Program-made: the position numbers and the translations under genes
Shown: piece by piece, positions 1 to 64,000 of the stretch
Position numbering within the stretch: position 1 is the first letter of the stretch
How the letters are laid out: each line of letters begins with the position of its first letter
NCBI GenBank assembly: GCA_025057415.1
Contig: JANWXI010000002.1
Coordinates: 3,497 to 67,496 of the forward strand
Direction: 5' to 3'
From: Chitinophagales bacterium
Lineage (GTDB): Bacteria; Bacteroidota; Bacteroidia; Chitinophagales; LD1
DNA: 64,000 bases
Notes under the pieces: generated by a model
Databases searched by the model: none
Seen by the model: only the letters and a program-made list of their open reading frames with translations
Told to the model about the DNA's origin: nothing

Positions 1-605
1 ACATCCAAAACCTCGTATTCGAAAATCAGTTAGACAACTTCGGTTGGAATACTTCGCTCTCCAATGGTGAAACCAACTTTAACAACCGCGCTATCTTTTA
101 CCCCGATGTGAACATTGGCGTATTGTGGACACACGCGGCTTCTGATATGGCACGTTATTACGTTGGTTTTGCTATGAACCACCTGTCGCGCCCGCGCGAG
201 TCGTTTCTGGGTGACGAGACCAATCGCATGAACTACCGTTACAACATACATGCCGGAGGCGAATTTTTTCTGGATCAGAACTATAACTTCAGTTTATCGC
301 CCACCTTTTTGTTTATGCTGCAAGCCAACGCGCAGCAGTATAATTTTGGTTTAGGGCTTAACTACTGGCTTAGCGACAACATGGCCATATTCGGTGGGGG
401 CTGGTACCGCGTAAAGGATGCGGTGATTTTAAATGTTGGGGTAGAGTTTTTCAATACCCGTATCGGTCTCAGCTACGATATCAATCACTCTGACCTGCGC
501 ACAGCTTCGCGCGCCCAGGGAGCGCTCGAGGCATCGGTAATTTACGTTTTCAAAAAAGAGCGCCCCATGTCCATACAATACGAAAAATACTGCCCGAATT
601 TCTAA
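1..605 (+). CDS. PorP/SprF-family type IX secretion membrane protein (5' end outside window)
   Basis: Frame 3 is open from the window edge (IQNLVFENQLDNFGWNTSLSNGETNFNN...), so the listed Met at 108 is internal. The C-terminal beta-strand-like sequence GLGLNYWLSDNMAIFGGGWYR...IGLSYDIN...ALEASVIYVF matches my recollection of PorP/SprF proteins. Not checked by search. Confidence 0.75.
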   Translation, partial: IQNLVFENQLDNFGWNTSLSNGETNFNNRAIFYPDVNIGVLWTHAASDMARYYVGFAMNHLSRPRESFLGDETNRMNYRYNIHAGGEFFLDQNYNFSLSPTFLFMLQANAQQYNFGLGLNYWLSDNMAIFGGGWYRVKDAVILNVGVEFFNTRIGLSYDINHSDLRTASRAQGALEASVIYVFKKERPMSIQYEKYCPNF

Positions 606-641
606 TAACAAGCCGCTACTTTATCAGGGGTTTACTTCGCG

Positions 642-1340
642 TTATCCCAACAAAAACATACAGTACTGTTTATTCAAATTGGTACTTTCATTTTTCCAAG
701 CGGCTACCGTTGTGGTAAATACATACTGCCCGGGCAGTGTAAGATTTGCGGCTACACACAGGCGCGTGTCGGGTTTAAGAGTGCGCAGCAGTTCCTCAAA
801 TATTTTTTGAGCGCGGTAAGGTGTTTCCATGAAAATCTGTGTGGTACCGTTGCGTGCTGCCGATTCGATCTCCCGGATTTTACGGCTCCGCTCCGGCTCT
901 TTAATAGGCAGGTAACCGGCAAAGCAAAACGACTGTCCGTTTAATCCGGAGGCCATCAGCGCTAGCAACACCGCACTCGGCCCTATAAGCGGAACCACCT
1001 CAATCCGATGGCGGTGTGCATACGCTACTAACTCAGCGCCGGGGTCTGCAACACAGGGGCACCCTGCTTCGCTTATCAGACCGGCGCTGTTGCCTCGTTT
1101 TACCAGGGCAAACATTTTATCACAATCGGGCGCACCGTGTTTGTTTAGCTCATACAGGGTAGCCCGGGTATCGAAAGAATGAGGGTAACCGATAGCCCGC
1201 AAAAACCTGCGGGCGCTACGCGCGTCTTCCACCATGAAAATATGCAAATTATTTACAATGTTTTTTGTTTGCTCCGGAATGAGCGAAGGGTCTGGTTCGT
1301 TCAGAAATGAAGGGATGAGGTAAAGTTTACCGGCGCGCAT
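642..1340 (-). CDS. SAM-dependent methyltransferase, tetrapyrrole-methylase (RsmI-like) fold
   Basis: 232-aa ORF. The N-terminus GKLYLIPSFLNEP and the block GLISEAGCPCVADPG resemble the small RsmI-related methylase family common in Bacteroidota. Its start codon shares one base (1340) with the stop codon of the PBP gene. Confidence 0.6.
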   Translation of the reverse strand: MRAGKLYLIPSFLNEPDPSLIPEQTKNIVNNLHIFMVEDARSARRFLRAIGYPHSFDTRATLYELNKHGAPDCDKMFALVKRGNSAGLISEAGCPCVADPGAELVAYAHRHRIEVVPLIGPSAVLLALMASGLNGQSFCFAGYLPIKEPERSRKIREIESAARNGTTQIFMETPYRAQKIFEELLRTLKPDTRLCVAANLTLPGQYVFTTTVAAWKNESTNLNKQYCMFLLG

Positions 1341-3562
1341 CAGGGTTGTGTGTTGATTTGCGTAGAGCAGTCCATGTTTATGGTAAACGTGGAGTCATCG
1401 GGAAAAGTAAAATCGGCAGTGGAAAGTTTCAGGAGCTTGTCGTTAAAGCATTTGCGCATAAAAGCGCCAACAATGGGCAATGCGGCAGTGGCCCCGGCGC
1501 CGCTTGCATTAGAAATGAAATGAACGCTGGGTTGCTCAAAGCCCACCCATGCACCGGCTACCAGTTGGGGATTATACCCGATAAACCAGGCATCTGCGTT
1601 GCCTTGTGTAGTCCCTGTTTTACCGGCCAGCGGCATTTTGAGTCCGTACTTAGAGCGCAAACGGGTAGCGGTGCCGTAGTCCACTACACCCTTGAGCATC
1701 TGTGTAAGCGTGTATGCCGTTTGTGGCGCAATGGCTTCTTTTTGTTCCGGCACAAACTGAGCCAGTACGTTGCCGTGCTTATCGGTTATTTTTTCGATAA
1801 AGTAGGGCTTGCTGTAAACCCCCAGATTAGCAAAAGCCGTATATGCGCCAACCATTTCAATGAGCGAAATATCGGCAGTGCCAAGGCATAGCGAAGGTAC
1901 GGCATCCATTGGGCTTTCAATCATCAGCCGGCGGGCAAATTCAACCAACAGCGCCGGGTCCCCTATTTCGCACATGATTCGCGCGGTGATGCGATTATCC
2001 GAAGCCGCCAGCCCGTCTTTCATGGGCACCAGGTCGCCTTCTTTCCATTTGTCGGTTCCATCAGGATTCCAGTTGGCGTCTATGCCCGGGCACTCGGGTT
2101 TAACATAAGGAATTGGGGTGCATGGCTCGTAATTACGCTCTAAAGCAAGCCCGTAAAGGAAGGGTTTCATGGTAGAGCCCACCTGGCGTTTGGTGCTCTT
2201 TTTCACGTGGTCTAACTGAAAATACCGGATATTGGGGCCGCCAATCCAGGCGAGTGTTTTGCCGGAGCGCGCATCTACCGCTATAAAACCCACTTGTATA
2301 ATTTGCAGATAATACCGCAGCGAGTCGAGCGGGGTCATCACTGTGTCAATACTGTAACTTTGGTCTCCATGCCAACTGAAAATGGTCATTTCGGTTTTGG
2401 TGCGAAATGCCTGCTCTATTTCCTTGTCAGATTTTCCGGCGGCTTTCATGTTCTTATACCGTTCGGTTTGCTTTATCATTTTTTCTAATAAGTCAGGGTT
2501 GGCGCGCGAGCCGAATTTCCACGGTTCTTTACCTTTCCATTCTTTAAAGAAAATATCCTGCAGCGCTTTCAGATGTTCGCGCATGGCATCTTCGGCATAT
2601 CGCTGCATGCGCGAGTCAATTGTGGTAAATACGTTCAGGCCATCTTCGTAAATGTTCCATCGGCTGCCGTCGGGTTTAGGGTTTTGTTCGCACCACCGTA
2701 TCAGCTCCTGGCGTATATACTCGCGGATGTATGTGCCGATGCCTTCGCGAAAGTCGGGATTGTGGAAGTTTAACTTAATCGGCAATTTTATCAGTCGCTC
2801 ATATTCGGGGCGGGTGATGGCTTTCATCTCGAGCATGCGGCTCAGCACCAGATTTCTGCGTTCCAGCGCGCGCTCGGGATGGCGGCGCGGGTTATAGTAA
2901 GAAGGGCCGTTGAGCATCGCCACCAGCAGGGCAGCTTCTTCGGCTTTCAGTTCAGAGGGTTTCTTGTAAAAATAGGTAAACGACGCGGTTTTGATGCCGT
3001 AAGAATTATAACCAAAGCCGATTGTATTAAAATAAATATTGATAATTTCCTCTTTCGTAAACGTGCGCTCCAGCTTGGCAGCGAGAATCCACTCTTTGAG
3101 TTTTTGCGACATCCGCTTGAGGGGGCCTGCGCTGCTGAAGTCCTGGTGAAAAAGGTTTTTGGCTAATTGCTGGGTAAGGGTAGAGCCGCCCCCGCCTTCG
3201 CGCCCCAGTAAGCCGGTTAAAATAATGGCGCGAAACAGACCTTTCAAATCAATGCCGCTGTGGTTGTAAAAACGTTTGTCTTCAGTGGCAACAAGCGCCT
3301 TCACCAGATAAGGCGAAAGCTCATCGTACGTCACCTCAATGCGGTTCTCGGTAAAATAAGTACCCAGCACTTCACCATCGGCACTCCATACACTGGTAGA
3401 GATACTGCTGCGCGGGTTCTGAATTTTTTCCAAATCGGGCATTTCGCCCAGCATGCCGTAGTTTACCCCGATAAAAAACAACACCACCAGCAATACGCCG
3501 CTCCACAGGACTATCTGTACCCTGCGGAATACACTCCAGAAATCGTTTTTGTGATTGGGCAT
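1340..3562 (-). CDS. Class A penicillin-binding protein (PBP1A-type transglycosylase/transpeptidase)
   Basis: N-terminal TM helix. GT51 motifs EDKRFYNHSGID and GGSTLTQQLAKN. Transpeptidase motifs STMK (SxxK), SDN (SxN) and KTGTT. Confidence 0.92.
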   Translation of the reverse strand: MPNHKNDFWSVFRRVQIVLWSGVLLVVLFFIGVNYGMLGEMPDLEKIQNPRSSISTSVWSADGEVLGTYFTENRIEVTYDELSPYLVKALVATEDKRFYNHSGIDLKGLFRAIILTGLLGREGGGGSTLTQQLAKNLFHQDFSSAGPLKRMSQKLKEWILAAKLERTFTKEEIINIYFNTIGFGYNSYGIKTASFTYFYKKPSELKAEEAALLVAMLNGPSYYNPRRHPERALERRNLVLSRMLEMKAITRPEYERLIKLPIKLNFHNPDFREGIGTYIREYIRQELIRWCEQNPKPDGSRWNIYEDGLNVFTTIDSRMQRYAEDAMREHLKALQDIFFKEWKGKEPWKFGSRANPDLLEKMIKQTERYKNMKAAGKSDKEIEQAFRTKTEMTIFSWHGDQSYSIDTVMTPLDSLRYYLQIIQVGFIAVDARSGKTLAWIGGPNIRYFQLDHVKKSTKRQVGSTMKPFLYGLALERNYEPCTPIPYVKPECPGIDANWNPDGTDKWKEGDLVPMKDGLAASDNRITARIMCEIGDPALLVEFARRLMIESPMDAVPSLCLGTADISLIEMVGAYTAFANLGVYSKPYFIEKITDKHGNVLAQFVPEQKEAIAPQTAYTLTQMLKGVVDYGTATRLRSKYGLKMPLAGKTGTTQGNADAWFIGYNPQLVAGAWVGFEQPSVHFISNASGAGATAALPIVGAFMRKCFNDKLLKLSTADFTFPDDSTFTINMDCSTQINTQP

Positions 3563-3627
3563 TTAGAATTTACACGCGATAAAACTAATACAAGTATAAC
3601 ACAACTGCTCAGCGTATCAAGGCACTG

Positions 3628-4065
3628 TTATACCTGGTTGTTAGTAAACGCGTACCGTAAAAACGCCCATGGTCTCCGGTGTTTGAGATAGTCGGGGCGG
3701 TGTTCGTTGCTATACGCTTCGCGCTCAAATATCACAGCGCGATAGGCGCGGTGATGGCTGCGATAAAGAATGAGGTTGAAGAGGTAATGCAACCCGTACA
3801 AGATATAAAAGGGGAGGATGAGCATTTCTAGCTGCTGTACCAGGTGTATGCGCTCGTGGAGCATGAGGGTGTGGTCATGCACCATATCCCGGCTTTTCAG
3901 CAGCACAAACGGGAAAATCGCCATACCGGAGTACCGCAACACAGGCACTATTATCACCGGCGGGTTTTTCAAATATGCCAGTAGCAGAAGTGTATTCATT
4001 GCGATTAGGCAGAAGAAGGGAAGTTTTTCTATGTAAAAACGGGGAGGTAGTGTAGTAACAAACAA
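3628..4065 (-). CDS. Small membrane protein with HExxH motif (putative metalloprotease-like, function unknown)
   Basis: 145-aa ORF with hydrophobic N-terminal segments. Contains HERIH (HExxH) followed by FEREAY. The true start may be the internal MNTLLLL. Confidence 0.4.
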   Translation of the reverse strand: MFVTTLPPRFYIEKLPFFCLIAMNTLLLLAYLKNPPVIIVPVLRYSGMAIFPFVLLKSRDMVHDHTLMLHERIHLVQQLEMLILPFYILYGLHYLFNLILYRSHHRAYRAVIFEREAYSNEHRPDYLKHRRPWAFLRYAFTNNQV

Positions 4066-4091
4066 CCTCCCCGAAAAAGTTTTTGATAATG

Positions 4092-4511
4092 TTAGATGGC
4101 AGTAAGGTACTGGGTGTAGCAGTAGCCCTCTTCACCATCGTCAGTTTTGATGTACCACCACTGGTCGTTTTCTTTGCGCACGAGGGTCACAATTTCATTG
4201 CGGGCAGCTTTGCCGATGATGTCGTAATTGGTACCGGGGCCTTTGCGGATATTCAGGTTGGTGCTTACGGTGGTAACGCGCAGTTTGGCGCCCTCGGGCA
4301 CTCCGGCGGTACTGTTGATGTTCAACACCAGGTCGCCCGATACGTAATCGGGGTCTATTTTATCGTACAAGTCCCACAGTTGTTGTTTTACGGCAGCGCT
4401 GGCTTCCCCGTCAATGTACAAAACACCGTCCTGCTCGCGCACCTGCAAATTGCGTACCTGCCCGTTTTGGGCGGCATCAATCAGGGGTTTGTATTTAGCA
4501 GATAAGCTCAT
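4092..4511 (-). CDS. SH3b-domain protein
   Basis: The C-terminal half LNIRKGPGTNYDIIGKAARNEIVTLVRKENDQWWYIKTDDGEEGYCYTQYL is a typical bacterial SH3_3 pattern. The N-terminal half resembles the N-terminus of BON/LysM-type stress proteins. Confidence 0.6.
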   Translation of the reverse strand: MSLSAKYKPLIDAAQNGQVRNLQVREQDGVLYIDGEASAAVKQQLWDLYDKIDPDYVSGDLVLNINSTAGVPEGAKLRVTTVSTNLNIRKGPGTNYDIIGKAARNEIVTLVRKENDQWWYIKTDDGEEGYCYTQYLTAI

Positions 4512-4541
4512 AGTAAGTTATTTTTATATTATGAAAATATT

Positions 4542-5030
4542 TTATTTGTTTTTAAGCCCTGACGGGTCAATTTTTTTGGGCTTCAGGGCGCTAAGCGCCA
4601 TCATCAGTTTTTGCCGGTCGGCTTTGGCAATGGTGCCTGTGAGGGTAATTACCCCGTTTTCAACCACGGCAGTCACATCCGGATAGGAGGCAATGGCATC
4701 CTTTACGGCTTGTTTCAGCGGGTCGTCAGGGGTGATTTGTACCGGAGCAGGAGGCGCTACGGTAATGTTGTTGACGACTTCTTTAACGCCGGCAATAGCT
4801 TTTACCAGGTCGGCTGTGCGCACTTTACATGCTTCGTCTTTACATTGGCCGGTGAGGGTGGCTATACCTTTTTCAACGGTAACACCCAACCCGGTGAGGT
4901 CAGGATGGGAAGCAAGCGCTTTTTCAATGGCAGATTTGATGTCGGCATCTTTGGGTTTACTATTGCAGGAAAACAGCATTAGCGATCCACAAAGCGATGC
5001 TAAAGCGGCAAGGAGAAAAAGTTTTTTCAT
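4542..5030 (-). CDS. BON-domain lipoprotein
   Basis: The internal Met gives a lipoprotein signal MKKLFLLAALASLCGSLMLFSC. Two BON-like repeats follow (...VTVEKGIATLTGQCKDE...AGVKEVVNNITV; ...VVENGVITLTGTIAK...). The upstream 26 codons of the listed ORF are probably not translated. Confidence 0.75.
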   Translation of the reverse strand: MKKLFLLAALASLCGSLMLFSCNSKPKDADIKSAIEKALASHPDLTGLGVTVEKGIATLTGQCKDEACKVRTADLVKAIAGVKEVVNNITVAPPAPVQITPDDPLKQAVKDAIASYPDVTAVVENGVITLTGTIAKADRQKLMMALSALKPKKIDPSGLKNK

Positions 5031-5262
5031 GTGGTTAAATTTTAGTTGGTGATGATTTAAGCAGATAAAGTAATGCAATTTACTTGCCAGATTATGTTTA
5101 AGCGGCAATAAAAGAGTATTCAGGTACTAAAACTTCAAACAAAAACAACCTAAAATTAACCCGCAGGTTTTCCGGTTAAGAGAGGAAGTGCCTATATCAA
5201 GCTCCCCTTTCTACATAACTGCATCAAACTGTTGTATATAAAATACTTTTAATATAATTACG

Positions 5263-5281
5263 TGCGCGGCAGCACCGCGCA
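5263..5281 (-). terminator. Possible stem-loop terminator downstream of the T9SS cargo gene
   Basis: TGCGCGG-CAGCA-CCGCGCA inverted repeat about 20 nt after the stop codon at 5299. It is followed on the minus strand by an A/T-rich stretch rather than a clean U-run. Confidence 0.3.
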
Positions 5282-5298
5282 TGCATGTAAAAGCATTG

Positions 5299-8200
5299 TT
5301 ATTTTATAAATCGGGCGGCCGCTAAGCCGGCTTTAATGGTGTAAACACCTGATTGGAGAGCAGATACATCAAGGATATGCACAAAGGACGGTTCAGCGGT
5401 AAACTCAATTACTTTTCTACCTGCGATGTCCCATAATTCAATTTTATCGGTTTTTTCGGTTGTTTCAACTGTTAACCACCCTTGTGCCGGATTGGGGTAA
5501 ACGCGCATCGCTTCAGCCGTTATTTGTAAAGTTCCAAGACAGATATCTACAAAAAATGCATCCGTAGCCGAGGCGGTACAGTTGTTGGCATCGGTATATG
5601 TGTAAGTGATGGGGATGTTCCCTGTTAACCCTGCCGGGTTGAAAGTTCCTCCGCTCACGCCTGTACCACTGTAAGTGCCTCCCGCGGGGTCGCCTCCTGC
5701 AAGATTGATGGGGGAAGCGTTCTGGCATATTGTATCAACAGGTAAAGAGAGCGATACATTTGGCAGGGGGTTCACGGTAACGGTTATGGCATTAGAAGCC
5801 ACCGTGCATCCGGAGGAAGGGTCAGTAGAAGTTACATTGTAGTTGCCGGAGGTGCTAACAGTTATAGAGGTGGTATTGGCGCCGTTGCTCCAGGCGTAGT
5901 TGTCACCACCGGAAGCGGTTAATTGTACACTGCCTCCTGCACAAAAGGTGGTGCTGCCGTTGGCGCTTACATTCACGGAAGGTGCATACACCGATAGGTT
6001 ATAGCTGCCAGAGGCAGTGCATCCGTTGTTATCAGTAATGGTTACGGTATAGTTGCCCGCCGTGGTGGCTGTGATACTGGATGTAATATGTGAAGTATTC
6101 CACAGATATGCGGCTGCGGGAGACGCCTGCAAGGTTACGCTGCCTCCGCCCACACACAGTTTATCGGGGCCAACCGGTGAGATATTGGCAGCAGGCGGAG
6201 GAAACACAGTTACCTGAATAGTATTTGAATTTTTTGTACAGGCGCCATCACTTACCGTAGCAAAGTAGTTGCCGGTGGTATTGACCGTAATGGACTGGCC
6301 GGTTGCTCCGGTGTTCCATGTGTAGCTGAGACCGGGAACTCCACTCAATTGCACACTTTGCCCTTGACAAAAGCTCGTAGGACCATTTGCGGAAATAAGG
6401 TTACTGTCAATAAACGAGAGGTTAACGAAGATGGAAGAATCAGCGCTGCAACCGCCAGCCCCGGTGACGGTTACGGAATAAGTACCGGTAGCGCTCACAG
6501 CTACAGTTTGCCCGGTACTGCCGGTGCTCCACAAGTACGTATAACCGGGGGCTGCAGTCAGCACGGCCGTAATGTTGCACAAATCGTAGTTAGAGAAGCT
6601 CAGTGAAGAGTCGGGGGCGGGATGAACAGTAACGGTAATCGTGTTGGAGGATGCCGGGCAACCGTTTACGGTTACGCTTACCGTATAAGATCCCGATGTG
6701 CTAACGGTAATGTTTTGTGTGGAAGCGTTGTTACTCCACTGGTAGGAGTCGGCTATGGGAGCATTTAATGTAACTGTATTACCGCTGCAGAAAGTGGTAG
6801 GGCCGGAGGGTGTGATGGTGACTCCGCCCAGCGGGCCAATTTGTATGGCACGCGAAAAGTTACTTGTATCAGCGGGCGCAGTGGATATAACGCGCAGGCG
6901 ATAACCGCTTCCGCTGGGCACACTAAAGGGTATGATGACACTGATTGAGTCATTGCCGGGCAGTGCAGAGTTTTTTACACCAATGTTAATGGCATTATTA
7001 AAGTTGCCTGCGGAGTCAGATAACTGGACAATCATGTTGTTGAATGCGGCAAAGGCGATAGGTTTGTGGATGTAAATTTTGGTATTAGCGCCCTGGCAAA
7101 GCGAAAGCGGATAGTCGGTCAAATCGAGGTTGGAGGTACGCAAGCTGGCGAAATAATTACGTAAATAACCCTGAACACCCAGAAAACTTCCGGCAAGGAA
7201 GATACGCTGGTGCATGCGGCTGTACAGGTAACTGTTCATATACCCGATTACGCCATCACCGATGTAGAAAGCTCCACTAATGTTGCCATTGAAATCAGTA
7301 AATGCCATTTGGTTATGCGGTATGCCATTTACAGAGGTGAACTCTCCGATAATCAACACCCCGATTGGTAGTATGACAATGTTTCCGACATAACTATTGT
7401 TTACGGCAGCTGTATAAGTGTTATCTAAAGCACCATTTGGCATCAGGCGTGCAATGCGTTGTTTGCTGGTGCCGTTGAAAGACGTGAAAGATCCGCCGGT
7501 ATATATATAACCGTTGTCTGCCACCTCTATGGAATAGATAATACCATTGGCTGCTGTACCCGGAGTGAAAGTATTGTCAAGTGTTCCGTTATTGTTGATG
7601 CGTGCAATGCGGTTTATGCCTGTGGTGCCGTTGTAACTCGTAAAGGCACCACCGATGAGCACTTTTAGGTTGCTTACCGGTTTGATGGTCCAAACTGTAC
7701 CGTTAAATCCCGTACCGAAATTGAAGGTGTTGTCAATGCTGCCGTTGGGGTTGAGGCGTACGATGCGGTTACAGTTATTGCCGTTGTATTGTGTAAACGC
7801 GCCACCTACATAAATTTTACCCAAGCTATCAATGGCAATTTTGTTGATGGCGCCATTGAACCCGGTACCTACGTTGAAAGTGGTGTCAAGCGAGCCATCG
7901 GCATTCAAGCGGGCCAGGCGATTGCGCGCAACGCCATGAATAGTAGTGAAGTTACCGCCAATCACAATTTTATCATCTGTCTGTATCGCTATGGCAGTAA
8001 TCTGATCGTTGGCGCCCGAGCCGGCAGGGAAAGAGAGGTCTAAGGTTCCATCGTGGTTGTAGCGTATGATACGGGCTTTAGTGATATCGTGGTATTTGAA
8101 GAATGCCCCGGCTACAATCAGACGGCCATCGCTTTGCATATCCACCACGTTGGTAAAGGCGCTGAAATGCGACTCGCGGTTAAAGGTCTGGTCCACTTTG

Positions 8201-9360
8201 CCATCAGGTAACAGACGCACAAATCGAATGCGTGCGAACGAGTCGGCTATTGTGAAGGTGCCGCCTACATAGATACGGTCGTCATGTGCCATAAACACGG
8301 AGTTGCAGCTTAAGTTGAGCCCACCGCCCGGTTGAAAACTCAAGTCGCGCGTACCATCGTTATTAATACGCACGATTCGGTTTATGGCGCTACCGGCATA
8401 AGACGTAAAGTTGCCTGTTGCCAATACTTTTCCATCAGGTTGAATGCAGATTTCGTTTACATTATTGTTGAAACCCGTTCCGACATTGAAAGTGGCGTCC
8501 AGCGAACCATCGGAATTAAGCCGTGCGATGCGATTGCTGGGCGAGCCATCGTAATTGTTGAAAAAACCGCCAATCACTACTTTGTTCCCTACGGTTACAT
8601 AAGCCGAAGTAATGATGTTGTCTGCGCCACCATTGAGGGTCTTGAATGTAGTGTCACGGGTACCGTTAGGGTGCAAACGCAGGATTCGCCCTACCGTATC
8701 GCCATTGAATATGGTAAAGTGTCCTGCCACAATGATTCTGCCATCCGGAAGTTCGTCAACATCGTACACGTTGTTATTAGCAGCACTGCCGATCAAAAAT
8801 GTAGTATCTCGCGTGCCGTCTGGGTTTAATCGTACTAAACCATTTACAAGGTCACCATTATAGTGAGTGAACCCTCCCGCCACCAGTATTTTCCCGGTGC
8901 TGAGCACTTTAATGTCATACACAGAGAAAGAGAAACCGCTGCCGGTATTGAATGAATTATCCAGGGAACCATCGGGATTAAGGCGGGCAATTCTGTTTTT
9001 CAGCACACCGTTGAACATGACAAAGTCACCGCCAATGATTAGTTTACCATCGGGCTGGCGCGCCACTACGTTTACGTGCTCATCGGCTCCAGTGCCGGTA
9101 TTGAACGCAGGGTCTATGGTGCCATCGGGAAAAACCCTGGCAATGCCGGCAATTTTTTGATTGTTTGCAAAGAAAAACCGCCCTATCACAATTACGCTGC
9201 TATCGGGCAGCACCAAACCACCGGTACACTTGAAATCATACCCGCGGCTTTTGTAAAAAGAAGTGTCTAAGGTGCCGATTTGCGCGCTAAGCATAATAGG
9301 CAAGCAGTTGTAAGCAAATAGAAGCGCAGCTAAAAAGGTGCGTAGAAAATTCATATTCAT
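5299..9360 (-). CDS. Large secreted T9SS cargo: delta-60-type repeats + Cys-containing Ig-like modules + T9SS C-terminal sorting domain
   Basis: Signal peptide starts at the internal Met (MNMNFLRTFLAALLFAYNCLPIMLSAQ). About 12-13 repeats of the LNPDGSLDxxFNxGxGFN type follow. Next come about 5-6 modules of the type GPTxFCxGxSVxLxA...YxWSxG...ITVxxxGxYxVTVTDxxGCxxxS. The C-terminus RVYPNPAQGWLTVE...LWDIAGRKV...LQSGVYTIK is typical of T9SS sorting domains. Confidence 0.85.
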   Translation of the reverse strand: MNMNFLRTFLAALLFAYNCLPIMLSAQIGTLDTSFYKSRGYDFKCTGGLVLPDSSVIVIGRFFFANNQKIAGIARVFPDGTIDPAFNTGTGADEHVNVVARQPDGKLIIGGDFVMFNGVLKNRIARLNPDGSLDNSFNTGSGFSFSVYDIKVLSTGKILVAGGFTHYNGDLVNGLVRLNPDGTRDTTFLIGSAANNNVYDVDELPDGRIIVAGHFTIFNGDTVGRILRLHPNGTRDTTFKTLNGGADNIITSAYVTVGNKVVIGGFFNNYDGSPSNRIARLNSDGSLDATFNVGTGFNNNVNEICIQPDGKVLATGNFTSYAGSAINRIVRINNDGTRDLSFQPGGGLNLSCNSVFMAHDDRIYVGGTFTIADSFARIRFVRLLPDGKVDQTFNRESHFSAFTNVVDMQSDGRLIVAGAFFKYHDITKARIIRYNHDGTLDLSFPAGSGANDQITAIAIQTDDKIVIGGNFTTIHGVARNRLARLNADGSLDTTFNVGTGFNGAINKIAIDSLGKIYVGGAFTQYNGNNCNRIVRLNPNGSIDNTFNFGTGFNGTVWTIKPVSNLKVLIGGAFTSYNGTTGINRIARINNNGTLDNTFTPGTAANGIIYSIEVADNGYIYTGGSFTSFNGTSKQRIARLMPNGALDNTYTAAVNNSYVGNIVILPIGVLIIGEFTSVNGIPHNQMAFTDFNGNISGAFYIGDGVIGYMNSYLYSRMHQRIFLAGSFLGVQGYLRNYFASLRTSNLDLTDYPLSLCQGANTKIYIHKPIAFAAFNNMIVQLSDSAGNFNNAINIGVKNSALPGNDSISVIIPFSVPSGSGYRLRVISTAPADTSNFSRAIQIGPLGGVTITPSGPTTFCSGNTVTLNAPIADSYQWSNNASTQNITVSTSGSYTVSVTVNGCPASSNTITVTVHPAPDSSLSFSNYDLCNITAVLTAAPGYTYLWSTGSTGQTVAVSATGTYSVTVTGAGGCSADSSIFVNLSFIDSNLISANGPTSFCQGQSVQLSGVPGLSYTWNTGATGQSITVNTTGNYFATVSDGACTKNSNTIQVTVFPPPAANISPVGPDKLCVGGGSVTLQASPAAAYLWNTSHITSSITATTAGNYTVTITDNNGCTASGSYNLSVYAPSVNVSANGSTTFCAGGSVQLTASGGDNYAWSNGANTTSITVSTSGNYNVTSTDPSSGCTVASNAITVTVNPLPNVSLSLPVDTICQNASPINLAGGDPAGGTYSGTGVSGGTFNPAGLTGNIPITYTYTDANNCTASATDAFFVDICLGTLQITAEAMRVYPNPAQGWLTVETTEKTDKIELWDIAGRKVIEFTAEPSFVHILDVSALQSGVYTIKAGLAAARFIK

Positions 9361-9409
9361 ACCGCAAAATTTGGTGTTAATATACTCAGGAAAAATTAAA
9401 TGTTCTAAA

Positions 9410-10540
9410 TTACGGAAAAAATATTTGCCCGTTTGTAGCCACTTCTTCGCCTGCAACTACCTTGGTTTGATGGCGAATGCTTTCGTTGTGAATTTGCTGA
9501 AACAATTTAAGGATGAACTCTTCGGTAAGTCCCCCGGTTTTGCCTTTCTGCAGGGCGCGGGCTACTATTTGTGCCCAGCGTTCTTTTTGGTGTATAGCTA
9601 ACTGGTGTTCTTTTTTCACCTTGCCAATTTGCTCAGAGATACCCATGCGCTCAGCGAGCAGTTCAATGATATAATCGTCAATACGGTCCACGCGGGCGCG
9701 CAGGTCGTGCAGCGCTTGTAAGCTGCTGTTTTCGGGCAGGGTGGGTTTGCGCACTATCAGCCCTTGCAGAATTTCAGCGAGTCGCTGCGGGGTAATTTGC
9801 TGAGCGGCATCGCTCCATGCTTTGTCGGGATGGGGATGTGTTTCTATCATCAGTCCGTCAAAACCCATGTCTAATCCCTGCTGCGCCAGTGTGGCAATCA
9901 GGTGGCGCTTACCGCCCATGTGGCTGGGGTCAACGAGTATGGGTATTTCGGGGAAACGCCTGCGCAATTCAATGGGAATCTCCCACATGGGTGGGTTGCG
10001 GTAAACAGATTTTTCATAGGATGAAAACCCGCGGTGAATGACGCCCAGCTTTCGGATACCTGCTCCGTGGAGGCGCTCCAATGCGCCAATCCAAAGTTCC
10101 AGGTCGGGATTGATGGGGTTTTTGACCAGTACCGGTACATCTACACCGCGGAGGGCTTCGGCTATTTCCTGCACGGCAAATGGTGAAACGGTGGTGCGTG
10201 CCCCTATCCATAGCACGTCAATCCCGTGACGCAAGGCGGCTTCTACGTGCTCGGGGTTTGCCACCTCTACAGTAACGGGCATGCCTACTTCGTTACCGGC
10301 ATTTTTCAACCAGGGCAGGCCTATTTCGCCCACTCCTTCAAAGGTGTTGGGGCGTGTGCGCGGTTTCCAGATGCCGGCGCGCAGCAGGTGCACCCTGCCC
10401 GCAGCGTGCTTAGCAATGAGGTGAGCCGAGAGCATTACCTGCTCTTCGCCTTCAGCGCTGCAGGGTCCGGCAATTACCACCGGTGCTTCGGCAGCAGGCA
10501 GCCATGTTTGTATGGGGGAGATTTGGAATTTACTTGCCAT
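9410..10540 (-). CDS. Bifunctional 3-deoxy-7-phosphoheptulonate (DAHP) synthase / chorismate mutase type II
   Basis: N-terminal KDO8P/DAHP-synthase-like barrel (VIAGPCSAEGEEQ, LRAGIWKPRTRP, ILVDPSHMGGKR). C-terminal chorismate-mutase helices (LRARVDRIDDYIIELLAERMGISEQIGKVKKE). This fusion is common in Bacteroidota. Confidence 0.9.
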   Translation of the reverse strand: MASKFQISPIQTWLPAAEAPVVIAGPCSAEGEEQVMLSAHLIAKHAAGRVHLLRAGIWKPRTRPNTFEGVGEIGLPWLKNAGNEVGMPVTVEVANPEHVEAALRHGIDVLWIGARTTVSPFAVQEIAEALRGVDVPVLVKNPINPDLELWIGALERLHGAGIRKLGVIHRGFSSYEKSVYRNPPMWEIPIELRRRFPEIPILVDPSHMGGKRHLIATLAQQGLDMGFDGLMIETHPHPDKAWSDAAQQITPQRLAEILQGLIVRKPTLPENSSLQALHDLRARVDRIDDYIIELLAERMGISEQIGKVKKEHQLAIHQKERWAQIVARALQKGKTGGLTEEFILKLFQQIHNESIRHQTKVVAGEEVATNGQIFFP

Positions 10541-10582
10541 AACTTTTGGGGTGTAAGTTTTTTATATGGATACTTGCTTTTG

Positions 10583-11773
10583 ATGAAACGTTTAATGCCG
10601 GCGTGGTGCCTTGTTGCAATATTAGCGCAAACAGTTGGTGCACAAAGTAGTTTATCTATTAACACTTTTAACCATGCGCCGGATGCTTTCAGGTATCTTT
10701 TACTTCCCAATACAGCTATTGCACACAACGATACAGTACACGAAATCATAACAGATTTGGCAGAGCCGATGCTGGCGGACTCTGTGATAGAGAAAAGAAA
10801 GCAGCATCACCGTGTGTTTTTAATCGGCTGGCTGTTACATGCGTTTGGCGGGTATAACTGGCGGGCGCTTAGTATGCACAAACAGAAATTTGTAGGTACT
10901 GTGGTACGGCACACGCGCAGCCGTGAAGAGGAATATACGGAGTACGACATTAACTTTGATATTAACTTTCATCTCAAAAAGTATCTGTGGAAGATTTTTG
11001 GCGCTTATGACCGCCAGCGCGAGTTACGGAGGCAAGATTACCGCAGGTCGCACCACCGCAATTATGACAGTATCCCTTTTGTGCGCGACACGAATTGCAT
11101 CGATATTCGCAATTACCGGTTGCATTGTGAATTAACGCCCCCGCGCGCCTACCGCCATCTGCTCAATTATGTATTTTATCCTACACTGCCCGAAGCGGGA
11201 GATTTGGCGAAGCATCCCAGTTTTGGAACTAACCGCCCGGTGATGGGGTTTTACGGTACGTATTGTTTGGATTGTAACCACAGTTGTCATCCGGAGCTGC
11301 ACCCATACGAATGGGTTTGGTGGCTGAAGACACTGCCGGGCGACAGCACGCGCAGCAAAACATGGTTTTTCGGCTTGATGCACGAAAGCAGTAACCGGAT
11401 GAAGAACTGGAGCAGAGAGCCACTTTGCGGCAGTATTAAAATTCCGTTTGCTAAAGATTGCAGTAAAGCGGGCGACACTGTGTTGCGCATTTATGTAGAG
11501 CATTTGGTGTTTGGCACATTTGCCGGTATGGGGGAGGTATTGCTAGCAGACAACGCAGTGAAGTTATCGGGGGCTGAGAACAGCGTAATACAGCTTGAGG
11601 GTTTGCCCGGCAAATTTATGATGGTTGTTTTTTCGCACCCGATAAAGTCGGATGATTACCGAATTGGTTTCAGTGAAATGAATTACGACAGAGGACTTGA
11701 TGTTTTAACGGGGTATTTTCATATTGCGACAAATATTAATGCGTTATATACGGCGCGCGTTACATTCGATTAG
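10583..11773 (+). CDS. Hypothetical secreted protein
   Basis: The internal Met gives a signal peptide MKRLMPAWCLVAILAQTVGAQS. The listed ORF's first 119 codons overlap the aro gene antisense and are rejected. No family recognised. Confidence 0.5.
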   Translation: MKRLMPAWCLVAILAQTVGAQSSLSINTFNHAPDAFRYLLLPNTAIAHNDTVHEIITDLAEPMLADSVIEKRKQHHRVFLIGWLLHAFGGYNWRALSMHKQKFVGTVVRHTRSREEEYTEYDINFDINFHLKKYLWKIFGAYDRQRELRRQDYRRSHHRNYDSIPFVRDTNCIDIRNYRLHCELTPPRAYRHLLNYVFYPTLPEAGDLAKHPSFGTNRPVMGFYGTYCLDCNHSCHPELHPYEWVWWLKTLPGDSTRSKTWFFGLMHESSNRMKNWSREPLCGSIKIPFAKDCSKAGDTVLRIYVEHLVFGTFAGMGEVLLADNAVKLSGAENSVIQLEGLPGKFMMVVFSHPIKSDDYRIGFSEMNYDRGLDVLTGYFHIATNINALYTARVTFD

Positions 11774-11869
11774 TGATGGTAGTACATTTAAAACGTGTGC
11801 GCCTGAGCAGCGTAGTTTGTTGAACTTAACGTTGCGCAGCTGCGTAGTTGTGCTTTGAGCGTGCGCCAG

Positions 11870-12021
11870 CCGGGTGAGGGATGCGTAGGGCGCGAGCGCA
11901 GCGAAGCGGCCGCGCCCGTACCATTGATAAAAAAAATTTACGGGCGCGGCGGGAGCGGCAGCGTACCCCGCAGCAAGCCCGACCCCGCTGCCTTGCATGG
12001 CTTGGCAGCGGGGGCACCCCC
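11870..12021 (+). repeat. GC-rich double-hairpin intergenic repeat, copy 1
   Basis: CCGGGTGAGGGATGCG...GGCAGCGGGGGCACCCC aligns by eye along its length with 41315-41440 (same orientation) and 62715-62868 (inverted). It contains a 12-bp central stem (GCCGCGCCCGTA / TACGGGCGCGGC) and a 10-bp terminal stem (CCCCGCTGCC / GGCAGCGGGG). Confidence 0.85.
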
Positions 12022-12083
12022 TAAAAGCAAAAAAATGCATGTACCAGATGTGTATGATTGTATTAAACGTGTATTTTTGGAAT

Positions 12084-13472
12084 ATGAGCATGCTCAGTGA
12101 TTTTTTACGAACGCTCAAGCCCGATGAACTGGCGATAGTACGCCAAATGCCTGCATCGGAGCGCGAGAAACAGGTGCTGCTGAACACGCTGGTGCATTTG
12201 CAGGATAAGGAGTTTGATGATGAGCTGGTGCAATATGAATTGAAACTGAGTAAGTCACATTTTGATAAGATAAATTCTGTGTTGCTTGATAAGTGTTACC
12301 ATGTGCTGACCGATGGCAGCAACCGGGAGGTTCTTTACTTGCTTTGGCAGAAGGGACTGAAGACACTGCTGCTGCACGAGGCGAAGATACGGGAGCGCAA
12401 GTTGCTCAAGGGCAACAAGAAGAAGTTAGCTGAGTTGTACAAGATAATGTTTGACATTTCGGTGCGACTGCCGGTGCTGAACGGAAAGATTGCCTTGGCG
12501 GAAGAGTACGGAAGAAAATACCTTGCCACTTTAGGTAAGCCCGCTGAGGAACAACGCAGCGAAATATGGCTGAATTATTTGTTCGGTACGGTGTTTTACT
12601 ACGCAGCGAACGGGAAAATGGCGGAGTATGAAGCGTGGACGAAGGCAGAGTTAAAGAAGTGGGCGCGCAAATTGGAGGGGAAGGATTACCCGGTTTGTCA
12701 ATTCTACTATCATTTGTGCTGGTCGGCATATTATGAACATTACTCCAGCGACTGGGACAATCTGATGAAGAGTTTGCATGCTGCTTTAGAGGCACTCGGC
12801 CGGTGCGAAGAGCGGGTGGGAAGCAATTATCGCATTTATGTGGAAACCACCATAGCTAAGGCGTATGCTCACAACAGTAATTACCGCGAGGCATACGAGC
12901 GGTACAGCGCCTGTTTTGATAAGTTTGCAAAGCAGTTGGTTCGCAACCGGTATCACCCGTTGATGTACGCTGTGATAGCGATACTGCATCAGCAATATGA
13001 TGTGGCAGAGAGCATTATGGAGAAATACATGAAGTTTTACTTAGAAAACACACCGCACGATACGTTTAATTTTGACATAGAGCGGATATATGCGCTTTTA
13101 TATATGTATAAAAAAGATTATACGAAAGCAGCCTATTACCTGCAGCGTGGCCAGCAATGGGATAAAACAAAATTTACCTTTTTGGGTGACATTCTGCAGC
13201 GCATTACACAAAACATTTACTTTATCCTGCAGCGCGATTTTGAAATGGCGCTTACTCTGTTGCGCAGCAATAAACGGTTTTTGCAATCGAAACAACCCGA
13301 TGAGATGACCCGCGAGTACGGTGTGATGTTTGATTTGATAAACGATGTTATTCGTCTGCAAACAGGTAAAGAGCCCTCTAAAAATTTTTTGCAAAACCTG
13401 GAGCAGAGCCGCCGGGGTATCATGCGGTTGTATGCCGGACTGCTCGATGAGTTTATACCGCAGCGTTCATAG
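12084..13472 (+). CDS. Hypothetical protein (helical, TPR-like; function unknown)
   Basis: Long ORF. The start is moved to ATG 12084 (MSMLSDFLRTL...) because the listed start lies inside the GC-rich repeat. Helix-rich and Tyr/Leu-rich sequence with no catalytic motif recognised. Confidence 0.5.
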   Translation: MSMLSDFLRTLKPDELAIVRQMPASEREKQVLLNTLVHLQDKEFDDELVQYELKLSKSHFDKINSVLLDKCYHVLTDGSNREVLYLLWQKGLKTLLLHEAKIRERKLLKGNKKKLAELYKIMFDISVRLPVLNGKIALAEEYGRKYLATLGKPAEEQRSEIWLNYLFGTVFYYAANGKMAEYEAWTKAELKKWARKLEGKDYPVCQFYYHLCWSAYYEHYSSDWDNLMKSLHAALEALGRCEERVGSNYRIYVETTIAKAYAHNSNYREAYERYSACFDKFAKQLVRNRYHPLMYAVIAILHQQYDVAESIMEKYMKFYLENTPHDTFNFDIERIYALLYMYKKDYTKAAYYLQRGQQWDKTKFTFLGDILQRITQNIYFILQRDFEMALTLLRSNKRFLQSKQPDEMTREYGVMFDLINDVIRLQTGKEPSKNFLQNLEQSRRGIMRLYAGLLDEFIPQRS

Positions 13473-14828
13473 AATGTTTCTCGCTTTTATTTCGAGATAT
13501 TTGTTGATGACGTTGACGGTTAGCTGCTGGGGGGCTGTGAGTAAACTCATAATGCCGTGTTGGCGCAGTTGTTTTTCCACGAGGCGTTTTTCGTAGAGCA
13601 TTTTGCCGGCAATGGTTTTGATGTAAATCTCCTGAAGGTCGCTGGCGGGTCGGGTAAAAACGTTTTTCACTTCGGTGTTTTCAAAAAATACTACCAGCAA
13701 CAGATGATGCCTTGCCATTGCTTTCAGGTAGGGGAGTTGGCGCTCCATGCTGTAGGGGGTTTCAAAATTGGTGAATAGCACCAACAAGCTACGCTGTTTG
13801 ATACGGCGGCGTACCTGGGCATGCAGGCGGTCGAAGTTGCTTTCGAGAAATGTTGTGTTCAGGTTGTATAAACTTTCCATAATGCGCGCGAGTTGAGTGG
13901 AATGATGCGCTGCGGGTAAAAACGTATCGGACTGATGAGCGAAGGTGATGAGGCCCGCCTTGTCGTACCGCATAAGGGCAGTGTGGCTGAGCACGAGAGA
14001 GGTGTTGATGGCATAATCCAGCAGGGTCATTTTCTCAAAAGGCATTTTCATGCTGCGACCCATGTCAATCACACAATACAACGGTTGGCTTTTTTCATCG
14101 GTGTAGGTGTTGACCATCAGGTTGTTTCTGCGCGCGGTGGCTTTCCAGTTTATGGTGCGGTAATCATCGCCCGGTACGTACTCTTTTATTTGTTCAAATT
14201 CCAAACTGTGTCCAACTCTACGAACCCGCTTTACGCCCAGTTCGTTCAACCGGTCGTTAAATGCCAGCAGTTGGTACTTGTTCATCTGCACATAGGAGGG
14301 ATATACCGGTACTGTGGTCTCCTGCGCTAATGCGTACCTGCGGGTTACCATTTGCAGGGGCCCGTTTACGAATATCAGCAAGCGCCCGAAATGATACTCA
14401 CCGCGGCTTACGGGACGCAACGTGTATTGCAGATGATGATGGCCATTTGCCGGAATAGTGGCGGGCAGGTAAAAGTTGCGTTTCTGAAATTGCACGGGAA
14501 TTTCATCAATTACCCTGATGCGCACGGGAAAACCGTAATTGTTTTGAACGGAAATATGAACGGGATTTTCGTCACCATTGCTGAGGCGGTTGCCGGGTAT
14601 ATGCCGAACAGCTTCGATACCGTTGCGGTTAAAGTAAAGCGCCATGGCATCAGCCAGAACGGTTACGGATAAAATTACGCATAACGACTTGGCTATGCTC
14701 ATCAGCAACGGGACGAAATACGAGAGTGCAAAAATCACCCCGATGCCAAACAGCGCCAGATAAAAATACCGGTGCAGGTAAAATGACAGATACCAGCGGG
14801 TGATTGCATTGCGCACCTTGCTGAACAT
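13467..14828 (-). CDS. DUF58-family protein (MoxR-associated, vWA-like)
   Basis: Two N-terminal TM helices. Hallmark block HSLEFEQIKEYVPGDDYRTINWKATARRNNLMVNTY. Lies immediately downstream of MoxR. Confidence 0.8.
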   Translation of the reverse strand: MFSKVRNAITRWYLSFYLHRYFYLALFGIGVIFALSYFVPLLMSIAKSLCVILSVTVLADAMALYFNRNGIEAVRHIPGNRLSNGDENPVHISVQNNYGFPVRIRVIDEIPVQFQKRNFYLPATIPANGHHHLQYTLRPVSRGEYHFGRLLIFVNGPLQMVTRRYALAQETTVPVYPSYVQMNKYQLLAFNDRLNELGVKRVRRVGHSLEFEQIKEYVPGDDYRTINWKATARRNNLMVNTYTDEKSQPLYCVIDMGRSMKMPFEKMTLLDYAINTSLVLSHTALMRYDKAGLITFAHQSDTFLPAAHHSTQLARIMESLYNLNTTFLESNFDRLHAQVRRRIKQRSLLVLFTNFETPYSMERQLPYLKAMARHHLLLVVFFENTEVKNVFTRPASDLQEIYIKTIAGKMLYEKRLVEKQLRQHGIMSLLTAPQQLTVNVINKYLEIKARNIL

Positions 14829-14831
14829 ACG

Positions 14832-15809
14832 CTAGCGGGGAATGTCAATGGATTGGATAATCTGACTAATTACATCATCGGGGGAGACACCCTCCATTTC
14901 TTTTTCGGGCGAGAGAATGATGCGGTGACGCAATACGGGTTTTGCCACATAGAGGATGTCATCGGGGATTACGAAATCGCGTCCGCTCATGGCGGCAATG
15001 GCTTTGGAAGCATTGAGCAAAGCCAGCGAGGCGCGTGGTGAAGCGCCCAGAAAGAGCGACTGATGGTTGCGCGTAGCTGTAATGAGGCGCGCGATGAAGT
15101 GCATCAGCTTTTCGTCCACCACGAGATTTACCACTAATTTACGCAAACGCTCTATCTGCACGGTATCCAGCACGGGTTGCAGGGTGTTTACGGGTTTTTC
15201 GTTCCCTAACGCATTAAATTTTTCCAATATCTTTACTTCTTCCTGTTCGCTCGGATAGGGCACGATGATTTTAAAGAGGAAACGGTCTAACTGGGCTTCG
15301 GGTAACCGATATGTGCCTTCGTGCTCGATGGGGTTTTGCGTAGCCAATACCATAAAGGGGAATGGCATATTATACGTTACTCCATCGGCTGTAATCTGCC
15401 GTTCTTCCATCACTTCAAAGAGTGCCGACTGTGTTTTGGCGGGTGCGCGGTTTACTTCGTCAATTAAAATGATATTGCTGAATATGGGGCCATTTTTAAA
15501 CTGAAATTCTCCGAGCTTTGCGTTATAGACCGATGTGCCGATGATATCGCTCGGCATGAGGTCGGGTGTAAACTGAATGCGCGAAAAACCGGTGTTGATA
15601 CAACGCGCCAGTAACTTTGCCGTGAGGGTTTTAGCCACGCCGGGCACACCTTCGATGAGTACGTGACCATCCGAAAGCATGGAGGCAATGAGCAGTTGTA
15701 CCATTTCTTGTTGCCCTACCACGATTTTACCTATCTCGCGCTGTATGGCATGCACCGCGTTACTTAGCTCAGTAAGGTCGGTGCGTTGCTGAAATTGTAA
15801 TTCTTCCAT
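14832..15809 (-). CDS. MoxR-family AAA+ ATPase
   Basis: Walker A GVPGVAKT and Walker B ILIDEVNRAPAKTQSALFEVMEE. The 325-aa size is typical of MoxR. Confidence 0.9.
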   Translation of the reverse strand: MEELQFQQRTDLTELSNAVHAIQREIGKIVVGQQEMVQLLIASMLSDGHVLIEGVPGVAKTLTAKLLARCINTGFSRIQFTPDLMPSDIIGTSVYNAKLGEFQFKNGPIFSNIILIDEVNRAPAKTQSALFEVMEERQITADGVTYNMPFPFMVLATQNPIEHEGTYRLPEAQLDRFLFKIIVPYPSEQEEVKILEKFNALGNEKPVNTLQPVLDTVQIERLRKLVVNLVVDEKLMHFIARLITATRNHQSLFLGASPRASLALLNASKAIAAMSGRDFVIPDDILYVAKPVLRHRIILSPEKEMEGVSPDDVISQIIQSIDIPR

Positions 15810-15814
15810 GGTGT

Positions 15815-17026
15815 TTATTGGGTTAGTTGGTAATATTTTTCCAATTGGCTGTGGTAATCTTTTAACTCTTCAGCCGAGAACTGCCGGGCAGATTTTATAT
15901 GCGCGGTAAATTTTACGAGAGAGAGAGCATCGTTTACATTCATGCCGCTGCGGGCAGCCAGCTTGTGGGCAAAAACATCGTCTAAGGCAGAGGTTGACAG
16001 GCGAAAACGCTGGCGCACATGCTCTAAGAAGTATGTTACCATTTTGTGCGCCAGGTTGAGGTGGTTCCCCTGTTCGTAATACAATTTACCGATGGTGGGC
16101 ACATAATCCAGTGAATCGTTTTTGGGGCTTTGTATCACCGGAACGACCCTCTGCTGGCGTTTGATGTAAATAAAGGTATATAGCGCTACCAGCGCCAGAA
16201 ATACGTAAATCGCATAGCGAAAAGCAGGAACCTCCATTAAAATGCGAAAGGGGGAATTACCGGCGCTGTTGTAGGTCAGATAGGGCTCTGTAAGGTGGTA
16301 CTCATCCCATATCACCTCATCATATTTTTTATCCATTAAGCTGAACACTTTCTCAGCATAGCTGAGGTTATTGCGGTGCATCAGAAAGTAATTTGTGAAG
16401 CAATATGGCTGGGTGTGCACAAACACATTGCCCCCTTGCGTTTTGAGCCGGATAAAATTGCAGATGTTGTTTTGGTTGTAGCCGAGAGGTTCGGTGGAAG
16501 AGATTTCGTAAGTCGTAATACTGCTTGCAGCAAAACGTCCGGGGTAAGTGTAAACCTCTTCGGGAAAGTACTTGTTACTCAGCGAAACAGTTCCGGAGTC
16601 CGTAGTGTTATAGTTTTGTACTATTGGAAGGTCTGTGGAAGACATTTCGATGTTAAGCGCATCGGTGAGCTCTGCATCCATTTCGGTTGCACACAGAAAA
16701 ACATCGTGACCTTCGTTGGCAAGGTGCAGGATGTGGGTGAGGTCGCCTGATGCGTTGCGGAAACGTTTGCAAATAGATATGTAAACAATGCGCTTTGCAG
16801 AGTCGAGAGGAATGTCGGTGGCGGGTTTATCGTTTACTGTGATTTTTGCCCCCGGGAACAAATCGCTGAGAGAGTTGTACAGCACGTAAGTGCCGTAAGG
16901 AATTTTGTCGTTTTTGCGCAAGGTGAAACGCTCGTCTAATTCGGTGGAACTGCTGAAGTACCATACCATACCGAAAAGCAGCAGTACTATTGCCAATATA
17001 CCCAGTAATGTTTTAATGTTTTTCAT
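15815..17026 (-). CDS. DUF4350-like membrane protein of the MoxR operon
   Basis: N-terminal TM helix, a second TM helix (AIYVFLALVALYTFIYI) and a position between the DUF4129-like gene and MoxR match the conserved operon as I recall it. Confidence 0.55.
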   Translation of the reverse strand: MKNIKTLLGILAIVLLLFGMVWYFSSSTELDERFTLRKNDKIPYGTYVLYNSLSDLFPGAKITVNDKPATDIPLDSAKRIVYISICKRFRNASGDLTHILHLANEGHDVFLCATEMDAELTDALNIEMSSTDLPIVQNYNTTDSGTVSLSNKYFPEEVYTYPGRFAASSITTYEISSTEPLGYNQNNICNFIRLKTQGGNVFVHTQPYCFTNYFLMHRNNLSYAEKVFSLMDKKYDEVIWDEYHLTEPYLTYNSAGNSPFRILMEVPAFRYAIYVFLALVALYTFIYIKRQQRVVPVIQSPKNDSLDYVPTIGKLYYEQGNHLNLAHKMVTYFLEHVRQRFRLSTSALDDVFAHKLAARSGMNVNDALSLVKFTAHIKSARQFSAEELKDYHSQLEKYYQLTQ

Positions 17027-17850
17027 GCTGCGTTGTCGGTAAAGTGTTGTAAGTGGGGTTTAAGACGAGCAAAATCATCGGGCGAAATATGAAACTTGCC
17101 GTACCAAACGTAGTCAAAAGCCCTGGCTAACTGAACAAAGTGCGGATAATGGGGAGTTCCGTGAAGCTCGACCGCATATTCGTTGTTGGTTTTATCTTCG
17201 CGATACACAATCGCCTTACTATCCATCAGGGTTTTAAGCGCAATCAAAAACATATATCGCACGGCCTGCCGCAGGTCGTTTTGCCGGATGGCTTCTTCCA
17301 GGGAACCATTCAGGTCGGTATTTAATAAATGTGTATGTGTATGCAGATTATTGGATGAAGTATCTTTTTTATTCTTGCGCAGGAGGATGTTGTAGTCCAG
17401 GCCGGCTAACCAATAAACTATATATACAGTCAGCAGCGCTACCAATGTCCATAAGAGTAGTTTAAGCACAGCGCTATTAAAAACGCTTAATAGCATGTCA
17501 ATTATTCTTTCCAGCAAATTCCATCGAATTGCCGGATACAAGTCATCAGCTTTTTCTTTTTTGTTTTTTACATAGTGTAATTTTTTGTCATTTAAAAATT
17601 TTTTTCGGGAAGCTGCGCCTACTTTACGTGTGACGGGCTGCAGGCGGTTTTTATCGTTTAGTTCCTCAAATGTAATCAGCGCATTTTCGGGCTCCTCCAA
17701 TTCGCCTTCGTTGTCAATAATTTCTTCTTCTTCTGAGAGGGCATCCTCATCGGTGATTTCTAAAGGAGTGTTTTCGTCATTGTATTCTTCATGGGCATAC
17801 GAAGTACAGCAGATGAAAAGAGACAGTAACACCAACAGCAACTTGGTCAT
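17023..17850 (-). CDS. DUF4129-like protein of the MoxR operon
   Basis: Signal peptide, acidic low-complexity region and a TM helix. The C-terminal ...LARAFDYVWYGKFHIS... resembles the DUF4129 signature. Overlaps the next gene by 4 nt. Confidence 0.55.
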   Translation of the reverse strand: MTKLLLVLLSLFICCTSYAHEEYNDENTPLEITDEDALSEEEEIIDNEGELEEPENALITFEELNDKNRLQPVTRKVGAASRKKFLNDKKLHYVKNKKEKADDLYPAIRWNLLERIIDMLLSVFNSAVLKLLLWTLVALLTVYIVYWLAGLDYNILLRKNKKDTSSNNLHTHTHLLNTDLNGSLEEAIRQNDLRQAVRYMFLIALKTLMDSKAIVYREDKTNNEYAVELHGTPHYPHFVQLARAFDYVWYGKFHISPDDFARLKPHLQHFTDNAA

Positions 17851-17853
17851 GAC

Positions 17854-18867
17854 TCAGGTTTGCGGATGTTTCTTTTGTTTTTGATGTACGGAAACCGGAT
17901 AAATACCGAAATACCCGATAACATACGCTGCGGAAAGTAACAGGATAATCCACTTGAGCGCCACAGGCATATCGGCATAGCGGGTGATGAACCCTTCAAA
18001 AAAAGCAGCCATGCAAAATACGGGTATCAGGCCGATGATAACGCGCACCCCGTCGGTAGCCGCGCTGCGGAACGAGCGCATACGCGAGTAGGTACCCGGG
18101 AATAAAAAGGCAAGCCCCATCCCCAGGCCGGCGCCTCCGGCAAGCACAATGGCCGATAACTCCAGCGTGCCGTGAATCATTACAGTCAATACTGCTTCAA
18201 GCCCCAGCCCGTGGTGATAAAACATGTACTCAAATGCCCCGAGGCGCATACCCTCGTGTATCAGGTTAAAAGGCCCGTACAAACCCAGTACACCGAATAT
18301 TTGCGTGCCTGTTAACACATCCAGAAAAAAAGGCAACCCCACAAAAAGCGATCCTGCAAAATACACAAACGACACTTTGATATTATTAAAAAAAATGCCA
18401 AGCCACATCCAAATTTCATCCCCTGAGGCATAAACGCCAAATGGTTGCCCTTTGGAAATGTTTTCTTCGGTCATCATCACATAATCTGCGCCCAGCACCT
18501 CTTTGACAAAATCGCTGTCGGTGCGCGCGCTGTAAAACCCCGCAGCAGTGAAGATTACAAATGTTACGAGCGTAAATAACATGCTGTACCGAAAACGATA
18601 CACCGCCAGCGGTAAGTCCACAGTAAAGAATCTTGACAGATGCGAAGCTTCGTGTTTTGTATTGCGGTATATGCGCAGATAGTAGCGCGCTGCTATGGAA
18701 TTAATATAGCGGGTGGTGGCGCTTTTCGGATAGAAGGTTCGTGCATAAGAGAGGTCTTCAATCATTTGAGTGAAGTAGGATGACATCGTATCCACATCAG
18801 TAGTTTCTGACTGGCGTATTTTTTCCCAGCGGTCTTTATTTTTTTTGATGAAGAGGGCCTCGCGCAT
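17854..18867 (-). CDS. SpoIIM-like (DUF95) integral membrane protein
   Basis: Soluble N-terminal ~90 aa followed by about 6 hydrophobic helices (…HGTLELSAIVLAGGAGLGMG…). This is typical of the stage II sporulation protein M family found at the head of this operon. Confidence 0.6.
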   Translation of the reverse strand: MREALFIKKNKDRWEKIRQSETTDVDTMSSYFTQMIEDLSYARTFYPKSATTRYINSIAARYYLRIYRNTKHEASHLSRFFTVDLPLAVYRFRYSMLFTLVTFVIFTAAGFYSARTDSDFVKEVLGADYVMMTEENISKGQPFGVYASGDEIWMWLGIFFNNIKVSFVYFAGSLFVGLPFFLDVLTGTQIFGVLGLYGPFNLIHEGMRLGAFEYMFYHHGLGLEAVLTVMIHGTLELSAIVLAGGAGLGMGLAFLFPGTYSRMRSFRSAATDGVRVIIGLIPVFCMAAFFEGFITRYADMPVALKWIILLLSAAYVIGYFGIYPVSVHQKQKKHPQT

Positions 18868-18877
18868 AGGGCTGTAC

Positions 18878-20491
18878 TTATGCTCTGATTGTTTCAGCTG
18901 GTTTCTGCTCTATGACCGGTTGATAGGGTTGAGCAAATGAAACGTCCTCGATGACACGCGAGGCAGGGGCGGCCTTAAGCCCGATTTTTTTCAGGAAAAA
19001 TCTTTTCAGGTGATAGAGGTTGTGCAGTGCATAAGCGATAAACTCAGGATTGCGTTGTTTAAAACCGGTGATGATGTCAGCCATCATGGAAAGGGGGCGC
19101 ACCAAAAAAGCAGGTATTAAAGAAGCTTTTTGCAGCGTGAGGTGAATTTTCCAGGAATCGGGTAATGCTGGCATGAGACGGAAAATGACTTCGTAGAGTT
19201 TGTACTGGTGCATTTTGTGTTTGTCTTTAACGTTTTCGGTGTTGCGGAAAAAGTAGAACTCTTCTCCCTCGTTGATTTTTCGCACCTGCTCGGGGGTCAG
19301 GTCGCCACGCTCTTCGGCCTCGCGCATCAGTTGGGTTCCGGGCAGGTAACACGTCCAGAAGGTTTGTACGCGCTTAGGGTGTGTTTTGGCGTAGAGTACA
19401 CGTGCATTTTCCTGTGCCTCCATTGGTTCGTTGGGCAGCCCGAACATGTGATCTACCTTGGCCAGCAAACCGTACTTACGCATCAGGTTAAGGGCATTCT
19501 CTACGTCTTCCGATCTTTCATAACGGAGTAAACTTTCTTTTTTAAAGCTTTCATCCATGCTTTGTACCCCCATCTGTATCCATTCGCATCCGCTTTCCTT
19601 TAGCCAGCGTGCGGTGTCTTCGTCCATATAGCGCGGATGGGTGAGAATGTTGTACGGGATATTGATTTCTTTTTTGTACTTCCAGGCAAATTCCTCCAGC
19701 CATTTTTTGCTGGTGGCGAAAACATCATCCTGAAAGTCCACTTTGTAAATTTTATATCTGCGCTTGGCGATTTTTAACTCAGCAATTACGTGATCGACAC
19801 TGCGCAGACGCACATACTTACCGCTTTTTTCTTCGGGCAACTTGGCAAAGAAGTTATTGAAACAGAAAGTGCAGCGATAGGGGCAACCCCGCGAGGCCAT
19901 GGTGAGGTAAAGGTCACCCAGACGCACGTAATCTTCCCACAACTCCTTGTCGTAAAACGGCAATGTGTCCAGATGTTGCAGAAAACCTTTCTGCATGCCA
20001 CTGATTACCTGTCCCTCTTTGTTTTTGAAGCTGGTATTAAAAATAGGGCGGGAGTAATCATCATTAGCTATGGTTTTAAGTATAGCCGGGAAGGCCTCAT
20101 CGCCTTCACCAACCACCACAAAATCGACCTGAGGGCGGGCAATTACCAGATGCGGCACGGCAGAGGGGTGTACTCCGCCAAATACGGTCTTGATGCGGGG
20201 GTTAATTTCTTTGGCTGTTTGTGCCACTTGCAGCATCCACTGATAAGTGGAAGTAAGGGCGCCAAATGCCAATACATCGGGCTGTTGGTCTTTTATGGCT
20301 TGTATAACATCGTGTGTATCATCAAAAAACGGTGCGATGGCGGGAAACTCAAGATTAAAACGGTCATGAAACAGGGAAGCGCTAAATGCCAAGCCCACCT
20401 TGTGTCCTTCGCGACGGGCAATGGCGCTGAGCTGGCTGATGCCGAGCTGCTCGGTGCCGAGGCCAACAAATGTTACTTTAAGCGGGCGCAT
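18878..20491 (-). CDS. B12-binding-domain radical SAM enzyme (class B)
   Basis: N-terminal Rossmann-like region (KVTFVGLG...DVLAFGALTS...VFGGVHPS...VVVGEGDEAF). Radical SAM cluster motif ASRGCPYRCTFC. Confidence 0.85.
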   Translation of the reverse strand: MRPLKVTFVGLGTEQLGISQLSAIARREGHKVGLAFSASLFHDRFNLEFPAIAPFFDDTHDVIQAIKDQQPDVLAFGALTSTYQWMLQVAQTAKEINPRIKTVFGGVHPSAVPHLVIARPQVDFVVVGEGDEAFPAILKTIANDDYSRPIFNTSFKNKEGQVISGMQKGFLQHLDTLPFYDKELWEDYVRLGDLYLTMASRGCPYRCTFCFNNFFAKLPEEKSGKYVRLRSVDHVIAELKIAKRRYKIYKVDFQDDVFATSKKWLEEFAWKYKKEINIPYNILTHPRYMDEDTARWLKESGCEWIQMGVQSMDESFKKESLLRYERSEDVENALNLMRKYGLLAKVDHMFGLPNEPMEAQENARVLYAKTHPKRVQTFWTCYLPGTQLMREAEERGDLTPEQVRKINEGEEFYFFRNTENVKDKHKMHQYKLYEVIFRLMPALPDSWKIHLTLQKASLIPAFLVRPLSMMADIITGFKQRNPEFIAYALHNLYHLKRFFLKKIGLKAAPASRVIEDVSFAQPYQPVIEQKPAETIRA

Positions 20492-20533
20492 GATTTTTCA
20501 GAAACACAAATTAAACATAAAAAGCGAAAAGCG

Positions 20534-20541
20534 TAAGTTTG
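20534..20541 (+). promoter_or_regulatory. Candidate Bacteroidota -7 promoter element (TAnnTTTG)
   Basis: TAAGTTTG lies 20 nt upstream of the ATG at 20561, in the 69-bp divergent intergenic region. Confidence 0.3.
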
Positions 20542-20560
20542 AGCTACGAATATAACCGGA

Positions 20561-21331
20561 ATGTTGCCCGAAAGAGTGTCCGGACTTTCTGTTAAGGAAT
20601 TTTATACCTCATATTTACAAAAGTCCATACCGGTAATAATTACCGATGTAGTGACCGGTTGGCATTCCTATCGGGAATGGAGTATAGATTCATTTGCCAA
20701 AAAATATGGTCATAAAGCGGCCGGAGTAATGCGCATTAAAAACGGATTATCTGACGCAGATACCTACAACGAGCGCAATTCGGCATTGGTGCCTGTACAA
20801 CGGATTATTGAGTCGGTCAGCAAAGGGCTACACGGTGCAGACATTGTGTTGGCATCTCCCATTGATGCGTTGAAACCGGAGATAGATTACGATGTAGCAG
20901 TGCCGGAGTATTGTCGCCACGGAAAATTTTTTCGCAGCCGCATTTATGTGGGGCCAGGCGGTTTAGTAACCTCCCTGCATCAGGACCTGCCCGAAAATTT
21001 TTATGCCCTCATCAGGGGGCGTAAACACATTACGCTGTTTAAGCCCGCTGACCGAAAATACCTGTATCCAAACCCGGTGTGGAGCCGCCACCCCAATTTT
21101 GCGCGTTACAATCCCGATAAACCCGATAATATTGCTTTTCAGAGGGCGCGCTTTGCGCAACCTGTGGAGGTTTATCTGCAGGAGGGAGAAATGTTGTATA
21201 TCCCCTCATTGTGGTGGCACCACATCCGTAATCTGGAACCATCCATAGCGGTGAACTTTTGGTGGAGCGTGGGGTGGAAGGTAGTACCGGCCTGGGGATT
21301 GGCAAAGTTAAAGCAAATACTCAATGGCTGA
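20561..21331 (+). CDS. JmjC/cupin_8-type Fe(II)/2OG oxygenase
   Basis: FYTSYLQKSIPVIITDV...W...FAKKYG N-terminus. HxD in SLHQDLP. Distal His in LYIPSLWWHHIRN. Confidence 0.75.
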   Translation: MLPERVSGLSVKEFYTSYLQKSIPVIITDVVTGWHSYREWSIDSFAKKYGHKAAGVMRIKNGLSDADTYNERNSALVPVQRIIESVSKGLHGADIVLASPIDALKPEIDYDVAVPEYCRHGKFFRSRIYVGPGGLVTSLHQDLPENFYALIRGRKHITLFKPADRKYLYPNPVWSRHPNFARYNPDKPDNIAFQRARFAQPVEVYLQEGEMLYIPSLWWHHIRNLEPSIAVNFWWSVGWKVVPAWGLAKLKQILNG

Positions 21332-22481
21332 TGGGGATGTGGGTCGTATAAAGCGGGTACATCAGCGAGTCGTGCAACCAATATTGTTGTTTTTTGAAAA
21401 GTTCGAGCTTTAAAATGGCGGGTGTTTTTTTGTTTGTAGGTTTAATTTTTTCTGAATGGTTGAATGCTTTACCCGGTTGAAAGAAAGCACCCCCTTCAAC
21501 ACCGCCCAATTTGTTTTTATTGTAGTAATCGTACATTAAAGAGTCAAACTCAGCTTTGCGATTAAAGCGAATAAGGTAAGAGGTTATCGCTGTGGAATCA
21601 TTCGCAAGCGCCGTGCATTGAAGCAGTAGCTCTGTACATTGAGCTGTTACATGAGGCATTTCAAAAGAGGATGTAAGGCGCAGGGTAGCATGAGATACAT
21701 CATAAGTTGCAATCATGTTTTTAAATATCCCGTTATAAAGGTGGTGTGTCAACGCGGGCGGGTCTTTGTACCAAATGTAACGGTGTGGTTGTTTTTGGTT
21801 CGTCAAAGTGTGGCATGTGTTGCAACGGCGGAAATTATAGTTGCTGCCATAAAACTTGTAAGCGCTCTTGGCGGCATCTGTATGACAAGGCAAACAGGTA
21901 ATGTCAGTTTTAGCGAATAGTTCTGAGTATTTTGGATTACAAGGAGCAGAGTAAAAAGTACTCGTATATTTTTTATTGCTGCTCATTACACCCTGACCAT
22001 CAAAGTGGCAACTCAAGCAATCTACGCCGGTAGTTTTGTCTTTGTCTGTTTTTTTCCACGGGATGGGCTGATGGGGATAGTCCTTTTGCATCAACCACCC
22101 TAAGAGAGAGTCCGTGGCATGATGATGCTGAAACACACTTTGAAACATATTATCAGGAGCATGGCAACGCATACATTCTGTTTCGGAATTTTTCAATACG
22201 TGATTTTCATAAAAACTGCACTCGTACTTCGGCTGGCTTACATATTGTACGTGCTCCTGAATAGAGTAATAGGCGTGAGCGTGAGGGCCATTTAATTCCT
22301 GTTCGTAAATCTCCTGATGACATTTGCCACATTCCTTGTTTTGCTCTGAGCGGGTTAATTTGAAAAACTCTTCATTAAACATCGTGTCAATACGGTTACG
22401 ACATCTACTTATGGATAAAAACATGGCTACCGTGTATGAGAATGTTAACATAAACAACAAAAGATTTCGCACAGGGAGCAT
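21321..22481 (-). CDS. Membrane-anchored pentaheme c-type cytochrome
   Basis: N-terminal hydrophobic helix. Five CxxCH motifs read directly: CGKCH, CMRCH, CLSCH, CLPCH, CNTCH. Confidence 0.75.
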   Translation of the reverse strand: MLPVRNLLLFMLTFSYTVAMFLSISRCRNRIDTMFNEEFFKLTRSEQNKECGKCHQEIYEQELNGPHAHAYYSIQEHVQYVSQPKYECSFYENHVLKNSETECMRCHAPDNMFQSVFQHHHATDSLLGWLMQKDYPHQPIPWKKTDKDKTTGVDCLSCHFDGQGVMSSNKKYTSTFYSAPCNPKYSELFAKTDITCLPCHTDAAKSAYKFYGSNYNFRRCNTCHTLTNQKQPHRYIWYKDPPALTHHLYNGIFKNMIATYDVSHATLRLTSSFEMPHVTAQCTELLLQCTALANDSTAITSYLIRFNRKAEFDSLMYDYYNKNKLGGVEGGAFFQPGKAFNHSEKIKPTNKKTPAILKLELFKKQQYWLHDSLMYPLYTTHIPISH

Positions 22482-22512
22482 GTATATCGGGTTTTGGCGC
22501 CTGAATAATATT

Positions 22513-23934
22513 TCAGTTATTACTTCTGCAAAATTGTATGAATTTTTCCAGCAATTTAGTGAAAATACTCTTGCGGTATTTTACGGAGAGCAGTTTTTTA
22601 AAAAAAATTTCTTCGTTTTGCGGTATTTGCAGAAGCCCGCATTTCAGCCACTCTCTGTAAACGGATGAGTATAACCATACAAACCCGAATAGTTCCAGCT
22701 TAGTCCAAAAAGATAGATTTTTTTGCGGGAAAATACGTTTTGCCAACGATGCTGGTGAGTAAAATTGCCTGATAAAGTATTTTGCTCCCTCCATGATCAG
22801 TTCTTCATTTACACCATGGGGCAGGTAGCTGAGGTGAATACCATCGTATAGCGAATAATCATTACCTATATATGTACCTTTTTTAGCCATGTATTGGTGA
22901 GCTTTTGAGCCGGGGTTGTAAGTGAGGAATGTTAATTTTACGTAGAGCAATTTGTTGCGCTGGAAAAACGCCAAAGTATTTCGGAAAGTATCTAACGTTG
23001 TGTTCTCCAGTCCCAGTATAAAACCCGCGCCAATCTGAATGCCGTATGATTGCGTTTTACGGATTATCCGTTCATAGTTATCAATAATGTTAGTGTGCAT
23101 TTTATGTATGGAGCGCAATGCACTATCATCAATGGTTTCCAGACCGCAGTAAATGATTTTGCAATTGCTTTCGCGTAATGCATATAGTATCTCATCATCA
23201 TCCAGAAATTCAATACACATTTCAGCCATCCAGCCCGCAACGCGGTTTTTGCGCAGAAGCGATGCCACACGCAGCACATGCTCTTTACTTACTCCGAAAT
23301 TATAATCTATAATATTCACAAAACGTCCCGTGTAGTACTTTAGCTCACTATCCAACATACCATAATCTTTTAGGGCGTACGGTTTTTGCTGCATGATGTG
23401 TACCATGCAAAAAGAGCACTTTTCGGTGCAGCCGCGCGAAGTTTCCAATGGCATACCCATCACAGAACTGTATGCGTGGTAGTTATGCAATAATTCCCAT
23501 TTGGGGCTATTGAATACATGTAATACATCTCTGCCCGAACTATAAATCTTTTTTAGGTTGCCTGCTTGCCAATCTGTCATAAATTCGCTGGCGATATTTT
23601 CTATGAGACCACATATTGTGATATCTGCATGTTTACTGGCTTCCATGGGTAACATTGTAGGAAACTCACCGCCCCAAAGTACTTTGGCGTTAGGGTTGTA
23701 TCTACGAACTTTATGGGTGATTGCTACAGCAAAGCGGTAATTCTGTGCGGATACTTTAATGCCAACGCAAGCGTAATTTTCCCATGATATTTTGTCATCG
23801 TCTTCCAGATTAAGGTCAATAATCTCCGGTTCAAATATTTTTTCTAAACAAGATGCAACTACATAAAGCGAAAGTGACAGAATACCTTTGGGGTAAACCG
23901 GTAGGTCAATCAGCAGTAGTGGAGGTTTGTTCAT
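22513..23934 (-). CDS. B12-binding-domain radical SAM enzyme
   Basis: N-terminal Rossmann-like region (LLLIDLP...VGIKVSAQN...VLWGGEFPT). Motif SRGCTEKCSFC. Confidence 0.8.
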   Translation of the reverse strand: MNKPPLLLIDLPVYPKGILSLSLYVVASCLEKIFEPEIIDLNLEDDDKISWENYACVGIKVSAQNYRFAVAITHKVRRYNPNAKVLWGGEFPTMLPMEASKHADITICGLIENIASEFMTDWQAGNLKKIYSSGRDVLHVFNSPKWELLHNYHAYSSVMGMPLETSRGCTEKCSFCMVHIMQQKPYALKDYGMLDSELKYYTGRFVNIIDYNFGVSKEHVLRVASLLRKNRVAGWMAEMCIEFLDDDEILYALRESNCKIIYCGLETIDDSALRSIHKMHTNIIDNYERIIRKTQSYGIQIGAGFILGLENTTLDTFRNTLAFFQRNKLLYVKLTFLTYNPGSKAHQYMAKKGTYIGNDYSLYDGIHLSYLPHGVNEELIMEGAKYFIRQFYSPASLAKRIFPQKNLSFWTKLELFGFVWLYSSVYREWLKCGLLQIPQNEEIFFKKLLSVKYRKSIFTKLLEKFIQFCRSNN

Positions 23935-23955
23935 TATGGATCATTCAACATAAAT

Positions 23956-25497
23956 TTAACGAACCTGTTCGGCCGTAATCACTTTTGTTTTGGTTCGTTT
24001 GAGTAATTCTGCCAGCGCCCACTCAGCCCTTGATTCAAACCTGCGCAGGAGTAAGTTGCGCATGGTTCGTATTAGTCGCACCGGGCGAAAAAGATAATTG
24101 GTGAAGTAAAATACAAACAGATATACCAACGCATAGATGCGTAAAAGCGAAGGGTTTACCTTCTCATTATAGAAATGTATATTCCACAACGAGTCGGCCT
24201 GAATTATCTTCATAAAATACTCATCGTCTTCAATATTGATTTTTCCTTCGTCCACGAGGCGCTGAAACAGCGCACTACCGGGGTAAGGAGTAAAAATAGC
24301 GGGAGCCATGTCATTTACCCCTGCCCAGCTTGCCCTGATTAAAAACCAGATAGATTGCCATATATGACGGTGCCCTTCATCCGGAAAACCAATCATGAAG
24401 TTGATTTTAATGTTCATCTTTTCTTCACTGGAGTGGCGTATGGATTGCAGCATGCGGTCGAGTGAAACCTTCTTTTTAATGGTTTGCAGTATTTCCGGGC
24501 TGCCACTTTCGGGAGCATACGTGATATTACGACAACCCGAGCGATAAAGCCAGTAAGCCACTTCGCGGTCAATGGCCTCGCTACGCGTGCCGGCCGGTAT
24601 TTGCCAAACGATGTCTAAACGCCGTTGAACAATTTCTTTTGCAAATTCTATAATCCATCTTTTATTTATGACAGCGGTTAAATCGTAAAAGTCAAAATTA
24701 CACACACCGTATTTTCCCACATATAGTTCTATTTCATCAGCTACATCTGAAGCCGGCCGCATACTGTATTTGGTGCCCCACATCTGCGGACTACTACAAA
24801 ACGTACATTCATAAGGACAACCCCGTGTAGCCATCAAAGGCAATGCAAAGGAATTTTGAAGTTCTACACCAAAACTGATGCCATGCGATGTGTATTTTTG
24901 AAAAGGGAATATATCCCAATATGGCCGGGGGATTTGTGCTACTTCACGAATTCTTTTTCTTGGGGCAGTTCTTTGAGGTTGAGAATATTCATTTCTAAAA
25001 ACAATGCCGGGGACATTCTCTAAGGGAGAATTTTCAGCAAGGGCTTTTACCAGGTCTATTACAGTTTCTTCGCCTTCACCTAATACACAAGCAGTTAAGC
25101 ACTGTGTTTGCCTGATACAAAACTCCGGTACCGCAGTGGCATGCTCTCCGCCGGCAATGATGGGGACACCGGGAAAAGCATTCCCGATTTCATCAATCAG
25201 TTCCCTTTGATGTAACCAGTTGATACTGAACATCATGGTAATGCCGATTAGCTCAGTATCCGGGTGAATTAGCTGAATTATCTGACGTGACAACAGACCG
25301 TGAATAACTATGTCTTTTCTGCCTTTAAAAGCCACATACTGGTCGGGAGCTTCAGCAATGGCATCTATTATGTACACATCGTGCCCATCCGCCTTAAGGG
25401 CGCCGGCAATGTATGCTAATCCCAATGGTGGTGAGGGGCGCATGGATGCGCTCATAAGTTTCATCAGCCGTGACGGGTTTATCAAACAAACCTTCAT
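23956..25497 (-). CDS. B12-binding-domain radical SAM enzyme, family A paralog 1 (513 aa)
   Basis: MKVCLINPSRLMK...PPLGLAYIAGAL...IDAIAEAP...AGGEHAT...VLGEGEET. Motif ATRGCPYECTFCSSPQMWG. Block QIPAGTRSEAI. Aligns end to end with the ORFs at 41558, 44327 and 49317. Confidence 0.85.
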   Translation of the reverse strand: MKVCLINPSRLMKLMSASMRPSPPLGLAYIAGALKADGHDVYIIDAIAEAPDQYVAFKGRKDIVIHGLLSRQIIQLIHPDTELIGITMMFSINWLHQRELIDEIGNAFPGVPIIAGGEHATAVPEFCIRQTQCLTACVLGEGEETVIDLVKALAENSPLENVPGIVFRNEYSQPQRTAPRKRIREVAQIPRPYWDIFPFQKYTSHGISFGVELQNSFALPLMATRGCPYECTFCSSPQMWGTKYSMRPASDVADEIELYVGKYGVCNFDFYDLTAVINKRWIIEFAKEIVQRRLDIVWQIPAGTRSEAIDREVAYWLYRSGCRNITYAPESGSPEILQTIKKKVSLDRMLQSIRHSSEEKMNIKINFMIGFPDEGHRHIWQSIWFLIRASWAGVNDMAPAIFTPYPGSALFQRLVDEGKINIEDDEYFMKIIQADSLWNIHFYNEKVNPSLLRIYALVYLFVFYFTNYLFRPVRLIRTMRNLLLRRFESRAEWALAELLKRTKTKVITAEQVR

Positions 25498-25513
25498 ACA
25501 GTTTCACATGAAA

Positions 25514-26248
25514 TTAGTTTCCACGAATTTTCAAATATATATAAAGTAAACAAGCCGCCGGTAATGCCATCGCTTTTCGTATTCCGATGGGGGTTTTTTC
25601 GTATATACCTAAACGGCTAAGCAGATAGCGCATGGCTTCTATGCCTAAGCATCGGGCGCACACCCATGTGCGCAGGTGAGCAAATTCTGGTCTGATAATA
25701 TCAAACACCAGCACATAGCGGTATTCGTCCGTATTGTTCCATGCCTCATGCTGATAGGCATCGTTAAATGCAAATACTTTTCCCTCCTCCCACTCAAGCA
25801 AGGTGTCTTTCACACGCATCCCAATTTCGGGGAGTTTGCCCGGTACCTTTAAACCCAGATGACAACGGATGATAGCATTGGTTTCACCACAGTGCATTTT
25901 GAGGCGGCTCTTTGGCGCTAAAGTGGTGATGCCGGCCAACGTAATATGCGGGTGGGCGTCTATTATCGCGGAGGTTTTGGGAAAATACTTTGGTCCTAAA
26001 GGGTAACGTAACAGGTAGTTTTTAAAATAAATATTTTTCCAGCTATCGGGGTAGGTCATCTCCGGAGCGCTGGGATTGCGGTACGGAATGTCAAACTTTC
26101 GATGGATGTAATCATGCACCTCATCCTTGATGATTTGATAATGTTTTAAAACGTGTTGTATAGCCGGATATGCCGCCGGTTCATAAACCGTCGGTTCACT
26201 TTCTTCATGCAACGCATAATCACTGTATAAATAGACAACTCTTGACAT
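25514..26248 (-). CDS. Aspartyl/asparaginyl beta-hydroxylase (LpxO/AspH-like) family oxygenase
   Basis: HCGETNAIIRCHLGLKVP block, AYQHEAWN distal His and a hydrophobic C-terminal tail (ALPAACLLYIYL). Confidence 0.8.
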   Translation of the reverse strand: MSRVVYLYSDYALHEESEPTVYEPAAYPAIQHVLKHYQIIKDEVHDYIHRKFDIPYRNPSAPEMTYPDSWKNIYFKNYLLRYPLGPKYFPKTSAIIDAHPHITLAGITTLAPKSRLKMHCGETNAIIRCHLGLKVPGKLPEIGMRVKDTLLEWEEGKVFAFNDAYQHEAWNNTDEYRYVLVFDIIRPEFAHLRTWVCARCLGIEAMRYLLSRLGIYEKTPIGIRKAMALPAACLLYIYLKIRGN

Positions 26249-27277
26249 TTAACTAAAGCCACTATCGGGCGTGTAAAATAACACATTTCTCTCTTTAAAT
26301 AAAACGATAACACCTGCTGTTACCTGTGGTATAAAGTATGATAAGTGTAGATAAATCGTATAAGCGGCCGCCTCAGAAGTTAACTCAACATTAACCGGTA
26401 AAGATTTAAACGAAGCGATTTGCAATAGTACATAATAAATACCGCCATGTACTACCCCGGCACTGCCGGGGGCGGCAGGAATCAGAAATACAATAATCAT
26501 CGAAACTGAGACCATATAAGCCACATCCCAACTACGCATCGCTGCCGGTAAAGAAGTCATTTGAAGAAGCAGGTAGTATTGTAATATATTAATGATAAAA
26601 ATTATGAGACCTATCACAAAATAACGAAGGTATTGGTCAAGTGTCATACTTTTCAGATAGAGTTTTAGTTGTTCATGCAGTGAAAAAAGCCACATGCCCT
26701 TGTTTTCGAAAAGAGACAAGAAACGCAGCATAATGCGCTCTGTTTGCCGATGATGTATTATTAACAGATATAGTATGAAAATAAACAGTACAATAATTGT
26801 TACAGGCATGAAAAGCCGTCTGTAAACAGCCAATGAACCAAATATCAAACCAAGTATAGCCGCATACAAAATATAGTTTAAGGCATCAATATATTTCTCA
26901 AGCCCAACCAACGACAGACCATGTTTATATGAAATTTTATTCTTTTTACTAAAATGCCATGCACGAATCAATTCGCCTATGTTGCCGGGTAATAAGCTAT
27001 TGTAAAGCAACCCGAGTAACAAGGACTTTATGCTATCTGTGGTTTTAACCACCTTTAATCCTTCTGTGGGGATGATGAACCTTTTGGCTTGAAGGCATAT
27101 CACCAAAATTAAAAGCAATACAGTGGTAAAGAATAAGATTGCTTCGGTTTTTCCAATTCTCAAGTCGCTCCAACGCAGGTTGCTGTCTGATATTGTATAT
27201 ATGAGCAATACGATACTCGCCAGCGTGAATATGGCGGCCTTAATTTTTTGTGTGCGCTGCAGCCAACTGATAGACAT
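26249..27277 (-). CDS. Flippase-like membrane protein (lysyl-PG synthase TM-region / UPF0104 family)
   Basis: About 8 hydrophobic helices. The LLPGNIGELIRAWHFSK motif is characteristic of the family as I recall it. Confidence 0.55.
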   Translation of the reverse strand: MSISWLQRTQKIKAAIFTLASIVLLIYTISDSNLRWSDLRIGKTEAILFFTTVLLLILVICLQAKRFIIPTEGLKVVKTTDSIKSLLLGLLYNSLLPGNIGELIRAWHFSKKNKISYKHGLSLVGLEKYIDALNYILYAAILGLIFGSLAVYRRLFMPVTIIVLFIFILYLLIIHHRQTERIMLRFLSLFENKGMWLFSLHEQLKLYLKSMTLDQYLRYFVIGLIIFIINILQYYLLLQMTSLPAAMRSWDVAYMVSVSMIIVFLIPAAPGSAGVVHGGIYYVLLQIASFKSLPVNVELTSEAAAYTIYLHLSYFIPQVTAGVIVLFKERNVLFYTPDSGFS

Positions 27278-28932
27278 TATATTTTATATGCTTTAACCCG
27301 ATATATATCAGCTTCACAAAAGTGTATGTCCGAAACTTTTGTGAAATCTAATTTAACTTTGTACAAGTGCAGGAAATAGAAACTAATCAGTTGAATTCTA
27401 TCTTTGGTAATATATGCAAGAACACCTTCTTTGGAGTTAGTCAACAACTCTGTGTGCTTGCGAAAATCACCGGGATGGTATCCAAAAAGTTTTGTGAATC
27501 TTTCTACACAATAACTGTAGTAAGTCAGATAACCCCCATCGAATGTTGCAAAGTTTTGATAGAGAGTTTCAGGGGTCCGGTAAAACGGATCGTTTGTTAA
27601 CGGTATTTCGGCATTAGAAAAAAAAAGTGTGCGTTCACCGGTAGTTTGTTTTACAAGGTCTTTGGAGTTTTTTAAAAACGCCTCATGTACCTGCGATAGT
27701 TGTACGTGAAGCGGATGATAATATATTACTTGTCTGACCCCGAAAATAGCAATGGCTATTAGAACAAGTATAGGTAAACTAATACGTACAAATTTTGGTA
27801 AAGGCCTCTCTTCGAAAACTACTAAATATTTTAGAAGTAACAACCAGCTTAATATTCCTATATAAGAATTAAAAAAGCGCTCTTTGAGTTCATTGGTCAA
27901 TAATAAAATCAGCCCTGCGGGTACCAGAAACATCACCCATGTAAATAGCAATGATTCCTTTGCATGACCTGGCGAGGTACACACAAATAAGCACAACAAA
28001 ATAACAATCGAAATCAAAAGATAGGACGTGTCTCTCCATCGTTTAGAGATATCCTGTTTGATAGCCGATATATTGTAAGGGTCGAACACAAACGACAATG
28101 TGGGTTGTATGCGAACAAACTGATGGAAATATTCACGTGTATATTGAGCCGTATCGGTGAAAAAGAATGACTTTAAGCCAAGATACCTAGCTGTATCTGC
28201 ACTTTTACTTGCCGATGTTAAAGGTGCAATATGCGGTTTTTCCAGTATTGGATACTCAAAATGTGCTTCAATATACCTGCCCATATTACTTGTGAACTTA
28301 CCATTTAACTGATACAATCCCAGCAGCATCAGCGTAAAGGCAAACATTACTTTGTATTTACCGAATGTATATCCCAGCGGTTTTCTGAGTACATCATATG
28401 CGATAAATGCAAAAAGTATTAGGGCTGCGGCATGAATTCTGGTTATAACTGCAAAAAAAAACAATAAAAGCGGTGTGGCGCGTAACCTGTTATTGTTATC
28501 ATACTCCAAACTGTGCAGATAGAGAGCAGCAAACGACAGCAACACACTCTGTCTGATACAATGCAACTGAAATAATGAATCATAAAGAAATACACACGCA
28601 GCGACCACCAGAATCATAATATACATAACCTTATTCGCAAAGGTTCGTATGGCTATCACGGTAATAGCCCAGAAAACCGTAAACTGTGTTAATAACTTAA
28701 AAATGCCAAAAACAGGGATAGTTGGCAGATTTTTGCTTAGATGAAATAAGGGTGGAAATAGGAATACAAGAGAGTCAGACCAGTATTGTTCATTCCCCAT
28801 TTCACCTAATACTCCATAATTTATAGCCGCCACAATAGTTTCATTATCCTCCAGGTAGATACCTGAAATTGTGAATAATAGTACAACTGTAAAGGATACA
28901 AGGGCAGACCACAAGCCGGTTGACAGTTTCAA
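27277..28932 (-). CDS. Polytopic membrane protein with soluble C-terminal domain (unknown family; paralog of 46737..48440)
   Basis: 551 aa with many hydrophobic helices, a central loop and a ~150-aa C-terminal domain. The C-terminal ITKDRIQLISFYFLHLYKVKLDFTKV aligns by eye with VSTAQRVQLINLLTTEFYQMRLLFTAV of the 567-aa protein. Confidence 0.5.
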   Translation of the reverse strand: MKLSTGLWSALVSFTVVLLFTISGIYLEDNETIVAAINYGVLGEMGNEQYWSDSLVFLFPPLFHLSKNLPTIPVFGIFKLLTQFTVFWAITVIAIRTFANKVMYIMILVVAACVFLYDSLFQLHCIRQSVLLSFAALYLHSLEYDNNNRLRATPLLLFFFAVITRIHAAALILFAFIAYDVLRKPLGYTFGKYKVMFAFTLMLLGLYQLNGKFTSNMGRYIEAHFEYPILEKPHIAPLTSASKSADTARYLGLKSFFFTDTAQYTREYFHQFVRIQPTLSFVFDPYNISAIKQDISKRWRDTSYLLISIVILLCLFVCTSPGHAKESLLFTWVMFLVPAGLILLLTNELKERFFNSYIGILSWLLLLKYLVVFEERPLPKFVRISLPILVLIAIAIFGVRQVIYYHPLHVQLSQVHEAFLKNSKDLVKQTTGERTLFFSNAEIPLTNDPFYRTPETLYQNFATFDGGYLTYYSYCVERFTKLFGYHPGDFRKHTELLTNSKEGVLAYITKDRIQLISFYFLHLYKVKLDFTKVSDIHFCEADIYRVKAYKI

Positions 28933-29020
28933 TAGAGTATATTTTGCAAACGAATATAGACAAAGCTATTTTATATCACTCGTAAGTATTTTTAATTTTA
29001 TGCCGTAATAAGAGAGCAAG

Positions 29021-29857
29021 ATGCAAAAAATTGATAATGCCATCATACACCCTTACGAATGGCCCGAAGGAGAGGAAATAATATATGTACGTCCGCCGGT
29101 GGAGGAATACCATGGCAAACTCCATAACTTTTATAGCACCGAAAGTTTTCCCGAGCTAAAACCTTTATTAGATAATTGGGAAAAAATCAGGGATGAGGTA
29201 TTGGCTGTAGAGGCGCGGGATGGTCTCTTGACAAAGCAAAACTCCCTTTCTCCTGCCAAAGTGGAGGGTGAGGGCAGTTGGAGTTTAACTTATCTGGTAA
29301 GTTTTAACTGGCTTTTTCACGAAAATATTAAGCGTTTTCCTGTAACCTGGAGCATTGTACAACAGATCCCGAACTGCGTATTTGCCGGTATAAGTATTTT
29401 GCCGCCTAAAACAGAAATCAAGCCACATTATGGCGATACAAACGGGATTGTGCGTGCTCATCTGGCTTTGGTAGTACCGGAGCCATATCCCACTATCGGG
29501 ATTCATGTGAATGGGGAAGAGCGCGGCTGGAAAGTGGGCGAAATAATGGCTTTCATCAATGTACAGAAACATCACGTGTGGAACCACAGCGACAAAAGAA
29601 GGTATGTGCTGATGTTTGATTTTGTACCCAAACCTCTGTTACCTCGCCTGAATGAGATTTGTACTAACGCGCTGGGGAATCAGAGCTTCGTATTTTTTTA
29701 CAGGCGCAGCGCAATTGTACGCAAAATGCCCGACTGGATGCATCGGCTAATGATTAAAATTTTTGCATTTATCTGGAAATGCTATTTACCCGTTCAGCGG
29801 CGGTTTAGTTGGGCCACCATTAAATCAGGTGATGTTCAGGATGTTCGCTATCGATGA
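29021..29857 (+). CDS. Aspartyl/asparaginyl beta-hydroxylase (LpxO/AspH-like) family oxygenase
   Basis: HYGDTNGIVRAHLALVVP, VQKHHVWN and a hydrophobic C-terminal segment (MIKIFAFIWKCYLP). Confidence 0.8.
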   Translation: MQKIDNAIIHPYEWPEGEEIIYVRPPVEEYHGKLHNFYSTESFPELKPLLDNWEKIRDEVLAVEARDGLLTKQNSLSPAKVEGEGSWSLTYLVSFNWLFHENIKRFPVTWSIVQQIPNCVFAGISILPPKTEIKPHYGDTNGIVRAHLALVVPEPYPTIGIHVNGEERGWKVGEIMAFINVQKHHVWNHSDKRRYVLMFDFVPKPLLPRLNEICTNALGNQSFVFFYRRSAIVRKMPDWMHRLMIKIFAFIWKCYLPVQRRFSWATIKSGDVQDVRYR

Positions 29858-30820
29858 TATTGGTTTTTGAAATAATAAATTGAATTCCAGCATAGGACCC
29901 ACGATACATTCTGTACACGGAGTTTTGCAGTTGAAAGATTTTTCCCAGTCATCCTCCAGAAGGTTTATACCGGGGGTTTTCCCTTTTGTATAAGCGCAAG
30001 GGTATGCGGTACCGGAGGCATCTATAAAGATATATCCTCTGCCGGCAGCACATCGGCTGCCAGTCACGTAGCGGGCGCTTTGCCGGTAATCTTTCCAGGA
30101 TATGATGTATTGAAGGTATGACTCGGAGCTGGCAATGGGAGCTCCTGATTGCTTTTGTTTAAGGATGTATTTCCAAAAGCGGCGGGCTTTTTCTTGCGGG
30201 AAATCCTCTTTGGCAGAACGCATCACTATTTCTGTATCGAAACATTCGGGTTGGAAATGCACGGTGAAGCGCTCTTCACGCGCTAATGCCAGCAGATATT
30301 CAGCATCTTCTGTTTCAAAATCGGTAATCACACAAATTGCGGTAAGAGGTTTACCTTGCCCGCGTATATCGCGTATAGCGGTGAGGACCTTCTCGTAGTC
30401 CTGCTTTCCACGATTTTTGATATGTCTGTCAGGAGGACCATCTAAACTAGTGAAAAAGTAATCGGCATCACGGAGTGTATCGGCATGCTTTTCGTATAAC
30501 AATAAATTACTGTTAACCGATACAAAGAAACCCTTCCTTTTAGCCATGCTTAAAATTTCAGGAAAATCCCTTCTGTATAGCGGTTCTCCGCCCAGTAATC
30601 CCAGGCGAATAACCCCCATTCGTTTTAATTTTGTAAATACGGTTTCAATTTGCTCAAGTGTCATTTCCGGCTCTTTGAGCAAGGGGAAATTACAGTAGGC
30701 ACAACGAATATTACAGCGATTCGTGACCACCATAGAAGCGCTGAATGGGCGGGGGGATGCACCCGACCTAATAGCTGCTAAACTTAACACATAACTCAGT
30801 ATCAACCGATGTTGTATCAC
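29825..30820 (-). CDS. Radical SAM enzyme with C-terminal Cys-rich SPASM/twitch-like domain
   Basis: VTNRCNIRCAYCNF cluster motif. C-terminal CAAGRGYIFIDASGTAYPCAY...CKTPCTEC. GTG start overlaps the upstream stop codon (GTGA). Confidence 0.75.
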   Translation of the reverse strand: MIQHRLILSYVLSLAAIRSGASPRPFSASMVVTNRCNIRCAYCNFPLLKEPEMTLEQIETVFTKLKRMGVIRLGLLGGEPLYRRDFPEILSMAKRKGFFVSVNSNLLLYEKHADTLRDADYFFTSLDGPPDRHIKNRGKQDYEKVLTAIRDIRGQGKPLTAICVITDFETEDAEYLLALAREERFTVHFQPECFDTEIVMRSAKEDFPQEKARRFWKYILKQKQSGAPIASSESYLQYIISWKDYRQSARYVTGSRCAAGRGYIFIDASGTAYPCAYTKGKTPGINLLEDDWEKSFNCKTPCTECIVGPMLEFNLLFQKPISSIANILNIT

Positions 30821-31986
30821 TTTATCGTTATTATTTTTTTTTCTTTCAGATAATTTACTACGTTGTTTGCCACAAATTTGCCTTTTATTGAGTCACCGGT
30901 TTCGTCTAAATGGCAATCGTCAATCCAATGTTTAGAAGGTATATCAGTATAGTTGTAATTGATGATGCCTACATTATACTTCATAGCTAATTTTTTTAGT
31001 GCATTGTTTAAGCCATCCAAGTTCTTAATATAATATGGTCGCTTGATACATTCTTCAGATAATTTGTTTACGGCAAAAGTCATCAGCATTATGTGTGATG
31101 AATCATAAAGCGCTTCTCTTATCAACGTAGAAATATTAGTTATTGCAGGAGATTTCATATAATCATTTGAAATTTCTTTTCGTACTATGTCAGGATACCA
31201 GTTACAAAAATAATAGTTGGTATTACTCATATTAGGCTGATCATGGTTTAATTTCTTCAATAAATCGTAACGTATTACCAAATAACTTATGAAATATGAC
31301 CTAAAAAAAATACGAGGGATAGGATATCTATAAACTAAATATGTCTCCGTTAGTCGGAAATTAACTTCATCAGGTGTATAGGAGAAAGAGTTGTTAAAAT
31401 CTATTTCAGCATCGTTACCGACAGAATGTAAGATAATTAAATTGGGTTTATAATATCTGAATTTGTGAAGATAAGCATTTAATTCATCACAAGATCTGCC
31501 GCCTTCTAAACCGGCATTAATCCCTTCAAAACCATTAAAATCTTTCATTTGAATCATGCCAGAATCTAAAAGTTGATTCAGAAATTTTATTGTTTGGGCA
31601 GGATATGTTTTATTAGGATTTAACACGCCACTTGAATATGTAGTAGATCCTCCTAAAAATAATATTCGATACTTATTGCCATGTAACATATTTACTTTCT
31701 CCCCTCTATATCCGTCTGAATTGTGTTGTAGAAAGTTACTTATCTGATAATTTGGAGTGGGCATAAAATTTAAATTAACAGCACCTACATATCTGGGTAA
31801 TACATTTTTAGATCCCTTCAATACCTCTCTTAGACGAAGAATTCTATCGGGGAATATATCCCTAAGATTGTCTGATTTATTTAAGTTGTGCAGTGCGAGG
31901 TAACCGATGCATTCCACAATAAATGACGTAACAATTAATATGACAGCAACGAATATACTATAGTATAATTTTTGTTTCATAAACAT
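30817..31986 (-). CDS. Membrane-anchored SGNH/GDSL-like hydrolase or acyltransferase
   Basis: N-terminal TM helix. Block I ILFLGGSTTYS, block III HSVGNDA, block V DDCHLDETG. Confidence 0.6.
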   Translation of the reverse strand: MFMKQKLYYSIFVAVILIVTSFIVECIGYLALHNLNKSDNLRDIFPDRILRLREVLKGSKNVLPRYVGAVNLNFMPTPNYQISNFLQHNSDGYRGEKVNMLHGNKYRILFLGGSTTYSSGVLNPNKTYPAQTIKFLNQLLDSGMIQMKDFNGFEGINAGLEGGRSCDELNAYLHKFRYYKPNLIILHSVGNDAEIDFNNSFSYTPDEVNFRLTETYLVYRYPIPRIFFRSYFISYLVIRYDLLKKLNHDQPNMSNTNYYFCNWYPDIVRKEISNDYMKSPAITNISTLIREALYDSSHIMLMTFAVNKLSEECIKRPYYIKNLDGLNNALKKLAMKYNVGIINYNYTDIPSKHWIDDCHLDETGDSIKGKFVANNVVNYLKEKKIITIK

Positions 31987-32785
31987 GGATTAATATATAT
32001 ATCCATGAAATTAAGAAATATATTCTCCAAATATACCATTTGATTAAAATATTTTGATTAGAAAAGCCAATACTTATTGGTATTAAAATCATAAATGCCA
32101 TTAATAAACTACGGCTACTTAGCCATACTGAATAACCTGTACATAAACCTAATGTATTTTTCATGTATAATGTAAATTTTCTCAGTTTGACTGCTGATGT
32201 ATTCACGTTGGTTATTCGATCAATTTCAATGTCATGCTCTATCTGATGTATGTGTGCTATGGAAGTCATGAGTCCTGATATTACACAAAGAGAAAGGTTT
32301 ACTCTAGGAGCTAAAACAGTTAACAATCCTCCCCAAATACCTACGATAATAATGTCTAATACCGGTAATGATTTAAAAAATGATGAGTAGGCGAAATTTA
32401 CTATATATAAAAGAAATAGTCCCCACGATTGCTTGTATTTCCAAAATAACAACCCATATGTTATTGATAAAATTGTTAAGAAGATAATTACTATCAGAAA
32501 AATCTGTTGATTATTGTTTATTTCTTCCACAAACGGTTGAAATTTTTTTGGGTTAAGGCGGTCGTTATAACGATCGGCATAATCGTTATAACCGTACAAG
32601 GCACATAACGTCAGAATGCTGTGCAAACCGGTGGCGATTGCCCACATAACATCATGGGTAGAGAAGTATGCGTGTAACACATTGAAAATCCAAATACCTC
32701 CTTCGCCCAGCTTCCAGCGCAGCCACAGCGGATAAAAAGCAAAACGCAGGAGCTGGGATAAATTGATGTTTGTACCGGTACGCAA
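31958..32785 (-). CDS. UbiA-family prenyltransferase / polyprenyl-phosphate transferase
   Basis: Polytopic 275-aa protein. First Asp-rich motif NDYADRYND (NDxxDxxxD) and second motif DIEID (DxxxD). Confidence 0.6.
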   Translation of the reverse strand: MRTGTNINLSQLLRFAFYPLWLRWKLGEGGIWIFNVLHAYFSTHDVMWAIATGLHSILTLCALYGYNDYADRYNDRLNPKKFQPFVEEINNNQQIFLIVIIFLTILSITYGLLFWKYKQSWGLFLLYIVNFAYSSFFKSLPVLDIIIVGIWGGLLTVLAPRVNLSLCVISGLMTSIAHIHQIEHDIEIDRITNVNTSAVKLRKFTLYMKNTLGLCTGYSVWLSSRSLLMAFMILIPISIGFSNQNILIKWYIWRIYFLISWIYILIHVYETKIIL

Positions 32786-32806
32786 GCGTTACAATTTAAT
32801 TTAATT

Positions 32807-34198
32807 TTAGCAAAAATACTTGTGGATGTAATACCTAACCCCCCTGATTATTACAGAGGCGTTTGCGGCATCGGCAGTTTGTGCAAAACGCTCGTCTCCG
32901 TAAAAACACACGATAGCCAACCATGCAATGGATATAATCGATAAAATCGCCCATGAGCTTAAGATGTTTTTTTTAGAAAAAAATACAGGTATAAAAAAGA
33001 GTGCTACGTATAGTAAAAGCGATTTAGCGCTGAAAGCGTTCAATACTTTAGCAATCATTAAACGGAAAAATAACCATGGGTGTTCCCGGTAGAAGTGAAG
33101 CAATTTGCAATGTTTATTCATTTCTTTCGGCAGTTGATTAAAAAAAGAAGTTTTGATAATTCGCCACTCGGGGTGAAAATCCCCATCGGTACAGAATTCA
33201 TTGTGCACATTCAAAATGTTGTATTCGCCCAGTTGGTTAGTGATAAGGATGAAGTCATTTTCGCGCGCATGCTGATACTGATGAAACTTCAGAATGTCTT
33301 CTATAACATCCTCACGTATTTTACCTTGACGATTAAAAATCTCCCGATGATGCTGAAGCATCAGGCGGGGAGATGTTGCCTCCAATCTATTACTGAAGCG
33401 CAACCGGTTTGGAATGTCTTTTTGTATGACTGAATTTATAAACACTATCCATGGGAGCCAAATTACCAACACACCCATCAAGTAGTATAATATATACTTT
33501 CCGAAAGTAATCGTCCTGAGCTTTTTCAAGCCATAAATGTACCCTGCAGCAATGAATACCACAACAGGCAAAAAGTAACCTTTCGATAACAGCAAAAGAG
33601 CGGTAACAACTCCTGCCAAAACATGAAAAAACGCCTTGCGGTACTTGGCGGCTATAACTAACAATAAACAAGTACAACCAACCAGGCAGGCAGTCAGTAA
33701 TTCTGCATCATAATTGAATATTTCCCCATTCCGCAACAAATACACTACTGTTGCCGCGATGATTGAAAACATCCACCCGCCATTCATCAAATAAACGCTA
33801 GCTGCCACTGAAAAACACAATACCATCAAACACAACACATTGAATTGTACGGCAGTTTGCGGTTTAAATCCAAACCAACTATACGTCATGCCGATTAGCA
33901 GTGAATACAGGGGGGGTTTACTGGAGAAAAACATCGTACCGGCATAGTATGTGTCGCGGTAATATTTCACACTGTCGGGATGAGCGCAAAGTTTGTAATC
34001 GTTTATATGACTTAAAAAACCATATACGGGGAAGCGATGATGCAGAGCCAAATTTGCCGCAGGAAGATGGTACTCAAAAAAGTCGGGGTTGAAACCATTC
34101 GGAGAAAAATACTCCGATGTTGCTGTTTTATTGCATATAAATATACACATGCAAAGCCATGCTAATCCTGCCACAAAAATTAGTCGTTTAATTACCAT
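32807..34198 (-). CDS. GT-C fold glycosyltransferase (ArnT/PMT, GT39/GT83-like)
   Basis: 463-aa polytopic protein. SKPPLYSLLIGMTYSWFG resembles the conserved first-loop motif of ArnT/PMT_2-type enzymes. Confidence 0.55.
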   Translation of the reverse strand: MVIKRLIFVAGLAWLCMCIFICNKTATSEYFSPNGFNPDFFEYHLPAANLALHHRFPVYGFLSHINDYKLCAHPDSVKYYRDTYYAGTMFFSSKPPLYSLLIGMTYSWFGFKPQTAVQFNVLCLMVLCFSVAASVYLMNGGWMFSIIAATVVYLLRNGEIFNYDAELLTACLVGCTCLLLVIAAKYRKAFFHVLAGVVTALLLLSKGYFLPVVVFIAAGYIYGLKKLRTITFGKYILYYLMGVLVIWLPWIVFINSVIQKDIPNRLRFSNRLEATSPRLMLQHHREIFNRQGKIREDVIEDILKFHQYQHARENDFILITNQLGEYNILNVHNEFCTDGDFHPEWRIIKTSFFNQLPKEMNKHCKLLHFYREHPWLFFRLMIAKVLNAFSAKSLLLYVALFFIPVFFSKKNILSSWAILSIISIAWLAIVCFYGDERFAQTADAANASVIIRGVRYYIHKYFC

Positions 34199-34270
34199 TA
34201 CACTGGTACTCAGCGTTTCAGATTTTACAATAAGAATTTACATTGAACAGAACCCTAAATTAAAATAAAA

Positions 34271-35386
34271 TCATTTCTGCTTGCATTTCATGCTGTCGGA
34301 AATCTTTATGCCTGGGCGATTCGTTATCAAATTAAATATATGGTAGGCAACAACTTGCTGAAAAGGGGGATGTAAGTGACAATCGTCCGTAAATACGGGT
34401 TCTGTTTCCTGGTCGAATATATTTTTCATATCCACTAAAAAATCAGGATGCCTCAAACACTCCTGAGCCAGAAGAGGATAATAGGATTTGTACTGGCTTA
34501 TCATGTCAATTACGTAACCATCCTGGTTAATCTGTCTGTAGCTACTTACGCCCTGCACCGGCTGTAAAATTCCGATGAATCTGTAACCGTAGTGTTCGGC
34601 AAGCGCCTGCATTGTATTCATGTTTGCAGCCCAAAATCGAAAAACTTGCTCAGCATAATTACTATTGTAGTTTTTATTGTAGTAATTATCCCGTATTTCT
34701 TTGTAATAGTCATTTATTTTAGCGTGTTCCCGAGCATCTTTAAGATAAAATAAATGTTGCAGAGCAATCCACAGGTTTGGAACATAGCGCGGAGGTACGG
34801 GCTTATTGCAATTAATGTAAAAATCTTGTTCAAATATTGATATGAAACGGGGTTCTATTTCGTTTGCACCTGAGTAGGATAGATGTATATCCGGGATAAA
34901 GTTTCTTAAATCAGTACTCAATAATTTCAGCAGTTCTTGACCTGAGTTGTAACCCCCCACGGCTCCAATAATTATTTTTGCACAAATCCCTGCTGAGTCA
35001 AATAGCTTTGTAAGCAGAGTGGGCCAGTTTTGGGGAATGACAGCGGGATCCGTTGTACTTCCTCCTGATAGGTATATTACGAGTGTGTCAGCACAATTAC
35101 AATTCCCATGAAAGACGATATTACCAAATTCTGTTTTAAAACCTTTCTTGCATAGGATAGAGTCGCTCATCCTCCATCCGAGGAGAGGATCAATAATATC
35201 AAACTCTATGGCTTGAAGCGACTCAAAGCCGCCTGCAGGATAAGTGTTAAACTCTTTGTTATATAATATCGGCTTGCGCTCGTTTTCAGGCAAAGAGAAA
35301 TATGCGATTAATTCAAAAATTGTGATAAAAACAATACAACATATAACTAGTATTATTATTCCGTAAAATTTATTAATGTAAGCCAT
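34271..35386 (-). CDS. Membrane-anchored SGNH-like protein (divergent)
   Basis: N-terminal TM helix. YLSGGSTTDP (block I), SGANE (degenerate block III), DDCHLHPP (block V). Confidence 0.5.
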   Translation of the reverse strand: MAYINKFYGIIILVICCIVFITIFELIAYFSLPENERKPILYNKEFNTYPAGGFESLQAIEFDIIDPLLGWRMSDSILCKKGFKTEFGNIVFHGNCNCADTLVIYLSGGSTTDPAVIPQNWPTLLTKLFDSAGICAKIIIGAVGGYNSGQELLKLLSTDLRNFIPDIHLSYSGANEIEPRFISIFEQDFYINCNKPVPPRYVPNLWIALQHLFYLKDAREHAKINDYYKEIRDNYYNKNYNSNYAEQVFRFWAANMNTMQALAEHYGYRFIGILQPVQGVSSYRQINQDGYVIDMISQYKSYYPLLAQECLRHPDFLVDMKNIFDQETEPVFTDDCHLHPPFQQVVAYHIFNLITNRPGIKISDSMKCKQK

Positions 35387-36500
35387 TTGCTACTGGTTTA
35401 TGTAAAATTTGATGCAAGTACGGTTCAATTAAATCTGCCTTGACTTTCTCCCCAATTTCATTCACGTGTATCCCGTCATTAGGAATGAATAAGCTATCAG
35501 GAAAGGAAGATTTAGGGAGTATGCAAACCGGAACAGATCTCTCATTGCCCACCCGGATAGTGTATTCATTATTTATCAAAATGCCTTCATACAACAGATT
35601 TTTGAATGTTGCCGGCATTTGTATTGTATCCACTACTTCTGTCACAAGAAGTATTTTACACCCGTGGCTTTGTAAGATTTTTACCAGTTCAGTTAAGTTG
35701 TTGTAATAACCGTTGGCAGTGGGCTTAAATTTTTCTTCATTGCCACCCGGGTACCACACGTGATCATCGTGATATGAGAAAAATGGATTTTCCGTAAAAC
35801 TGTTATTAAGATACTCTTTGTAGCGGGTCTTAGTTAGCATAAAAGTAAGGATATTGCTGTATGAAAAAATCCGACTCGTATTGTTAACGGGCAAAGGGTT
35901 TTTAAAAACTACTTTGGCAGTGTGGTAGTCCGGCTGGTAAATGTATCCGGGTAATGATACTGTAGTGAAAGCATCGTTAATACCGGCATGAATTACTACA
36001 ACATCGGGGTGGAGATATTTGTACTTAAGCAGATAGTGTACAAGTAATTCTGCACTGGTTGCAGCTCCTAGTCCGGCATTAATACACTCAATGTTTCTGT
36101 TGTGTTTGTTAGGATTGCGAACTGTGTCGTTAAAACGTCTCTCCAATAAGAACGGAAACGTGTGTTCCGTTTTTTCAACTTCGCCAAATGTCGTACTACC
36201 CCCCAGGAACAAAACACGAGTTACGTTCGGTGGTTTGGGAATTATTATATCTCTGGGGTGACGCAGCCCCCATGTGTTAATTTGATGATGACCTGAATTA
36301 TCGGTATAAGCCGGGTTATTGATGTAATTGAGGAAGGGCTGAGAGATGTAGAGCGGTTGAGGGTTGGAAGAGCGTAGGTATTGTTGTACATACCTGTAAG
36401 GTTTATCTTCCGTAAACATTACAATACCAAATGTTAAATCAGCCAGCAAAAGCATCAAAATCAAAAAGCATAACAGAAAAAATATTTTGATATACCTCAT
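35373..36500 (-). CDS. Membrane-anchored SGNH/GDSL-like hydrolase or acyltransferase
   Basis: N-terminal TM helix. FLGGSTTFGE, HAGINDA, NDGIHVNEIGEK. Close paralog of 39983..41101. Confidence 0.65.
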   Translation of the reverse strand: MRYIKIFFLLCFLILMLLLADLTFGIVMFTEDKPYRYVQQYLRSSNPQPLYISQPFLNYINNPAYTDNSGHHQINTWGLRHPRDIIIPKPPNVTRVLFLGGSTTFGEVEKTEHTFPFLLERRFNDTVRNPNKHNRNIECINAGLGAATSAELLVHYLLKYKYLHPDVVVIHAGINDAFTTVSLPGYIYQPDYHTAKVVFKNPLPVNNTSRIFSYSNILTFMLTKTRYKEYLNNSFTENPFFSYHDDHVWYPGGNEEKFKPTANGYYNNLTELVKILQSHGCKILLVTEVVDTIQMPATFKNLLYEGILINNEYTIRVGNERSVPVCILPKSSFPDSLFIPNDGIHVNEIGEKVKADLIEPYLHQILHKPVANGLH

Positions 36501-36542
36501 AATGTATATCAGTTAGGGTTATATGCGATTATATTCAATTTA

Positions 36543-37316
36543 TTAACTAACCATATCAACCAGATGCCAAAGTACTCGCTGAAGTGGCAAATAAATATAC
36601 CATACTATCGCCAACAATCGGGAAAGCAGCAGGGCGATCGGTTCGGGTATTTTTTTTAATAACCATAGCCGGTTTTCTATAAACACCCAACTTTGCGCAC
36701 CTAATACACGCGCACAAATCCACCACCTGCGTTTTTCCCAATTTGGATGGATGATATCCACGCAAAAGATATACCTGCGCTCATTACTGTAATTCCATAC
36801 AGTATGCAGATGCGCCTCACTGAATAGCAATAACTTACCCTCTTCCCACCCGCGCTCTTCATCTGCCACCCGGATGCCACACACGGGGTGAGGCGCCGGA
36901 ATTTTTAAACCCAAATGACAGCGAATTACGGCATTGGTATCACCGTAATGCGGCGTTAGAGTGCCGCCCGGATTGAGTGCTGCAAAAGCCGCAAAAGTGA
37001 GCCCGGGGATTTTATCAATGATGGCACACGTTTTGGGAAAGTATTTTCTGTTTTTGTAGTAACGCCATAGGAAATTTTCCAGATATAGATTGCTCCAGGG
37101 GCTGTCGTTTGAAGTACCGGGAGGGGAATAAGTACTCAAACCCTGTAAAGGTCCATGTTTTTGTTCGTAGGCAATTAGTTCATCGCGTATTTCCTGCCAG
37201 TGATCGCTCAAAACTTTTAAATCAGGGAATTGCTCCGGAGTATAAAATGCGGGCAATTTCCCGTTATAGTAATTATTACGAAGGTGGATTATCAATGGTT
37301 CGGTGCTGTTTGACAT
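36543..37316 (-). CDS. Aspartyl/asparaginyl beta-hydroxylase (LpxO/AspH-like) family oxygenase
   Basis: HYGDTNAVIRCHLGLKIP, EAHLHTVWN and a hydrophobic C-terminal segment (LLLSRLLAIVWYIYLP). Confidence 0.8.
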   Translation of the reverse strand: MSNSTEPLIIHLRNNYYNGKLPAFYTPEQFPDLKVLSDHWQEIRDELIAYEQKHGPLQGLSTYSPPGTSNDSPWSNLYLENFLWRYYKNRKYFPKTCAIIDKIPGLTFAAFAALNPGGTLTPHYGDTNAVIRCHLGLKIPAPHPVCGIRVADEERGWEEGKLLLFSEAHLHTVWNYSNERRYIFCVDIIHPNWEKRRWWICARVLGAQSWVFIENRLWLLKKIPEPIALLLSRLLAIVWYIYLPLQRVLWHLVDMVS

Positions 37317-37346
37317 AGCTATATATTCAGTAACTTCATAATATGT

Positions 37347-38597
37347 TTAATTATCAGTAGCGTTTGTTGCATACAATTCATCAAACAAGCACTTGGCTAT
37401 AACAGAATATCCTTGCGGGGTACAGTGACCATCCACCGGCCAGTATAGAGAGTAAATTTGTTTATCATTTGTCAAATAATATTCATACATACATGGCAAT
37501 AATGATATGACTTTAATGTCTGGTATTTCTAACAATTTTTTATGTAAATTTTCAATATTAGAACGAAATGACTGAATATCAGTAGCGAAAGGGATTAACA
37601 CCACCGTCAGTTGTATTCCCTTTTCACGGGCAAAACGCACATAGTGTTCTTTGATAATATTAACTAATATATCTTCACTTTTCTTGATTTCATTATTGAA
37701 TTCTATGCTTTTTTTCAGAAAATAGTTGTAATGAAAAACATCATGAACAACTAGTCTGATTATGTAAAAACCTGCATAGAATATCTCCCACCATGGCGCT
37801 GAAGAAAATTGTAATACACAATCTTTATGAAAACGCTCAATGCCCCCCCGCATACATATATCATTTAAATCAGATTCATTAATTGCCAATATAACTTGTT
37901 TAATCTGGTACTGGCTACAAAGATATTTTAGCACAAACCACTCCATAACCGGATCGCTGCCCGATATGCCTCCGTTTATTAAATTATAGTTTTGTTTGAA
38001 GTGGTGATTAAAAAAACTGGCATATAAAAAAGGCCATGTACTGTCGCAAGGAGTACCTATCCCTTCGGTAAAGGAGTCGCCTAAAGTCAGGATAATATCT
38101 CCTGTGTTCTTATCGGGCAAATCGCCTCTTAAACCCAAAGCGTTATACGCATGTTCATAGCAATATTCACCCATGCTACAGAAATTTTCCCGGGTAAGGG
38201 GATTTTGAACTATTTTCCAATAATTATCCGCGTTGCACCCTAGATACTTTTTTAATACACATACGTAATCAGGCCGCTCATAAGGCGAAGCGTAAAAAAA
38301 ATTACCTTTTCTCTCGTTATAGCTCTGGTGGCGTTTCAAACAATACCGTAAGTATAACTCTGCCATCAGTATGGAAAGTATTAAACTAACGGTTGTCAAC
38401 AGTAAATTTGCGTGCATGGAGGATGGAAATAAACGTAAAACCAGCGCCCTTACCATAGTATAAAATAATAACAACAGACTAACTGTTAGCAGTATGCTAC
38501 CTGCCCCGGCAAGAAAATAGATCAGTATGTTAAAGCTGATAAAACAAATTATTAAAATGTTGAATGCACCTTGGAAAATTGTTAGATATTTAATCAT
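37347..38597 (-). CDS. Membrane-anchored SGNH/GDSL-like hydrolase
   Basis: Three N-terminal hydrophobic helices. LGDSFTEGIG (classic GDS block I), GGISGSDP (block II-like), VDGHCTPQGY (block V). Confidence 0.6.
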   Translation of the reverse strand: MIKYLTIFQGAFNILIICFISFNILIYFLAGAGSILLTVSLLLLFYTMVRALVLRLFPSSMHANLLLTTVSLILSILMAELYLRYCLKRHQSYNERKGNFFYASPYERPDYVCVLKKYLGCNADNYWKIVQNPLTRENFCSMGEYCYEHAYNALGLRGDLPDKNTGDIILTLGDSFTEGIGTPCDSTWPFLYASFFNHHFKQNYNLINGGISGSDPVMEWFVLKYLCSQYQIKQVILAINESDLNDICMRGGIERFHKDCVLQFSSAPWWEIFYAGFYIIRLVVHDVFHYNYFLKKSIEFNNEIKKSEDILVNIIKEHYVRFAREKGIQLTVVLIPFATDIQSFRSNIENLHKKLLEIPDIKVISLLPCMYEYYLTNDKQIYSLYWPVDGHCTPQGYSVIAKCLFDELYATNATDN

Positions 38598-38598
38598 G

Positions 38599-39993
38599 TT
38601 ACATCGTCACTTTGCGAGAAACCATTTTGAATACATAAGGTATCGTATCTTTTATAGAGGCGTCTGTATATATGCTCAGTGGGAAATTGAATAACTGAGC
38701 AGGCCTAAAATAAAACTTACGGTAAATGTATTTTCTGTGTTTAGTGGCTTTTTGAGTAAGGAGAGGGTCGGTGAATTCATTTTTATAGGGCATTAAGCTA
38801 AAGTGTAATAAATGCTTGTAACGGTTATGCAGGGGGGTGCCGGGGTAAATTTTCAGAGTATCTACAATCGCAAAATGGCAAAGCTCCTTTGCCATTTTCA
38901 ATGTGTAATGAATGTCCTCTACTGTTTCTTCCGGAATACCCGTTAGAAAAAAACCGAGTATTTCAAATCCCATCTTTCGGGCTTTTTTGACGTGTGGGAT
39001 ACATTTTTCTATTTCATATCCTTTCTCCAATATATCGAGTATTCGCTGGCTTCCGCTTTCAAAACCGATGTTGAGCCGAATGCAGCCGGCTTTGCGCATC
39101 CACAGGAGCATTTCTTCGTCATACAAGGTGTCGGCACGGCTCAGGCAGGTCCATGGAAGGTTTACTTTGTGTTCAATCATTAAACGACACAGCTTAATGA
39201 CCCGCGAGGGTACAGCAGTAAAAGTATCGTCAATAAAGCGCAGGGAGCGAACGCCTAAGTGTTTTTTCATAAACAGGATGTGCTCCAACGTATTTTCCGG
39301 GGTGAGTACGGTGAGTTTGGTGCCGAAAGAGTGTACGCAATAATTACAAAAGTAAGGGCAGCCCCTGGCGCTCTGGATAACCCCTACCGGATTGGGCATG
39401 AAGGGTTCTTTATAGTGTTTTGGGATAATTAAATCATAAGCAGGCATGGGCAGCAGGTTAGGGTTCGGTACGCGCCGGTCGGGTTCGTTTGCCAGAATAT
39501 CACCGGTACTTTTTCTCACTACCGTACCGGTTATGTGTTCCGGTAAATTGCGGGGCGAAAAATATTTTAGAACATTTTCAAATACGTGGTCCGGTTCACC
39601 CAGCATTACCATGTCTGCACCTGTAAGCGCTAATGTTTCATGAGGAAATTCGGTAGGGTAATAACCGATTAGGATATATGGGACATCAGGCATAGATTGT
39701 TTGAGCATTTTCACGGCACTTACATCCTTATCAAAAAGCTCAAAACTCATGATGCTTACCACCAAATCGGGGCGTATGGTTTCGCTGAGGCGGATGACCT
39801 GCTGTATGCCGATGCATTCGGCAACAGCATCGGTAAATACCACCCGGTGGCCAGCTGCCCTGGCAACCGCAGCTAACGCGAGCAGGTCGTGGGGCGGGAA
39901 TAAATACCGCTCGGCAAAGCTGCTGCACATGTAGCGCCTCACTACCGGTATTGCAGCGGGAAGATTAAGAAACCATATCGTGCTACTGTTCAT
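38599..39993 (-). CDS. B12-binding-domain radical SAM enzyme
   Basis: The N-terminal region has AARAAGHRVVFTDAV...DLVVSIMS...MLGEPDHVF. Motif ARGCPYFCNYC. Confidence 0.85.
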   Translation of the reverse strand: MNSSTIWFLNLPAAIPVVRRYMCSSFAERYLFPPHDLLALAAVARAAGHRVVFTDAVAECIGIQQVIRLSETIRPDLVVSIMSFELFDKDVSAVKMLKQSMPDVPYILIGYYPTEFPHETLALTGADMVMLGEPDHVFENVLKYFSPRNLPEHITGTVVRKSTGDILANEPDRRVPNPNLLPMPAYDLIIPKHYKEPFMPNPVGVIQSARGCPYFCNYCVHSFGTKLTVLTPENTLEHILFMKKHLGVRSLRFIDDTFTAVPSRVIKLCRLMIEHKVNLPWTCLSRADTLYDEEMLLWMRKAGCIRLNIGFESGSQRILDILEKGYEIEKCIPHVKKARKMGFEILGFFLTGIPEETVEDIHYTLKMAKELCHFAIVDTLKIYPGTPLHNRYKHLLHFSLMPYKNEFTDPLLTQKATKHRKYIYRKFYFRPAQLFNFPLSIYTDASIKDTIPYVFKMVSRKVTM

Positions 39994-41101
39994 CTGAGCA
40001 AATTATTGCTTTAATAAAATCTGCTATATAATGTGCTTTCAGTTTTTCGCCCTGTGCATTTACGTGTATGCCGTCTTCTTCTAAAAACAGGTTCGGTGTA
40101 AAGATGCTATCGGGCAGCAGGCGGCAGCGGATATAATGATTAACGGCCAATTGTTGCATCATGGCACGGTGCAGCATTAATCCGCGCAACAACGGTAAAC
40201 GTAAGTGAGCAGGCATTTTGGTAGTGTCGCACACTTCGGGTACAAACAATACAACCGAGCCGCGCGAGGCAGCTACATGCGTTAAAGTTTTCATGTTTTG
40301 AAAGAAAGCATTGTAGGTGGTATCGCGGTGAAGTTCCGGATTATCCGGGAACCACAGGTATTGGCCTGTGTAATGGAAAAAGGCGTTGTCCTCCAGGGAT
40401 GTTTTGAGATAATCGCGAAGCCGTAGGTTGACCAGCAGGTAAACAGCCGTGCGGCTCCATAGCATTTTTCTTTCCCAAGGTTTTAATTCCAACACATCGC
40501 GAAATACTCTCCTGCTATTGTGGTAATCGGGTTGGTACGGCGCCTGGTTGATACGGGCATACATAAATGCATCATTGAAGCCGGTGTGCAGCACAACGAT
40601 ATCGGGCTGCAGGTATTGGTATTTGTATTGAAAATGCGCCAGTAGTTCAGCGCTCGTAAGCCCGTGTACACCCCCGTTTAAACACTCTATGCTGCGAAAC
40701 TTTTTCATTACGCAGGGCTCTTGTGGCAGGGCTTTTTCAATTAAGGCAGGGAACATTTCGAATGTATCGTCCACATCGCCAAAGGTGGTGGAGCCGCCCA
40801 AAAAGAGTATCCTGCAGGTTCCGCTGTCTTTTTGCAGAGGTACTTCGCGGCTGTATCGCAAGCCCATGGAATTGATTTCGGTATTACCGCGGCTATCGCG
40901 GTAACCGGGCCGGTTGATGTAGTTTAAATAGGGTTGCGAAATGTATCCTACCTGGTTGCCGGGTTGTTGAAGCGCTTCGTAAATCTGTTGATATACGGTG
41001 CCATGACGGAATAGGGTGAACTTGAATGTAATTTCTATCAGCAAAAAGAGTACTGCAAATGCCAAAACAGACACGATAAGTCCGAATAAAATCTTTTTCA
41101 T
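39983..41101 (-). CDS. Membrane-anchored SGNH/GDSL-like hydrolase or acyltransferase
   Basis: FLGGSTTFGD, HTGFNDA, EDGIHVNAQGEK. The start is moved to the internal Met (MKKILFGLIVSVLAFAVLF) because all four paralogs begin directly with the TM helix. The 62-codon upstream extension to 41287 is doubtful. Confidence 0.65.
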   Translation of the reverse strand: MKKILFGLIVSVLAFAVLFLLIEITFKFTLFRHGTVYQQIYEALQQPGNQVGYISQPYLNYINRPGYRDSRGNTEINSMGLRYSREVPLQKDSGTCRILFLGGSTTFGDVDDTFEMFPALIEKALPQEPCVMKKFRSIECLNGGVHGLTSAELLAHFQYKYQYLQPDIVVLHTGFNDAFMYARINQAPYQPDYHNSRRVFRDVLELKPWERKMLWSRTAVYLLVNLRLRDYLKTSLEDNAFFHYTGQYLWFPDNPELHRDTTYNAFFQNMKTLTHVAASRGSVVLFVPEVCDTTKMPAHLRLPLLRGLMLHRAMMQQLAVNHYIRCRLLPDSIFTPNLFLEEDGIHVNAQGEKLKAHYIADFIKAIICSDEQ

Positions 41102-41314
41102 GCCGACAGAATAACAAACATACAGGTTCTGTATGAATTTTTCGTACCCAAAAAATGTGTTGCGGGTTTGTATTGTGAAAGAAAAGGCGGATGTGGCTGC
41201 AGCGTGGGGAGCCATTACCGCATACATAACGCTACAGGCGAATACAAGGGTGTGAAGTAGCAAATGCTGGTGGGATTTATGTTGCATAGGTGAAGTAAAG
41301 TAGTAGCGTATAAG

Positions 41315-41440
41315 CCGGGTGAGGGATGCGAGCGGAAAGCCCGCAGCCGCGCCCGCGCTTATAGCGCGGGCGCGGCGAGGACTTGAAGCGGGTCAGCCCG
41401 ACCCCGCCGCCTTGCAGCGCTTGGCGGCGGGGGCACCCCC
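41315..41440 (+). repeat. GC-rich double-hairpin intergenic repeat, copy 2
   Basis: Same element as 11870-12021, shorter. Central perfect 13-bp stem GCCGCGCCCGCGC-TTATA-GCGCGGGCGCGGC. Terminal stem CCCCGCCGCC / GGCGGCGGGG. Lies in the divergent intergenic region between the two halves of the cluster. Confidence 0.85.
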
Positions 41441-41557
41441 AAAAAAATATTAACCAGATTTACTTTGTGTTGCGTACAAAGGTTCAAGGGATAATTAGGA
41501 TGGGGAGTTTCTGATAGCGATAATTGATGAATAAGGATTATAGCGTATCTTTACCGC

Positions 41558-43099
41558 ATGAACATTTGCCTGGTGCGGCCGCCCAAGTTGATGAAGTTGC
41601 TGGGCGGCTCTATGAATCCGGTGCCTCCGCTGGGGTTGGCTTTTGTGGCAGCATCGCTGCGCGAGGCGGGGCATCGGGTAACGGTGATTGATGCCATAGG
41701 GGAGGCGCCGTTGCAGGTAGTTCCGTATCGTTTGCAGGGCACATACACTAACGGATTGAGTTACGATGAGATATACCGGCGCATACCTTCAAATACCGAT
41801 GCCGTGGGGTTTAGTATGATGTTTACCGAGAACTGGCTGAGCGACCGCGACCTGATACATTACCTTGGCAGCCGTATGCCGGGGGTAACTTTTTTTGCAG
41901 GAGGCGAGCACATCAGCGCGTATCCGGAGATGTGGTTGAAACAGGCAGAGCACTTGCATGTTTGTGTAGTGGGTGAAGGGGAAGAAACGGCTGTGGAACT
42001 TGCCCGGGCGCTTGAGAGTGGCACTCCTTTAGAGGATGTACACGGGATAGTTTTTAAAAACCATCGAGGTACAATCATCACAAACCTCCGCCGGGGGCGT
42101 ATTCGGAAAATAGAGGATATACCGTTGCCGGCGTGGGAGCTTTTTCCGATAGAAACGTACAACGATTTGAAGTTGCAATGGGGTGTTTACCGGGGCAAAT
42201 CGTTGCCGATACTCGCTACGCGCGGCTGCCCCTATACCTGTACTTTTTGCAGCAGTCCGCAGATGTGGACTACGAAATACTCCATGCGCAGCCCGATGCA
42301 CGTGGCGGATGAAATGGAGATGTATTACCGGAAATACGGTATTACGAATTTTGATTTTTACGACCTTACGGCAATCATCCGCAAGGAGTGGATTATTGAT
42401 TTGTCGAAAGAGATTATCCGCCGCGGTTTGCAAATAACCTGGCAGATACCGGGCGGTACCCGGTCAGAAGCCATCAACCGCGAAGTAGCGCATTGGTTAT
42501 ACCGCTCCGGATGCAGAAACATTACCTACGCCCCCGAAAGCGGCAGCCCGGAAACCCTACATTACATCCGTAAGAAAATCAGTATTTCGAAAATGCTCAC
42601 CTCTATCGGGCACAGTAACCGCGAGGGGATGAACATTAAGTTGAATATTATGATAGGTTTTCCGGAAGAGCGACACAAACACTTATGGCAAACGATATGG
42701 TTTCTGATGCGCGCGGCAGCATACGGGGCGCATGATGCGGTGCCTTCTATTTTTTCGCCATATCCCGGCAGCGCACTTTTTGAGCAGTTGGTACGCGAGG
42801 GGCAGATACGCCCCGATACAGACGAGTACTACGAGGGTATATTGGATACCAATGATTATACGGGTACAAAATTTTACAACAAGCATTTAAGTAAAGGATG
42901 GTTAAGGTTTTATTTTTATATGTATTTGGTTGCTTTTTTTGGCACGCAATATCTTGTTCGTCCCTGGAGGTTAATCCGCACATTACGCAATTTAGTGCTC
43001 AGAAAACAGGAATCGAGAGGTGAAGCTGCCTTACTGGAAATGCTGGGGAGGAGGAAATTTGTGTTAAGAACCGAAATGACAGAGGTTGCACATGCATGA
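41558..43099 (+). CDS. B12-binding-domain radical SAM enzyme, family A paralog 2 (513 aa)
   Basis: MNICLVRPPKLMK...PPLGLAFVAASL...IDAIGEAP...VVGEGEET. ATRGCPYTCTFCSSPQMW. QIPGGTRSEAI. Confidence 0.85.
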   Translation: MNICLVRPPKLMKLLGGSMNPVPPLGLAFVAASLREAGHRVTVIDAIGEAPLQVVPYRLQGTYTNGLSYDEIYRRIPSNTDAVGFSMMFTENWLSDRDLIHYLGSRMPGVTFFAGGEHISAYPEMWLKQAEHLHVCVVGEGEETAVELARALESGTPLEDVHGIVFKNHRGTIITNLRRGRIRKIEDIPLPAWELFPIETYNDLKLQWGVYRGKSLPILATRGCPYTCTFCSSPQMWTTKYSMRSPMHVADEMEMYYRKYGITNFDFYDLTAIIRKEWIIDLSKEIIRRGLQITWQIPGGTRSEAINREVAHWLYRSGCRNITYAPESGSPETLHYIRKKISISKMLTSIGHSNREGMNIKLNIMIGFPEERHKHLWQTIWFLMRAAAYGAHDAVPSIFSPYPGSALFEQLVREGQIRPDTDEYYEGILDTNDYTGTKFYNKHLSKGWLRFYFYMYLVAFFGTQYLVRPWRLIRTLRNLVLRKQESRGEAALLEMLGRRKFVLRTEMTEVAHA

Positions 43100-44303
43100 T
43101 ATTGCCATACGGCTTACCGATGTATCAAAAACATACCGGGGTAATACCGGGCTTATCCGTGCAGTGCATAACGTTACAGCCACCATCAAACGCGGAGAGG
43201 CACTCGGGATTGTAGGCCGCAACGGGTGTGGCAAGAGTACATTGATGAAGATGATTGGCGGCATCATTAAGCCCAGCTCCGGCAAAATAGAAGTACAAGG
43301 GAATATTCTGCCCATTGTGGAGGTGGGGGCGGCTTTTCATCCGGAGTTGACCGGAGAGGAAAATATTTTATTAAACGGGTATTTGCTCGGCTGGAGCAAA
43401 AGCGAAATAAAACGCATATTGCCACAGGTGCTGGAGTTTGGTGAGTTAGGGAAGTTTATTCATGAGCCGGTAAAAAATTACTCGCAGGGGATGTTTTTGC
43501 GCCTGGCATTTTCACTGATGGCTCATTTGCCTTACGATATTGTTTTATTAGATGAAGTACTTTCGGTAGGAGACAGTAAGTTTCGCCATAAGTGTTATGA
43601 AAAAATACAAGAATTTAAACAGGACGGTAAGACCCTGCTGATCGTATCGCACATTTACGATGAAATCGCATCGTTGTGCGATTTATGTATGGTTTTACAC
43701 AACGGAACATGTGTTGCCCTGGGCACCCCTGCCGATACATTTAATATTTATCAGGAGTCGCTCATAGATGATGGCATGCAATCAATTATTGGTTTGGAAG
43801 ATCGTTTTGAATATATTCATGTAGGATATATGCGCATACGTGATGTGCATATTTATAATCTTAACGATAAAAATGCTCCGATAGTTTTTTCAGAACCGAT
43901 TGTCATTGAAGTAGAATGGGAAAAGCTGACACCTGAAGGGGGTATATATTTTGACATTCAATGTATGGATATCTTCAACAGACCTGTGTGGCATACCTCA
44001 AACTATTTTGGAAAAAAAATTGATCTTGATCCCGCACCAAACACTATGCAAACCGGCATTTTTACTGTCAGGTGTGTAATTCCTGCCTGTTTCATGAATT
44101 TTGGTAGTTATTACATAATAATTCAAGCATCACAATATATAGATAAGGAGAATAACTATACTATATTAAAGACAACACACCCCATACAATTATTTATTTC
44201 AAACAACTATCAGGAGGAACAAGAAAATAAGTGGACACATAGTCAATCTCATATTCGTACAAATATTTTTAATTGGGAAGAAACTGAAATATTATTAACT
44301 TAG
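43086..44303 (+). CDS. Wzt/TagH-like polysaccharide-export ABC transporter ATP-binding protein with C-terminal extension
   Basis: Walker A GRNGCGKST, signature-like YSQGMFLRLAF and Walker B IVLLDEVLSVGD, followed by a ~160-aa extra C-terminal domain. Overlaps the upstream rSAM gene by 14 nt. Confidence 0.8.
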   Translation: MHMHDIAIRLTDVSKTYRGNTGLIRAVHNVTATIKRGEALGIVGRNGCGKSTLMKMIGGIIKPSSGKIEVQGNILPIVEVGAAFHPELTGEENILLNGYLLGWSKSEIKRILPQVLEFGELGKFIHEPVKNYSQGMFLRLAFSLMAHLPYDIVLLDEVLSVGDSKFRHKCYEKIQEFKQDGKTLLIVSHIYDEIASLCDLCMVLHNGTCVALGTPADTFNIYQESLIDDGMQSIIGLEDRFEYIHVGYMRIRDVHIYNLNDKNAPIVFSEPIVIEVEWEKLTPEGGIYFDIQCMDIFNRPVWHTSNYFGKKIDLDPAPNTMQTGIFTVRCVIPACFMNFGSYYIIIQASQYIDKENNYTILKTTHPIQLFISNNYQEEQENKWTHSQSHIRTNIFNWEETEILLT

Positions 44304-44326
44304 CATTACTTTATTAGGTATTTGAG

Positions 44327-45862
44327 ATGAAAGTTGTGCTTATCAGACCGCCCAAATTCATGATAGAAGGTAGTCAGCCAATACCTATTATTCCCCCGTT
44401 GGGCATAGCGTTAATTGCCGGATCTCTTAAAGCGGCAGGGCATCAAGTAAATGTAATTGATGCTATTGCCGAAGCCCCTAACCAGTTTAATAAAAACGAG
44501 CCAATACCCGTTTACAGCAATCGCGTAAAAAAAGGTTATCGGCTGATCAGCATGGGCTTAAGCTTTGAGGAAATTGCATCCCGCATACCTCTCGATGTTG
44601 ATGTGATTGGCTTAAGTTGCATGTTTAGTATTAACTGGCCGTTAGATCGCGCTTTGATAAAATACCTCGCTGGAAAATTTCCGCTTGCCAAAATGATTGC
44701 CGGCGGGGAGAGTATCACCGGCATGGCGGAAACCTGTTTGCAACAAGCGCCCCAACTCATTGCGTGTGTTATGGGAGAAGGAGAAGAAACGTCCATTGAA
44801 TTATTAAGTGCTTTTGAAAAAAATCTGCCACTTAGCAATGTTCCGGGTATCATGTGTCGTTTGCCGGATGGCACTATCTATAAAACTAAACCCCGGCAAC
44901 GCATCCGTAAGTTAGATGAGGTGCCTTTTCCCGATTGGAGCACTATGCCGATCTACAACTATCAGCGCCATGCAGTGTATCCTGGCGAAACACCCCGCAT
45001 TACACTGGGTATTATGGCCACGCGGGGGTGCCCATATGAATGTACTTTCTGTACCAGCCCCGATATGTGGGGAACCCGCTATTTTATGCGCTCACCCGAC
45101 AATGTGATAGCCGAAATAGAATATATGAAAAATATTTATGGGGCTACTAATTTTGAATTTTTTGACCTCACAGCCATTATTCAAAAGCGTTGGATTATAG
45201 AATTTGCCCAAAAATTGGTGGAAAAGAAACTAAACATCACCTGGAAAATACCAGCCGGTACGCGCAGTGAAGCTATTGATGAAGAAGTGGCTTATTGGCT
45301 TAAAAAATCAGGATGTTTTTTTATTACATACGCTCCGGAAAGCGGCTCGCAACGTTTGCTAAATATCATCAAGAAAAAAGTTTCATTGGATAACATTTTA
45401 CAGTCTATAAAATACTCCAAAAAGCAGGGTATGATAGTCTATATTAATATGATTATGGGGCTACCTGACGAAACACACCTTGATGTATGGAAAACATTTT
45501 TATTTTTATTTAAGTGCAAACTAAACGGAGTTGATGAAATGCCCTTAGCTGTTTTCAGACCATACCCAGGCAGTTCGCTTTTTGATAGGCTTTTAAAAGA
45601 GGGTAAAATTGAATCATCCAGCGATGATTACGTAATTGACTCTCTTTTTATTATTGAAACGATTACTGAACATCAGTATTATAATGATAATATTTCGGCT
45701 TTTTGGTATAAAATATATATGTGGCTTGCCTATTTCTTTTTCTATGGTTTGGATTACATAAAAAATCCGACAAGCATATTGCGAACCATTCGAAATATAA
45801 GCGAAAAGAATTATCAAAATGAATTAGAACGTAAACTAGCCTACAGATATCAATCGCCTTAG
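44327..45862 (+). CDS. B12-binding-domain radical SAM enzyme, family A paralog 3 (511 aa)
   Basis: MKVVLIRPPKFM...PPLGIALIAGSL...IDAIAEAP...VMGEGEET. ATRGCPYECTFCTSPDMWG. KIPAGTRSEAI. Confidence 0.85.
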   Translation: MKVVLIRPPKFMIEGSQPIPIIPPLGIALIAGSLKAAGHQVNVIDAIAEAPNQFNKNEPIPVYSNRVKKGYRLISMGLSFEEIASRIPLDVDVIGLSCMFSINWPLDRALIKYLAGKFPLAKMIAGGESITGMAETCLQQAPQLIACVMGEGEETSIELLSAFEKNLPLSNVPGIMCRLPDGTIYKTKPRQRIRKLDEVPFPDWSTMPIYNYQRHAVYPGETPRITLGIMATRGCPYECTFCTSPDMWGTRYFMRSPDNVIAEIEYMKNIYGATNFEFFDLTAIIQKRWIIEFAQKLVEKKLNITWKIPAGTRSEAIDEEVAYWLKKSGCFFITYAPESGSQRLLNIIKKKVSLDNILQSIKYSKKQGMIVYINMIMGLPDETHLDVWKTFLFLFKCKLNGVDEMPLAVFRPYPGSSLFDRLLKEGKIESSSDDYVIDSLFIIETITEHQYYNDNISAFWYKIYMWLAYFFFYGLDYIKNPTSILRTIRNISEKNYQNELERKLAYRYQSP

Positions 45863-45868
45863 CCAAAT

Positions 45869-46729
45869 ATGTTTTTTAAAAATAAAGCCCTTCAACTAAA
45901 ATTTAAACAATTAGGTTACTGTGTTTTTCCTCTAGTAAAGGACCGAGTAGTGCTCAAAAATTTGCACAATTTATTGAATGATAAATTGTCCGAGCATTTA
46001 AAGTGCCCTGATAAATTTAAAGGTACCGGCTGGATAGATGATGCGGAGTTAAGAATCCAAATCAGCAAACAAATTTCCGATATATTGAGCGGACAAATTG
46101 AAGTGCATTTTCAATTATTTCAGGTGTTGGGTTATAATTTTTTACTAAAAGAATCGGATATTGACTCGCGCGTTCCTCCGCATCAGGATTGGACTTATGT
46201 AGATGAAAGTAAATATTATTCTTTCAATCTTTGGTTAGCGTTGGAAGATATACTGCCCGAGGACGGGGCTATTCAAGTATTGCCGTTTTCGCATCGGATT
46301 TTTTCCGGCTATTTGCGACCATCACCTGCATATCCCATACCGTTTGCAGCTTATCGCGATAAACTACTCCCCTTTATGAAGACCATACCGATGAGGGCAG
46401 GTGACTGTATATGCTTTAGCAATGCTGTGGTACATGCATCATTACCTAACACCGGAAGAGGACTCCGTCCGGTAGTAGTATGCACAATATACCCGAAAGA
46501 AGCCACTTTATTACATCATTATGTACATAATATTTCTACTCCCAACGAGGTGGTAGAATATCATATTTCTTCTGAGCAATTCCTTAAAATCAATCGCGGG
46601 CAACCGCCCCAATGTTACATCAATAAGCATTTTCGCCACACCCGTTATCCTGACATTACGTACCAGAAGTTTGTATTAATTTGGTATGCACAACTTTATA
46701 TGTATAAATTAAACAAAGTTTTTGTGTAA
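45869..46729 (+). CDS. PhyH-family Fe(II)/2OG dioxygenase
   Basis: HxD in RVPPHQDWTYVDE and distal His in NAVVHASLPN. Confidence 0.75.
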   Translation: MFFKNKALQLKFKQLGYCVFPLVKDRVVLKNLHNLLNDKLSEHLKCPDKFKGTGWIDDAELRIQISKQISDILSGQIEVHFQLFQVLGYNFLLKESDIDSRVPPHQDWTYVDESKYYSFNLWLALEDILPEDGAIQVLPFSHRIFSGYLRPSPAYPIPFAAYRDKLLPFMKTIPMRAGDCICFSNAVVHASLPNTGRGLRPVVVCTIYPKEATLLHHYVHNISTPNEVVEYHISSEQFLKINRGQPPQCYINKHFRHTRYPDITYQKFVLIWYAQLYMYKLNKVFV

Positions 46730-46736
46730 TATCTGA

Positions 46737-48440
46737 ATGATTATACCCTTTACATTTCGTCTATTTACCAAGTGGTTCATTTTCGGCATCATCATCAATA
46801 TTGTTATATGTAATCTTTTACCACCGGTATATGGCGACTACGATTATCTCGGGGCCGCCATTATGAGCGGACAATTGTCTGATGGTTTAGTATTAAAAAC
46901 GTATCACCTGGGATTGTTTCCTGCATCCTGGATGATCGGTATGCTGCATTATTTGGTCCCAACTTGGCCATGGACAGGTATTATTATTCTACTACAATGG
47001 ACTGTGATTTTGGCAAGTATTGCTTGCATGTTGCCGATAGACGAAACCATTGATAAGTACAATACAACTTTGCGAATTCTGCTGTATGTCATTTCATGGT
47101 TAATACTGGCATTAGGATGTTTAATAATTCCATTTCAAGAGTTTTCTGTGACTGGTGTAGGAGTGGTGAGCAGTGCGGTAGGCGCATGGGGCATATACCT
47201 CCATATCACCCGTACTAGTGGGGTAAAAAATATCTGTACGATATTGTTCTTTACACTGCTATGCTTTGGCGGTTATATGTGGCGATGGGAAGCAGGGCTG
47301 GGCGGTACAATACTTTTTGCGATATATGTCTTTTGGTTCGATGATCTTAAAAATGTACTGAAAGGGCTTTTAATACCGGGAATTATTGCTGTAATATTAT
47401 TTATCGGCATACTGGTCCAGTTGCGCGATCATTATTTTTTTAAGGTAATAGAACCGATGATATTTTATGTTACTGATGCAAGAACACCACCGCCCATTGA
47501 TAGTACCTCTTACAGAAAAATGCTTGCGCAAAGTATCATACGGGCCTCGTTTATATCGGATACTACCATCGTTAACTATAATCATGTTTATGAATTATAT
47601 GTGCGCAAGAAGATGCAAGAAATTAATCAATTAAAAGAGCCATTTAAAACAATTCGACAATCGCTAATAAATATGTCCGGTACCGTAAAAAAATGTAGCG
47701 GCATTAGCTTCGCTTACCTGTATGTTTTTGCTGCAGGTATGATGATTTTAGCGATGTCTGGGAGAAAAAGCGAAGTAATCCGGGTTGTACTGTTCAATCT
47801 GACTGTATGGCTAGTGATTATTCTTACTGCGTATGTGATGAAAATGGAGCCATGGCACTATACACCTATTTTGCAAACTACATTATTGTTTAATCTGGTT
47901 AACGTAATTTTCCCAATAAGCAACAGCGGTAATATTGCGATAATACTAGTACCGGCATTCTTATCTGTAATTAACTTCGGTAATTTCTATCATATGTGGA
48001 AAAAAGAACAACAGGAAATATTAACCAAAAAAGTCGCCAGGAGCAAATTTATTAGACCATCTGTTCCGTATGTATTTATAGATGTAGATACGAAAGATAT
48101 TCTGGATGATAGAGTGTTTACTCCTATGAAGTTACCTGCCAACATATATTTTTATGATTTAGGTCAACTGACCCATTTGACTCCTTTTAAAAATAAACTT
48201 TCGAAAGCTTGTAATTGCAATTTTTATCACGCAGATGAATTTTTCCGGTTTGTGGACAGTAAATCGGACTCAATCCTATATGTTTCTACTGCCCAAAGAG
48301 TACAACTTATCAATTTACTTACGACTGAGTTTTATCAGATGCGCTTGCTTTTCACTGCCGTTGACTCTGCTAATGTTACAGTTGGCACGCAGGAAATACC
48401 TGTAATTTATGCATTCAAAGTCAAGGTGATTTCTTCATAA
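46737..48440 (+). CDS. Polytopic membrane protein with soluble C-terminal domain (unknown family; paralog of 27277..28932)
   Basis: 567 aa with the same helix/loop/C-terminal-domain layout as the 551-aa protein. Blocks in the central loop (SFISDTTIVNY vs SFFFTDTAQY) and at the C-terminus align by eye. Confidence 0.5.
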   Translation: MIIPFTFRLFTKWFIFGIIINIVICNLLPPVYGDYDYLGAAIMSGQLSDGLVLKTYHLGLFPASWMIGMLHYLVPTWPWTGIIILLQWTVILASIACMLPIDETIDKYNTTLRILLYVISWLILALGCLIIPFQEFSVTGVGVVSSAVGAWGIYLHITRTSGVKNICTILFFTLLCFGGYMWRWEAGLGGTILFAIYVFWFDDLKNVLKGLLIPGIIAVILFIGILVQLRDHYFFKVIEPMIFYVTDARTPPPIDSTSYRKMLAQSIIRASFISDTTIVNYNHVYELYVRKKMQEINQLKEPFKTIRQSLINMSGTVKKCSGISFAYLYVFAAGMMILAMSGRKSEVIRVVLFNLTVWLVIILTAYVMKMEPWHYTPILQTTLLFNLVNVIFPISNSGNIAIILVPAFLSVINFGNFYHMWKKEQQEILTKKVARSKFIRPSVPYVFIDVDTKDILDDRVFTPMKLPANIYFYDLGQLTHLTPFKNKLSKACNCNFYHADEFFRFVDSKSDSILYVSTAQRVQLINLLTTEFYQMRLLFTAVDSANVTVGTQEIPVIYAFKVKVISS

Positions 48441-49278
48441 CCTCCTCGCGATGCTTCAAATATGCATCTTCTGAGAAACTCAAGGGTAAATGGGGAAGAT
48501 ACTTTACAAATATAGAGTCATCGGGCGGCACAGATAGGCGAAATTCCCCTGAGAGAAAGATATTTCGCTTGTGTTCGTATAGCGCCGCCTGTTTACCCGG
48601 AGGATTATCTTTAAAATAGTAAACTGTCACCAACGGAGCACTTTTGTCAATTATTTTTGATACTACAGCTACGCGCAACTTTGTTGACAGGTTTCTCTCT
48701 GTACAATGTAATATTCGGTTGTCAAACAAAAGAGCTTCACCGGATTTCATAGGAAAACACACGCTGTGTTTACGTATGGTTTCTTCATAACCTGCAAACG
48801 GACAAGGCATCGTAAAGGTGTAATAATCTACCATGTTTCGAGTAGCTAGGTCTAAACACAGCATTCCGGTATGTTCATCAATGTCACATAATGGTATCCA
48901 TAACGCCATGTTGTTCAGGTGTCTGTACGTCATGGTCGGGTCGATATGGAAATTAAGATAACTGTCATTTCCCGGTTTTTTTATAATAAATATGGAGCAA
49001 ACAATTTCGAAGTTCTCCAAAGCATTTGACAATGGTTCACCTATTACTGATAGTATCTCCTGGTTGATTTTTTTAATATGATGGGCTGGTTCGGTAGCAA
49101 TTGTATCATACAGTAGGGGCAAATTGTCCGGATTAAAATTTGTATAGAATATTCTCAGAAGTTTACCTATTTGTTCCTCGTTGAGTAAGGGGATAATAGT
49201 TGCGCCCGAAGAGAAATATTGATGATTGTTACCGATGTTTTTTATGCGTATGCCGGATTGTAAATAAATTAATGACAC
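48421..49278 (-). CDS. PhyH-like Fe(II)/2OG dioxygenase
   Basis: HxD in LNFHIDPTMTY and distal His in DNRILHCTERN. Confidence 0.6.
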   Translation of the reverse strand: MSLIYLQSGIRIKNIGNNHQYFSSGATIIPLLNEEQIGKLLRIFYTNFNPDNLPLLYDTIATEPAHHIKKINQEILSVIGEPLSNALENFEIVCSIFIIKKPGNDSYLNFHIDPTMTYRHLNNMALWIPLCDIDEHTGMLCLDLATRNMVDYYTFTMPCPFAGYEETIRKHSVCFPMKSGEALLFDNRILHCTERNLSTKLRVAVVSKIIDKSAPLVTVYYFKDNPPGKQAALYEHKRNIFLSGEFRLSVPPDDSIFVKYLPHLPLSFSEDAYLKHREEVMKKSP

Positions 49279-49316
49279 AGTATGGTTTGAGTAATTAGGA
49301 TAATTATATTTGGTAT

Positions 49317-50864
49317 GTGAATATTGTTCTCATACGCCCCCCAAAGTTAATGATTCGCGGCACACTTACTATGAAGCCGGTCGCGCCGCTGGGGCTTGCT
49401 TACATAGCTGCTGCAGCCGAGTCGGCAGGGCACAATGTTCGCGTAATTGATGCTATTGCCAATAATATTTGTGAATTCCATCCTACTGAATTAGGCAATG
49501 ATATTATCATTCAGGGAATGCGCCCCGAAGTTGTTGCAGAGTTAGTTCCTTGCGGCTCCAAAGTTATCGGTTTGAGTTGCATGTTCTCTAACAACTGGCT
49601 ATTGGATAGGCGGTTGATCAAAGTTTTGCGTAGTCGGTTTCCTGAAGCAGTGTTAATAGCAGGTGGAGAAAGCATTTCGGGGATGCCGGAATACGCACTG
49701 AAAGACAGTGAGTTAGACATTTGCGTGGTGGGTGAAGGAGAAGAAACATTTAAGGAAGTTTTATCGGCTATAGAAAATCAAATACCACTGGTTACAGTCA
49801 AAGGGATTGTATTCAAAAAAGATGGGAAAATCGTATTAAATCCGCGCAGGGAGCGTATTCGTCAATTAAATGATATACCCTACCCAGCGTGGCATTTTTT
49901 TCCTGTCAATGCTTATTTTGATAATCAAATTACATTGACACCTACCGAACGAAAAAGTTTGCCTACTTTAGCCACCCGGGGGTGTCCCTATACATGCACT
50001 TTCTGCAGCAGTCCTAACATGTGGACTACCAAATATAGCTTACGTAGTCCCGATAACATTCTTCAGGAAATGATTTATATGTATGAAAAATACGGTGTAA
50101 CTAATTTTGAATTGTTTGACCTCACGGCCATTATAAACCGACAATGGATACTGGAATTTTGCCGCTTACTGCAAAATTACCCGGTACATTTTACATGGCA
50201 AATGCCCGCAGGCACACGAAGTGAGGCCCTGTCTGAGGAAGTGATAAGGGAAATGGCTAAAGCAGGATGCACCAATATTACCTTCGCTCCTGAAAGCGGA
50301 AGTAAAAAAGTGTTACAACTTATTCAGAAAAAAGCCGACCCGGACAAGATGCTACCTGCAATGAAGTTGGCTTCACAACTTGGAATGTACGTTTACGTTA
50401 ACTCGATTATAGGTCTTCCAGGAGAAACCCACCGCGATATTTGGAAAAGTATGCTTTATCTTGCAAAAACGGCATTTGCCGGAGCACAAGATACGGGTAT
50501 GGCTGTTTTTATGCCATACCCGGGATCTGAGTTATTCAAACAATTTGAACAATATGGTCAATTATCGCTCTCCGACTCGTTTTTTTATGATATACTTTAC
50601 ACTGATTCTATCACAAAAAGTCAATTTTACAATAATAACATCCCTTCATTTATTTATCGTATTTATAACATTCTTTTATTAACTGTTTTTTATATAGTTT
50701 CTTACAGTAGTCATCCGTCAAGAATATACAAAAGTTTACGGAATGTAATCAAAAGACGGTATGTTACTCGTGGTGAAAGAGCTATCGGCTATCTAATGGA
50801 ACAATACTTTTCATTAAAAAAATCACCTGTCCATTCATTACACCAACCAGTATCTCACGTTTGA
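49317..50864 (+). CDS. B12-binding-domain radical SAM enzyme, family A paralog 4 (515 aa)
   Basis: GTG start. NIVLIRPPKLM...APLGLAYIAAAA...IDAIANN...VVGEGEET. ATRGCPYTCTFCSSPNMW. QMPAGTRSEAL. Confidence 0.85.
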   Translation: MNIVLIRPPKLMIRGTLTMKPVAPLGLAYIAAAAESAGHNVRVIDAIANNICEFHPTELGNDIIIQGMRPEVVAELVPCGSKVIGLSCMFSNNWLLDRRLIKVLRSRFPEAVLIAGGESISGMPEYALKDSELDICVVGEGEETFKEVLSAIENQIPLVTVKGIVFKKDGKIVLNPRRERIRQLNDIPYPAWHFFPVNAYFDNQITLTPTERKSLPTLATRGCPYTCTFCSSPNMWTTKYSLRSPDNILQEMIYMYEKYGVTNFELFDLTAIINRQWILEFCRLLQNYPVHFTWQMPAGTRSEALSEEVIREMAKAGCTNITFAPESGSKKVLQLIQKKADPDKMLPAMKLASQLGMYVYVNSIIGLPGETHRDIWKSMLYLAKTAFAGAQDTGMAVFMPYPGSELFKQFEQYGQLSLSDSFFYDILYTDSITKSQFYNNNIPSFIYRIYNILLLTVFYIVSYSSHPSRIYKSLRNVIKRRYVTRGERAIGYLMEQYFSLKKSPVHSLHQPVSHV

Positions 50865-51247
50865 ATATGCTTGAAAAATACCTTTGGATAATATACATAT
50901 CAATATCTTTATTAATCGGTGAATTTCACCCGTTTTCACTGTACAAGATGTATAACGCTTTTCCTGACAATGCCACAATCATTGTAGTAAAAAATGCCGA
51001 ATCGCATTTTATTCCCATAAGGGAACATTTACGTTGTCGTTCGGCTGATCTTACGCACAAATACTATGCGTATCGAAAACATTACGGTCAATCGGACTCA
51101 GCAGCTTTAGAATATTTATGCAAACAGCTACACACATATCGTATCTCTGCAATGCAAAGTGATTTACGATTGTGTCTCTTGAATCTTTATAAAATTCCAA
51201 ATCAGATTACTACAGAAACATTTTGCCGGCATGAAGCATGTCGCTGA
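50861..51247 (+). CDS. Hypothetical small protein with one N-terminal hydrophobic helix
   Basis: 128-aa ORF that overlaps the upstream rSAM gene by 4 nt and the downstream membrane-protein gene by 17 nt. No family recognised. Confidence 0.45.
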   Translation: MNMLEKYLWIIYISISLLIGEFHPFSLYKMYNAFPDNATIIVVKNAESHFIPIREHLRCRSADLTHKYYAYRKHYGQSDSAALEYLCKQLHTYRISAMQSDLRLCLLNLYKIPNQITTETFCRHEACR

Positions 51248-52094
51248 TTTATCAGATAGTGAAATAACGCTTTTTTGGTTCACTATTCGTTTATCATGGA
51301 GTGTAATACTTTGTGCTACATTAACCATATTTCTATTTCAGAGTAATCAGAATTTTTACCCCGAAGGTATTTTCCGATTTGTACCGATGAGTTTTTCGCT
51401 GCCGGTTTGGATGAAGGTATTAGCATCTATAATTATAAACGGTTGCGGGGTTGTGTATGTGTTGAACCGCAACATGAAATTGGTTGTGACTGTCTTAGCC
51501 GTATTGTCCTTTTTTGTTGTTTCATATCATGAGGCCAACGGCATTTATGCCCGCGCCACCATTCTGACAGCAATATGTATCGGACAAGCCATAGCTTTTT
51601 ATCAGAATGAGCGTAACTACCCGAATTCTGTAGCTTATAAAGCTATTAATTACTCAGTACAAATGATTGCTGCCGGCTACGTTTTGGCGGGCATTTCCAA
51701 GATTTATGAGTCAGGTTTAGGTTGGTTTTTAGATGTTGAGGGCTTTTGCCTGCAAATAATGAAAAATTTTTACTTTTTATATGCTGACACAGGGAATTCG
51801 GAATACCTGAATTACGCACAATCTATATATAACATTTTCTCCAATTATCCGTGGGTACCTGCTGCGATGTTGTTTGCTGCACTGCTGCTGGAGTTATTTT
51901 GTTTTGTGGTGGTTTATATGCCAAAACTTACCGTATGGTGGGGCATCGGTTTGCTGCTGATGCACCTGGGGATAGCTGTTCTGATGGGGATCGGTATTAG
52001 TGTGATCGCATTTCCGATGGTAATATTTTTTATTAACCCCGTGTATTATATCATTAGAGGGATTAAGAAACTTTCGGAGTGTAATGTCGTATAA
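51231..52094 (+). CDS. Polytopic membrane protein (unknown; possibly HTTM/DoxX-like)
   Basis: 287 aa with about 7 hydrophobic helices. The family assignment is only an impression. Confidence 0.45.
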   Translation: MKHVADLSDSEITLFWFTIRLSWSVILCATLTIFLFQSNQNFYPEGIFRFVPMSFSLPVWMKVLASIIINGCGVVYVLNRNMKLVVTVLAVLSFFVVSYHEANGIYARATILTAICIGQAIAFYQNERNYPNSVAYKAINYSVQMIAAGYVLAGISKIYESGLGWFLDVEGFCLQIMKNFYFLYADTGNSEYLNYAQSIYNIFSNYPWVPAAMLFAALLLELFCFVVVYMPKLTVWWGIGLLLMHLGIAVLMGIGISVIAFPMVIFFINPVYYIIRGIKKLSECNVV

Positions 52095-53019
52095 GTTCAA
52101 GCATTTCTTTTTCTGAGTAATCAAAGTATTTGTATGGCACTATCTCTTTTCTCCATAAAGTTTCATCCGGTTTGGAAATAAAATCATACGTGTAATAAAA
52201 CTCTTCCGTCACATAATATTTTTCGATTTGGTCAAGAGGCAGTTCCGGGTTACGGAAATAATACACCAACTGGTAGTTCTTACGTAGTACCGTCATGGTA
52301 ATGGCGTGACGGATTTCTGTACCGAGGTTGGGAGCGCTGGCATGGATACAAGCCGGGTCAAAAACAATCACATCACCCTTTTTGACGGTAACGGGGTGAG
52401 CATGCTTATAAAGTATAGGTATATAATTTTTGAACTGCCAGGGAACACCTAAGCTGCGTTGGGTATTACCCCACAGATGGCTGCCACTTACAAAAGATAC
52501 AACACCGTTTTCCATAGTTACATCGCAAAAGGGTATCCATACAAACAGGCAATAGTCGCTCTCTTCATCTATTACAGTAGAGTCCTGATGTATCAATAAG
52601 TCGCTGTTGGGATGAGGGGGTTTTACCTGAAAGGCGCCCCCGGTGTGTGTATCGGTTTTTTGCATATCAAACAAACGGGGCAGAATTACCGGGGCTAATT
52701 CATTGATTACCTGCTGTACTTTTTTCCGTATTTCAGGATTAAAAAGCCGTCCGCTGTTGAGCAAATGCTTATCTAATTCAAATCCGTCCAACTTTGAAAT
52801 TTCATCAAATGTTTGCATAAATCTGTCTATTTCATCCTGGCGGATTACCTGCTCAATTTTCACCCAACCGTACTGCAAGTATTTTGCGTGATGGTCGTCA
52901 TTGATAAAAAAACTATCCATGCGGATACGGTAATATTTATTCTCCTGCAAGGTTGGCAGACGGAGAGATGGTTTAAATATTTTTGTAATATAATTGATCA
53001 TTTTTGTAATTAACTCCAA
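52063..53019 (-). CDS. PhyH-family Fe(II)/2OG dioxygenase
   Basis: HxD in DLLIHQDSTVIDE and distal His in DPACIHASAPN. Confidence 0.75.
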   Translation of the reverse strand: MELITKMINYITKIFKPSLRLPTLQENKYYRIRMDSFFINDDHHAKYLQYGWVKIEQVIRQDEIDRFMQTFDEISKLDGFELDKHLLNSGRLFNPEIRKKVQQVINELAPVILPRLFDMQKTDTHTGGAFQVKPPHPNSDLLIHQDSTVIDEESDYCLFVWIPFCDVTMENGVVSFVSGSHLWGNTQRSLGVPWQFKNYIPILYKHAHPVTVKKGDVIVFDPACIHASAPNLGTEIRHAITMTVLRKNYQLVYYFRNPELPLDQIEKYYVTEEFYYTYDFISKPDETLWRKEIVPYKYFDYSEKEMLELIRHYTPKVS

Positions 53020-53837
53020 AAATATATACTTTTTTCATCTGTTGACAATGCTGCGAAACCACCCAATGTCACCCGCTCAGTGTCATGTGCTGCCGGTGGA
53101 ATAACTTTATGCCAATAGGTGCCTCCTTTAAACATCAATAAGCTGCCTGCCGGAGTTTCCACTACTTCATGTTTCATGGCTTCTTCAGCTATAATATTGC
53201 CGTTCGGGTCTTTTATGGTAAACTGACCTTCTTTAATGCAATTATCATAAATGCTGTCAGCCACCCATAGCTCACCCCCCTTGGACGGATTCCGCAAAGT
53301 GAAGTACCAGCTCAACATCGTATCTGGTAATATGTGTTGCCCTATCAAATTTCCCACTTCTTCGTGTATATAGGGCAACAGTTTACCGTCCTGATGCAAG
53401 TATAACCCTCCCTTGCCGGGTAACACTACCCGAAAACTATATGGCAAGAAACCTTGTAGAGGTCTTAGCTCAAAGGGTTTAAAATACATATAAATTTTAT
53501 TGACAATCCAACGGGTTACATCCGTGTTGCCCGCTTCATCTGCAGCATTCAGGAACGGTATTATGGTGTTAAAATAACGTTGTACTTCCTCCTTGGGTTT
53601 TGACCGATAAACAGAACCAAAAAGATAAGGAACAGAGTATCCATTGCCGTAATTGAGGTCAGCTATAAAATTTTCAGATGTGCGGTTCAGTATATTGAAT
53701 AAAAAATCAATATCATCAACCGATAATATATCCTCAACCACATAACCCGTAACTTCACATTGGATAATATGCCTTACATTGAATGGTGCATTACCATTCC
53801 GATGCGTGAATCGTTCAAAACGCAACATGTGATACAA
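53010..53837 (-). CDS. 2OG-Fe(II) oxygenase (prolyl-4-hydroxylase-like)
   Basis: HxD in GLYLHQDGK, distal His in GGTYWHKVIP and a downstream RVTLGGF (2OG-binding Arg context). Confidence 0.6.
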   Translation of the reverse strand: MYHMLRFERFTHRNGNAPFNVRHIIQCEVTGYVVEDILSVDDIDFLFNILNRTSENFIADLNYGNGYSVPYLFGSVYRSKPKEEVQRYFNTIIPFLNAADEAGNTDVTRWIVNKIYMYFKPFELRPLQGFLPYSFRVVLPGKGGLYLHQDGKLLPYIHEEVGNLIGQHILPDTMLSWYFTLRNPSKGGELWVADSIYDNCIKEGQFTIKDPNGNIIAEEAMKHEVVETPAGSLLMFKGGTYWHKVIPPAAHDTERVTLGGFAALSTDEKSIYFWS

Positions 53838-55500
53838 ATGTTGGTATATTACTGTTTAAGTGCCGTATTATTTCTTCATCGGTAATATCCAAAACTCTTT
53901 TAGGGACTTTGCGAATAACGTTTCCGAGTGGCTTACTCCCCGCCGCCAGGTCATCTAATCTGCCGAAGAGGTCATCCTCTGTTAATACATACTCATATAT
54001 GTGACTGTTTTCATGGTGATAATATACAGTTGGCGCTTCTTTGTGGCAAATGGCTGCCACAACAGCTACCCGTTCCTGATGACTGTGGTTCACACCCGAT
54101 CCGTGAAACAAGGCAGGGTGATACAGGACTACATCTCCGGGTTCGGCAGTGATTTCAATTACCCGATCACGTAATGGTTCAAAGGGGACAAAGCGAATAG
54201 GACAAGTACCTGAGCGATAGTTATGAAAAACTAAATGGGAACGCGGTATAACCGCGAGTGTGCCATTATGAGGCGAAACAGCTTGCAAAGGTATCCAGCA
54301 ATGAATGACCCCATATAACTCTTCCGGCACTATACTCCAGTCCTGATGCAAATTGAACAGACCGTCCGCTCCTGGCGTCTTGGCCGCATAATGACCTATG
54401 AGGGGTCTTATATTAACAAAATAGTTCTGTAAAAGGGGCTTGATGCAACTAAAAATCATTTCGCTGTGGCGCTTGTTAGTTTGAACATTTCGCTCATAAT
54501 GATGCGTTACAAACATGCCAGGTCCGGTAGTAAAATGACGATGGTAATTTTCTTTTAACTGTTCTATGATACTTGTGTCAAGCGCTCCACGAATATGTAC
54601 GTAACCCTCCAATTGAAATGTACGATGTGGCTCATCACTGCACAGAAGCCGATGAGTAAAACGATTTGAACGCCATGCCGCTTTTACTTCTGATACTTCG
54701 GGTGACATTTCCTCATGTGCGAATGTTTCTACGAGTTTCGATTCCTGTGGCAAGTGTGTATGGTATGTTCTGCTTAACATATCGCGAAAAGCCGCGGGTG
54801 TAAGTTGATATGCTCTGATTTCGTTGTCAAATCGTATGTAGTGATATATGGGGGATTTCTGATGTTTTAATATCAAGCGGAGCGCTGTAAAATCTACATT
54901 GGCCTGGTTAAGTTTTAAACAGTGAAATATTGCCTGGTGATAAGCCAGACACTGACCCGCCTCCATCGGCAGGTCGGTTCGCATTTCTTTTGGAATTTGC
55001 TCAAAAGGAATTCTGATTGTTTCCGAATTAGAAGAACGTATGCTCTCAATACCCTGATGTGTTCCTTCCAATAAAGCCATACAACCGTTCCCTTTGCATG
55101 TATCATTAAGCGGAATAAAACAGGTGATAAACGCATGTTCTTTCTCGTTGGTGTAACTCCATTCCTGGCGATAGGCATATTCCTCTAAAGTGTCTGCCTG
55201 ATGGATTAAATGCGCACTGTCAATTATTTCAAATTTTTCAAAATGTAACTCAAGGGCTGCACGAATAATTTCGATTGTTTCGTTTTCCAGATTTATTGGT
55301 CGGAATGCATCCGAAGCTACAGCATTATCGTTCAATACGTTAAAGTTGTGTGTTCTAATACTCACCTCTTTATGAAATGAGCTGAAAACTTCGCGTAATT
55401 TGGTCAACTGCAGGTCGTTCAACAGAGGTAGTAACACATATCCTTTTCCCAGAAATTCACATTCGGTCTTTTTATTTTTGAAAGGAGTTAACATAATCAA
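53815..55500 (-). CDS. Tandem di-domain PhyH-like protein (N-terminal domain with degenerate metal triad)
   Basis: 561 aa made of two PhyH-like halves. The C-terminal half has NLHQDWSIVPEE and LFHGSGVN. At the equivalent position the N-terminal half has YRQEWSYTNEKE (H->R, D->E), with IFHCLKLN retained. Confidence 0.65.
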   Translation of the reverse strand: MIMLTPFKNKKTECEFLGKGYVLLPLLNDLQLTKLREVFSSFHKEVSIRTHNFNVLNDNAVASDAFRPINLENETIEIIRAALELHFEKFEIIDSAHLIHQADTLEEYAYRQEWSYTNEKEHAFITCFIPLNDTCKGNGCMALLEGTHQGIESIRSSNSETIRIPFEQIPKEMRTDLPMEAGQCLAYHQAIFHCLKLNQANVDFTALRLILKHQKSPIYHYIRFDNEIRAYQLTPAAFRDMLSRTYHTHLPQESKLVETFAHEEMSPEVSEVKAAWRSNRFTHRLLCSDEPHRTFQLEGYVHIRGALDTSIIEQLKENYHRHFTTGPGMFVTHHYERNVQTNKRHSEMIFSCIKPLLQNYFVNIRPLIGHYAAKTPGADGLFNLHQDWSIVPEELYGVIHCWIPLQAVSPHNGTLAVIPRSHLVFHNYRSGTCPIRFVPFEPLRDRVIEITAEPGDVVLYHPALFHGSGVNHSHQERVAVVAAICHKEAPTVYYHHENSHIYEYVLTEDDLFGRLDDLAAGSKPLGNVIRKVPKRVLDITDEEIIRHLNSNIPTFVSHVAF

Positions 55501-56324
55501 ACGAATGGTTTTTGAATATCTGAAAGTGATAAATCTTCGGGGCGAATTGGTTGGAAGATAAAATCACTAATCGTATGTATGGGGGTATGAGTTTCAAAAA
55601 AGCTGCTGCTCTCAAAACGGAGCATTTCCTCTATAGAATCTATGACAAACTCGTAAAATGTCTTATCTCCCTCGTTCTTAGCAATAAAAATCTTTACTTT
55701 CTGGTGGTTTGGCACCATTATCAAAGTAGCTGCAATGCGCGGTGATGCCGAAGCATTAGCAGAGGATAAATGCAGTAAACGATGGTCATATACGATGGCC
55801 TCTCCGGCTTTTAATGGTACATATTGTACAAATCGGTCAGCAATTTCCCGTGCATACTTTCGATAAGTATCGGTAATGTTAATTCCCCGTATTTGATTGA
55901 CTACCCGGTGTGAACCCGGCACAAGTCCCAAAGTTGAGTTTTGCTGATCCGTGTCAGATAACGGCGCCCAGATGTTAAGTGATATATCTGTCTCCTCGTT
56001 CACATATCGCCAATCGGCATGTAGCGGCATCTCCGGCTCTCCGGGTGGTTTTGTAAAAAAATTACCCCAGAAGGGAATATGATATCGAAATAAATTTTCA
56101 ATAGCGGGTCGAAAAATTTCTTTGATGCCCTCATCCACTTTTTTGCGGTAAGTATAATCTTGGCGCATGAATGTGGTAAAAGGAGCTTTTGTAGAACTAT
56201 GAATCTCTGCGTAAAGATTTTTCAGCCGTTTAATATGTGGTTCCGGTAATAAACGGATTTTTACATAACCGAGTTCTGACAATGCGGTGTTTAGCTTGTC
56301 ATCGAAAAAAACATTGTGTATCAT
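55497..56324 (-). CDS. PhyH-family Fe(II)/2OG dioxygenase
   Basis: HxD in PLHADWRYVNEE and distal His in RLLHLSSAN. Confidence 0.75.
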   Translation of the reverse strand: MIHNVFFDDKLNTALSELGYVKIRLLPEPHIKRLKNLYAEIHSSTKAPFTTFMRQDYTYRKKVDEGIKEIFRPAIENLFRYHIPFWGNFFTKPPGEPEMPLHADWRYVNEETDISLNIWAPLSDTDQQNSTLGLVPGSHRVVNQIRGINITDTYRKYAREIADRFVQYVPLKAGEAIVYDHRLLHLSSANASASPRIAATLIMVPNHQKVKIFIAKNEGDKTFYEFVIDSIEEMLRFESSSFFETHTPIHTISDFIFQPIRPEDLSLSDIQKPFV

Positions 56325-57172
56325 AAAACAGGGTGCAATTCACTTTTGTGCACTTCCTTTTCTAACCATTGTATAATTTGCTGTTGTGTCAGCAGCGGAG
56401 GCGAGTAAGAGAACTTTTTGTATATGGGGAAACGGTGATCCTGATTACCCCATGCGTTTTCAAAAAAGAAAGTATAGGGAACTTCATATACCGTTACCAT
56501 GTTATCCGAAGGGCTATGGTAGTAGTAATACAGTTTCGCTTCCGGGTGTAACAATCCAAAATGTACTACGGGTCTGGGGTGTTTTGACCGGTTATCAGGA
56601 GAACCATGTAGTACTTTGTCGCCATAAACCACTAAATCCCCTGCTTTGGCATCTATAACATCGCAATATTTCAGTAGCATCGGCTCATATTCCAGATATG
56701 GCCAAACAGTATTGTGGGGCAACGGGTAATCAAAAAACTTATGACTTTTTCTTAAAACGTAAAGTTGCCCGTTTTCAGGTGTAGTATCAACTATCGGTAA
56801 CCAGATGTTTTGATAGGAAAACTCCGGTTCATCTTGCACACTGAAATCGCGGTGTAAGGTCACAGTGCTTTTTTCATTTGGGTTTTTGACTAGAAAAGTC
56901 GCAGCAGGGCACACATAGTTGGTAATATGCTCATCTAAGCGGGGCTTAACGATTTTAAGTATCTGGTCGCTGAGGTTAGCTGAAACATCATGGGGGATGT
57001 CGCATAAACTGTTCCACATGGTGGACGGCCAACCCTCACGAGGGTAATGTTGCTCAAATAACAAGCGAAGTTGCGTGATTTCGTCCCTGTTGAGCACGTT
57101 GCGGAGTAATACATATCCGTTTTCTTCATAACTTTCCTGTACGGCGGGGTCAATAAAGCGGGCAGTTTTCAT
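56321..57172 (-). CDS. PhyH-family Fe(II)/2OG dioxygenase
   Basis: HxD in TLHRDFSVQDE and distal His in DKVLHGSPDN. Confidence 0.75.
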   Translation of the reverse strand: MKTARFIDPAVQESYEENGYVLLRNVLNRDEITQLRLLFEQHYPREGWPSTMWNSLCDIPHDVSANLSDQILKIVKPRLDEHITNYVCPAATFLVKNPNEKSTVTLHRDFSVQDEPEFSYQNIWLPIVDTTPENGQLYVLRKSHKFFDYPLPHNTVWPYLEYEPMLLKYCDVIDAKAGDLVVYGDKVLHGSPDNRSKHPRPVVHFGLLHPEAKLYYYYHSPSDNMVTVYEVPYTFFFENAWGNQDHRFPIYKKFSYSPPLLTQQQIIQWLEKEVHKSELHPVL

Positions 57173-57267
57173 ATATTCATATTTTTATCAATGTAATTTT
57201 ACGATAAAATTATCGCTACCGCTAATATAGCAATTTGATTTTTATTTTTCTATTTGCATTAGATGAT

Positions 57268-58287
57268 ATGCGTCATTCCATTAATATGCACGTATGTTTG
57301 GCCGGTTACGGTTACTGGGGGAAAAACCTCCTCCGCAACCTCATTGAAACCCTTAGCGCTGACCGTATCAGTGTTGCAGAAATTATGCCCGAAAAGCGCG
57401 CTCAACTTAAACGACAATACCCTAATATTACCTGTTACGACTCTTTTGAAGATGCATTAGCTCAAAACCACAGCGCTGCCTTTGTAATCGCAACCGAAAC
57501 ACGCTACCATTATGACCATGCCCGCAAAGCGCTCCTCGCCGGCAAACACGTACTGGTAGAAAAACCCCTTACTACTTCCGTGGCGCAGGCAAAAGAGCTG
57601 TGCCGCATTGCAAAAGAGCGTGGGCTTATCTTAATGGTTGACCACATTTTCCGTTATCATCCGGTAGTGTGGAAAATGAAGGAATACTTCCGGGAAGATT
57701 ATCTCGGCCCCATTCATTATATGGATGCCACACGGGTAAACCTGGGTATTTATCAGGAAGATGTCAACGTACTTTGGGATCTTGCCTGTCACGACCTGAG
57801 TATTATCCAGTTTTTAGTTAATGAAAAACCTACATCGGTGAGAGCCATCGGCCGCATCAACCCTGAGCACGGCTCTGAAGACGTTGCTTACCTGTTTCTT
57901 TATTATCCATCCGGCATGCTGGTACAAATAAATTCTTCCTGGGCAAGTCCGGTAAAAATCCGCAAGATGATAGTGGGCGGTGAAAAACGCATGATGATTT
58001 ATGACGATATAGAGCCCACCAACAAACTCACCATTTATGAGTACGAGCCAAACATCCAACGCGATGAAAACAAAACCAAACTTACGGACTATCGCCTCGG
58101 AAATATCATTATCCCGAAAATTGAGCAGGGCGAAGCTCTGCGAAATGTAATCGTTGAGTTTTTGGAGTGTATTCAATGTGCGAAACAACCCGCTTCAGAC
58201 GGTTACAACGCCCTGGAAATCATCAATATTTTAGAAAAAGCACAACAATCTTTATCATTGGACGGAGCTATTGTCCCTTTACCTTGA
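57268..58287 (+). CDS. Gfo/Idh/MocA-family NAD(P)-dependent sugar oxidoreductase
   Basis: Rossmann N-terminus HVCLAGYGYWGKNLLRNL, plus the HVLVEKPL and FRYHP blocks typical of the family. Start uncertain: ATG 57268 or 57286 rather than the listed TTG 57235. Confidence 0.8.
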   Translation: MRHSINMHVCLAGYGYWGKNLLRNLIETLSADRISVAEIMPEKRAQLKRQYPNITCYDSFEDALAQNHSAAFVIATETRYHYDHARKALLAGKHVLVEKPLTTSVAQAKELCRIAKERGLILMVDHIFRYHPVVWKMKEYFREDYLGPIHYMDATRVNLGIYQEDVNVLWDLACHDLSIIQFLVNEKPTSVRAIGRINPEHGSEDVAYLFLYYPSGMLVQINSSWASPVKIRKMIVGGEKRMMIYDDIEPTNKLTIYEYEPNIQRDENKTKLTDYRLGNIIIPKIEQGEALRNVIVEFLECIQCAKQPASDGYNALEIINILEKAQQSLSLDGAIVPLP

Positions 58288-58979
58288 ACTACTCGTTTAT
58301 TATCTTTTGTTACAATGAAGAACACAACCTTATCCGTGTATATGAGCGGTTGAAAGCATTTTGCTCTCGTAGTCATTCAGAGCACGAAATCATTATTGTG
58401 GATGACGGTAGCACGGATGGTACTCCGGACATATGTAAAAAGTTAAAAGAAGAAAACCCGGGTATAATAGTGATTACTCATGCCGTTAATGCTGGTATAG
58501 GATTGGCATTGCGGAGTGGTTACGAAGCTGCTACACGCGAATACGTATGCGCCATTCCGGGCGATGGACAATTCGATATTGAGGAGTTGAATGCCGTACG
58601 TCCCTTTACAAAAGAAACATTCTACTCCTTCTACCGCCCGCAAACTAATTACAACTCATATCGCAAACTACTCACCTGGTTGAATCGTCTTTTTAATCAA
58701 CATATTCTTGGGCTTTACCTTCGCGATGTGAACTGGGTAAAAGTTTACCGCCGCGAGCATTTGATGATAACAGCGCCTGTGTTAAGAAGTTCTCTGATTG
58801 AAAGTGAAATATGTGCCAAGCTAAATCGAATGGGCATCATGCCCATAGAAATTCCATCGGTATATCATCCCCGCCAATCCGGCAAAGCAAAAGGGGGCAG
58901 CTGGAATACGCTTCGCAAAGCCCTTGCCGAAACGCTCAAATTATGGTGGTTAGTAGTTACATTTAAACCCCGAAAATGA
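58284..58979 (+). CDS. Family 2 glycosyltransferase (polyprenyl-phosphate sugar synthase-like)
   Basis: YSFIIFCYNEEHNL...IIIVDDGSTDGT...IPGDGQFD. The start is proposed at TTG 58284, which overlaps the upstream TGA (TTGA). The listed upstream 39 codons overlap the oxidoreductase gene. Confidence 0.75.
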   Translation: MNYSFIIFCYNEEHNLIRVYERLKAFCSRSHSEHEIIIVDDGSTDGTPDICKKLKEENPGIIVITHAVNAGIGLALRSGYEAATREYVCAIPGDGQFDIEELNAVRPFTKETFYSFYRPQTNYNSYRKLLTWLNRLFNQHILGLYLRDVNWVKVYRREHLMITAPVLRSSLIESEICAKLNRMGIMPIEIPSVYHPRQSGKAKGGSWNTLRKALAETLKLWWLVVTFKPRK

Positions 58980-59803
58980 AACTCGCCCTCGCCCAACTCC
59001 TTGTGGAAGGAACTGAGCCCGAGCGCAACTTTGAGCGTGCCGAAAAGCTTATCGCCCGCGCAGCTTCTGCCGCCTGCCAGCTCACCCTGCTGCCCGAAAC
59101 AATCGACTTCGCCTGGACACACCCCGATGGCATCCGCCACGCAAAACCCATCCCCGGTGAATACAGCGACCACTTTTGTCTGTTGGCAAAAAAATATAAT
59201 ATGTGGATTTGCGTGGGGTTGACTGAAAAAACTTCGCATGGCAACTACAATACAGCCGTATTAATTGACAACAACGGCAACCTTGTCGGTCTGCACCGAA
59301 AAATCAATCTCCTTACGGTAGAGTTTCCGTACTACCTCGTGGGCCAGAAGTTAGAGGTTTACGATACTCCATTTGGGAAAATAGGCATGAATATTTGTGC
59401 CGATAATTATCTGGATGCCTTAGATATAGGCCATGTGCTTGCGCGCATGGGCGCGCAGCTCATCCTCTCTCCGTCTTCATGGACAGTCAACCACTCGGTA
59501 ACTGAAGCTGAAGACCCCTATCGCGATAAATGGATAAAACCCTTCAGCGTGCTCGCCAGGGCACACGGGCTGGTGATAGCCAGCGCCACGAGCGTGGGAT
59601 ACATCGTGGGCGGCCCGTACGAAGGAAAGAAAATGGTGGGTTGTTCCCTGTGTGTAGGCCCGCAAGGGATAATCGCACAAGGCATGTTCAACGAGTTTGC
59701 CGGTGATTTAGCCATTGCCGAATTCGACATGCCACAGCGCCCGCTCAAAGGCACCCAAATCGGTGAAGCATTGCGCAGTCAGGGCTTTAAGTTCTATAAT
59801 TGA
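58976..59803 (+). CDS. Carbon-nitrogen hydrolase (nitrilase superfamily)
   Basis: Glu-Lys-Cys triad contexts: LTLLPET, GLHRKINL and GMNICADN. Confidence 0.8.
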   Translation: MKLALAQLLVEGTEPERNFERAEKLIARAASAACQLTLLPETIDFAWTHPDGIRHAKPIPGEYSDHFCLLAKKYNMWICVGLTEKTSHGNYNTAVLIDNNGNLVGLHRKINLLTVEFPYYLVGQKLEVYDTPFGKIGMNICADNYLDALDIGHVLARMGAQLILSPSSWTVNHSVTEAEDPYRDKWIKPFSVLARAHGLVIASATSVGYIVGGPYEGKKMVGCSLCVGPQGIIAQGMFNEFAGDLAIAEFDMPQRPLKGTQIGEALRSQGFKFYN

Positions 59804-59806
59804 CGC

Positions 59807-61003
59807 ATGAGTGAGGGGGTTATTGTTAATGGCATACTTAAGAAAATCCCGTACCGGCGCTGTGTGCGCTGCATCAGCGACACTACTTGTCCCGGCATCA
59901 CCTTCGATAATAACGGAGTGTGCAACTTTTGCCACCTGCACGACAAGTGGTGTCGCATGTATCCGAATGACGAGCGCGGGCAGCAAATCTGGAACAACAC
60001 GCTAAAGAAAATTAAGCGCGATGGGCGTGGCAAAAAATACGATTGCATCGTGGGCATCAGCGGGGGCCGCGATAGTTCGTATGTGCTTCACCTTGCGGTT
60101 ACCAAATACCAACTGCGCCCCCTGGCTGTTCACTTCAACGATGGCTTCGACAACCCCGTGGCGGGCGAAAATATGGTAAACATCACCCGCAAACTGGGCG
60201 TGGACCTGCGCACCATCACCAGCGACTGGCGCGAAGCCAAAGACCTGAAAATCTCTTTCCTGAAAGCGAGCGTGCCCGACCTTAACCAGGGCACCGATGT
60301 AGGCATTGCAGCCGCCTGTTACGGAGTGGCATGCAAAGAAGGTTTAAAACACATCATCTACGGGCAATCGTTCCGCACCGAAGGTATAAAACCCATAAGC
60401 TGGGCGTATATGGTGGGCGATTACCTCAACGATGTGCAAAATAAATTCGGAACCGTAAAGCTGCGCCCCTGGAAGCCCGAAGACCCCAACTATCATTTCG
60501 GGTGGAAACAACTCTTCTATTACAGTTTCATAAAAGGCATTCGCGCATACTCTCCGTTGTATTACGAGAAATACATCCGCCGCGAGGCAGAAGAAATTTT
60601 AAAGCGCGAGTACAATTGGGTGTATCCGGGTGCGCATTACTACGATGATTTATACTGGTCGCTGATTACCTATGTTCACCGCGTAAAATTCAACATTGAC
60701 TTTCGCCTCAACGCATACAGCGCTCTTATTCGCGATGGACAAATGGACCGCGACTGGGCGCTGGAGGCCGTCAAAAAACCCTATGTGATGGAAGACCCGC
60801 GCATCATAGACCTTTGCCTGAAACGCCTTGCCGTTTCGCGCGAGGATTTTGAAGCATGGCTGCGCCTGCCCCCTAAAACCTTCCGCGATTACAACACCGG
60901 CTATTCACTGATGTGGCGCCTGCGCCCGCTCATCAAGCTCATCAGCAAGCTGGGCTTTTTCCCCGAAATTGTTTACGACAAATACTTTTTGTGTGGCGAA
61001 TGA
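59807..61003 (+). CDS. N-acetyl-sugar amidotransferase (WbpG-like PP-loop ATPase)
   Basis: N-terminal Cys pairs CVRCISDTT...GVCNFCHLHD. PP-loop CIVGISGGRDSSY. The overall length is typical of the LPS-biosynthesis WbpG family as I recall it. Confidence 0.75.
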   Translation: MSEGVIVNGILKKIPYRRCVRCISDTTCPGITFDNNGVCNFCHLHDKWCRMYPNDERGQQIWNNTLKKIKRDGRGKKYDCIVGISGGRDSSYVLHLAVTKYQLRPLAVHFNDGFDNPVAGENMVNITRKLGVDLRTITSDWREAKDLKISFLKASVPDLNQGTDVGIAAACYGVACKEGLKHIIYGQSFRTEGIKPISWAYMVGDYLNDVQNKFGTVKLRPWKPEDPNYHFGWKQLFYYSFIKGIRAYSPLYYEKYIRREAEEILKREYNWVYPGAHYYDDLYWSLITYVHRVKFNIDFRLNAYSALIRDGQMDRDWALEAVKKPYVMEDPRIIDLCLKRLAVSREDFEAWLRLPPKTFRDYNTGYSLMWRLRPLIKLISKLGFFPEIVYDKYFLCGE

Positions 61004-62630
61004 AAAATACATCTTAGGCATCAACGGAGGCGTGCGCCCCGGTTATCAGGACGTATCGGCTGTGCTCTTGCGCGGCGGCAGCATCGTAGCCGCTGTGGAG
61101 GAAGAGCGCCTCAACCGCATCAAGCACGCCCCGGGCCAATTGCCCATACTCGCTGTAAAAGAAGTGTTACGCATTGCGGGCATACATATCACCGATGTTT
61201 CTACACTCGCATTTCACGGCAGCACCTGGCAGCCGGCTATTGAAGACATATTAAAAAATCATTTCACAAGTTATTTCGGCCATTGTCCCCCCATCCGGCG
61301 CTTTCATCATCACGATTGCCACGCGGCATCGGCTTACTACGCCTCGGGTTTTGACGAAGCCCTCATCCTCACCGTTGACGGCTCCGGTGACGGCATCAGT
61401 ACCCAGGTAGCTGTTGGCAGGCACGGTACGCTGCAAGTGCTCGAACGCTACGCCCGCCCGCAGAGTTTGGGTTTGTTTTATTCTATGATAACACAGATCT
61501 GCGGCTTCACACGTGATATGGACGAGTACAAACTCATGGGCTTAGCCGCCTTTGGTAAACCAACTCCCGAACGGCTGGAGGCGCTGCTGCAAATCACCGA
61601 TAGCGGCTATCGCCTCAACGAAGCATACCTCGTACCTATCCTTCCCGGCCAACCCGGTCCCTCGCGCTACGAAATGCTCTACACTGAAAAATTGCTCCAA
61701 CTCACAGGCACAAAACGCAGAACCGATACACACATCACAGATGAATACAAAAACCTGGCCGCCTCGGCACAATTCTTACTGGAGCAGGCGCTGTGTGCCA
61801 TTGTAAAAAAATATGTGCGCGAAACCGGCATCCGAAAAATCTGTATGGCAGGAGGCGTAGCGCTCAATTGCCTCGCCAACATGAAAATTGAACAACTACA
61901 CGAAGTAGATGAACTGTTCATTCAGCCCGCCGCAAGCGATGCGGGCATATCGCTCGGGGCAGCGTACCTTGCCGCGGCAGAGCAGGGCATCACACAGTTT
62001 GAAAAACAAACCCACGTGTTTTACGGCAGCGAATACAGCGATGATGAAATTGCCCGTGTGCTGCAAAGCTGCGCCTGCAAAGCCCAACGCGAACCCGACA
62101 TCACCGATGCTGCTGCCCGGGCGCTCGCGCAAAAAAAAGTCATCGGATGGTTCCAGGGGCGCATGGAGTTTGGTCCCCGCGCCCTCGGCAACCGCAGCAT
62201 CCTGGCAGACCCGGCAACACCCGACATACAATCTATCGTCAACCAAAAAATCAAATTCCGCGAGAGCTTCCGCCCCTTTGGCGCAAGCGTCCTGCAGGAC
62301 GACTTCCACCGCTACTTCATCGCCAGATGCACCGAAGCGCCATACATGACAAAAGTTTTTCATGTAAAAGAACCATACCGCGCGCTCCTGCGCGGCGTGA
62401 CCCATGCCGATGGCACCTGCCGCGTCCAAACCGTCACCGACAGCCAAAATCCCCTCTACGCCCGCCTGCTGCGCGCCTTCAAATCCCTCACCGGCCACAG
62501 CGTACTCCTCAACACCAGCTACAACCTCAGCCACGAACCCATCGTCTGCACCCCGCGCCACGCCATCGCATCCTTCTGCGCCAGCGGCTTAGACGAACTC
62601 TTCCTTGGCACATACCGCCTCACAAAATAA
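60993..62630 (+). CDS. NodU/CmcH-family carbamoyltransferase
   Basis: ILGINGG...DVSAVLL...VAAVEEERLNRIKH N-terminus, HHHDCHAASAYY, and C-terminal MEFGPRALGNRSILADP and NTSYNL blocks. Start is either GTG 60993 or TTG 60969. Confidence 0.85.
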   Translation: MANEKYILGINGGVRPGYQDVSAVLLRGGSIVAAVEEERLNRIKHAPGQLPILAVKEVLRIAGIHITDVSTLAFHGSTWQPAIEDILKNHFTSYFGHCPPIRRFHHHDCHAASAYYASGFDEALILTVDGSGDGISTQVAVGRHGTLQVLERYARPQSLGLFYSMITQICGFTRDMDEYKLMGLAAFGKPTPERLEALLQITDSGYRLNEAYLVPILPGQPGPSRYEMLYTEKLLQLTGTKRRTDTHITDEYKNLAASAQFLLEQALCAIVKKYVRETGIRKICMAGGVALNCLANMKIEQLHEVDELFIQPAASDAGISLGAAYLAAAEQGITQFEKQTHVFYGSEYSDDEIARVLQSCACKAQREPDITDAAARALAQKKVIGWFQGRMEFGPRALGNRSILADPATPDIQSIVNQKIKFRESFRPFGASVLQDDFHRYFIARCTEAPYMTKVFHVKEPYRALLRGVTHADGTCRVQTVTDSQNPLYARLLRAFKSLTGHSVLLNTSYNLSHEPIVCTPRHAIASFCASGLDELFLGTYRLTK

Positions 62631-62714
62631 CCCCGCCCTAACCCCATAGCGCGCCCGCAGCGCACCATCATCCCTCGCTAAGCTCTCAGCTCTTCCTCTT
62701 TTCATTTTTATTAT

Positions 62715-62868
62715 GGGGTGCCCCCGCTGCCAAGCGATGCAAGGCAGCGGGGTCGGGCTGGCTACGGGGTGCGCTGTCGCTCCCGCCCCGCCCGCAATTG
62801 GTTTGTTTTTTCAGCGGTACGGGCGGGGCCGCTTCGCTGCGCTCGCGCCCTGCGCATCCCTCACCCGG
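62715..62868 (-). repeat. GC-rich double-hairpin intergenic repeat, copy 3 (inverted)
   Basis: Its reverse complement aligns with 11870-12021 over its full length. Central stem GCCCCGCCCG / CGGGCGGGGC and terminal stem CCCCGCTGCC / GGCAGCGGGG. It sits at the junction between the GC-rich end of the cluster and the AT-rich RT segment. Confidence 0.85.
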
Positions 62869-62968
62869 GTATCAGCAAGCGACCAGACATCCAGAATTGC
62901 GGCTCTTATCCGCCCGACCCATTATTTTAGGATTTAGTTACGCATCCATCTAGATACTAAAATGTAAG

Positions 62969-62976
62969 TATGTTTG
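62969..62976 (+). promoter_or_regulatory. Candidate Bacteroidota -7 promoter element (TAnnTTTG) upstream of the RT gene
   Basis: TATGTTTG lies 178 nt upstream of the RT ATG, which implies a long untranslated leader. Confidence 0.3.
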
Positions 62977-63153
62977 GGTTTACAAGATATGAGTAAAATC
63001 TTCCTTAATTGCTATATGTATGTATAAAGGCGGTTTATAGGGTTTTTCTGGAGTTTTTACGCAACTAAGGTTGATGATTTATGGTTATTGCCTAGATTTG
63101 GGTGTTATAGGCAAGCTTAAAAGACTACATCCGATAACATTTAACAATAACGA

Positions 63154-64000
63154 ATGACAAGAATTTTAGACCTTAATCATACAGACGTAAGACAATTTTT
63201 TCTTAAAGCAGAAAGCTATTTCAACTTTGATCTTCCAAAATATTTTGTGTTTGAAAATTTATTGCAAGCTGTTTCCAATTATATCAGTGGACAAGAACTT
63301 TCAACTTTTTATTCTACATACACTAACAGTCAAGGACAAACCAAAAGACATTCTCCAGCAACCTTTGAAGATGTTAACTATAAATTCTTAAATAATAAAG
63401 ATGGAAAATTTGCTTGGCGACTATTACAACTAATACACCCAGCACTGTATATTTCACTAGTAAACAAAATCACTGAACAAGCTAATTGGAATTTAATTGT
63501 GAATCGGTTTGCTCAGTTTCAAGATAATCCAAAAATAAGATGTTACAGCATTCCATTACGTTCGGATGATCAACAGTCTGATAAAGCGACCTCAATTAGT
63601 CAATGGTGGCATGAAATTGAACAACAGTCATTGGAACTAGCATTGAAATACGAATATGTTTTACATACAGACATTTCAGACTGTTATGGCTCAATTTACA
63701 CACACTCAATACCTTGGGCCATTCATACAAAATCCGTAGCAAAAGCACATAGAAGAGACCAAAATCTCATTGGAAACATTATTGATAAACATTTGCAAGA
63801 AATGGCTTTTGGTCAAACAAATGGAATACCACAGGGAAGTGTTTTAATGGATTTTATAGCAGAAATTGTTCTTGGATATGCAGACTTAAAGTTATCACGC
63901 AGAATAGAGCAACACAACTTGCAGGACTATGAAATAATCAGATATAGAGATGATTATAGAATTTTTTCAAACAATCCCCAAACGGTCGAACATATTGCCA
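63154..64000 (+). CDS. Reverse transcriptase, Abi/UG-type (defence-associated-like), 3' end outside window
   Basis: Not in the supplied ORF track because there is no stop codon in the window. From ATG 63154 I translated 282 codons without a stop. N-terminal KAESYFNFDLPKYF and KDGKFAWRLLQLIHP. Motif A-like HTDISDCYGSIYTHSI, motif B-like NGIPQGSVLMDFIAEIVL and motif C IIRYRDDYRIF (YxDD). Confidence 0.85.
   Translation, partial: MTRILDLNHTDVRQFFLKAESYFNFDLPKYFVFENLLQAVSNYISGQELSTFYSTYTNSQGQTKRHSPATFEDVNYKFLNNKDGKFAWRLLQLIHPALYISLVNKITEQANWNLIVNRFAQFQDNPKIRCYSIPLRSDDQQSDKATSISQWWHEIEQQSLELALKYEYVLHTDISDCYGSIYTHSIPWAIHTKSVAKAHRRDQNLIGNIIDKHLQEMAFGQTNGIPQGSVLMDFIAEIVLGYADLKLSRRIEQHNLQDYEIIRYRDDYRIFSNNPQTVEHIA

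Follow-up and report, generated by a model that had tools for sequence, protein, structure and literature searches.

Background

BOX elements of Streptococcus pneumoniae and ERIC/IRU elements of enterobacteria are non-coding repeats of ~100-200 nt which are modular or imperfectly palindromic, intergenic, strongly folded and present in ~100 or more copies; we know of no transposase for either. Documented high-copy palindromic repeats in Bacteroidota are few. REPs are defined by a unit of 20-40 nt and a GTAG or CGTC tag, and a survey of them reports only the CGTC type for Bacteroidota (PMC3733652). Single-strand Y1 elements carry a hairpin near each end and have neither inverted repeats nor duplications, and one subclass of the enzyme, TnpA(Y1) subclass 2.6, is dominated by Bacteroidetes and is reported to lie between 'atypical secondary structures' of which the genome carries more copies (PMC6006769).

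The window analyzed here is the whole 64-kb stretch of DNA presented above, and a GC-rich, foldable repeat occurs in it three times. With a probability of roughly 60%, the three copies are members of a high-copy, non-autonomous, modular palindromic intergenic repeat which is propagated as DNA, of the REP/REPIN/BIME, BOX or ERIC kind. The form of this repeat was not found described. The DNA-repeat reading is favored because of the high copy number, the intergenic positions in any orientation, the sharp ends, the ordinary neighboring genes, the patchy distribution, and the shuffling and inversion of modules between copies.

Three copies in the window

An earlier note on this DNA had claimed three copies of the repeat, and all three were found where it had placed them and on the same strands: copy 1 at 11870-12021 (+ strand, 152 nt), copy 2 at 41315-41440 (+ strand, 126 nt) and copy 3, inverted, at 62715-62868 (- strand, 154 nt). 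Exact blocks of 16 and 21 nt are common to the three copies and were never reproduced by shuffles. The 16-mer CCGGGTGAGGGATGCG has exactly three sites in the window, at 11870 (+), 41315 (+) and 62853-62868 (-); at up to 3 mismatches it has 4 matches versus 0.26 expected, a count which no shuffle reached. GCCCGACCCCGCYGCCTTGCA occurs 3 times in the window versus 0.00 expected. Copies 1 and 3 belong to one subfamily, A, and are 89% identical over 158 nt. Copy 2 belongs to subfamily B, which has a different interior; its likeness to the other two is confined to the first 16 nt at the 5' end, the foot of the central stem and roughly the last 50 nt. Apart from these three copies the window has no non-coding GC-rich island, and neither another copy nor a remnant of the element was found in its 64 kb. 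A separate series of six diverged 52-nt units, spaced at ~153-156 nt or multiples of that, lies at 7557-9144 within a 1385-aa minus-strand ORF (5299-9456), which is a gene for a repeat-domain protein and unrelated to the element.

Copy 1 opens with the conserved 5' block CCGGGTGAGGGATGCG (11870-11885, + strand), whose GGGTG can pair with the CACCC of the 3' end. Its central hairpin follows at 11909-11950 (+), with arms at 11909-11918 and 11941-11950 around an A/T-rich loop of 22 nt, then the conserved junction block GGGAGCGnnAGCGnACCCCGnAGCnAGCCCGA (11951-11982, +) and the terminal hairpin at 11983-12013 (+), with arms at 11983-11992 and 12004-12013. The copy closes with GCACCCCC (12014-12021), beyond which lies an A-rich flank. 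In copy 2 the central hairpin (41346-41376, +) has 13-14 bp and a loop of ~5 nt, and the terminal hairpin lies at 41402-41432 (+). In copy 3 the central hairpin occupies 62785-62829 (-; arms 62829-62820 and 62794-62785, loop 25 nt) and the terminal hairpin 62722-62752 (-; arms 62752-62743 and 62731-62722).

The differences between copies keep both stems paired, as the earlier note had described. Copies 1 and 3 have the terminal stem CCCCGCTGCC/GGCAGCGGGG, where copy 2 has CCCCGCCGCC/GGCGGCGGGG, a T-A to C-G double change. For the central stem, copies 1 and 2 agree in GCCGCGCCCG/CGGGCGCGGC, and copy 3 has GCCCCGCCCG/CGGGCGGGGC, a G-C to C-G double change in which 62826 pairs with 62788. The same note had the loops varying freely, which holds for the central loop (22, ~5 and 25 nt in copies 1, 2 and 3) but not for the terminal loop, a near-constant TTGCAnnGCTT in the window copies. 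Open frames do run across the element, as also proposed, and in a public MAG a 64-aa gene has been annotated across a related copy (L058, 3216-3407). One such spurious peptide from the window was searched in a protein collection and gave no match and no further copies. Arg/Gly/Ala-rich ORFs across the element should not be called as genes in annotation.

Anatomy of the family and its relatives

The unit is 106-180 nt long and consists of a conserved 5' block, an imperfect long central hairpin, a junction block and a terminal hairpin. The 5' block CCGGGTGAGGGATGCG and the 3' block [G/A]CACCCC(C) are common to all copies, as is the junction block, with the consensus RAGCGnnAGCGnA(C)CCCGnAGC(n)AGCCCGR, which is shortened in subfamily B. 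The central hairpin has a loop of 3-25 nt, and its stem varies from 4-6 bp in some copies to 17 bp in others; the terminal hairpin is 27-49 nt long and stands 7-8 nt from the 3' end. Subfamily A comprises copies 1 and 3 and most copies from the MAG SKYGB_h_bin9 (SKYGB below), and subfamily B comprises copy 2 and the locus L030; the two have their ends alone in common. Loci L045 and L049 are a short form of 106 nt.

Relatives were sought by scanning one genome per species with the 5' block, and those found are a lower bound. Most of the matches listed were chance matches in GC-rich genomes. True relatives were found at no fewer than six loci of SKYGB, a Chitinophagales MAG with the accession GCA_033578915.1 (L004, L009, L019, L024, L034 and L036), and in the MAG SKYG53, accession GCA_025057395.1, where L038 is the same locus as L004. 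Among the matches listed there was also one relative in the Bacteroidota MAG J06616_5 (L030) and one in a MAG labelled Spirochaetales (L045). A metagenome scan gave one true relative only, L049, on a JGI contig that shares 97.6% identity with L045 over 2 kb. With true relatives in other MAGs, the family is not confined to one species. Searches of viral contigs and of phage and plasmid collections gave no match to the element. A search of the window against Rfam 15 at gathering thresholds, which the earlier note had suggested, also gave no match, so the element belongs to no known Rfam family; copy 1 and L019 searched at E up to 10 gave chance-level matches only.

The conserved blocks are >90% identical between the window and SKYGB. 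In one protein search no NCBI-sourced homologue exceeds ~52% identity, and this ceiling suggests that the SKYGB proteome is distant from that of the window. The closest homologues of a window protein (64-62% identity) and of the RNase R beside L019 (65%) come from Logan contigs, and those contigs, ~60 kb in total, hold no element copy and no GC-rich island. Such a patchy distribution is compatible with horizontal transfer among hot-spring Bacteroidota or with the long persistence of a repeat constrained by a copying enzyme.

Folding and covariation

Copies 1, 2 and 3 fold better than their shuffles (z = -3.4, -5.1 and -3.1, with 0 of 200 shuffles as good), and hairpin stability across copies ranges from -52 to -115 kcal/mol. 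To compare the terminal hairpin between ten copies, its register was set from the conserved flanks, with nine bases taken downstream of AGCCCGR and nine upstream of [G/A]CACCCC, because MAFFT and RNAalifold run on whole elements misalign the variable hairpins. Standard pairs fill 95.1% of cells versus 61.5% in shuffles (0 of 500 as high), and sliding the partner by 1-3 columns as a control gives 40-54% pairing. Changes on both sides were seen in 8 of the 9 pairs, and the position is occupied by seven quite different stem sequences.

The central stem also carries double changes: in L009, L024 and L034 a C-G pair is changed to A-U, and L009 and L019 differ by U-A against C-G. Partner positions vary in the source metagenome as well: for copy 3, 10 contigs carry 62826 G>C and 8 carry 62788 C>G, and for copy 1, 8 carry 11912 G>C and 4 carry 11947 C>G, all of them per-position counts and not linkage within a contig. 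The outer stem GGGTG/CACCC and a competing pairing, CCGGGU/AGCCCGG, are both invariant and hence beyond covariation. An inner 'rod' pairing of two conserved blocks is not supported: it has one consistent position (G.U, G-C, A-U) and is broken by L034 and others.

Since partner positions vary together across copies and in the metagenome, the folded form is maintained. To this extent the claim of the earlier note that covariation implies selection on structure stands; it is not, taken alone, proof of selection on an RNA, because the arms of a palindrome can switch templates and so produce double changes and loop inversions. The 55-nt central hairpin at L009:240-294, a 17-bp stem with a 23-nt loop, is 98% identical to L034:663-717 and inverted with respect to the other parts of the element; its stem is unchanged, and its loop appears as the reverse complement, flipped between the arms. 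In the SKYGB copies the loops of the central and terminal hairpins have a related core in opposite orientation, and terminal hairpins are swapped wholesale among otherwise similar copies. Inversion of a loop between the arms of an inverted repeat is a DNA event, so the loop sequence is not read in a strand-specific way.

One rival explanation is that the copies form a structured RNA family, either small RNA genes or a portable UTR module, with the conserved blocks as the core of a three-way junction and the hairpins under selection as RNA. We consider this unlikely. It would account for the very strong covariation of the terminal hairpin and the double changes in the central stem. It would also account for the unpaired blocks AGCGnnAGCG and GnA/GnA, which are conserved across genomes; unpaired blocks kept beside covarying stems, GNNA-type loops and tandem G.A internal loops make a pattern which is equally expected of a functional RNA. 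G.U pairs in several terminal hairpins (L034, L049, L030 and copy 1) make the sense strand more stable by 3-6 kcal/mol, which favors the RNA explanation too. Whole elements, on the other hand, fold about equally well in sense and antisense (for example -85.4 versus -83.5 and -114.5 versus -114.0 kcal/mol), and the inversion of a hairpin module between copies and the Rfam result also speak against an RNA. Strong covariation which comes without good evidence of an RNA gene is a caution for pipelines that discover RNA motifs.

Abundance in the source metagenome

The window was matched to Logan contigs of a hot-spring metagenome run (X1) at a threshold of at least 80% likeness. Copies 1, 3 and 2 are matched by 319, 296 and 111 contig pieces, respectively, and some 300 matching pieces speak against an RNA gene family. 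Summed depth, which is not the same as copy number, is 4000-7800 on the conserved blocks of subfamily A versus 8-11 on unique flanks, and ~600-2400 on copy 2. The junction block is the part of the family best represented (summed depth ~7800), and the interior specific to subfamily B is ~10x rarer.

Contigs of run X1 end inside the element. The longer of these have depths of 6.5-12.5, like the window's own contigs, so many of the copies are probably from this organism or from others of equal abundance. At three copies per 64 kb, a whole genome would carry well over a hundred. In two MAGs of the SKYG series the interior of the element (L004:6300-6465 and L038:1235-1300) consists of long poly-G and poly-C runs and N, and the two assemblies differ downstream; this filling is an assembly artefact at the repeat. 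The element explains breaks and errors of hot-spring genome assemblies at such sites. In 5-7 metagenome contigs an extra module, GCAAAACAAGGGCTGCCGGAGCGTTTGCTT, itself an imperfect hairpin, stands directly 5' of the element (flanks at window 11872 and 62866). This module is absent from the window and from all fetched loci.

Genomic context

All eleven copies which were seen with flanks are intergenic, and they stand in every orientation to their neighbors. Copy 1, L004 and L024 lie sense-downstream of a gene, just after stop codons; the 5' edge of copy 1 is 97 nt past the stop of a gene ending at 11773, between two + strand genes. Copy 3 and L019 are antisense to both neighbors, which for copy 3 are the + strand genes of a carbamoyltransferase (ending at 62630) and a reverse transcriptase (starting at 63154). 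Copy 2, L034, L036, L045 and L049 are just upstream of start codons, some of them in divergent gaps, L030 lies between convergent genes, and L009 was seen on its downstream side only. Orientation is therefore unrelated to the neighboring genes, which argues against the RNA explanation, in particular at the copies antisense to both.

Copy 2 lies in a divergent gap, 117 nt upstream of a B12-radical-SAM gene (41558). Only 27 nt (41288-41314) separate it from the start codon of a minus-strand GDSL-like gene (41287), so the promoter of this gene lies inside or beyond copy 2, and the leader of the gene may hold the whole of copy 2 in antisense.

The neighbors are ordinary genes: DAHP synthase, a DUF58/VWA protein, the GDSL-like protein, the B12-radical-SAM enzyme, the carbamoyltransferase, an ABC ATPase, a T9SS-sorted protein, photolyase, RNase R, an AMP-binding enzyme, amylase, GreA, SmpB and a sigma factor. 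No transposase was found among the neighbor genes of the copies, and no ORF with an HUH-plus-Y motif in the window and related loci. An ORF with motifs like those of a Y1 transposase (NHVH, then YILNNP 60 aa on) was seen at ~6.7-6.9 kb of L028, in a Lachnospiraceae MAG. It was rejected as a family-associated transposase, L028 being a chance-match locus unrelated to the element.

Signals of transcription were also sought. The Bacteroidota -7 motif TAnnTTTG was found neither inside any copy nor within 100 nt upstream of one, on either strand. A terminator scan of the element found none, and no copy has a U-tract after its last hairpin. An intrinsic terminator was accordingly rejected as a candidate: the terminal hairpin is followed by GCACCCC and then by the A-rich flank, and on the antisense strand the T run precedes the hairpin. 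The lack of a promoter motif and of a terminator at the copies speaks against small RNA genes. No RNA run that contains the sequence was found for the sample.

Another explanation, which we judge quite unlikely, is that the repeat is no longer mobile and is kept by its host, for protection of mRNA ends, insulation or termination of transcription, binding of a nucleoid or gyrase-type protein, or stabilization of DNA in a thermophile. REPs have been reported to act in such ways (PMC6006769, PMC3733652). The copies just past stop codons, the very stable hairpins and the hot-spring habitat would all suit such a role, as would the near identity of the conserved blocks in genomes whose proteins are far apart. 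Other copies, however, sit in promoter gaps or antisense to their neighbors, and the U-tract of a terminator is lacking. The closest relatives do without the family over ~60 kb, so there is no general requirement for it.

Gene order relative to relatives with ~64% protein identity ends exactly at the element in two places (window 11774-12088 and L019:476-879). In the window, DAHP synthase and a 396-aa gene are followed by a different gene than in the relatives, and at L019 the same is true after MiaA and RNase R. The break beside the element may be a coincidence at that distance. Copy 1 and L019 offer no clean comparison with an empty site, because the relatives are only ~64% identical and the order breaks there. 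Exact-protein look-ups for strain variants without the element returned the same MAG contigs only.

Insertion boundaries

The boundaries of 10 copies show no direct repeat consistent enough to mark a target duplication, the best being chance repeats of 3-4 nt. Complementarity between the ends is the 5 bp of GGGTG/CACCC only, and no conserved target tetranucleotide precedes the 5' end.

The 3' side differs in composition. The first 20 nt past the 3' end contain 12-13 A in all three window copies (12022-12041, 41441-41460 and, on the minus strand, 62695-62714), and the 3' flanks of the metagenome consensus open with A runs of 7-11. This richness in A is on the sense strand of the element only and is a feature of this genome, not of the other MAGs. 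It could be a target preference or a part of the element. A flank rich in A on one strand is not predicted by the DNA-repeat model, and it favors the RNA explanation to that degree.

It would also suit the idea that the repeat is a retroposed, SINE-like element, whose structured RNA would be reverse-transcribed into A/T-rich sites and leave an A-rich 3' tail. This we regard as very improbable. The reverse-transcriptase gene which starts 286 nt from copy 3 fits with it, as do the A runs themselves, but there are no target duplications, none of the copies seen is truncated at its 5' end, other MAGs lack the A-rich tails, and the inverted internal module points to events at the level of DNA.

Least plausible of all is that the copies are integron-like or cassette recombination sites (attC-like) or mark the boundaries of a 44-kb gene cluster bracketed by copies 1 and 3: these two copies are inverted and bracket ~50 kb, and a single-gene RT unit lies next to copy 3, but the ends are CCGGGTG and CACCCC and not the core sites RYYYAAC / GTTRRRY, other copies flank unrelated housekeeping genes, and at ~1 copy per 20 kb, with hundreds of metagenome pieces, such bracketing is expected by chance.

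The flanks may also bear on strand choice. Their GC skew is positive relative to the sense strand of the element in 8 of 11 copies, which is not significant, and it is +0.13 to +0.15 for all three window copies, the inverted copy 3 included. Copy 3 lies where the skew of the window changes sign, the cumulative curve having its turning point near 58-60 kb, so that it keeps the relation to skew which copies 1 and 2 have. This relation hints at strand-biased insertion.

How a DNA repeat could keep its hairpins

If the copies are a mobile DNA repeat, as favored here, the folded single strand would be recognized by an enzyme acting in trans. Only copies which still fold would then be copied, and the hairpins would be kept in this way. 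Template switching that corrects palindromes would add to the apparent compensation, and any influence on transcripts, for instance on RNA stability or read-through, would be a side effect.

The most likely class of mobilizing enzyme would be an HUH/Y1 single-strand transposase of the RAYT/TnpA(REP) type, a candidate proposed because the element has a hairpin near each end, no inverted repeats and no duplications. An abundant and well-defined family would give the enzymes of subclass 2.6 a concrete candidate substrate.

A bolder version of this account is, in our estimate, quite improbable. It holds that the repeat is a new class of mobile element folded as a single strand, neither REP nor MITE, with a core like a three-way junction, hairpins that can be exchanged or inverted, and a strand-specific A-rich 3' flank. 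The class would be common to distant hot-spring Bacteroidota by transfer or persistence, and copied by a Bacteroidetes-specific Y1 enzyme with atypical substrates or by an RNA-mediated route.

Comparison with known repeat classes

The earlier note had offered a REP/MITE-like element or a small structured RNA or DNA site. A REP/MITE-like element suits the copy number, the orientation, the lack of promoter and terminator and the equal folding of both strands better than a small RNA does, but in the strict sense of either term the repeat is neither a REP nor a MITE.

BoxC and triplex repeats were rejected, since the element has no CCCTCACCC partner for its GGGTGAGGG. Integron attC sites differ at their boundaries, where every copy of the element has CCGGGTG / CACCCC(C) and no GTT core. 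MITEs such as Correia/NEMIS (PMC3184786) are like the element in being small, non-autonomous, intergenic, high-copy and foldable. They are expected to have inverted repeats of ~10 bp or more and a target-site duplication, whereas the element has 5 bp of GGGTG/CACCC and, in the 10 copies compared, no duplication.

The ends of IS200/IS605 elements and their miniature derivatives resemble the element in the hairpin near each end, in the lack of inverted repeats and duplications, and possibly in a strand bias relative to GC skew (8 of 11 copies). They are also expected to have a conserved target tetra- or pentanucleotide beside one end, and here the likeness is ambiguous: the 5' flank of the element is not conserved and has no such tetranucleotide, and its 3' flank in this genome is rich in A, hence in T on the opposite strand, but has no fixed word. 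No parent IS with tnpA or tnpB was seen, and Rfam models gave no credible match.

BOX and ERIC/IRU elements have no sequence relationship to the element, which consists of GC-rich hairpins in a Bacteroidota genome of lower GC (~38-50%) and in which, as a further difference, whole hairpins are swapped or inverted between copies. In their general form they are alike: the element too is modular, imperfectly palindromic, intergenic and strongly folded.

Compared with REPs, the element is longer and more complex, with 106-180 nt, two different hairpins and conserved unpaired blocks in place of a single hairpin of 20-40 nt. The tag of a REP has an uncertain counterpart: ~10 nt from the foot of the terminal hairpin subfamily A has the candidate G[T/C/G]AG, which reads GCAG, GTAG, GTAAG or GGAG, and which is absent in subfamily B, and no copy has CGTC. 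In most other respects the element is like REPs, REPINs and BIMEs. At 3 copies per 64 kb and ~300 contig pieces it is high-copy and extragenic and occurs in both orientations, as they do, and like them it is GC-rich and palindromic, has complementary stem variants, forms composite mosaics, and is without terminal inverted repeats or target duplications.

Follow-up and report, generated by a model that had tools for sequence, protein, structure and literature searches.

Gene content and authenticity of the locus

We analyzed a window of 64,000 nucleotides from the metagenome-assembled genome (MAG) of an uncultured Chitinophagales bacterium, in which 38 tightly packed ORFs span positions 18878-62630 (~44 kb). 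Pfam searches and motif inspection agreed with the initial annotation on this gene count, on eight radical-SAM enzymes (seven with a B12 domain, one SPASM-like) and on 11 Fe/2OG oxygenase genes with 12 domains, which together account for 19 of the 38 genes. Only one gap between ORFs exceeds 100 bp:

41288..41557, intergenic, between the divergent g34 and g35: 270 bp, including a copy of a GC-rich dispersed repeat

The locus switches strand at least nine times, and the GC content per gene varies from 0.31 to 0.55, as compared to ~0.49 in the flanks, which also hold dispersed repeats and a gene for an Abi-P2-like reverse transcriptase. Such mosaic GC is common in surface-antigen loci. The g35-g36 junction was recovered at 100% identity in an independent SRA assembly, and a second MAG reproduced the gene orders g35-g36-g37 and g25..g20. 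Thus, an assembly artifact is ruled out and the locus is confirmed to be real.

No credible peptide ORF was found in 41288-41557, and neither a precursor peptide nor PKS or NRPS genes were detected in the window by Pfam or by inspection of ORFs and intergenic regions, as had been noted before. Genes that would make a lipid scaffold (fatty acid, isoprenoid, hopanoid or ether lipid) were likewise not detected in the window by Pfam. The earlier view that no characterized pathway is matched held as well: the seven B12-binding radical-SAM enzymes, the SPASM enzyme, the UbiA protein and the AspH-like proteins were far from reaching any curated NCBIfam cut-off, and no description of such a locus was found in the literature.

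Radical-SAM enzymes

All eight radical-SAM proteins carry the CxxxCxxC motif. Seven of them matched the Pfam models B12-binding and Radical_SAM (g16, g19, g20, g33, g35, g37 and g41), and the eighth, g25, has a SPASM-like tail.

18878..20491, minus strand: g16 (B12a), B12-binding radical-SAM enzyme (Pfam B12-binding and Radical_SAM)
22513..23934, minus strand: g19 (B12b), divergent B12-binding radical-SAM enzyme (Radical_SAM above the Pfam cut-off)
23956..25497, minus strand: g20 (B12x), B12-binding radical-SAM enzyme (Pfam, paralogy)
29825..30820, minus strand: g25, radical-SAM enzyme with SPASM/twitch-like C-terminus (Pfam Radical_SAM, motif)
38599..39993, minus strand: g33 (B12c), B12-binding radical-SAM enzyme (Pfam; remotely HpnJ-like over its full length)
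41558..43099, plus strand: g35, B12x radical-SAM enzyme (Pfam, NCBIfam, paralogy)
44327..45862, plus strand: g37, B12x radical-SAM enzyme (Pfam, NCBIfam, paralogy)
49317..50864, plus strand: g41, B12x radical-SAM enzyme (Pfam, NCBIfam)

The B12-binding match of g19 (30.2 bits) is slightly below the Pfam cut-off of 32.1, and this protein was under all cut-offs in NCBIfam. HpnJ was the best NCBIfam match of g16 (114 bits, cut-off 578) and was also matched by g33 (156 bits, cut-off 578). Among the related loci described below, g16 is the best-conserved gene, at 58-85% identity. The B12x family consists of g20, g35, g37 and g41, paralogs that are 40-54% identical; the best matches of g20, BchE and the Sden_1168 P-methylase, were both well under cut-off. 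The C-terminal tail of g25, CAAGRGYIFIDASGTAYPC...CxxxCxxC, is SPASM/twitch-like, and the best NCBIfam match was the PTO1314 family (84 bits, cut-off 306). By synteny, genes of the g25 type lie near UbiA in L004, L005, L009 and L081.

Fe/2OG oxygenases

The oxygenases comprise three Asp_Arg_Hydrox proteins (g21, g24, g31), six PhyH proteins (g38, g40, g44, g46, g47, g48), one Cupin_8/JmjC protein (g17) and one WelO5-family protein (g45).

20561..21331, plus strand: g17, Cupin_8/JmjC-type Fe/2OG oxygenase (Pfam Cupin_8, E 1e-44; HQD at residue 140)
25514..26248, minus strand: g21, AspH/OlsC/LpxO-superfamily Fe/2OG hydroxylase (Pfam Asp_Arg_Hydrox, E 3e-37)
29021..29857, plus strand: g24, AspH/OlsC/LpxO-superfamily hydroxylase (Pfam, NCBIfam)
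36543..37316, minus strand: g31, AspH/OlsC/LpxO-superfamily hydroxylase with C-terminal TM segment (Pfam, NCBIfam, TM prediction)
45869..46729, plus strand: g38, PhyH-family Fe/2OG oxygenase (Pfam; HQD)
48421..49278, minus strand: g40, PhyH-family oxygenase (Pfam)
52063..53019, minus strand: g44, PhyH-family oxygenase (Pfam)
53010..53837, minus strand: g45, WelO5-family Fe/2OG oxygenase (Pfam; HQD)
53815..55500, minus strand: g46, double-domain PhyH oxygenase of 561 aa (two Pfam PhyH stretches)
55497..56324, minus strand: g47, PhyH-family oxygenase (Pfam)
56321..57172, minus strand: g48, PhyH-family oxygenase (Pfam)

The AspH-like proteins had been credited with an HxD signature; this is absent at the core position, and they carry HxG motifs instead, which we take to be the AspH-type metal site. 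Pfam placed g45, previously described as P4H-like, in the WelO5 family. A role of g45 as halogenase was rejected, as its HQD is retained, which points to the hydroxylase type. Homologs of g46, 560-650 aa in length, are present in L014, L023, L037, L050 and L079.

The best NCBIfam matches of g21, g24 and g31 were OlsC and LpxO (for g21, 114 bits with a cut-off of 450 and 67 bits with a cut-off of 500, respectively). These two are the AspH-family proteins that have been characterized in bacteria, and the acyl chains of lipids are the target of both hydroxylases. This similarity favors a locus for remodeling of membrane lipids or lipid A, in which an envelope lipid (lipid A, an aminolipid or a glycolipid, for example) would be hydroxylated and C-methylated on its acyl or isoprenoid chains, ArnT-like GT-Cs would add head-group sugars to it and SGNH proteins would de- or re-acylate it. 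Also consistent with it are phytanoyl-CoA hydroxylase as the top solved match of the PhyH profile, the proximity of g16, g19 and g33 to HpnJ (hopanoid side-chain synthesis), and the many B12x homologs in Vicinamibacterales and Bryobacterales, lineages that make methyl-branched tetraether lipids. However, the matches are all three- to eightfold under the curated cut-offs, the lipid scaffold genes are missing from the window, and the PhyH profile also has SnoK, SnoN and EvdO2, which act on sugars, among its top solved matches. We regard lipid remodeling as a serious but less probable alternative to the envelope glycan proposed below.

A substrate of another kind is a peptide or protein, either a proteusin-like RiPP or a secreted protein that is hydroxylated and then glycosylated; AspH, JmjC and PhyH enzymes would hydroxylate its residues and the B12-binding radical-SAM enzymes would C-methylate them. 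The 2OG enzymes of the AspH and FIH/JmjC types and their relatives are well known for hydroxylating proteins, and the gene set recalls the polytheonamide pathway, where genes for a B12-binding radical-SAM enzyme, a 2OG oxygenase and a radical-SAM epimerase occur together. Genes for AspH, FIH/JmjC and related 2OG enzymes have been described before as clustering together in bacteria, and proteins were suggested as their substrates (PMC2938197). A peptide or protein substrate nevertheless seems highly improbable: the intergenic space is too small for a precursor gene, conserved small ORFs across 30 loci were only shadows of large genes, Pfam revealed no leader-peptide, protease, LanM or YcaO families, a collagen-like or tail-collar substrate protein is absent, and the B12x proteins scored 70-111 bits against a RiPP C-methyltransferase model with a cut-off of 282.

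GT-C glycosyltransferases and anchored proteins

27277..28932, minus strand: g23, M56x membrane protein, putative GT-C-fold glycosyltransferase (g39 family; fold via the g39 model)
32807..34198, minus strand: g28, GT-C glycosyltransferase, PMT_2/ArnT-like (PMT_2 matches of homologs)
46737..48440, plus strand: g39, M56x, predicted GT-C-fold glycosyltransferase (AF2 model, Foldseek)

The top Foldseek matches of the g39 AF2 model (pLDDT 89.5, pTM 0.91) were all GT-C proteins, namely DPY19, ArnT (TM-score 0.47/0.49), AftA, STT3 and EmbC, followed by unrelated transporters at low probability. The E-values were modest (1.6e-3 to 2e-2), and comparison of the M56x profile with those of PMT-like GT-Cs by hhalign revealed no relationship. 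M56x proteins share a conserved acidic motif, [ED]xY[DE], directly after TM1; in GT-C enzymes, the catalytic acids are located just after TM1. The paralogy of g23 and g39, the two 550-aa membrane proteins, had been noted before, but BLASTP gave no match between them, and they were united only by profile iteration, which was convergent. The profiles indicate distant paralogy within a family that is unannotated, lacks a Pfam model and is rare, with only 56 clusters among 1.84 billion representatives. For g28 itself there was no direct Pfam match; its homologs at L005:2664-4454 and L009:2857-4497 (~31% identity) exceed the PMT_2 cut-off. Together, the M56x fold match and the PMT_2 homology of g28 suggest three GT-C-fold proteins in the locus, rather than the single one previously annotated. 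The M56x model reached its highest TM-score with ArnT, which glycosylates lipid A and not a polysaccharide, in agreement with lipid remodeling.

Five N-terminally anchored SGNH-like proteins were identified, four of them by Pfam, together with a cytochrome:

21321..22481, minus strand: g18, membrane-anchored pentaheme cytochrome c (five CxxCH; weak multiheme Pfam matches)
30817..31986, minus strand: g26, anchored SGNH/GDSL-like protein (weak Pfam Lipase_GDSL_2; GGS...DDCH; one TM segment)
34271..35386, minus strand: g29, anchored SGNH-like paralog (no Pfam match; motif alone, GGS108...DDCH334 as in g26)
35373..36500, minus strand: g30, anchored SGNH/GDSL protein (Pfam; 38% identical to g34)
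37347..38597, minus strand: g32, anchored SGNH/GDSL protein (Pfam, TM prediction)
39983..41287, minus strand: g34, anchored SGNH/GDSL protein (Pfam, TM prediction)

Homologs of g18 are present in L012 and L014, and the L014 copy adjoins a g19-type gene, as g18 adjoins g19.

Putative donor synthesis, sugar modification and transport

26249..27277, minus strand: g22, LPG_synthase_TM/flippase-like polytopic membrane protein (Pfam PF03706; ~six TM segments)
31958..32785, minus strand: g27, UbiA-family polyprenyl-phosphate/prenyl transferase (Pfam UbiA; NDYADRYND and DIEID motifs)
43086..44303, plus strand: g36, Wzt/TagH-type ABC ATPase with C-terminal extension (solved relatives, NCBIfam)
50861..51247, plus strand: g42, 128-aa protein (no family match in Pfam or NCBIfam)
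51231..52094, plus strand: g43, 287-aa polytopic membrane protein (TM segments)
57235..58287, plus strand: g49, GFO/IDH/MocA sugar oxidoreductase (Pfam)
58167..58979, plus strand: g50, GT2 glycosyltransferase without TM segment (Pfam)
58976..59803, plus strand: g51, CN-hydrolase of the nitrilase superfamily (Pfam, E 1e-36)
59807..61003, plus strand: g52, WbuX-family N-acetyl sugar amidotransferase (TIGR03573)
60969..62630, plus strand: g53, NodU/CmcH-type carbamoyltransferase (Pfam Carbam_trans_N and Carbam_trans_C)

The g22 match to the flippase-like domain TIGR00374 (39.9 bits) is slightly below the cut-off of 43.2. The motifs of g27 fit the UbiA patterns NDxxDxxxD and DxxxD, and among curated models decaprenyl-phosphate phosphoribosyltransferase came closest (46 bits vs 234). 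The true start of g50 is probably near 58287; its homologs measure 229-247 aa, and the solved structures related to it over the full length are exclusively ArnC entries (E 9e-9). Of the curated models, g49 came closest to UDP-GlcNAc 3-dehydrogenase (149 bits vs 450), and the GFO-GT2 pair is kept in relatives. The match of g52 to TIGR03573 (216 bits) is over the cut-off of 203, with g51 as its putative glutaminase partner, whereas g53 reached 125 bits against a NodU cut-off of 1000. This trio is kept in L022 and L040 and absent from L079.

The best solved relative of g36 is the Aquifex Wzt (8dku/7k2t, 404 aa, E 2e-52, residues 29-314 aligned), and TagH and the mycobacterial RfbE are also close. 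In NCBIfam, TagH and Wzt were best, under cut-off, and NodI was matched too; Pfam Wzt_C was not detected. The HMM for Wzm gave no match in the window, in line with the initial annotation. It rejected g43 as a Wzm candidate; g43 had no Pfam, NCBIfam or PDB match, and its single-sequence AF2 model (pLDDT 51) was too poor for use. The g42-g43 pair is conserved and recurs in L006 and L008.

The cytochrome, UbiA, flippase-like and SGNH proteins, the Wzt-like ATPase and the sugar block were thus all found as annotated. The tailoring inventory stood, but the description of the locus as all tailoring and no scaffold was overstated: g23, g28, g39, UbiA, the ArnC-like GT2, the flippase-like protein and the Wzt ATPase form a core for assembly and decoration of a lipid-linked glycan that had been partly missed. 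Sugars are the probable substrates of the sugar block and of the WbuX enzyme, which further argues against lipid remodeling.

The same genes bear on a secreted small glycoside or lipo-oligosaccharide, of aminoglycoside, orthosomycin or Nod factor type, exported by an ABC-2 system. Pathways to aminoglycosides or orthosomycins contain members of the B12-binding radical-SAM, PhyH, carbamoyltransferase and GFO families, AprD4, SnoK, SnoN and EvdO2 are among the solved relatives, and both the NodU-like g53 and the NodI match of g36 recall Nod factors. Such a product is very unlikely, as three periplasm-facing GT-Cs, five anchored SGNH proteins, a flippase-like protein and UbiA are foreign to these pathways, and Pfam revealed no aminocyclitol or chitin-oligomer synthase.

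Related loci

We compared 47 related loci, each of at least 15 kb. In 16 of them, all from Bacteroidota, at least four of six core families were present in shuffled combinations, confirming that the locus type recurs; that these families come together again and again in 16 other loci argues against a chance gathering. Wzm-type (ABC2_membrane) permeases are encoded inside L014, L023, L031 and L050, where they adjoin PhyH genes or stand a few genes away. An ordinary O-antigen locus had been named as a conventional explanation; Wzm is indeed present in these relatives, yet their gene content differs greatly from that of a usual O-antigen cluster. In L005, Pfam showed a Wzt homolog fused to a PhyH domain, and the homologs in L003 and L009 are of similar length. 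This fusion ties the oxygenases physically to the exporter and, with the Wzt/Wzm exporters, suggests an Und-PP-linked polymer rather than a remodeled lipid. FA_desaturase genes, whose family usually acts on lipids, occur in L011, L018, L021 and L078 and favor the lipid alternative.

The association with GT-Cs extends across phyla. In Acidobacteria, too, the main B12-binding radical-SAM family has GT-C and SGNH genes as neighbors: in Vicinamibacterales, B12x is followed by a PMT/PMT_2 GT-C and then, directly or a few kb downstream, by a GDSL gene. A recognized GT-C immediately adjoins 15 of the 82 B12x genes.

The variation among relatives raises the question of whether there is a single pathway at all, or a recombination-prone island of independent envelope-modification modules with different acceptors (UbiA-rSAM-GT-C, B12x-M56x-AspH, PhyH-Wzt and GFO-GT2-amidotransferase, for example). 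Module combinations and orders vary, as in L079 with its missing trio, and the strand switches, the GC range and the flanking reverse transcriptase and repeats are also in favor. We consider independent modules unlikely, given that 16 independent loci from Bacteroidota bring the families together within 20 kb, that the genes are very tightly packed, and that modules are joined functionally by the fusion of Wzt to PhyH and by the adjacency of B12x and GT-C genes. From one genome to another, however, the sub-blocks are reshuffled independently, and their GC contents are markedly different, which disfavors one fixed pathway and fits a combinatorial, hypervariable surface-structure locus.

A proposed model for assembly of an envelope glycan

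The reading that we favor, tentatively and at somewhat less than an even chance, is a hypervariable Chitinophagales locus for assembly and decoration of an envelope glycan (lipoglycan), with polyprenyl-phosphate-linked sugars as substrate. Among the products proposed initially, lipoglycan or glycan is the best-supported class; the lipid half of that proposal, which rested on LpxO, PhyH and hopanoid/GDGT methylases, may still apply. On the cytoplasmic face, the ArnC-like g50 and UbiA g27 would charge polyprenyl phosphate with sugars, and g49 and g51-g53 may perform sugar oxidation, amidation and carbamoylation. The cytoplasmic B12-binding radical-SAM enzymes, the SPASM enzyme and the Fe/2OG oxygenases would modify the lipid-linked sugars or the polymer, with C-methylation, rearrangement or epimerization, and hydroxylation as candidate chemistry. 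The flippase homolog g22 may flip lipid-linked donors, and the Wzt homolog g36 may export the polymer with a Wzm encoded beyond the window. In the periplasm, the GT-C-like g23, g28 and g39 would transfer tailored sugars onto an acceptor encoded elsewhere, and the anchored SGNH proteins may put on or strip acyl groups. Recombination of modules among genomes would give each lineage a different enzyme set.

Several observations count against an envelope glycan. The window encodes only one Leloir-type glycosyltransferase, and Pfam revealed in it neither an initiating phosphoglycosyltransferase nor a phosphatase for a phosphoribosyl donor. The OlsC/LpxO matches, the FA_desaturase relatives and the lipid A substrate of ArnT point elsewhere, as do the modest Foldseek E-values, the missing hhalign link and the lack of Wzm in the window and of Wzt_C. 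Genes for radical-SAM enzymes and iron oxygenases are much more numerous here than in any characterized glycan pathway, and 19 such enzymes far exceed the need of any known glycan repeat unit.

The envelope-glycan reading is supported by the GT-C enzymes, Wzt/Wzm transport, donor synthesis genes, cross-phylum synteny, recurrence, the GC mosaic and a precedent. In three-component pentofuranose systems and mycobacterial arabinan synthesis, cytoplasmic auxiliaries remodel the polyprenyl-P-sugar before flipping and transfer by a GT-C (PMC11127046). These systems provide the precedent for cytoplasmic tailoring of a donor followed by GT-C transfer.

Organization and genomic setting of the locus

The 38 ORFs of the locus (g16 to g53, window 18878-62630) are as tightly packed as the initial annotation had described, with a single gap of more than 100 bp, a 270-bp divergent region at 41288-41557. 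The GC content per gene ranges from 0.31 to 0.55, as compared to approximately 0.49 in the flanks, and the strand switches at least nine times, which shows that the locus is not one operon. The g35-g36 junction was matched exactly in an independent SRA assembly, and contigs of a second MAG kept the orders g35-g36-g37 and g25-g24-g23-g22-g21-g20 at 41-92% amino-acid identity. Thus, the locus is not an assembly artefact. The following features were observed in the flanks and in the long gap.

13467-18867, strand of g16: left-flank operon encoding MoxR AAA+, DUF58 (vWA), DUF4350, DUF4129 and SpoIIM-like proteins
63155-64000, plus strand: partial ORF for an Abi-P2-type abortive-infection reverse transcriptase with a YRDD motif, running off the end of the window
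11870-12026, 41394-41439 and 62715-62868, partly inverted: three copies of a GC-rich dispersed intergenic repeat (46-154 bp, 89-93% identity)
10226-11773, plus strand: g9, a 515-aa ORF with no family match, overlapping g8 by 315 bp (site 9410-11773)

The left-flank operon is separated from g16 by only 10 bp on the same strand, and g16 may therefore be co-transcribed with these MoxR/DUF58/SpoIIM genes. To the right, approximately 500 bp of GC-rich, repeat-bearing DNA is followed by the reverse transcriptase gene, the product of which has 7r08 as its best solved relative (E 2.6e-62). The position of this gene in low-GC DNA just outside the locus indicates that the locus borders a defence or mobile region. 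The GC-rich repeat resembles REP-type elements, and its copies may flag joints formed by recombination; one copy lies inside the sole long gap and another at the right edge of the locus. Rfam and tRNA scans of the window gave no matches. The ORF g9, which overlaps the DAHP synthase/chorismate mutase gene g8, is unlikely to be genuine along its entire length, and g10 (window 11997-13472) is similarly without annotation. A type IX secretion sorting domain is present in one flanking protein.

Radical-SAM enzymes and Fe/2OG oxygenases

Eight locus proteins contain a CxxxCxxC motif. Seven of these (g16, g19, g20, g33, g35, g37 and g41) matched both the B12-binding (PF02310) and the Radical_SAM (PF04055) models of Pfam, the B12-binding match of g19 being slightly under the cut-off (30.2 versus 32.1 bits). 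The eighth, g25, has a Radical_SAM domain without B12-binding and a SPASM-like C-terminus with the pattern CAAGRGYIFIDASGTAYPC...CxxxCxxC. Motifs and Pfam domains thus agree with the seven B12-type and one SPASM/twitch-like enzymes recognized at the outset.

The seven proteins share the N-terminal B12-binding domain and radical-SAM core of the class B enzymes that act on sugars or lipids (GenK/GenD1, HpnJ, HpnP/HpnR, Fom3, PhpK/Sden_1168, CysS and TokK). Unlike the characterised class B subfamilies, however, none of the seven reached a curated NCBIfam cut-off (HpnJ, HpnP/R, PhpK/Sden_1168, BchE, RiPP C-methyltransferases, KedN5, Mmp10, BzaD). The nearest models were the Sden_1168 P-methylase and BchE for the four paralogs g20, g35, g37 and g41, here called B12x, and HpnJ for g16, g19 and g33; the best scores were 193 for g41 against Sden_1168 (cut-off 575) and 156 for g33 against HpnJ (cut-off 578). 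Among solved proteins, AprD4, CysS, TokK, TsrM and OxsB are related to the seven, each of them distantly. The matches to Sden_1168 and PhpK raised the possibility of phosphonate tailoring, which was rejected because the window contains no PEP mutase, and the hopanoid and tetrapyrrole readings of the HpnJ and BchE matches were rejected because the scores are far under the cut-offs and the scaffold genes are absent. The B12x family comprises at least 4,797 proteins at E ≤ 1e-30, to which public annotation gives merely generic names or, in our judgement wrongly, the labels "BchE" or "YgiQ". The present analysis provides this large orphan family with a testable context.

The pentaheme cytochrome c of the initial annotation was identified as g18, a membrane-anchored and predicted periplasmic protein. 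Its gene adjoins that of g19, a divergent B12-binding radical-SAM enzyme here called B12b, and the pair has a homologous counterpart in one of the related loci from other genomes (designated L, with coordinates of their own).

21321-23934: adjoining genes for the pentaheme cytochrome c and B12b
L014:13367-16098: homologous pair

A homolog of the cytochrome is likewise present in L012.

Pfam also confirmed the count of 11 Fe/2OG oxygenase genes with 12 domains. Three are of the Asp_Arg_Hydrox type (g21, g24 and g31; AspH-like), six are PhyH genes (g38, g40, g44, g46 with two domains, g47 and g48), one is Cupin_8/JmjC (g17) and one belongs to the WelO5 family (g45). The initial class assignments were upheld with the exception of g45, which had been described as P4H-like. 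This protein keeps HQD and is therefore of the hydroxylase type, which ruled out a WelO5-like halogenase.

The nearest curated models of the AspH-like proteins are OlsC (105-114 bits, cut-off 450) and LpxO (64-90 bits, cut-off 500), four- to eight-fold under the cut-offs and short of an equivalog-level match. This affinity, together with that to PhyH, lends some weight to the main alternative to the glycan pathway proposed below, namely that the hydrocarbon chains of an envelope lipid are the substrates of the radical and oxygenase enzymes, with the membrane glycosyltransferases of the locus functioning like ArnT. We consider this alternative quite unlikely. The solved relatives nearest to the PhyH profile were human PhyH and MysH as well as the sugar-acting SnoK, SnoN and EvdO2.

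A rare family of predicted GT-C enzymes

The membrane proteins g23 and g39 (NCBI NZM35_00535, from a Chitinophagales MAG) did not match each other in BLASTP; profile iteration started from either one retrieved the same 29 proteins of related loci. This family, here named M56x, has no Pfam model, and a sequence-profile search of PDB sequences and Pfam was without matches. Word-indexed homolog searches with g39, alone or as a 25-sequence profile, recovered hardly anything besides g39, and when 1.84 billion representative proteins were scanned in full with HMMER, M56x was identified in only 56 clusters.

An AlphaFold model of g39, built on 39 family members, was of high confidence (pLDDT 89.5, pTM 0.91). 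Its top Foldseek matches in the PDB were all GT-C enzymes, namely DPY19, ArnT (TM-score 0.47/0.49), AftA, yeast and human STT3, and EmbC, followed by unrelated transporters at low probability. Alignment of M56x by hhalign with PMT-like GT-Cs and with the g28 family gave no match. The assignment of g23 and g39 to a predicted GT-C-fold family thus comes from the comparison of structures and not from sequence profiles. Conserved features of M56x include an acidic [ED]xY[DE] motif directly after the first transmembrane helix, the residues R183/E185, E239 and D275, and a C-terminal soluble domain with a CxC motif.

The protein g28 has no Pfam match of its own, and its homologs in L005 and L009 (approximately 31% identity) hit PMT_2 above the cut-off. 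Thus, based on the g39 model, the kinship of g23 and the homologs of g28, we conclude that the locus encodes three GT-C-fold enzymes. The donors of such glycosyltransferases are sugars linked to polyprenyl phosphate, which are used at the outer face of the cytoplasmic membrane. Given the predicted fold, M56x would represent a new, rare and previously unannotated GT-C family.

Candidate functions in donor synthesis and export

Two proteins are, from their sequences, candidates for the synthesis of lipid-linked donors. In the UbiA protein g27, both the NDxxDxxxD and the DxxxD motif are intact; among curated models, decaprenyl-phosphate phosphoribosyltransferase comes nearest (46 bits, cut-off 234), and a search of the PDB gave no match. 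The second, g50, is the only GT2 in window 18878-62630 and has no transmembrane helices, and its sole full-length solved relatives are ArnC (E 9e-9). ArnC is the undecaprenyl-phosphate Ara4FN transferase. The LPG_synthase_TM/flippase-like protein g22 is the only flippase candidate of the locus, in which no MATE, SMR or GtrA family was found, and none of the 38 proteins contains a HAD or PAP2 domain indicative of a phosphoribosyl phosphatase. The locus also encodes a sugar block (g49-g53), including a WbuX member above the curated cut-off, and five anchored SGNH-like proteins.

These results corroborate the initial annotation with respect to the UbiA, flippase-like and SGNH proteins, the Wzt-like ATPase and the sugar block, and no PKS, NRPS, FAS, terpene cyclase, Wzx or Wzy domain was found, as had been stated. 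The reported lack of a precursor peptide was also confirmed: a RiPP/proteusin precursor was rejected because the intergenic gaps leave no room for its gene and a comparison of 30 loci gave no conserved small ORF that stands free of other genes, the apparent conserved small-ORF families all being alternative-frame shadows within large conserved genes.

The best solved relative of g36 (405 aa) is the full-length Wzt of Aquifex (8dku/7k2t, 404 aa, E 2e-52), followed by TarH/TagH and mycobacterial RfbE, and its best NCBIfam models are TagH and Wzt, both under the equivalog cut-offs. The alignment with Aquifex Wzt extends to residue 314, past the ATPase core; Pfam Wzt_C was undetected at E ≤ 0.01. 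These matches identify g36 as a Wzt-type nucleotide-binding protein. The earlier statement that Wzm is lacking holds for the 64-kb window, in which no tblastn or HMM match was obtained. In four related loci (L014, L023, L031 and L050), ABC2_membrane permeases above the Pfam cut-off adjoin PhyH genes or lie a few genes away. No initiating phosphoglycosyltransferase of the WecA or WbaP type was found in the locus, which also lacks the set of Leloir glycosyltransferases for a polymer, with g50 as its only GT2.

A conserved pair of genes of the g42-g43 type encodes a soluble protein of 128-147 aa and a polytopic membrane protein of 286-289 aa, neither of which matches any family.

50861-52094: g42-g43
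L006:324-1611 and L008:19942-21223: pairs of the same type

The membrane protein g43 was considered for the role of the missing Wzm but could not be identified as such: searches of Pfam, NCBIfam and the PDB gave no match, and a Wzm HMM built from the relatives failed to match it. Its single-sequence AlphaFold model was unusable (pLDDT 51).

Extended Wzt-type ABC ATPases of 640-675 aa are encoded in three related loci.

L003:15148-17091
L005:15009-16931
L009:14900-16927

The L005 homolog combines ABC_tran with a C-terminal PhyH domain, as identified by Pfam, and the L003 and L009 homologs are similarly long. We know of no previous description of a Wzt-PhyH fusion. Of all the observations, this fusion ties the oxygenases most directly to the export of a lipid-linked polymer, and such fusions would constitute a new coupling of polymer tailoring to export.

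Recurrence and shuffling of modules

Using an alignment of the four B12x paralogs as query against one genome per species, we identified 395 relatives and retained 75 loci. At least four of six core families (B12-binding radical-SAM, AspH, PhyH, M56x, LPG_synthase_TM and Wzt) were present in 16 of the 47 loci of at least 15 kb. All 16 are from Bacteroidota, mostly Chitinophagales MAGs, and the combination and order of genes differ in each. Exact-protein look-ups provided further examples. The recurrent modules were GT-C(g28)-UbiA-radical-SAM/SPASM-M56x; B12x-M56x-AspH-PhyH(n)-Wzt; GFO-GT2 with or without CN-hydrolase-WbuX-carbamoyltransferase; cytochrome c with B12b; and g42-g43. As judged from isolate names, the carriers appear to originate from environmental samples, among them activated sludge and freshwater. 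The literature searched contained no account of such clusters, and the locus families are not mentioned in the lipocone-superfamily paper.

Membrane FA_desaturase-family genes were observed in four related clusters.

L011:16618-17628
L018:4189-5097
L021:8901-9923
L078:1-66

These genes lend some weight to the alternative that hydrocarbon chains of an envelope lipid are the substrate, and they hint at a lipid moiety in at least some of the substrates. Two related clusters have DUF1800/DUF1501 gene pairs at their edge (L078:2992-5916 and L080:18283-21548).

Outside Bacteroidota, B12x genes mostly occur alone or with GT2 or carbamoyltransferase genes. Overall, a recognised GT-C gene is located directly beside 15 of 82 B12x genes, and in the Vicinamibacterales (Acidobacteria) the two recur together.

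L024:9992-14337: B12x directly followed by a PMT/PMT_2 GT-C gene; same region in L025, L026, L028, L030, L033 and L036

A GDSL gene follows the GT-C gene directly in L024, L026, L028 and L030, and otherwise a few kb downstream. This B12x-GT-C-GDSL grouping mirrors the arrangement in Bacteroidota.

A proposed pathway for a tailored envelope glycan

We estimate the chance as slightly below even that the radical and oxygenase enzymes tailor a lipid-linked envelope glycan, which is exported and installed by the GT-C enzymes. The observations behind this proposal are the gene families, the modelled GT-C fold of M56x, the homology of g36 to Wzt, the Wzm genes and Wzt-PhyH fusions in relatives, and the recurrence and shuffling of modules. 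In such a pathway, g50 and g27 would load sugars on polyprenyl phosphate, with sugar modification by g49 and g51-g53, and the radical-SAM and Fe/2OG enzymes would act at the cytoplasmic face on polyprenyl-P-monosaccharides or on an Und-PP-linked polymer. Donors would then be flipped by g22 and the polymer exported by Wzm/Wzt, after which the three GT-C enzymes would install sugars in the periplasm and the anchored SGNH proteins would add or remove acyl groups. Precedents for tailoring of a lipid-linked donor before flipping are DprE1/E2, ArnD and the pentofuranose epimerase of Citrobacter (PMC11127046).

A broader reading is tentative and in our view somewhat unlikely: that Chitinophagales and related Bacteroidota produce an undescribed class of envelope glycans, in which lipid-linked sugars are tailored by radical and oxygenase enzymes and installed by M56x. 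The B12-binding radical-SAM enzymes would C-methylate or rearrange sugars still attached to polyprenyl phosphate or Und-PP, the PhyH-, AspH- and JmjC-type oxygenases, some of them fused to the Wzt exporter, would then hydroxylate these sugars, and M56x, dedicated to the unusual donors, would install them in the periplasm. To our knowledge, radical functionalisation of C-H bonds at the unactivated carbons of a sugar that is still lipid-linked is known only from small-molecule antibiotics and one hopanoid step. If correct, this reading would extend the known chemistry of bacterial surface glycans, and the association of B12x with GT-C (and SGNH) genes in Acidobacteria would make such chemistry widespread. 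In the environments of the carriers, a hypervariable surface polymer would be likely to affect phage and grazer interactions and floc formation.

Comparison with known systems

The closest relatives at the system level are three-component periplasmic glycosylation, mycobacterial arabinogalactan assembly and Wzm/Wzt O-antigen export. Membership in each is only partial; the window lacks Wzm, a phosphatase, a canonical flippase and polymer glycosyltransferases. We know of no system that joins glycan pathways of this kind with eight radical-SAM enzymes and 12 oxygenase domains.

The hopanoid side-chain module HpnH-HpnI-HpnJ-HpnK-HpnL resembles the locus in its components, which are a GT2, the B12-binding radical-SAM enzyme HpnJ with a lipid-bound sugar as substrate, another radical-SAM enzyme and HpnL, a membrane protein of the LPG_synthase_TM type. 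However, the window contains no squalene-hopene cyclase or other hopanoid gene, the scores are at most 156 bits for HpnJ (cut-off 578) and 41 for HpnH (cut-off 225), and g22 fails the HpnL model.

In ABC-transporter-dependent O-antigen systems, such as those of E. coli O9a and Aquifex aeolicus, the polymer is exported by Wzm/Wzt, with a carbohydrate-binding domain at the C-terminus of Wzt. The likeness consists of g36, which has the length of full-length Aquifex Wzt and matches it best, of the ABC-2 permeases in relatives, and of a hypervariable locus low in GC. In contrast to these systems, the locus is nearly without Leloir glycosyltransferases, a chain terminator could not be recognised, the window has no Wzm, and Wzt is fused to a PhyH oxygenase in some relatives.

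Mycobacterial arabinogalactan assembly combines galactan export by Wzm/Wzt, the UbiA-type DPPR synthase and GT-C arabinosyltransferases (Aft/Emb). The locus similarly has a Wzt-type exporter, a UbiA-family candidate for a polyprenyl-P-sugar synthase and several putative GT-Cs that would build or extend a glycan on the far side of the cytoplasmic membrane; the structure comparison of g39 retrieved AftA and EmbC, and mycobacterial RfbE is among the matches of g36. It differs in its host, a diderm bacterium of the Bacteroidota, in lacking GlfT, DprE1 and DprE2 homologs and in that the window has no Wzm, whereas mycobacteria have no radical-SAM or 2OG tailoring layer.

Three-component extracytoplasmic glycosylation includes the Gtr type and the pentofuranose type of Citrobacter youngae O1/O2 (GT136) (Kelly et al. 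2024, PMC11127046). As in these systems, a membrane enzyme would load the sugar on polyprenyl phosphate (candidates are the UbiA-family g27 and the ArnC-like GT2 g50), a dedicated membrane protein is proposed as donor flippase, a GT-C with an extra C-terminal soluble domain would add the sugar in the periplasm, and auxiliary cytoplasmic enzymes would diversify the lipid-linked donor. However, the flippase candidate is LPG_synthase_TM-like rather than MATE or SMR, and the UbiA protein has no fused or adjacent phosphoribosyl phosphatase and scores far below the phosphoribosyltransferase cut-off. Furthermore, g23 and g39 form a separate, unannotated GT-C family by their predicted fold, and the single epimerase of the three-component systems contrasts with radical-SAM and Fe/2OG enzymes in unprecedented numbers in the locus.

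The initial description of the locus as "all tailoring, no scaffold" was correct for the tailoring genes, but the scaffold logic that it missed is supplied by the membrane proteins. We rate the locus as following the known logic of lipid-linked envelope glycans, with the addition of an unprecedented tailoring layer and a new putative GT-C family.

What the first reader, a model, noticed from the sequence alone, without database searches (positions are those of the whole stretch)
21321..22481. Pentaheme c-type cytochrome inside a radical-SAM/oxygenase operon
Five CxxCH motifs and an N-terminal anchor are read directly from the ORF. It is the last gene of the long minus-strand operon that carries three B12-rSAM genes directly upstream (38599, 23956, 22513). 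Multiheme cytochromes are normally respiratory or periplasmic electron carriers, and association with biosynthetic rSAM enzymes is not something I know as established. It might feed electrons across the membrane to a periplasmic modification step, or couple O2-labile rSAM chemistry and O2-dependent 2OG chemistry to redox state.
Basis: partly seen in the sequence, partly recalled or inferred. Interest (0 to 1): 0.6.

Follow-up and report, generated by a model that had tools for sequence, protein, structure and literature searches.

The report
Five-heme cytochrome paired with B12 radical-SAM enzyme
The gene encodes a real exported five-heme cytochrome from a small undescribed family that is almost always encoded next to, or fused through one membrane helix to, one particular vitamin-B12 radical enzyme; this pairing has not been described and its chemistry is unknown.

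Summary
ORF 21321-22481(-) has five CxxCH motifs after a hydrophobic N-terminus ending in Cys27. All five motifs, plus H67 and H277, are invariant in 57 relatives that share only 19-37% identity with it.

An AlphaFold model (pLDDT 91) shows a helical five-heme cap and an Ig-like beta-sandwich. The closest solved structure is Thermochromatium tepidum penta-heme cytochrome c552. The sulfur reductase MccSep matches by sequence profile and is described with the same two-part build, but its active-site signature is absent here.

The link is to one radical-SAM gene only, the 473-aa class-B enzyme at 22513-23934:
- Its orthologue is adjacent or fused in 23 of 25 informative loci.
- Presence and absence agree in 460 of 461 Bacteroidota genomes.
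- The two proteins co-diverge (Mantel r = 0.90).
- In three proteins they are one polypeptide joined by a single hydrophobic helix, which places the radical-SAM part in the cytoplasm and the hemes in the periplasm.

The pair also occurs without the large oxygenase cluster. The genome's only other multiheme protein is ACIII ActA, so this is not a general respiratory carrier.

Function is inferred. A dedicated maturase (about 0.35) is slightly favoured over two steps on a shared membrane substrate (about 0.30). Electron transfer across the membrane is unlikely. I found no published precedent.

The parts
21321..22481 (-). Pentaheme c-type cytochrome gene, 386 aa plus stop
   Evidence: The family profile finds 92 representative clusters at E<1e-10 among 1.84 billion representatives.
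22401..22481 (-). Export signal, residues 1-27: a hydrophobic segment ending in Cys27. Probably a lipoprotein signal, or otherwise a signal anchor.
   Evidence: Kyte-Doolittle peak 1.93 at residues 7-25. Cys27 aligns with a lipobox-type Cys in 37 of 57 relatives; the others have SPI-like signals. The -1 residue (Arg) is atypical, so cleavage is an inference.
21717..22400 (-). Helical five-heme cap, residues 28-255. CxxCH at 22317-22331, 22161-22175, 22005-22019, 21882-21896 and 21810-21824. Conserved candidate distal ligands are H67, H77 and H233; C181 is also conserved.
   Evidence: AlphaFold2 model, pLDDT 91.3 and pTM 0.85. All five motifs and H67 are invariant; H233 is kept in 55/57, H77 in 46/57 and C181 in 47/57.
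21324..21716 (-). C-terminal Ig-like beta-sandwich, residues 256-386. H277 is invariant. C282 is kept in 35/57. A conserved polar patch comprises R305, N307, K309, K364, Q366, Y367, W368 and D371.
   Evidence: Secondary structure of the model. Foldseek top hit is 5ze8, E 2.7e-11, TM 0.51. No Pfam family matches this part even at E 10. Conservation.
22482..22512 (-). 31-nt spacer between the radical-SAM gene and the cytochrome gene
   Evidence: The orthologous spacers measure -11 to +38 nt in 12 loci. Promoter-like and terminator-like sites in the region are no more frequent than in shuffled sequence.
22513..23934 (-). Cognate class-B (cobalamin-binding) radical-SAM enzyme, 473 aa. It has the CxxxCxxC motif C169/C173/C176 and no transmembrane segment.
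   Evidence: Pfam Radical_SAM 48.6 bits and B12-binding 30.2 bits. AlphaFold2 pLDDT 86.8. Foldseek top hits are CysS, AprD4, TsrM, OxsB, TokK and MgmA. Orthologues (38-50% identity) flank or are fused to the cytochrome elsewhere.
20561..21331 (+). Convergent Cupin_8/JmjC-type oxygenase gene that overlaps the cytochrome's 3' end by 11 nt. It is a recurrent but not universal neighbour.
   Evidence: Pfam Cupin_8, 1.2e-44. The same convergent arrangement occurs in L001, L028 and L033. A JmjC_2 gene sits convergent to the fusion in L041.

Best explanation
Shown. The ORF encodes an exported pentaheme c-type cytochrome with a five-heme helical cap and an Ig-like beta-sandwich. It belongs to a small undescribed family. 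That family forms an obligate module with one class-B (cobalamin) radical-SAM subfamily, represented here by the gene at 22513-23934. In some bacteria the two are a single polypeptide joined by one transmembrane helix. That arrangement places the radical-SAM half in the cytoplasm and the heme half in the periplasm.

Inferred mechanism, to which I commit. The radical-SAM enzyme is a dedicated cytoplasmic maturase for this cytochrome. It would alter a residue of the unfolded precursor, or the heme destined for it, before Sec export and heme attachment. This is the way anaerobic sulfatase-maturing enzymes act on exported sulfatases. The finished cytochrome would then work in the periplasm as a redox enzyme or electron donor for envelope-tailoring steps. 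It would not be part of the respiratory chain.
For: Pairing:
- The rsam473 orthologue is directly adjacent in all 12 same-genus genomes that carry it.
- It is also adjacent in L001, L003, L033, L036 (reversed order), L037, L038, L042 and L044.
- Three fusions (P0064, P0069, P0093) are single ORFs in the DNA. Each has exactly one hydrophobic segment, at the junction.
- Across 461 Bacteroidota genomes, 12 have both genes, 1 has the cytochrome only, 0 have the radical-SAM only and 448 have neither.
- The two proteins co-diverge: Mantel r = 0.90, with 0 of 5000 permutations as high, and the trees are congruent.

Self-sufficiency:
- The pair stands alone, or among unrelated neighbours, in L003, L031 and L044. 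No third gene is conserved.

Hints of protein or cofactor tailoring nearby:
- A peripheral family member (L043) has a SPASM radical-SAM directly upstream instead.
- L037 adds a SPASM/PqqD-like radical-SAM.
- L036 has a MauG-like di-heme enzyme.
- JmjC-type hydroxylases recur.

Not respiratory:
- The genome's only other multiheme protein is ACIII ActA.

Precedents, from general knowledge:
- anSME acts on sulfatases before export.
- The class-B radical-SAM enzymes Mmp10 and MgmA methylate protein residues; MgmA is Foldseek hit 13.
Against: - No modification has been observed, and no target residue could be named.
- An enzyme fused to its own substrate is unusual. Fusion across a membrane fits two sequential enzymes at least as well.
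- In most same-genus loci the pair is embedded in large envelope-tailoring clusters containing PhyH, WelO5, GT-C-like and Wzt-like genes. That favours a pathway role.
- One 90%-complete MAG (G405, locus L028) has an intact cytochrome and no detectable rsam473 orthologue.
- No dedicated heme-attachment genes accompany the pair.
Confidence: 0.35

Rival explanations
1. Two sequential enzymes on one membrane-bound substrate. The radical-SAM enzyme alkylates or rearranges a lipid-linked or polyprenyl-linked intermediate (or a quinone) at the cytoplasmic face. After flipping, the cytochrome oxidises or reduces the same molecule at the periplasmic face, using the Ig-like domain as the binding site.
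For: - Fusion of a cytoplasmic and a periplasmic catalytic domain through one helix is typical of envelope biosynthesis.
- Neighbours are often membrane enzymes that act outside the cytoplasm: PMT_2 GT-C in the same operon in L038, MBOAT in L037, GT-C-like ~570-600-aa proteins in five genus loci, and Wzt-like ABC ATPases.
- The window cluster carries UbiA, LPG_synthase_TM and SGNH genes.
- The conserved polar patch on the beta-sandwich suggests a specific ligand.
- The beta-sandwich shows weak Foldseek resemblance to the lipid-binding proteins NPC2 and GM2 activator (low TM-scores).
Against: - No other pathway gene is conserved with the pair, and the pair occurs alone (L003, L031, L044).
- To my knowledge no multiheme cytochrome is known to act on an organic envelope intermediate.
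- In Bacteroidota the cytochrome looks like a cleaved lipoprotein, so co-localisation with the radical-SAM enzyme is not enforced.
Confidence: 0.3
2. A self-contained small-molecule system. The cytochrome is a periplasmic reductase or oxidase for an inorganic species such as a sulfur or selenium compound or a peroxide, as MccSep is. The B12 radical-SAM enzyme processes the product, for example by methylating it in the cytoplasm.
For: - The family profile matches MccSep at E 7e-9, and the fold matches T. tepidum c552.
- MccSep reduces polysulfide and selenite at a heme/Ig-domain interface (bioRxiv 10.1101/2025.11.18.688581).
- Only four conserved His are available as distal ligands for five hemes, and conserved Cys are present (C181 in 47/57, C282 in 35/57).
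- The pair occurs alone.
Against: - The heme-ligating Cys of MccSep lies between heme motifs 4 and 5; no Cys is present there in this family.
- C282 is replaced by Gly or Ala in many members.
- NF040886 scores 22.9 bits against a cut-off of 250.
- Class-B radical-SAM enzymes are known to act on carbon or phosphorus centres of organic substrates.
Confidence: 0.1
3. Transmembrane electron relay. The periplasmic hemes deliver electrons to, or remove them from, the cytoplasmic radical-SAM cluster or cobalamin, or link it to the periplasmic redox state.
For: - The pairing and the fusions keep the two redox proteins together at the membrane.
- Class-B radical-SAM methylases consume two electrons per turnover (general knowledge).
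Against: - The only membrane element is one helix with no conserved His or other cofactor ligand. A bilayer is too thick for direct electron tunnelling (general knowledge).
- In most members the signal looks cleavable, of lipobox or SPI type, so no physical bridge would remain.
- Cytoplasmic flavodoxin or ferredoxin normally reduces radical-SAM clusters.
Confidence: 0.07
4. An ordinary respiratory or periplasmic electron carrier that lies next to radical-SAM genes by accident of gene order.
For: There are weak Pfam and NCBIfam matches to c554, NrfB, NapC/NirT, NrfH and DmsE.
Against: - Adjacency or fusion with one specific radical-SAM subfamily occurs in 23 of 25 informative loci across divergent lineages.
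- Presence/absence profiles match, and the two proteins co-diverge.
- All matches to respiratory families are far below their cut-offs, except a marginal c554 domain hit of 23.6 bits against a cut-off of 20.8.
- The organism has no multiheme network apart from ACIII.
Confidence: 0.03

Closest known systems
Thermochromatium tepidum low-potential penta-heme cytochrome c552 (PDB 5ZE8; Chen et al. 2019, Photosynth Res 139:281, cited from PMC11976967)
   Same: It is almost the same length, 385 residues in the structure against 386 here. It has five CxxCH hemes in a helical N-terminal part and a C-terminal beta-sandwich. It is the best Foldseek hit (E 2.7e-11, TM 0.51 normalised either way). The profile alignment shares the CxxCH...H...W...PH pattern, so H233 and H277 have counterparts. 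Its function is also unassigned (PMC11976967).
   Different: Sequence identity is only 14%. The sequence match is confined to short heme segments (E 3.1e-10 for the profile). I know of no radical-SAM partner reported for it. It comes from a purple sulfur phototroph and has been suggested to act in sulfur metabolism.
MccSep / ExtKL multiheme selenoprotein polysulfide reductase of Geobacter (PDB 9WT8/9WT9; bioRxiv 10.1101/2025.11.18.688581) and the 'PHC' pentaheme family of cable bacteria (PMC11976967)
   Same: It has a mushroom-shaped architecture: a five-heme alpha-helical cap and an Ig-like beta-sandwich stem that contributes residues to a heme pocket. The profile matches it at E 7e-9 across all five heme motifs.
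   Different: MccSep's defining residues are absent or not conserved here. The heme-2 ligand C239 lies between heme motifs 4 and 5, and this family has no Cys there. A Cys in the beta-sandwich (C282) is present in only 35 of 57 members, and its equivalence to U325 is untested. NF040886 scores 22.9 bits against a cut-off of 250. The MccSep paper does not mention radical SAM.
Anaerobic sulfatase-maturing enzyme (anSME) with its exported sulfatase, a maturase-and-target gene pair (general knowledge)
   Same: A cytoplasmic radical-SAM enzyme is encoded next to a Sec-exported protein. It must act on the unfolded precursor before export. The model proposed here works like this.
   Different: anSME is a SPASM-domain enzyme, not a cobalamin class-B one. 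Its target and chemistry (Cys/Ser to formylglycine) are known, and I know of no fusion to the target. No modification has been shown here.
Class-B cobalamin radical-SAM enzymes with solved structures: CysS, AprD4, TsrM, OxsB, TokK, MgmA
   Same: The partner protein has the same three-part fold of an N-terminal Rossmann B12 domain, a radical-SAM barrel and a helical C-terminal domain. Foldseek gives E 1e-14 to 5e-17 and TM-scores (query-normalised) of 0.56-0.66. The CxxxCxxC motif is invariant.
   Different: Identity to these structures is 12-16%. No NCBIfam equivalog is reached; the best is HpnJ at 69.5 bits against a cut-off of 578. None of these enzymes is known to be paired with a cytochrome.

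Membership tests
c-type multiheme cytochromes (general) | CxxCH heme-attachment motifs conserved in orthologues | tested here: met
   The five motifs are invariant in 57 sequences that share 19-37% identity with the query. In three of these sequences one site fits a CxxxCH/CxxxxCH spacing.
c-type multiheme cytochromes (general) | Export to the periplasmic side, and a heme-attachment system in the genome | tested here: met
   An N-terminal hydrophobic signal is present in nearly all members: lipobox Cys in 37/57, SPI-like in the others. A CcsA-type PF01578 gene is present in the genome at C170, 88.4 bits and over the cut-off.
c-type multiheme cytochromes (general) | Covalently bound heme in the protein | not testable with these tools
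   This needs heme staining, a pyridine hemochrome assay or mass spectrometry of expressed protein.
PHC-type pentaheme cytochromes (T. tepidum c552 / MccSep fold) | Five-heme helical cap plus C-terminal Ig-like beta-sandwich | tested here: met
   AlphaFold2 pLDDT 91.3. Helices span residues 30-255 and strands 256-386. Foldseek top hit is 5ze8, E 2.7e-11, probability 1.00, TM 0.51.
MccSep / ExtKL family (NF040886) | Score above the curated NCBIfam cut-off | tested here: not met
   22.9 bits against a cut-off of 250.
MccSep / ExtKL family (NF040886) | Strictly conserved heme-ligating Cys between heme motifs 4 and 5 (C239 of MccSep) | tested here: not met
   The window protein has no Cys between H200 and C220. 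In the profile alignment the MccSep Cys-Cys lies in that interval.
MccSep / ExtKL family (NF040886) | Catalytic Sec/Cys in the Ig-like domain (U325) | tested here: inconclusive
   C282 sits in the beta-sandwich, five residues after invariant H277, but is present in only 35 of 57 members.
Cytochrome c554 (PF13435) | Pfam gathering score reached, and the tetraheme c554 architecture | tested here: inconclusive
   The score is 23.6 bits against a cut-off of 20.8, but only residues 50-120 match. PDB 1bvb matches two short stretches. The protein has five hemes and an extra beta-sandwich, so it is at most a distant relative.
NapC/NirT/NrfH membrane quinol dehydrogenases | Family score over the cut-off | tested here: not met
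   PF03264 scores 17.1 bits against 24.1. TIGR03153 NrfH scores 22.1 against 134.2.
MtrA/DmsE decaheme and NrfB families | Family score over the cut-off | tested here: not met
   TIGR03508 scores 23.6 bits against 192.2. PF22678 NrfB-like scores 20.9 against 27.
Class-B cobalamin-dependent radical SAM (the partner gene, 22513-23934) | CxxxCxxC cluster motif, N-terminal B12-binding Rossmann domain and class-B fold | tested here: met
   C169, C173 and C176 are invariant. Radical_SAM scores 48.6 bits. B12-binding scores 30.2 bits, just under the 32.1 cut-off for this copy, but is called in most orthologues. Foldseek top hits are all class-B enzymes. Cobalamin binding itself was not tested.
Radical-SAM maturase plus exported target pairs (anSME-like logic) | Strict co-occurrence and adjacency of enzyme and target | tested here: met
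   23 of 25 informative loci. Genome tally: 12 both, 1 cytochrome only, 0 radical-SAM only, 448 neither.
Radical-SAM maturase plus exported target pairs (anSME-like logic) | A covalent modification of the target that depends on the enzyme | not testable with these tools
   This needs co-expression and mass spectrometry.

The most novel reading that the evidence does not exclude
A class-B cobalamin radical-SAM enzyme is the dedicated maturase of a c-type cytochrome. It would install an unprecedented modification, such as C-methylation of an active-site residue or an altered heme, that creates a new kind of periplasmic multiheme enzyme. In some lineages the two are tethered as a single membrane-spanning polypeptide. 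This would be the first radical-SAM step in cytochrome c maturation, and a new catalytic multiheme family.
Probability: 0.3. Interest if true: 0.85.

Novelty: new variant of a known kind. Interest (0 to 1): 0.64.

Why it matters
Multiheme cytochromes and cobalamin radical-SAM enzymes are both heavily studied. Three full-text searches found no paper describing an obligate pairing or fusion of the two.

The pair defines two uncharacterised families that can now be tested together. The cytochrome family has about 90 representative clusters. The radical-SAM family has at least 152 clusters.

If the radical-SAM enzyme tailors the cytochrome or its heme, that adds a new step to cytochrome c biogenesis. 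If the two act in sequence on an envelope molecule, that would be the first organic-substrate role for a pentaheme cytochrome.

Either way, the natural fusions give a ready-made construct for biochemistry. They also give a firm topology for any model: radical-SAM inside, hemes outside.

Tried and rejected
- **Known respiratory families.** I tested membership of c554, NrfB, NapC/NirT, NrfH, DmsE/MtrA and ExtKL. All scores were below the curated cut-offs, apart from a marginal partial c554 domain hit.
- **Word-index protein search.** It found only 4-5 cytochrome relatives. The exhaustive representative search was needed.
- **The search for related loci.** With alignment A1 the search returned only three Chitinophagales or Bacteroidetes loci, so the taxonomy of the distant members remains unknown.
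- **A conserved third gene.** The small ORFs downstream of two fusions are unrelated to each other. The L041 JmjC_2 protein gave no BLASTP hit at E <= 1e-3 to the window's Cupin_8. No neighbour is universal.
- **Promoter and terminator scan.** Sites around the pair were no more frequent than in shuffled sequence, so co-transcription rests only on the 31-nt spacing.
- **C-terminal domain alone against Pfam at E 10.** Nothing matched.
- **Literature.** Three full-text searches found no paper on a B12 radical-SAM and multiheme cytochrome pairing.
- **Transmembrane electron relay.** I consider it unlikely because of the single cofactor-less helix and the cleavable signals.
- **Model geometry.** I could not place the conserved residues relative to the heme sites because model coordinates are not exposed.
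Full report
**Observation**

The minus-strand ORF 21321-22481 encodes 386 residues. It carries exactly five CxxCH motifs, at residues 51-55, 103-107, 155-159, 196-200 and 220-224. I mapped these to window coordinates and verified them by translation.

Residues 7-25 form the only strongly hydrophobic segment (Kyte-Doolittle 1.93), and Cys27 follows. A six-frame scan of the whole 3.2-Mb assembly finds only two ORFs with three or more CxxCH motifs. One is this ORF. The other heads an Alternative Complex III operon with ActB-like, NrfD-like and monoheme genes. A CcsA-type heme-attachment gene is present in the genome.

**Gene order**

The radical-SAM gene at 22513-23934 ends 31 nt upstream of the cytochrome. 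The next radical-SAM gene, at 23956-25497, is 21 nt further on.

A plus-strand Cupin_8/JmjC gene (20561-21331) converges on the cytochrome and overlaps it by 11 nt. Promoter-like and terminator-like sites occur at chance frequency. Co-transcription with the adjacent radical-SAM gene is therefore inferred from spacing alone.

**The cytochrome family**

- **Size.** A word-indexed search of 5.8 billion proteins found only four relatives. An exhaustive profile search of 1.84 billion representatives found 109 at E<1e-3 and 92 at E<1e-10. Most are 370-400 residues long and match end to end.
- **Conservation.** I aligned 57 members that share 19-37% identity with the query. All five CxxCH motifs, H67, D154 and H277 are invariant. 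H233 is kept in 55/57, H77 in 46/57, C181 in 47/57 and C282 in 35/57. A polar set in the C-terminal part (R305, N307, K309, K364, Q366, Y367, W368, D371) is also highly conserved.
- **Export.** Nearly every member starts with an export signal. It is lipobox-like in 37 of 57 and signal-peptidase-I-like in others.
- **Family assignment.** Pfam and NCBIfam give only weak, partial matches to c554, c7, NrfB, NapC/NirT, NrfH, DmsE and ExtKL. All are below their cut-offs except a marginal c554 hit of 23.6 bits against 20.8 over residues 50-120. The C-terminal 137 residues match no Pfam family at all.

**Fold**

AlphaFold2 with the 57-sequence alignment gives a confident model (pLDDT 91.3, pTM 0.85). 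It has a helical region up to about residue 255 and a beta-sandwich from 256 to 386.

The only strong Foldseek match in the PDB is 5ZE8, the penta-heme cytochrome c552 of Thermochromatium tepidum (E 2.7e-11, TM 0.51, 385 residues).

The family profile also matches UndA, c554, OmcA, 5ZE8 and the new multiheme selenoprotein MccSep (E 7e-9) by sequence. MccSep is described as a five-heme alpha-helical cap on an Ig-like stem. Its heme 2 is ligated by C239, and a selenocysteine from the Ig domain completes a polysulfide-reducing site (bioRxiv 10.1101/2025.11.18.688581). A cable-bacteria study groups ExtKL, T. tepidum c552 and related proteins as a pentaheme 'PHC' family, and notes that c552 has no assigned function (PMC11976967).

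The window protein shares this architecture, and the PH motif that supplies H277 has counterparts in 5ZE8 and UndA. It lacks the MccSep signature: no Cys lies between heme motifs 4 and 5, and the NCBIfam score is 22.9 against a cut-off of 250. It is therefore a remote structural relative of the PHC fold and not a member of MccSep.

Four conserved non-motif histidines for five hemes, together with the conserved beta-sandwich patch, suggest one heme with an open or unusual sixth position. That would mean an enzyme and not a simple wire. I could not inspect model coordinates to confirm this.

**The partner**

In every locus where the upstream DNA is available, the neighbouring gene is an orthologue of the 473-aa radical-SAM protein. 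It shares 38-50% identity with that protein, against about 20-25% with the six other B12 radical-SAM paralogues in the window.

The loci are as follows:

| Loci | Arrangement |
|---|---|
| 12 genomes of the same GTDB genus | radical-SAM directly upstream; spacers -11 to +38 nt across 12 loci |
| L033 (71%-identical Chitinophagales MAG) | same order as the window |
| L001 | radical-SAM then cytochrome, inside the same kind of large cluster |
| L003, L004, L005 (soil metagenome) | the pair alone (in L005 only the end of the upstream gene lies on the contig) |
| L037, L038, L042, L044 | radical-SAM then cytochrome |
| L036 | reversed order: MauG-like, then cytochrome, then radical-SAM |

Three representative proteins (P0064, 901 aa; P0069, 853 aa; P0093, 825 aa) are fusions of the radical-SAM orthologue and the cytochrome. 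They are confirmed as single ORFs in the DNA. Each has exactly one hydrophobic segment, and it lies at the junction. The stand-alone radical-SAM protein has none.

Across 461 Bacteroidota genomes, 12 carry both genes and one carries the cytochrome only. That one is G405, a 90%-complete MAG in which the gene lies 753 nt from a contig end. None carries the radical-SAM alone, and 448 carry neither.

Pairwise identities of the two proteins correlate across 17 pairs (Mantel r = 0.90; 0 of 5000 permutations as high). The two trees share their supported clades. The fusions need at least two changes on the best trees, but a single origin is not excluded.

There is one clear exception in partner identity. 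The peripheral member P0063 (L043) has a SPASM radical-SAM directly upstream and an unrelated B12 radical-SAM on the other strand.

The partner's model (pLDDT 86.8) has the class-B cobalamin radical-SAM fold. Its best structural matches are CysS, AprD4, TsrM, OxsB, TokK and MgmA. It reaches no NCBIfam equivalog. At least 152 clusters of close homologues exist, and all carry only generic names.

**Context**

In the window and most same-genus loci the pair sits inside large clusters. These are rich in PhyH, WelO5-like, AspH/LpxO-like and JmjC oxygenases, further B12 radical-SAM genes, Wzt-like ABC ATPases and unannotated ~550-600-aa membrane proteins. Earlier notes of this scan read those membrane proteins as GT-C-like glycosyltransferases in a surface-sugar cluster. 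I did not test that reading.

Elsewhere the neighbours differ: PMT_2 GT-C (L038), MBOAT plus a SPASM/PqqD-like radical-SAM (L037), a MauG-like di-heme enzyme (L036), P450 (L025) and JmjC_2 (L041). In L003, L031 and L044 nothing related is nearby. Only the radical-SAM enzyme is constant.

**Mechanism**

These points are shown:
- The cytochrome is exported.
- The radical-SAM protein is soluble and cytoplasmic.
- The two are an obligate, co-inherited and sometimes fused module.
- The organism has no multiheme respiratory network beyond ACIII.

The rest is inference.

A direct electron path across the membrane is unlikely. The only membrane element is a single helix with no conserved ligand, and most signals look cleavable.

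Two models remain close.

- **Dedicated maturase, about 0.35.** I slightly favour this model, which works like anSME and its sulfatase. The pair is self-sufficient in very different neighbourhoods. Protein- or cofactor-tailoring enzymes recur beside it: SPASM and PqqD-like radical-SAMs, MauG-like enzymes and JmjC hydroxylases. Class-B radical-SAM enzymes are also known to methylate proteins.
- **Two sequential steps on a membrane-bound substrate, about 0.30.** The fusions and the envelope-biosynthesis neighbours favour this model.

A small-molecule redox-plus-methylation system is possible (about 0.10). A fortuitous respiratory carrier is very unlikely (about 0.03).

**Novelty**

Three full-text searches found no paper that links cobalamin radical-SAM enzymes with multiheme cytochromes in this way. 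Other notes of this scan report BchE-like B12 radical-SAM genes beside cytochrome-maturation genes in other phyla. The subfamily here is different and has no CcsBA neighbour, but the theme is similar. Those notes are leads and not evidence.

I rate this a new variant of known kinds: a PHC-fold cytochrome and a class-B radical-SAM enzyme in a combination that has not been described.

Noticed in passing
window 20561-21331 (+); also L001 11043-11777, L028 1987-2754, L033 2796-3578, L041 7453-8067: A JmjC-type cupin gene (Cupin_8, or JmjC_2 in L041) converges on the 3' end of the cytochrome gene and usually overlaps it. This is seen in five loci, including one radical-SAM/cytochrome fusion from a different lineage. 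The L041 protein gave no BLASTP hit at E <= 1e-3 to the window's Cupin_8, so this could be convergence or deep divergence.
   Followed up: partly
P0084 / L039 191-2320; L032 6533-8425; L003 1-605: One family member is fused at its C-terminus to an FGE-sulfatase (formylglycine-generating enzyme-like) domain, and a second FGE-like gene lies next to it. Sulfatase genes lie near two other loci. This may link the family to periplasmic oxidative protein maturation.
   Followed up: no
L036 2242-5899: In a distant member the gene order is MauG-like di-heme enzyme (626 aa), then cytochrome, then B12 radical-SAM, with overlapping start and stop codons. The MauG-like protein scores 236 bits on TIGR03791, below the cut-off. 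The radical-SAM lies downstream here, not upstream.
   Followed up: partly
L043 2304-6146: The peripheral family member P0063 has a SPASM radical-SAM directly upstream and an unrelated B12 radical-SAM on the opposite strand. It has no rsam473 orthologue.
   Followed up: partly
L021-L027 (same-genus genomes G402, G434, G407, G409, G422, G433): The loci around the pair hold arrays of up to about eight PhyH-type and WelO5-like Fe(II)/2OG oxygenase genes. They also hold Wzt-like ABC ATPases, an arylsulfotransferase-like gene and unannotated 550-600-aa membrane proteins. This is an unusually oxygenase-dense cluster of unknown product.
   Followed up: partly
window 1-22000 versus 26000-38000: G+C falls from about 0.47-0.50 to 0.37-0.40 inside the cluster. 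The cytochrome and radical-SAM pair sits at the transition (0.40-0.46), which suggests a mosaic origin for the cluster.
   Followed up: no
window 22513-23934 (-), protein residues about 405-435: The partner radical-SAM has a conserved aromatic and hydrophobic C-terminal helix, roughly LELFxFxxxYxxxYxxWL, that is retained in all orthologues and in the fusions. It is not hydrophobic enough to be a transmembrane helix (Kyte-Doolittle maximum 1.34). It may be a membrane-surface or partner-binding element.
   Followed up: partly
G000 contig C174:1074-8504 (L040): An Alternative Complex III operon lies here, with a six-CxxCH ActA-like gene, a 1033-aa molybdopterin/FeS ActB-like gene, an NrfD-like gene and a monoheme cytochrome gene. 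It holds the only other multiheme cytochrome in this genome.
   Followed up: yes
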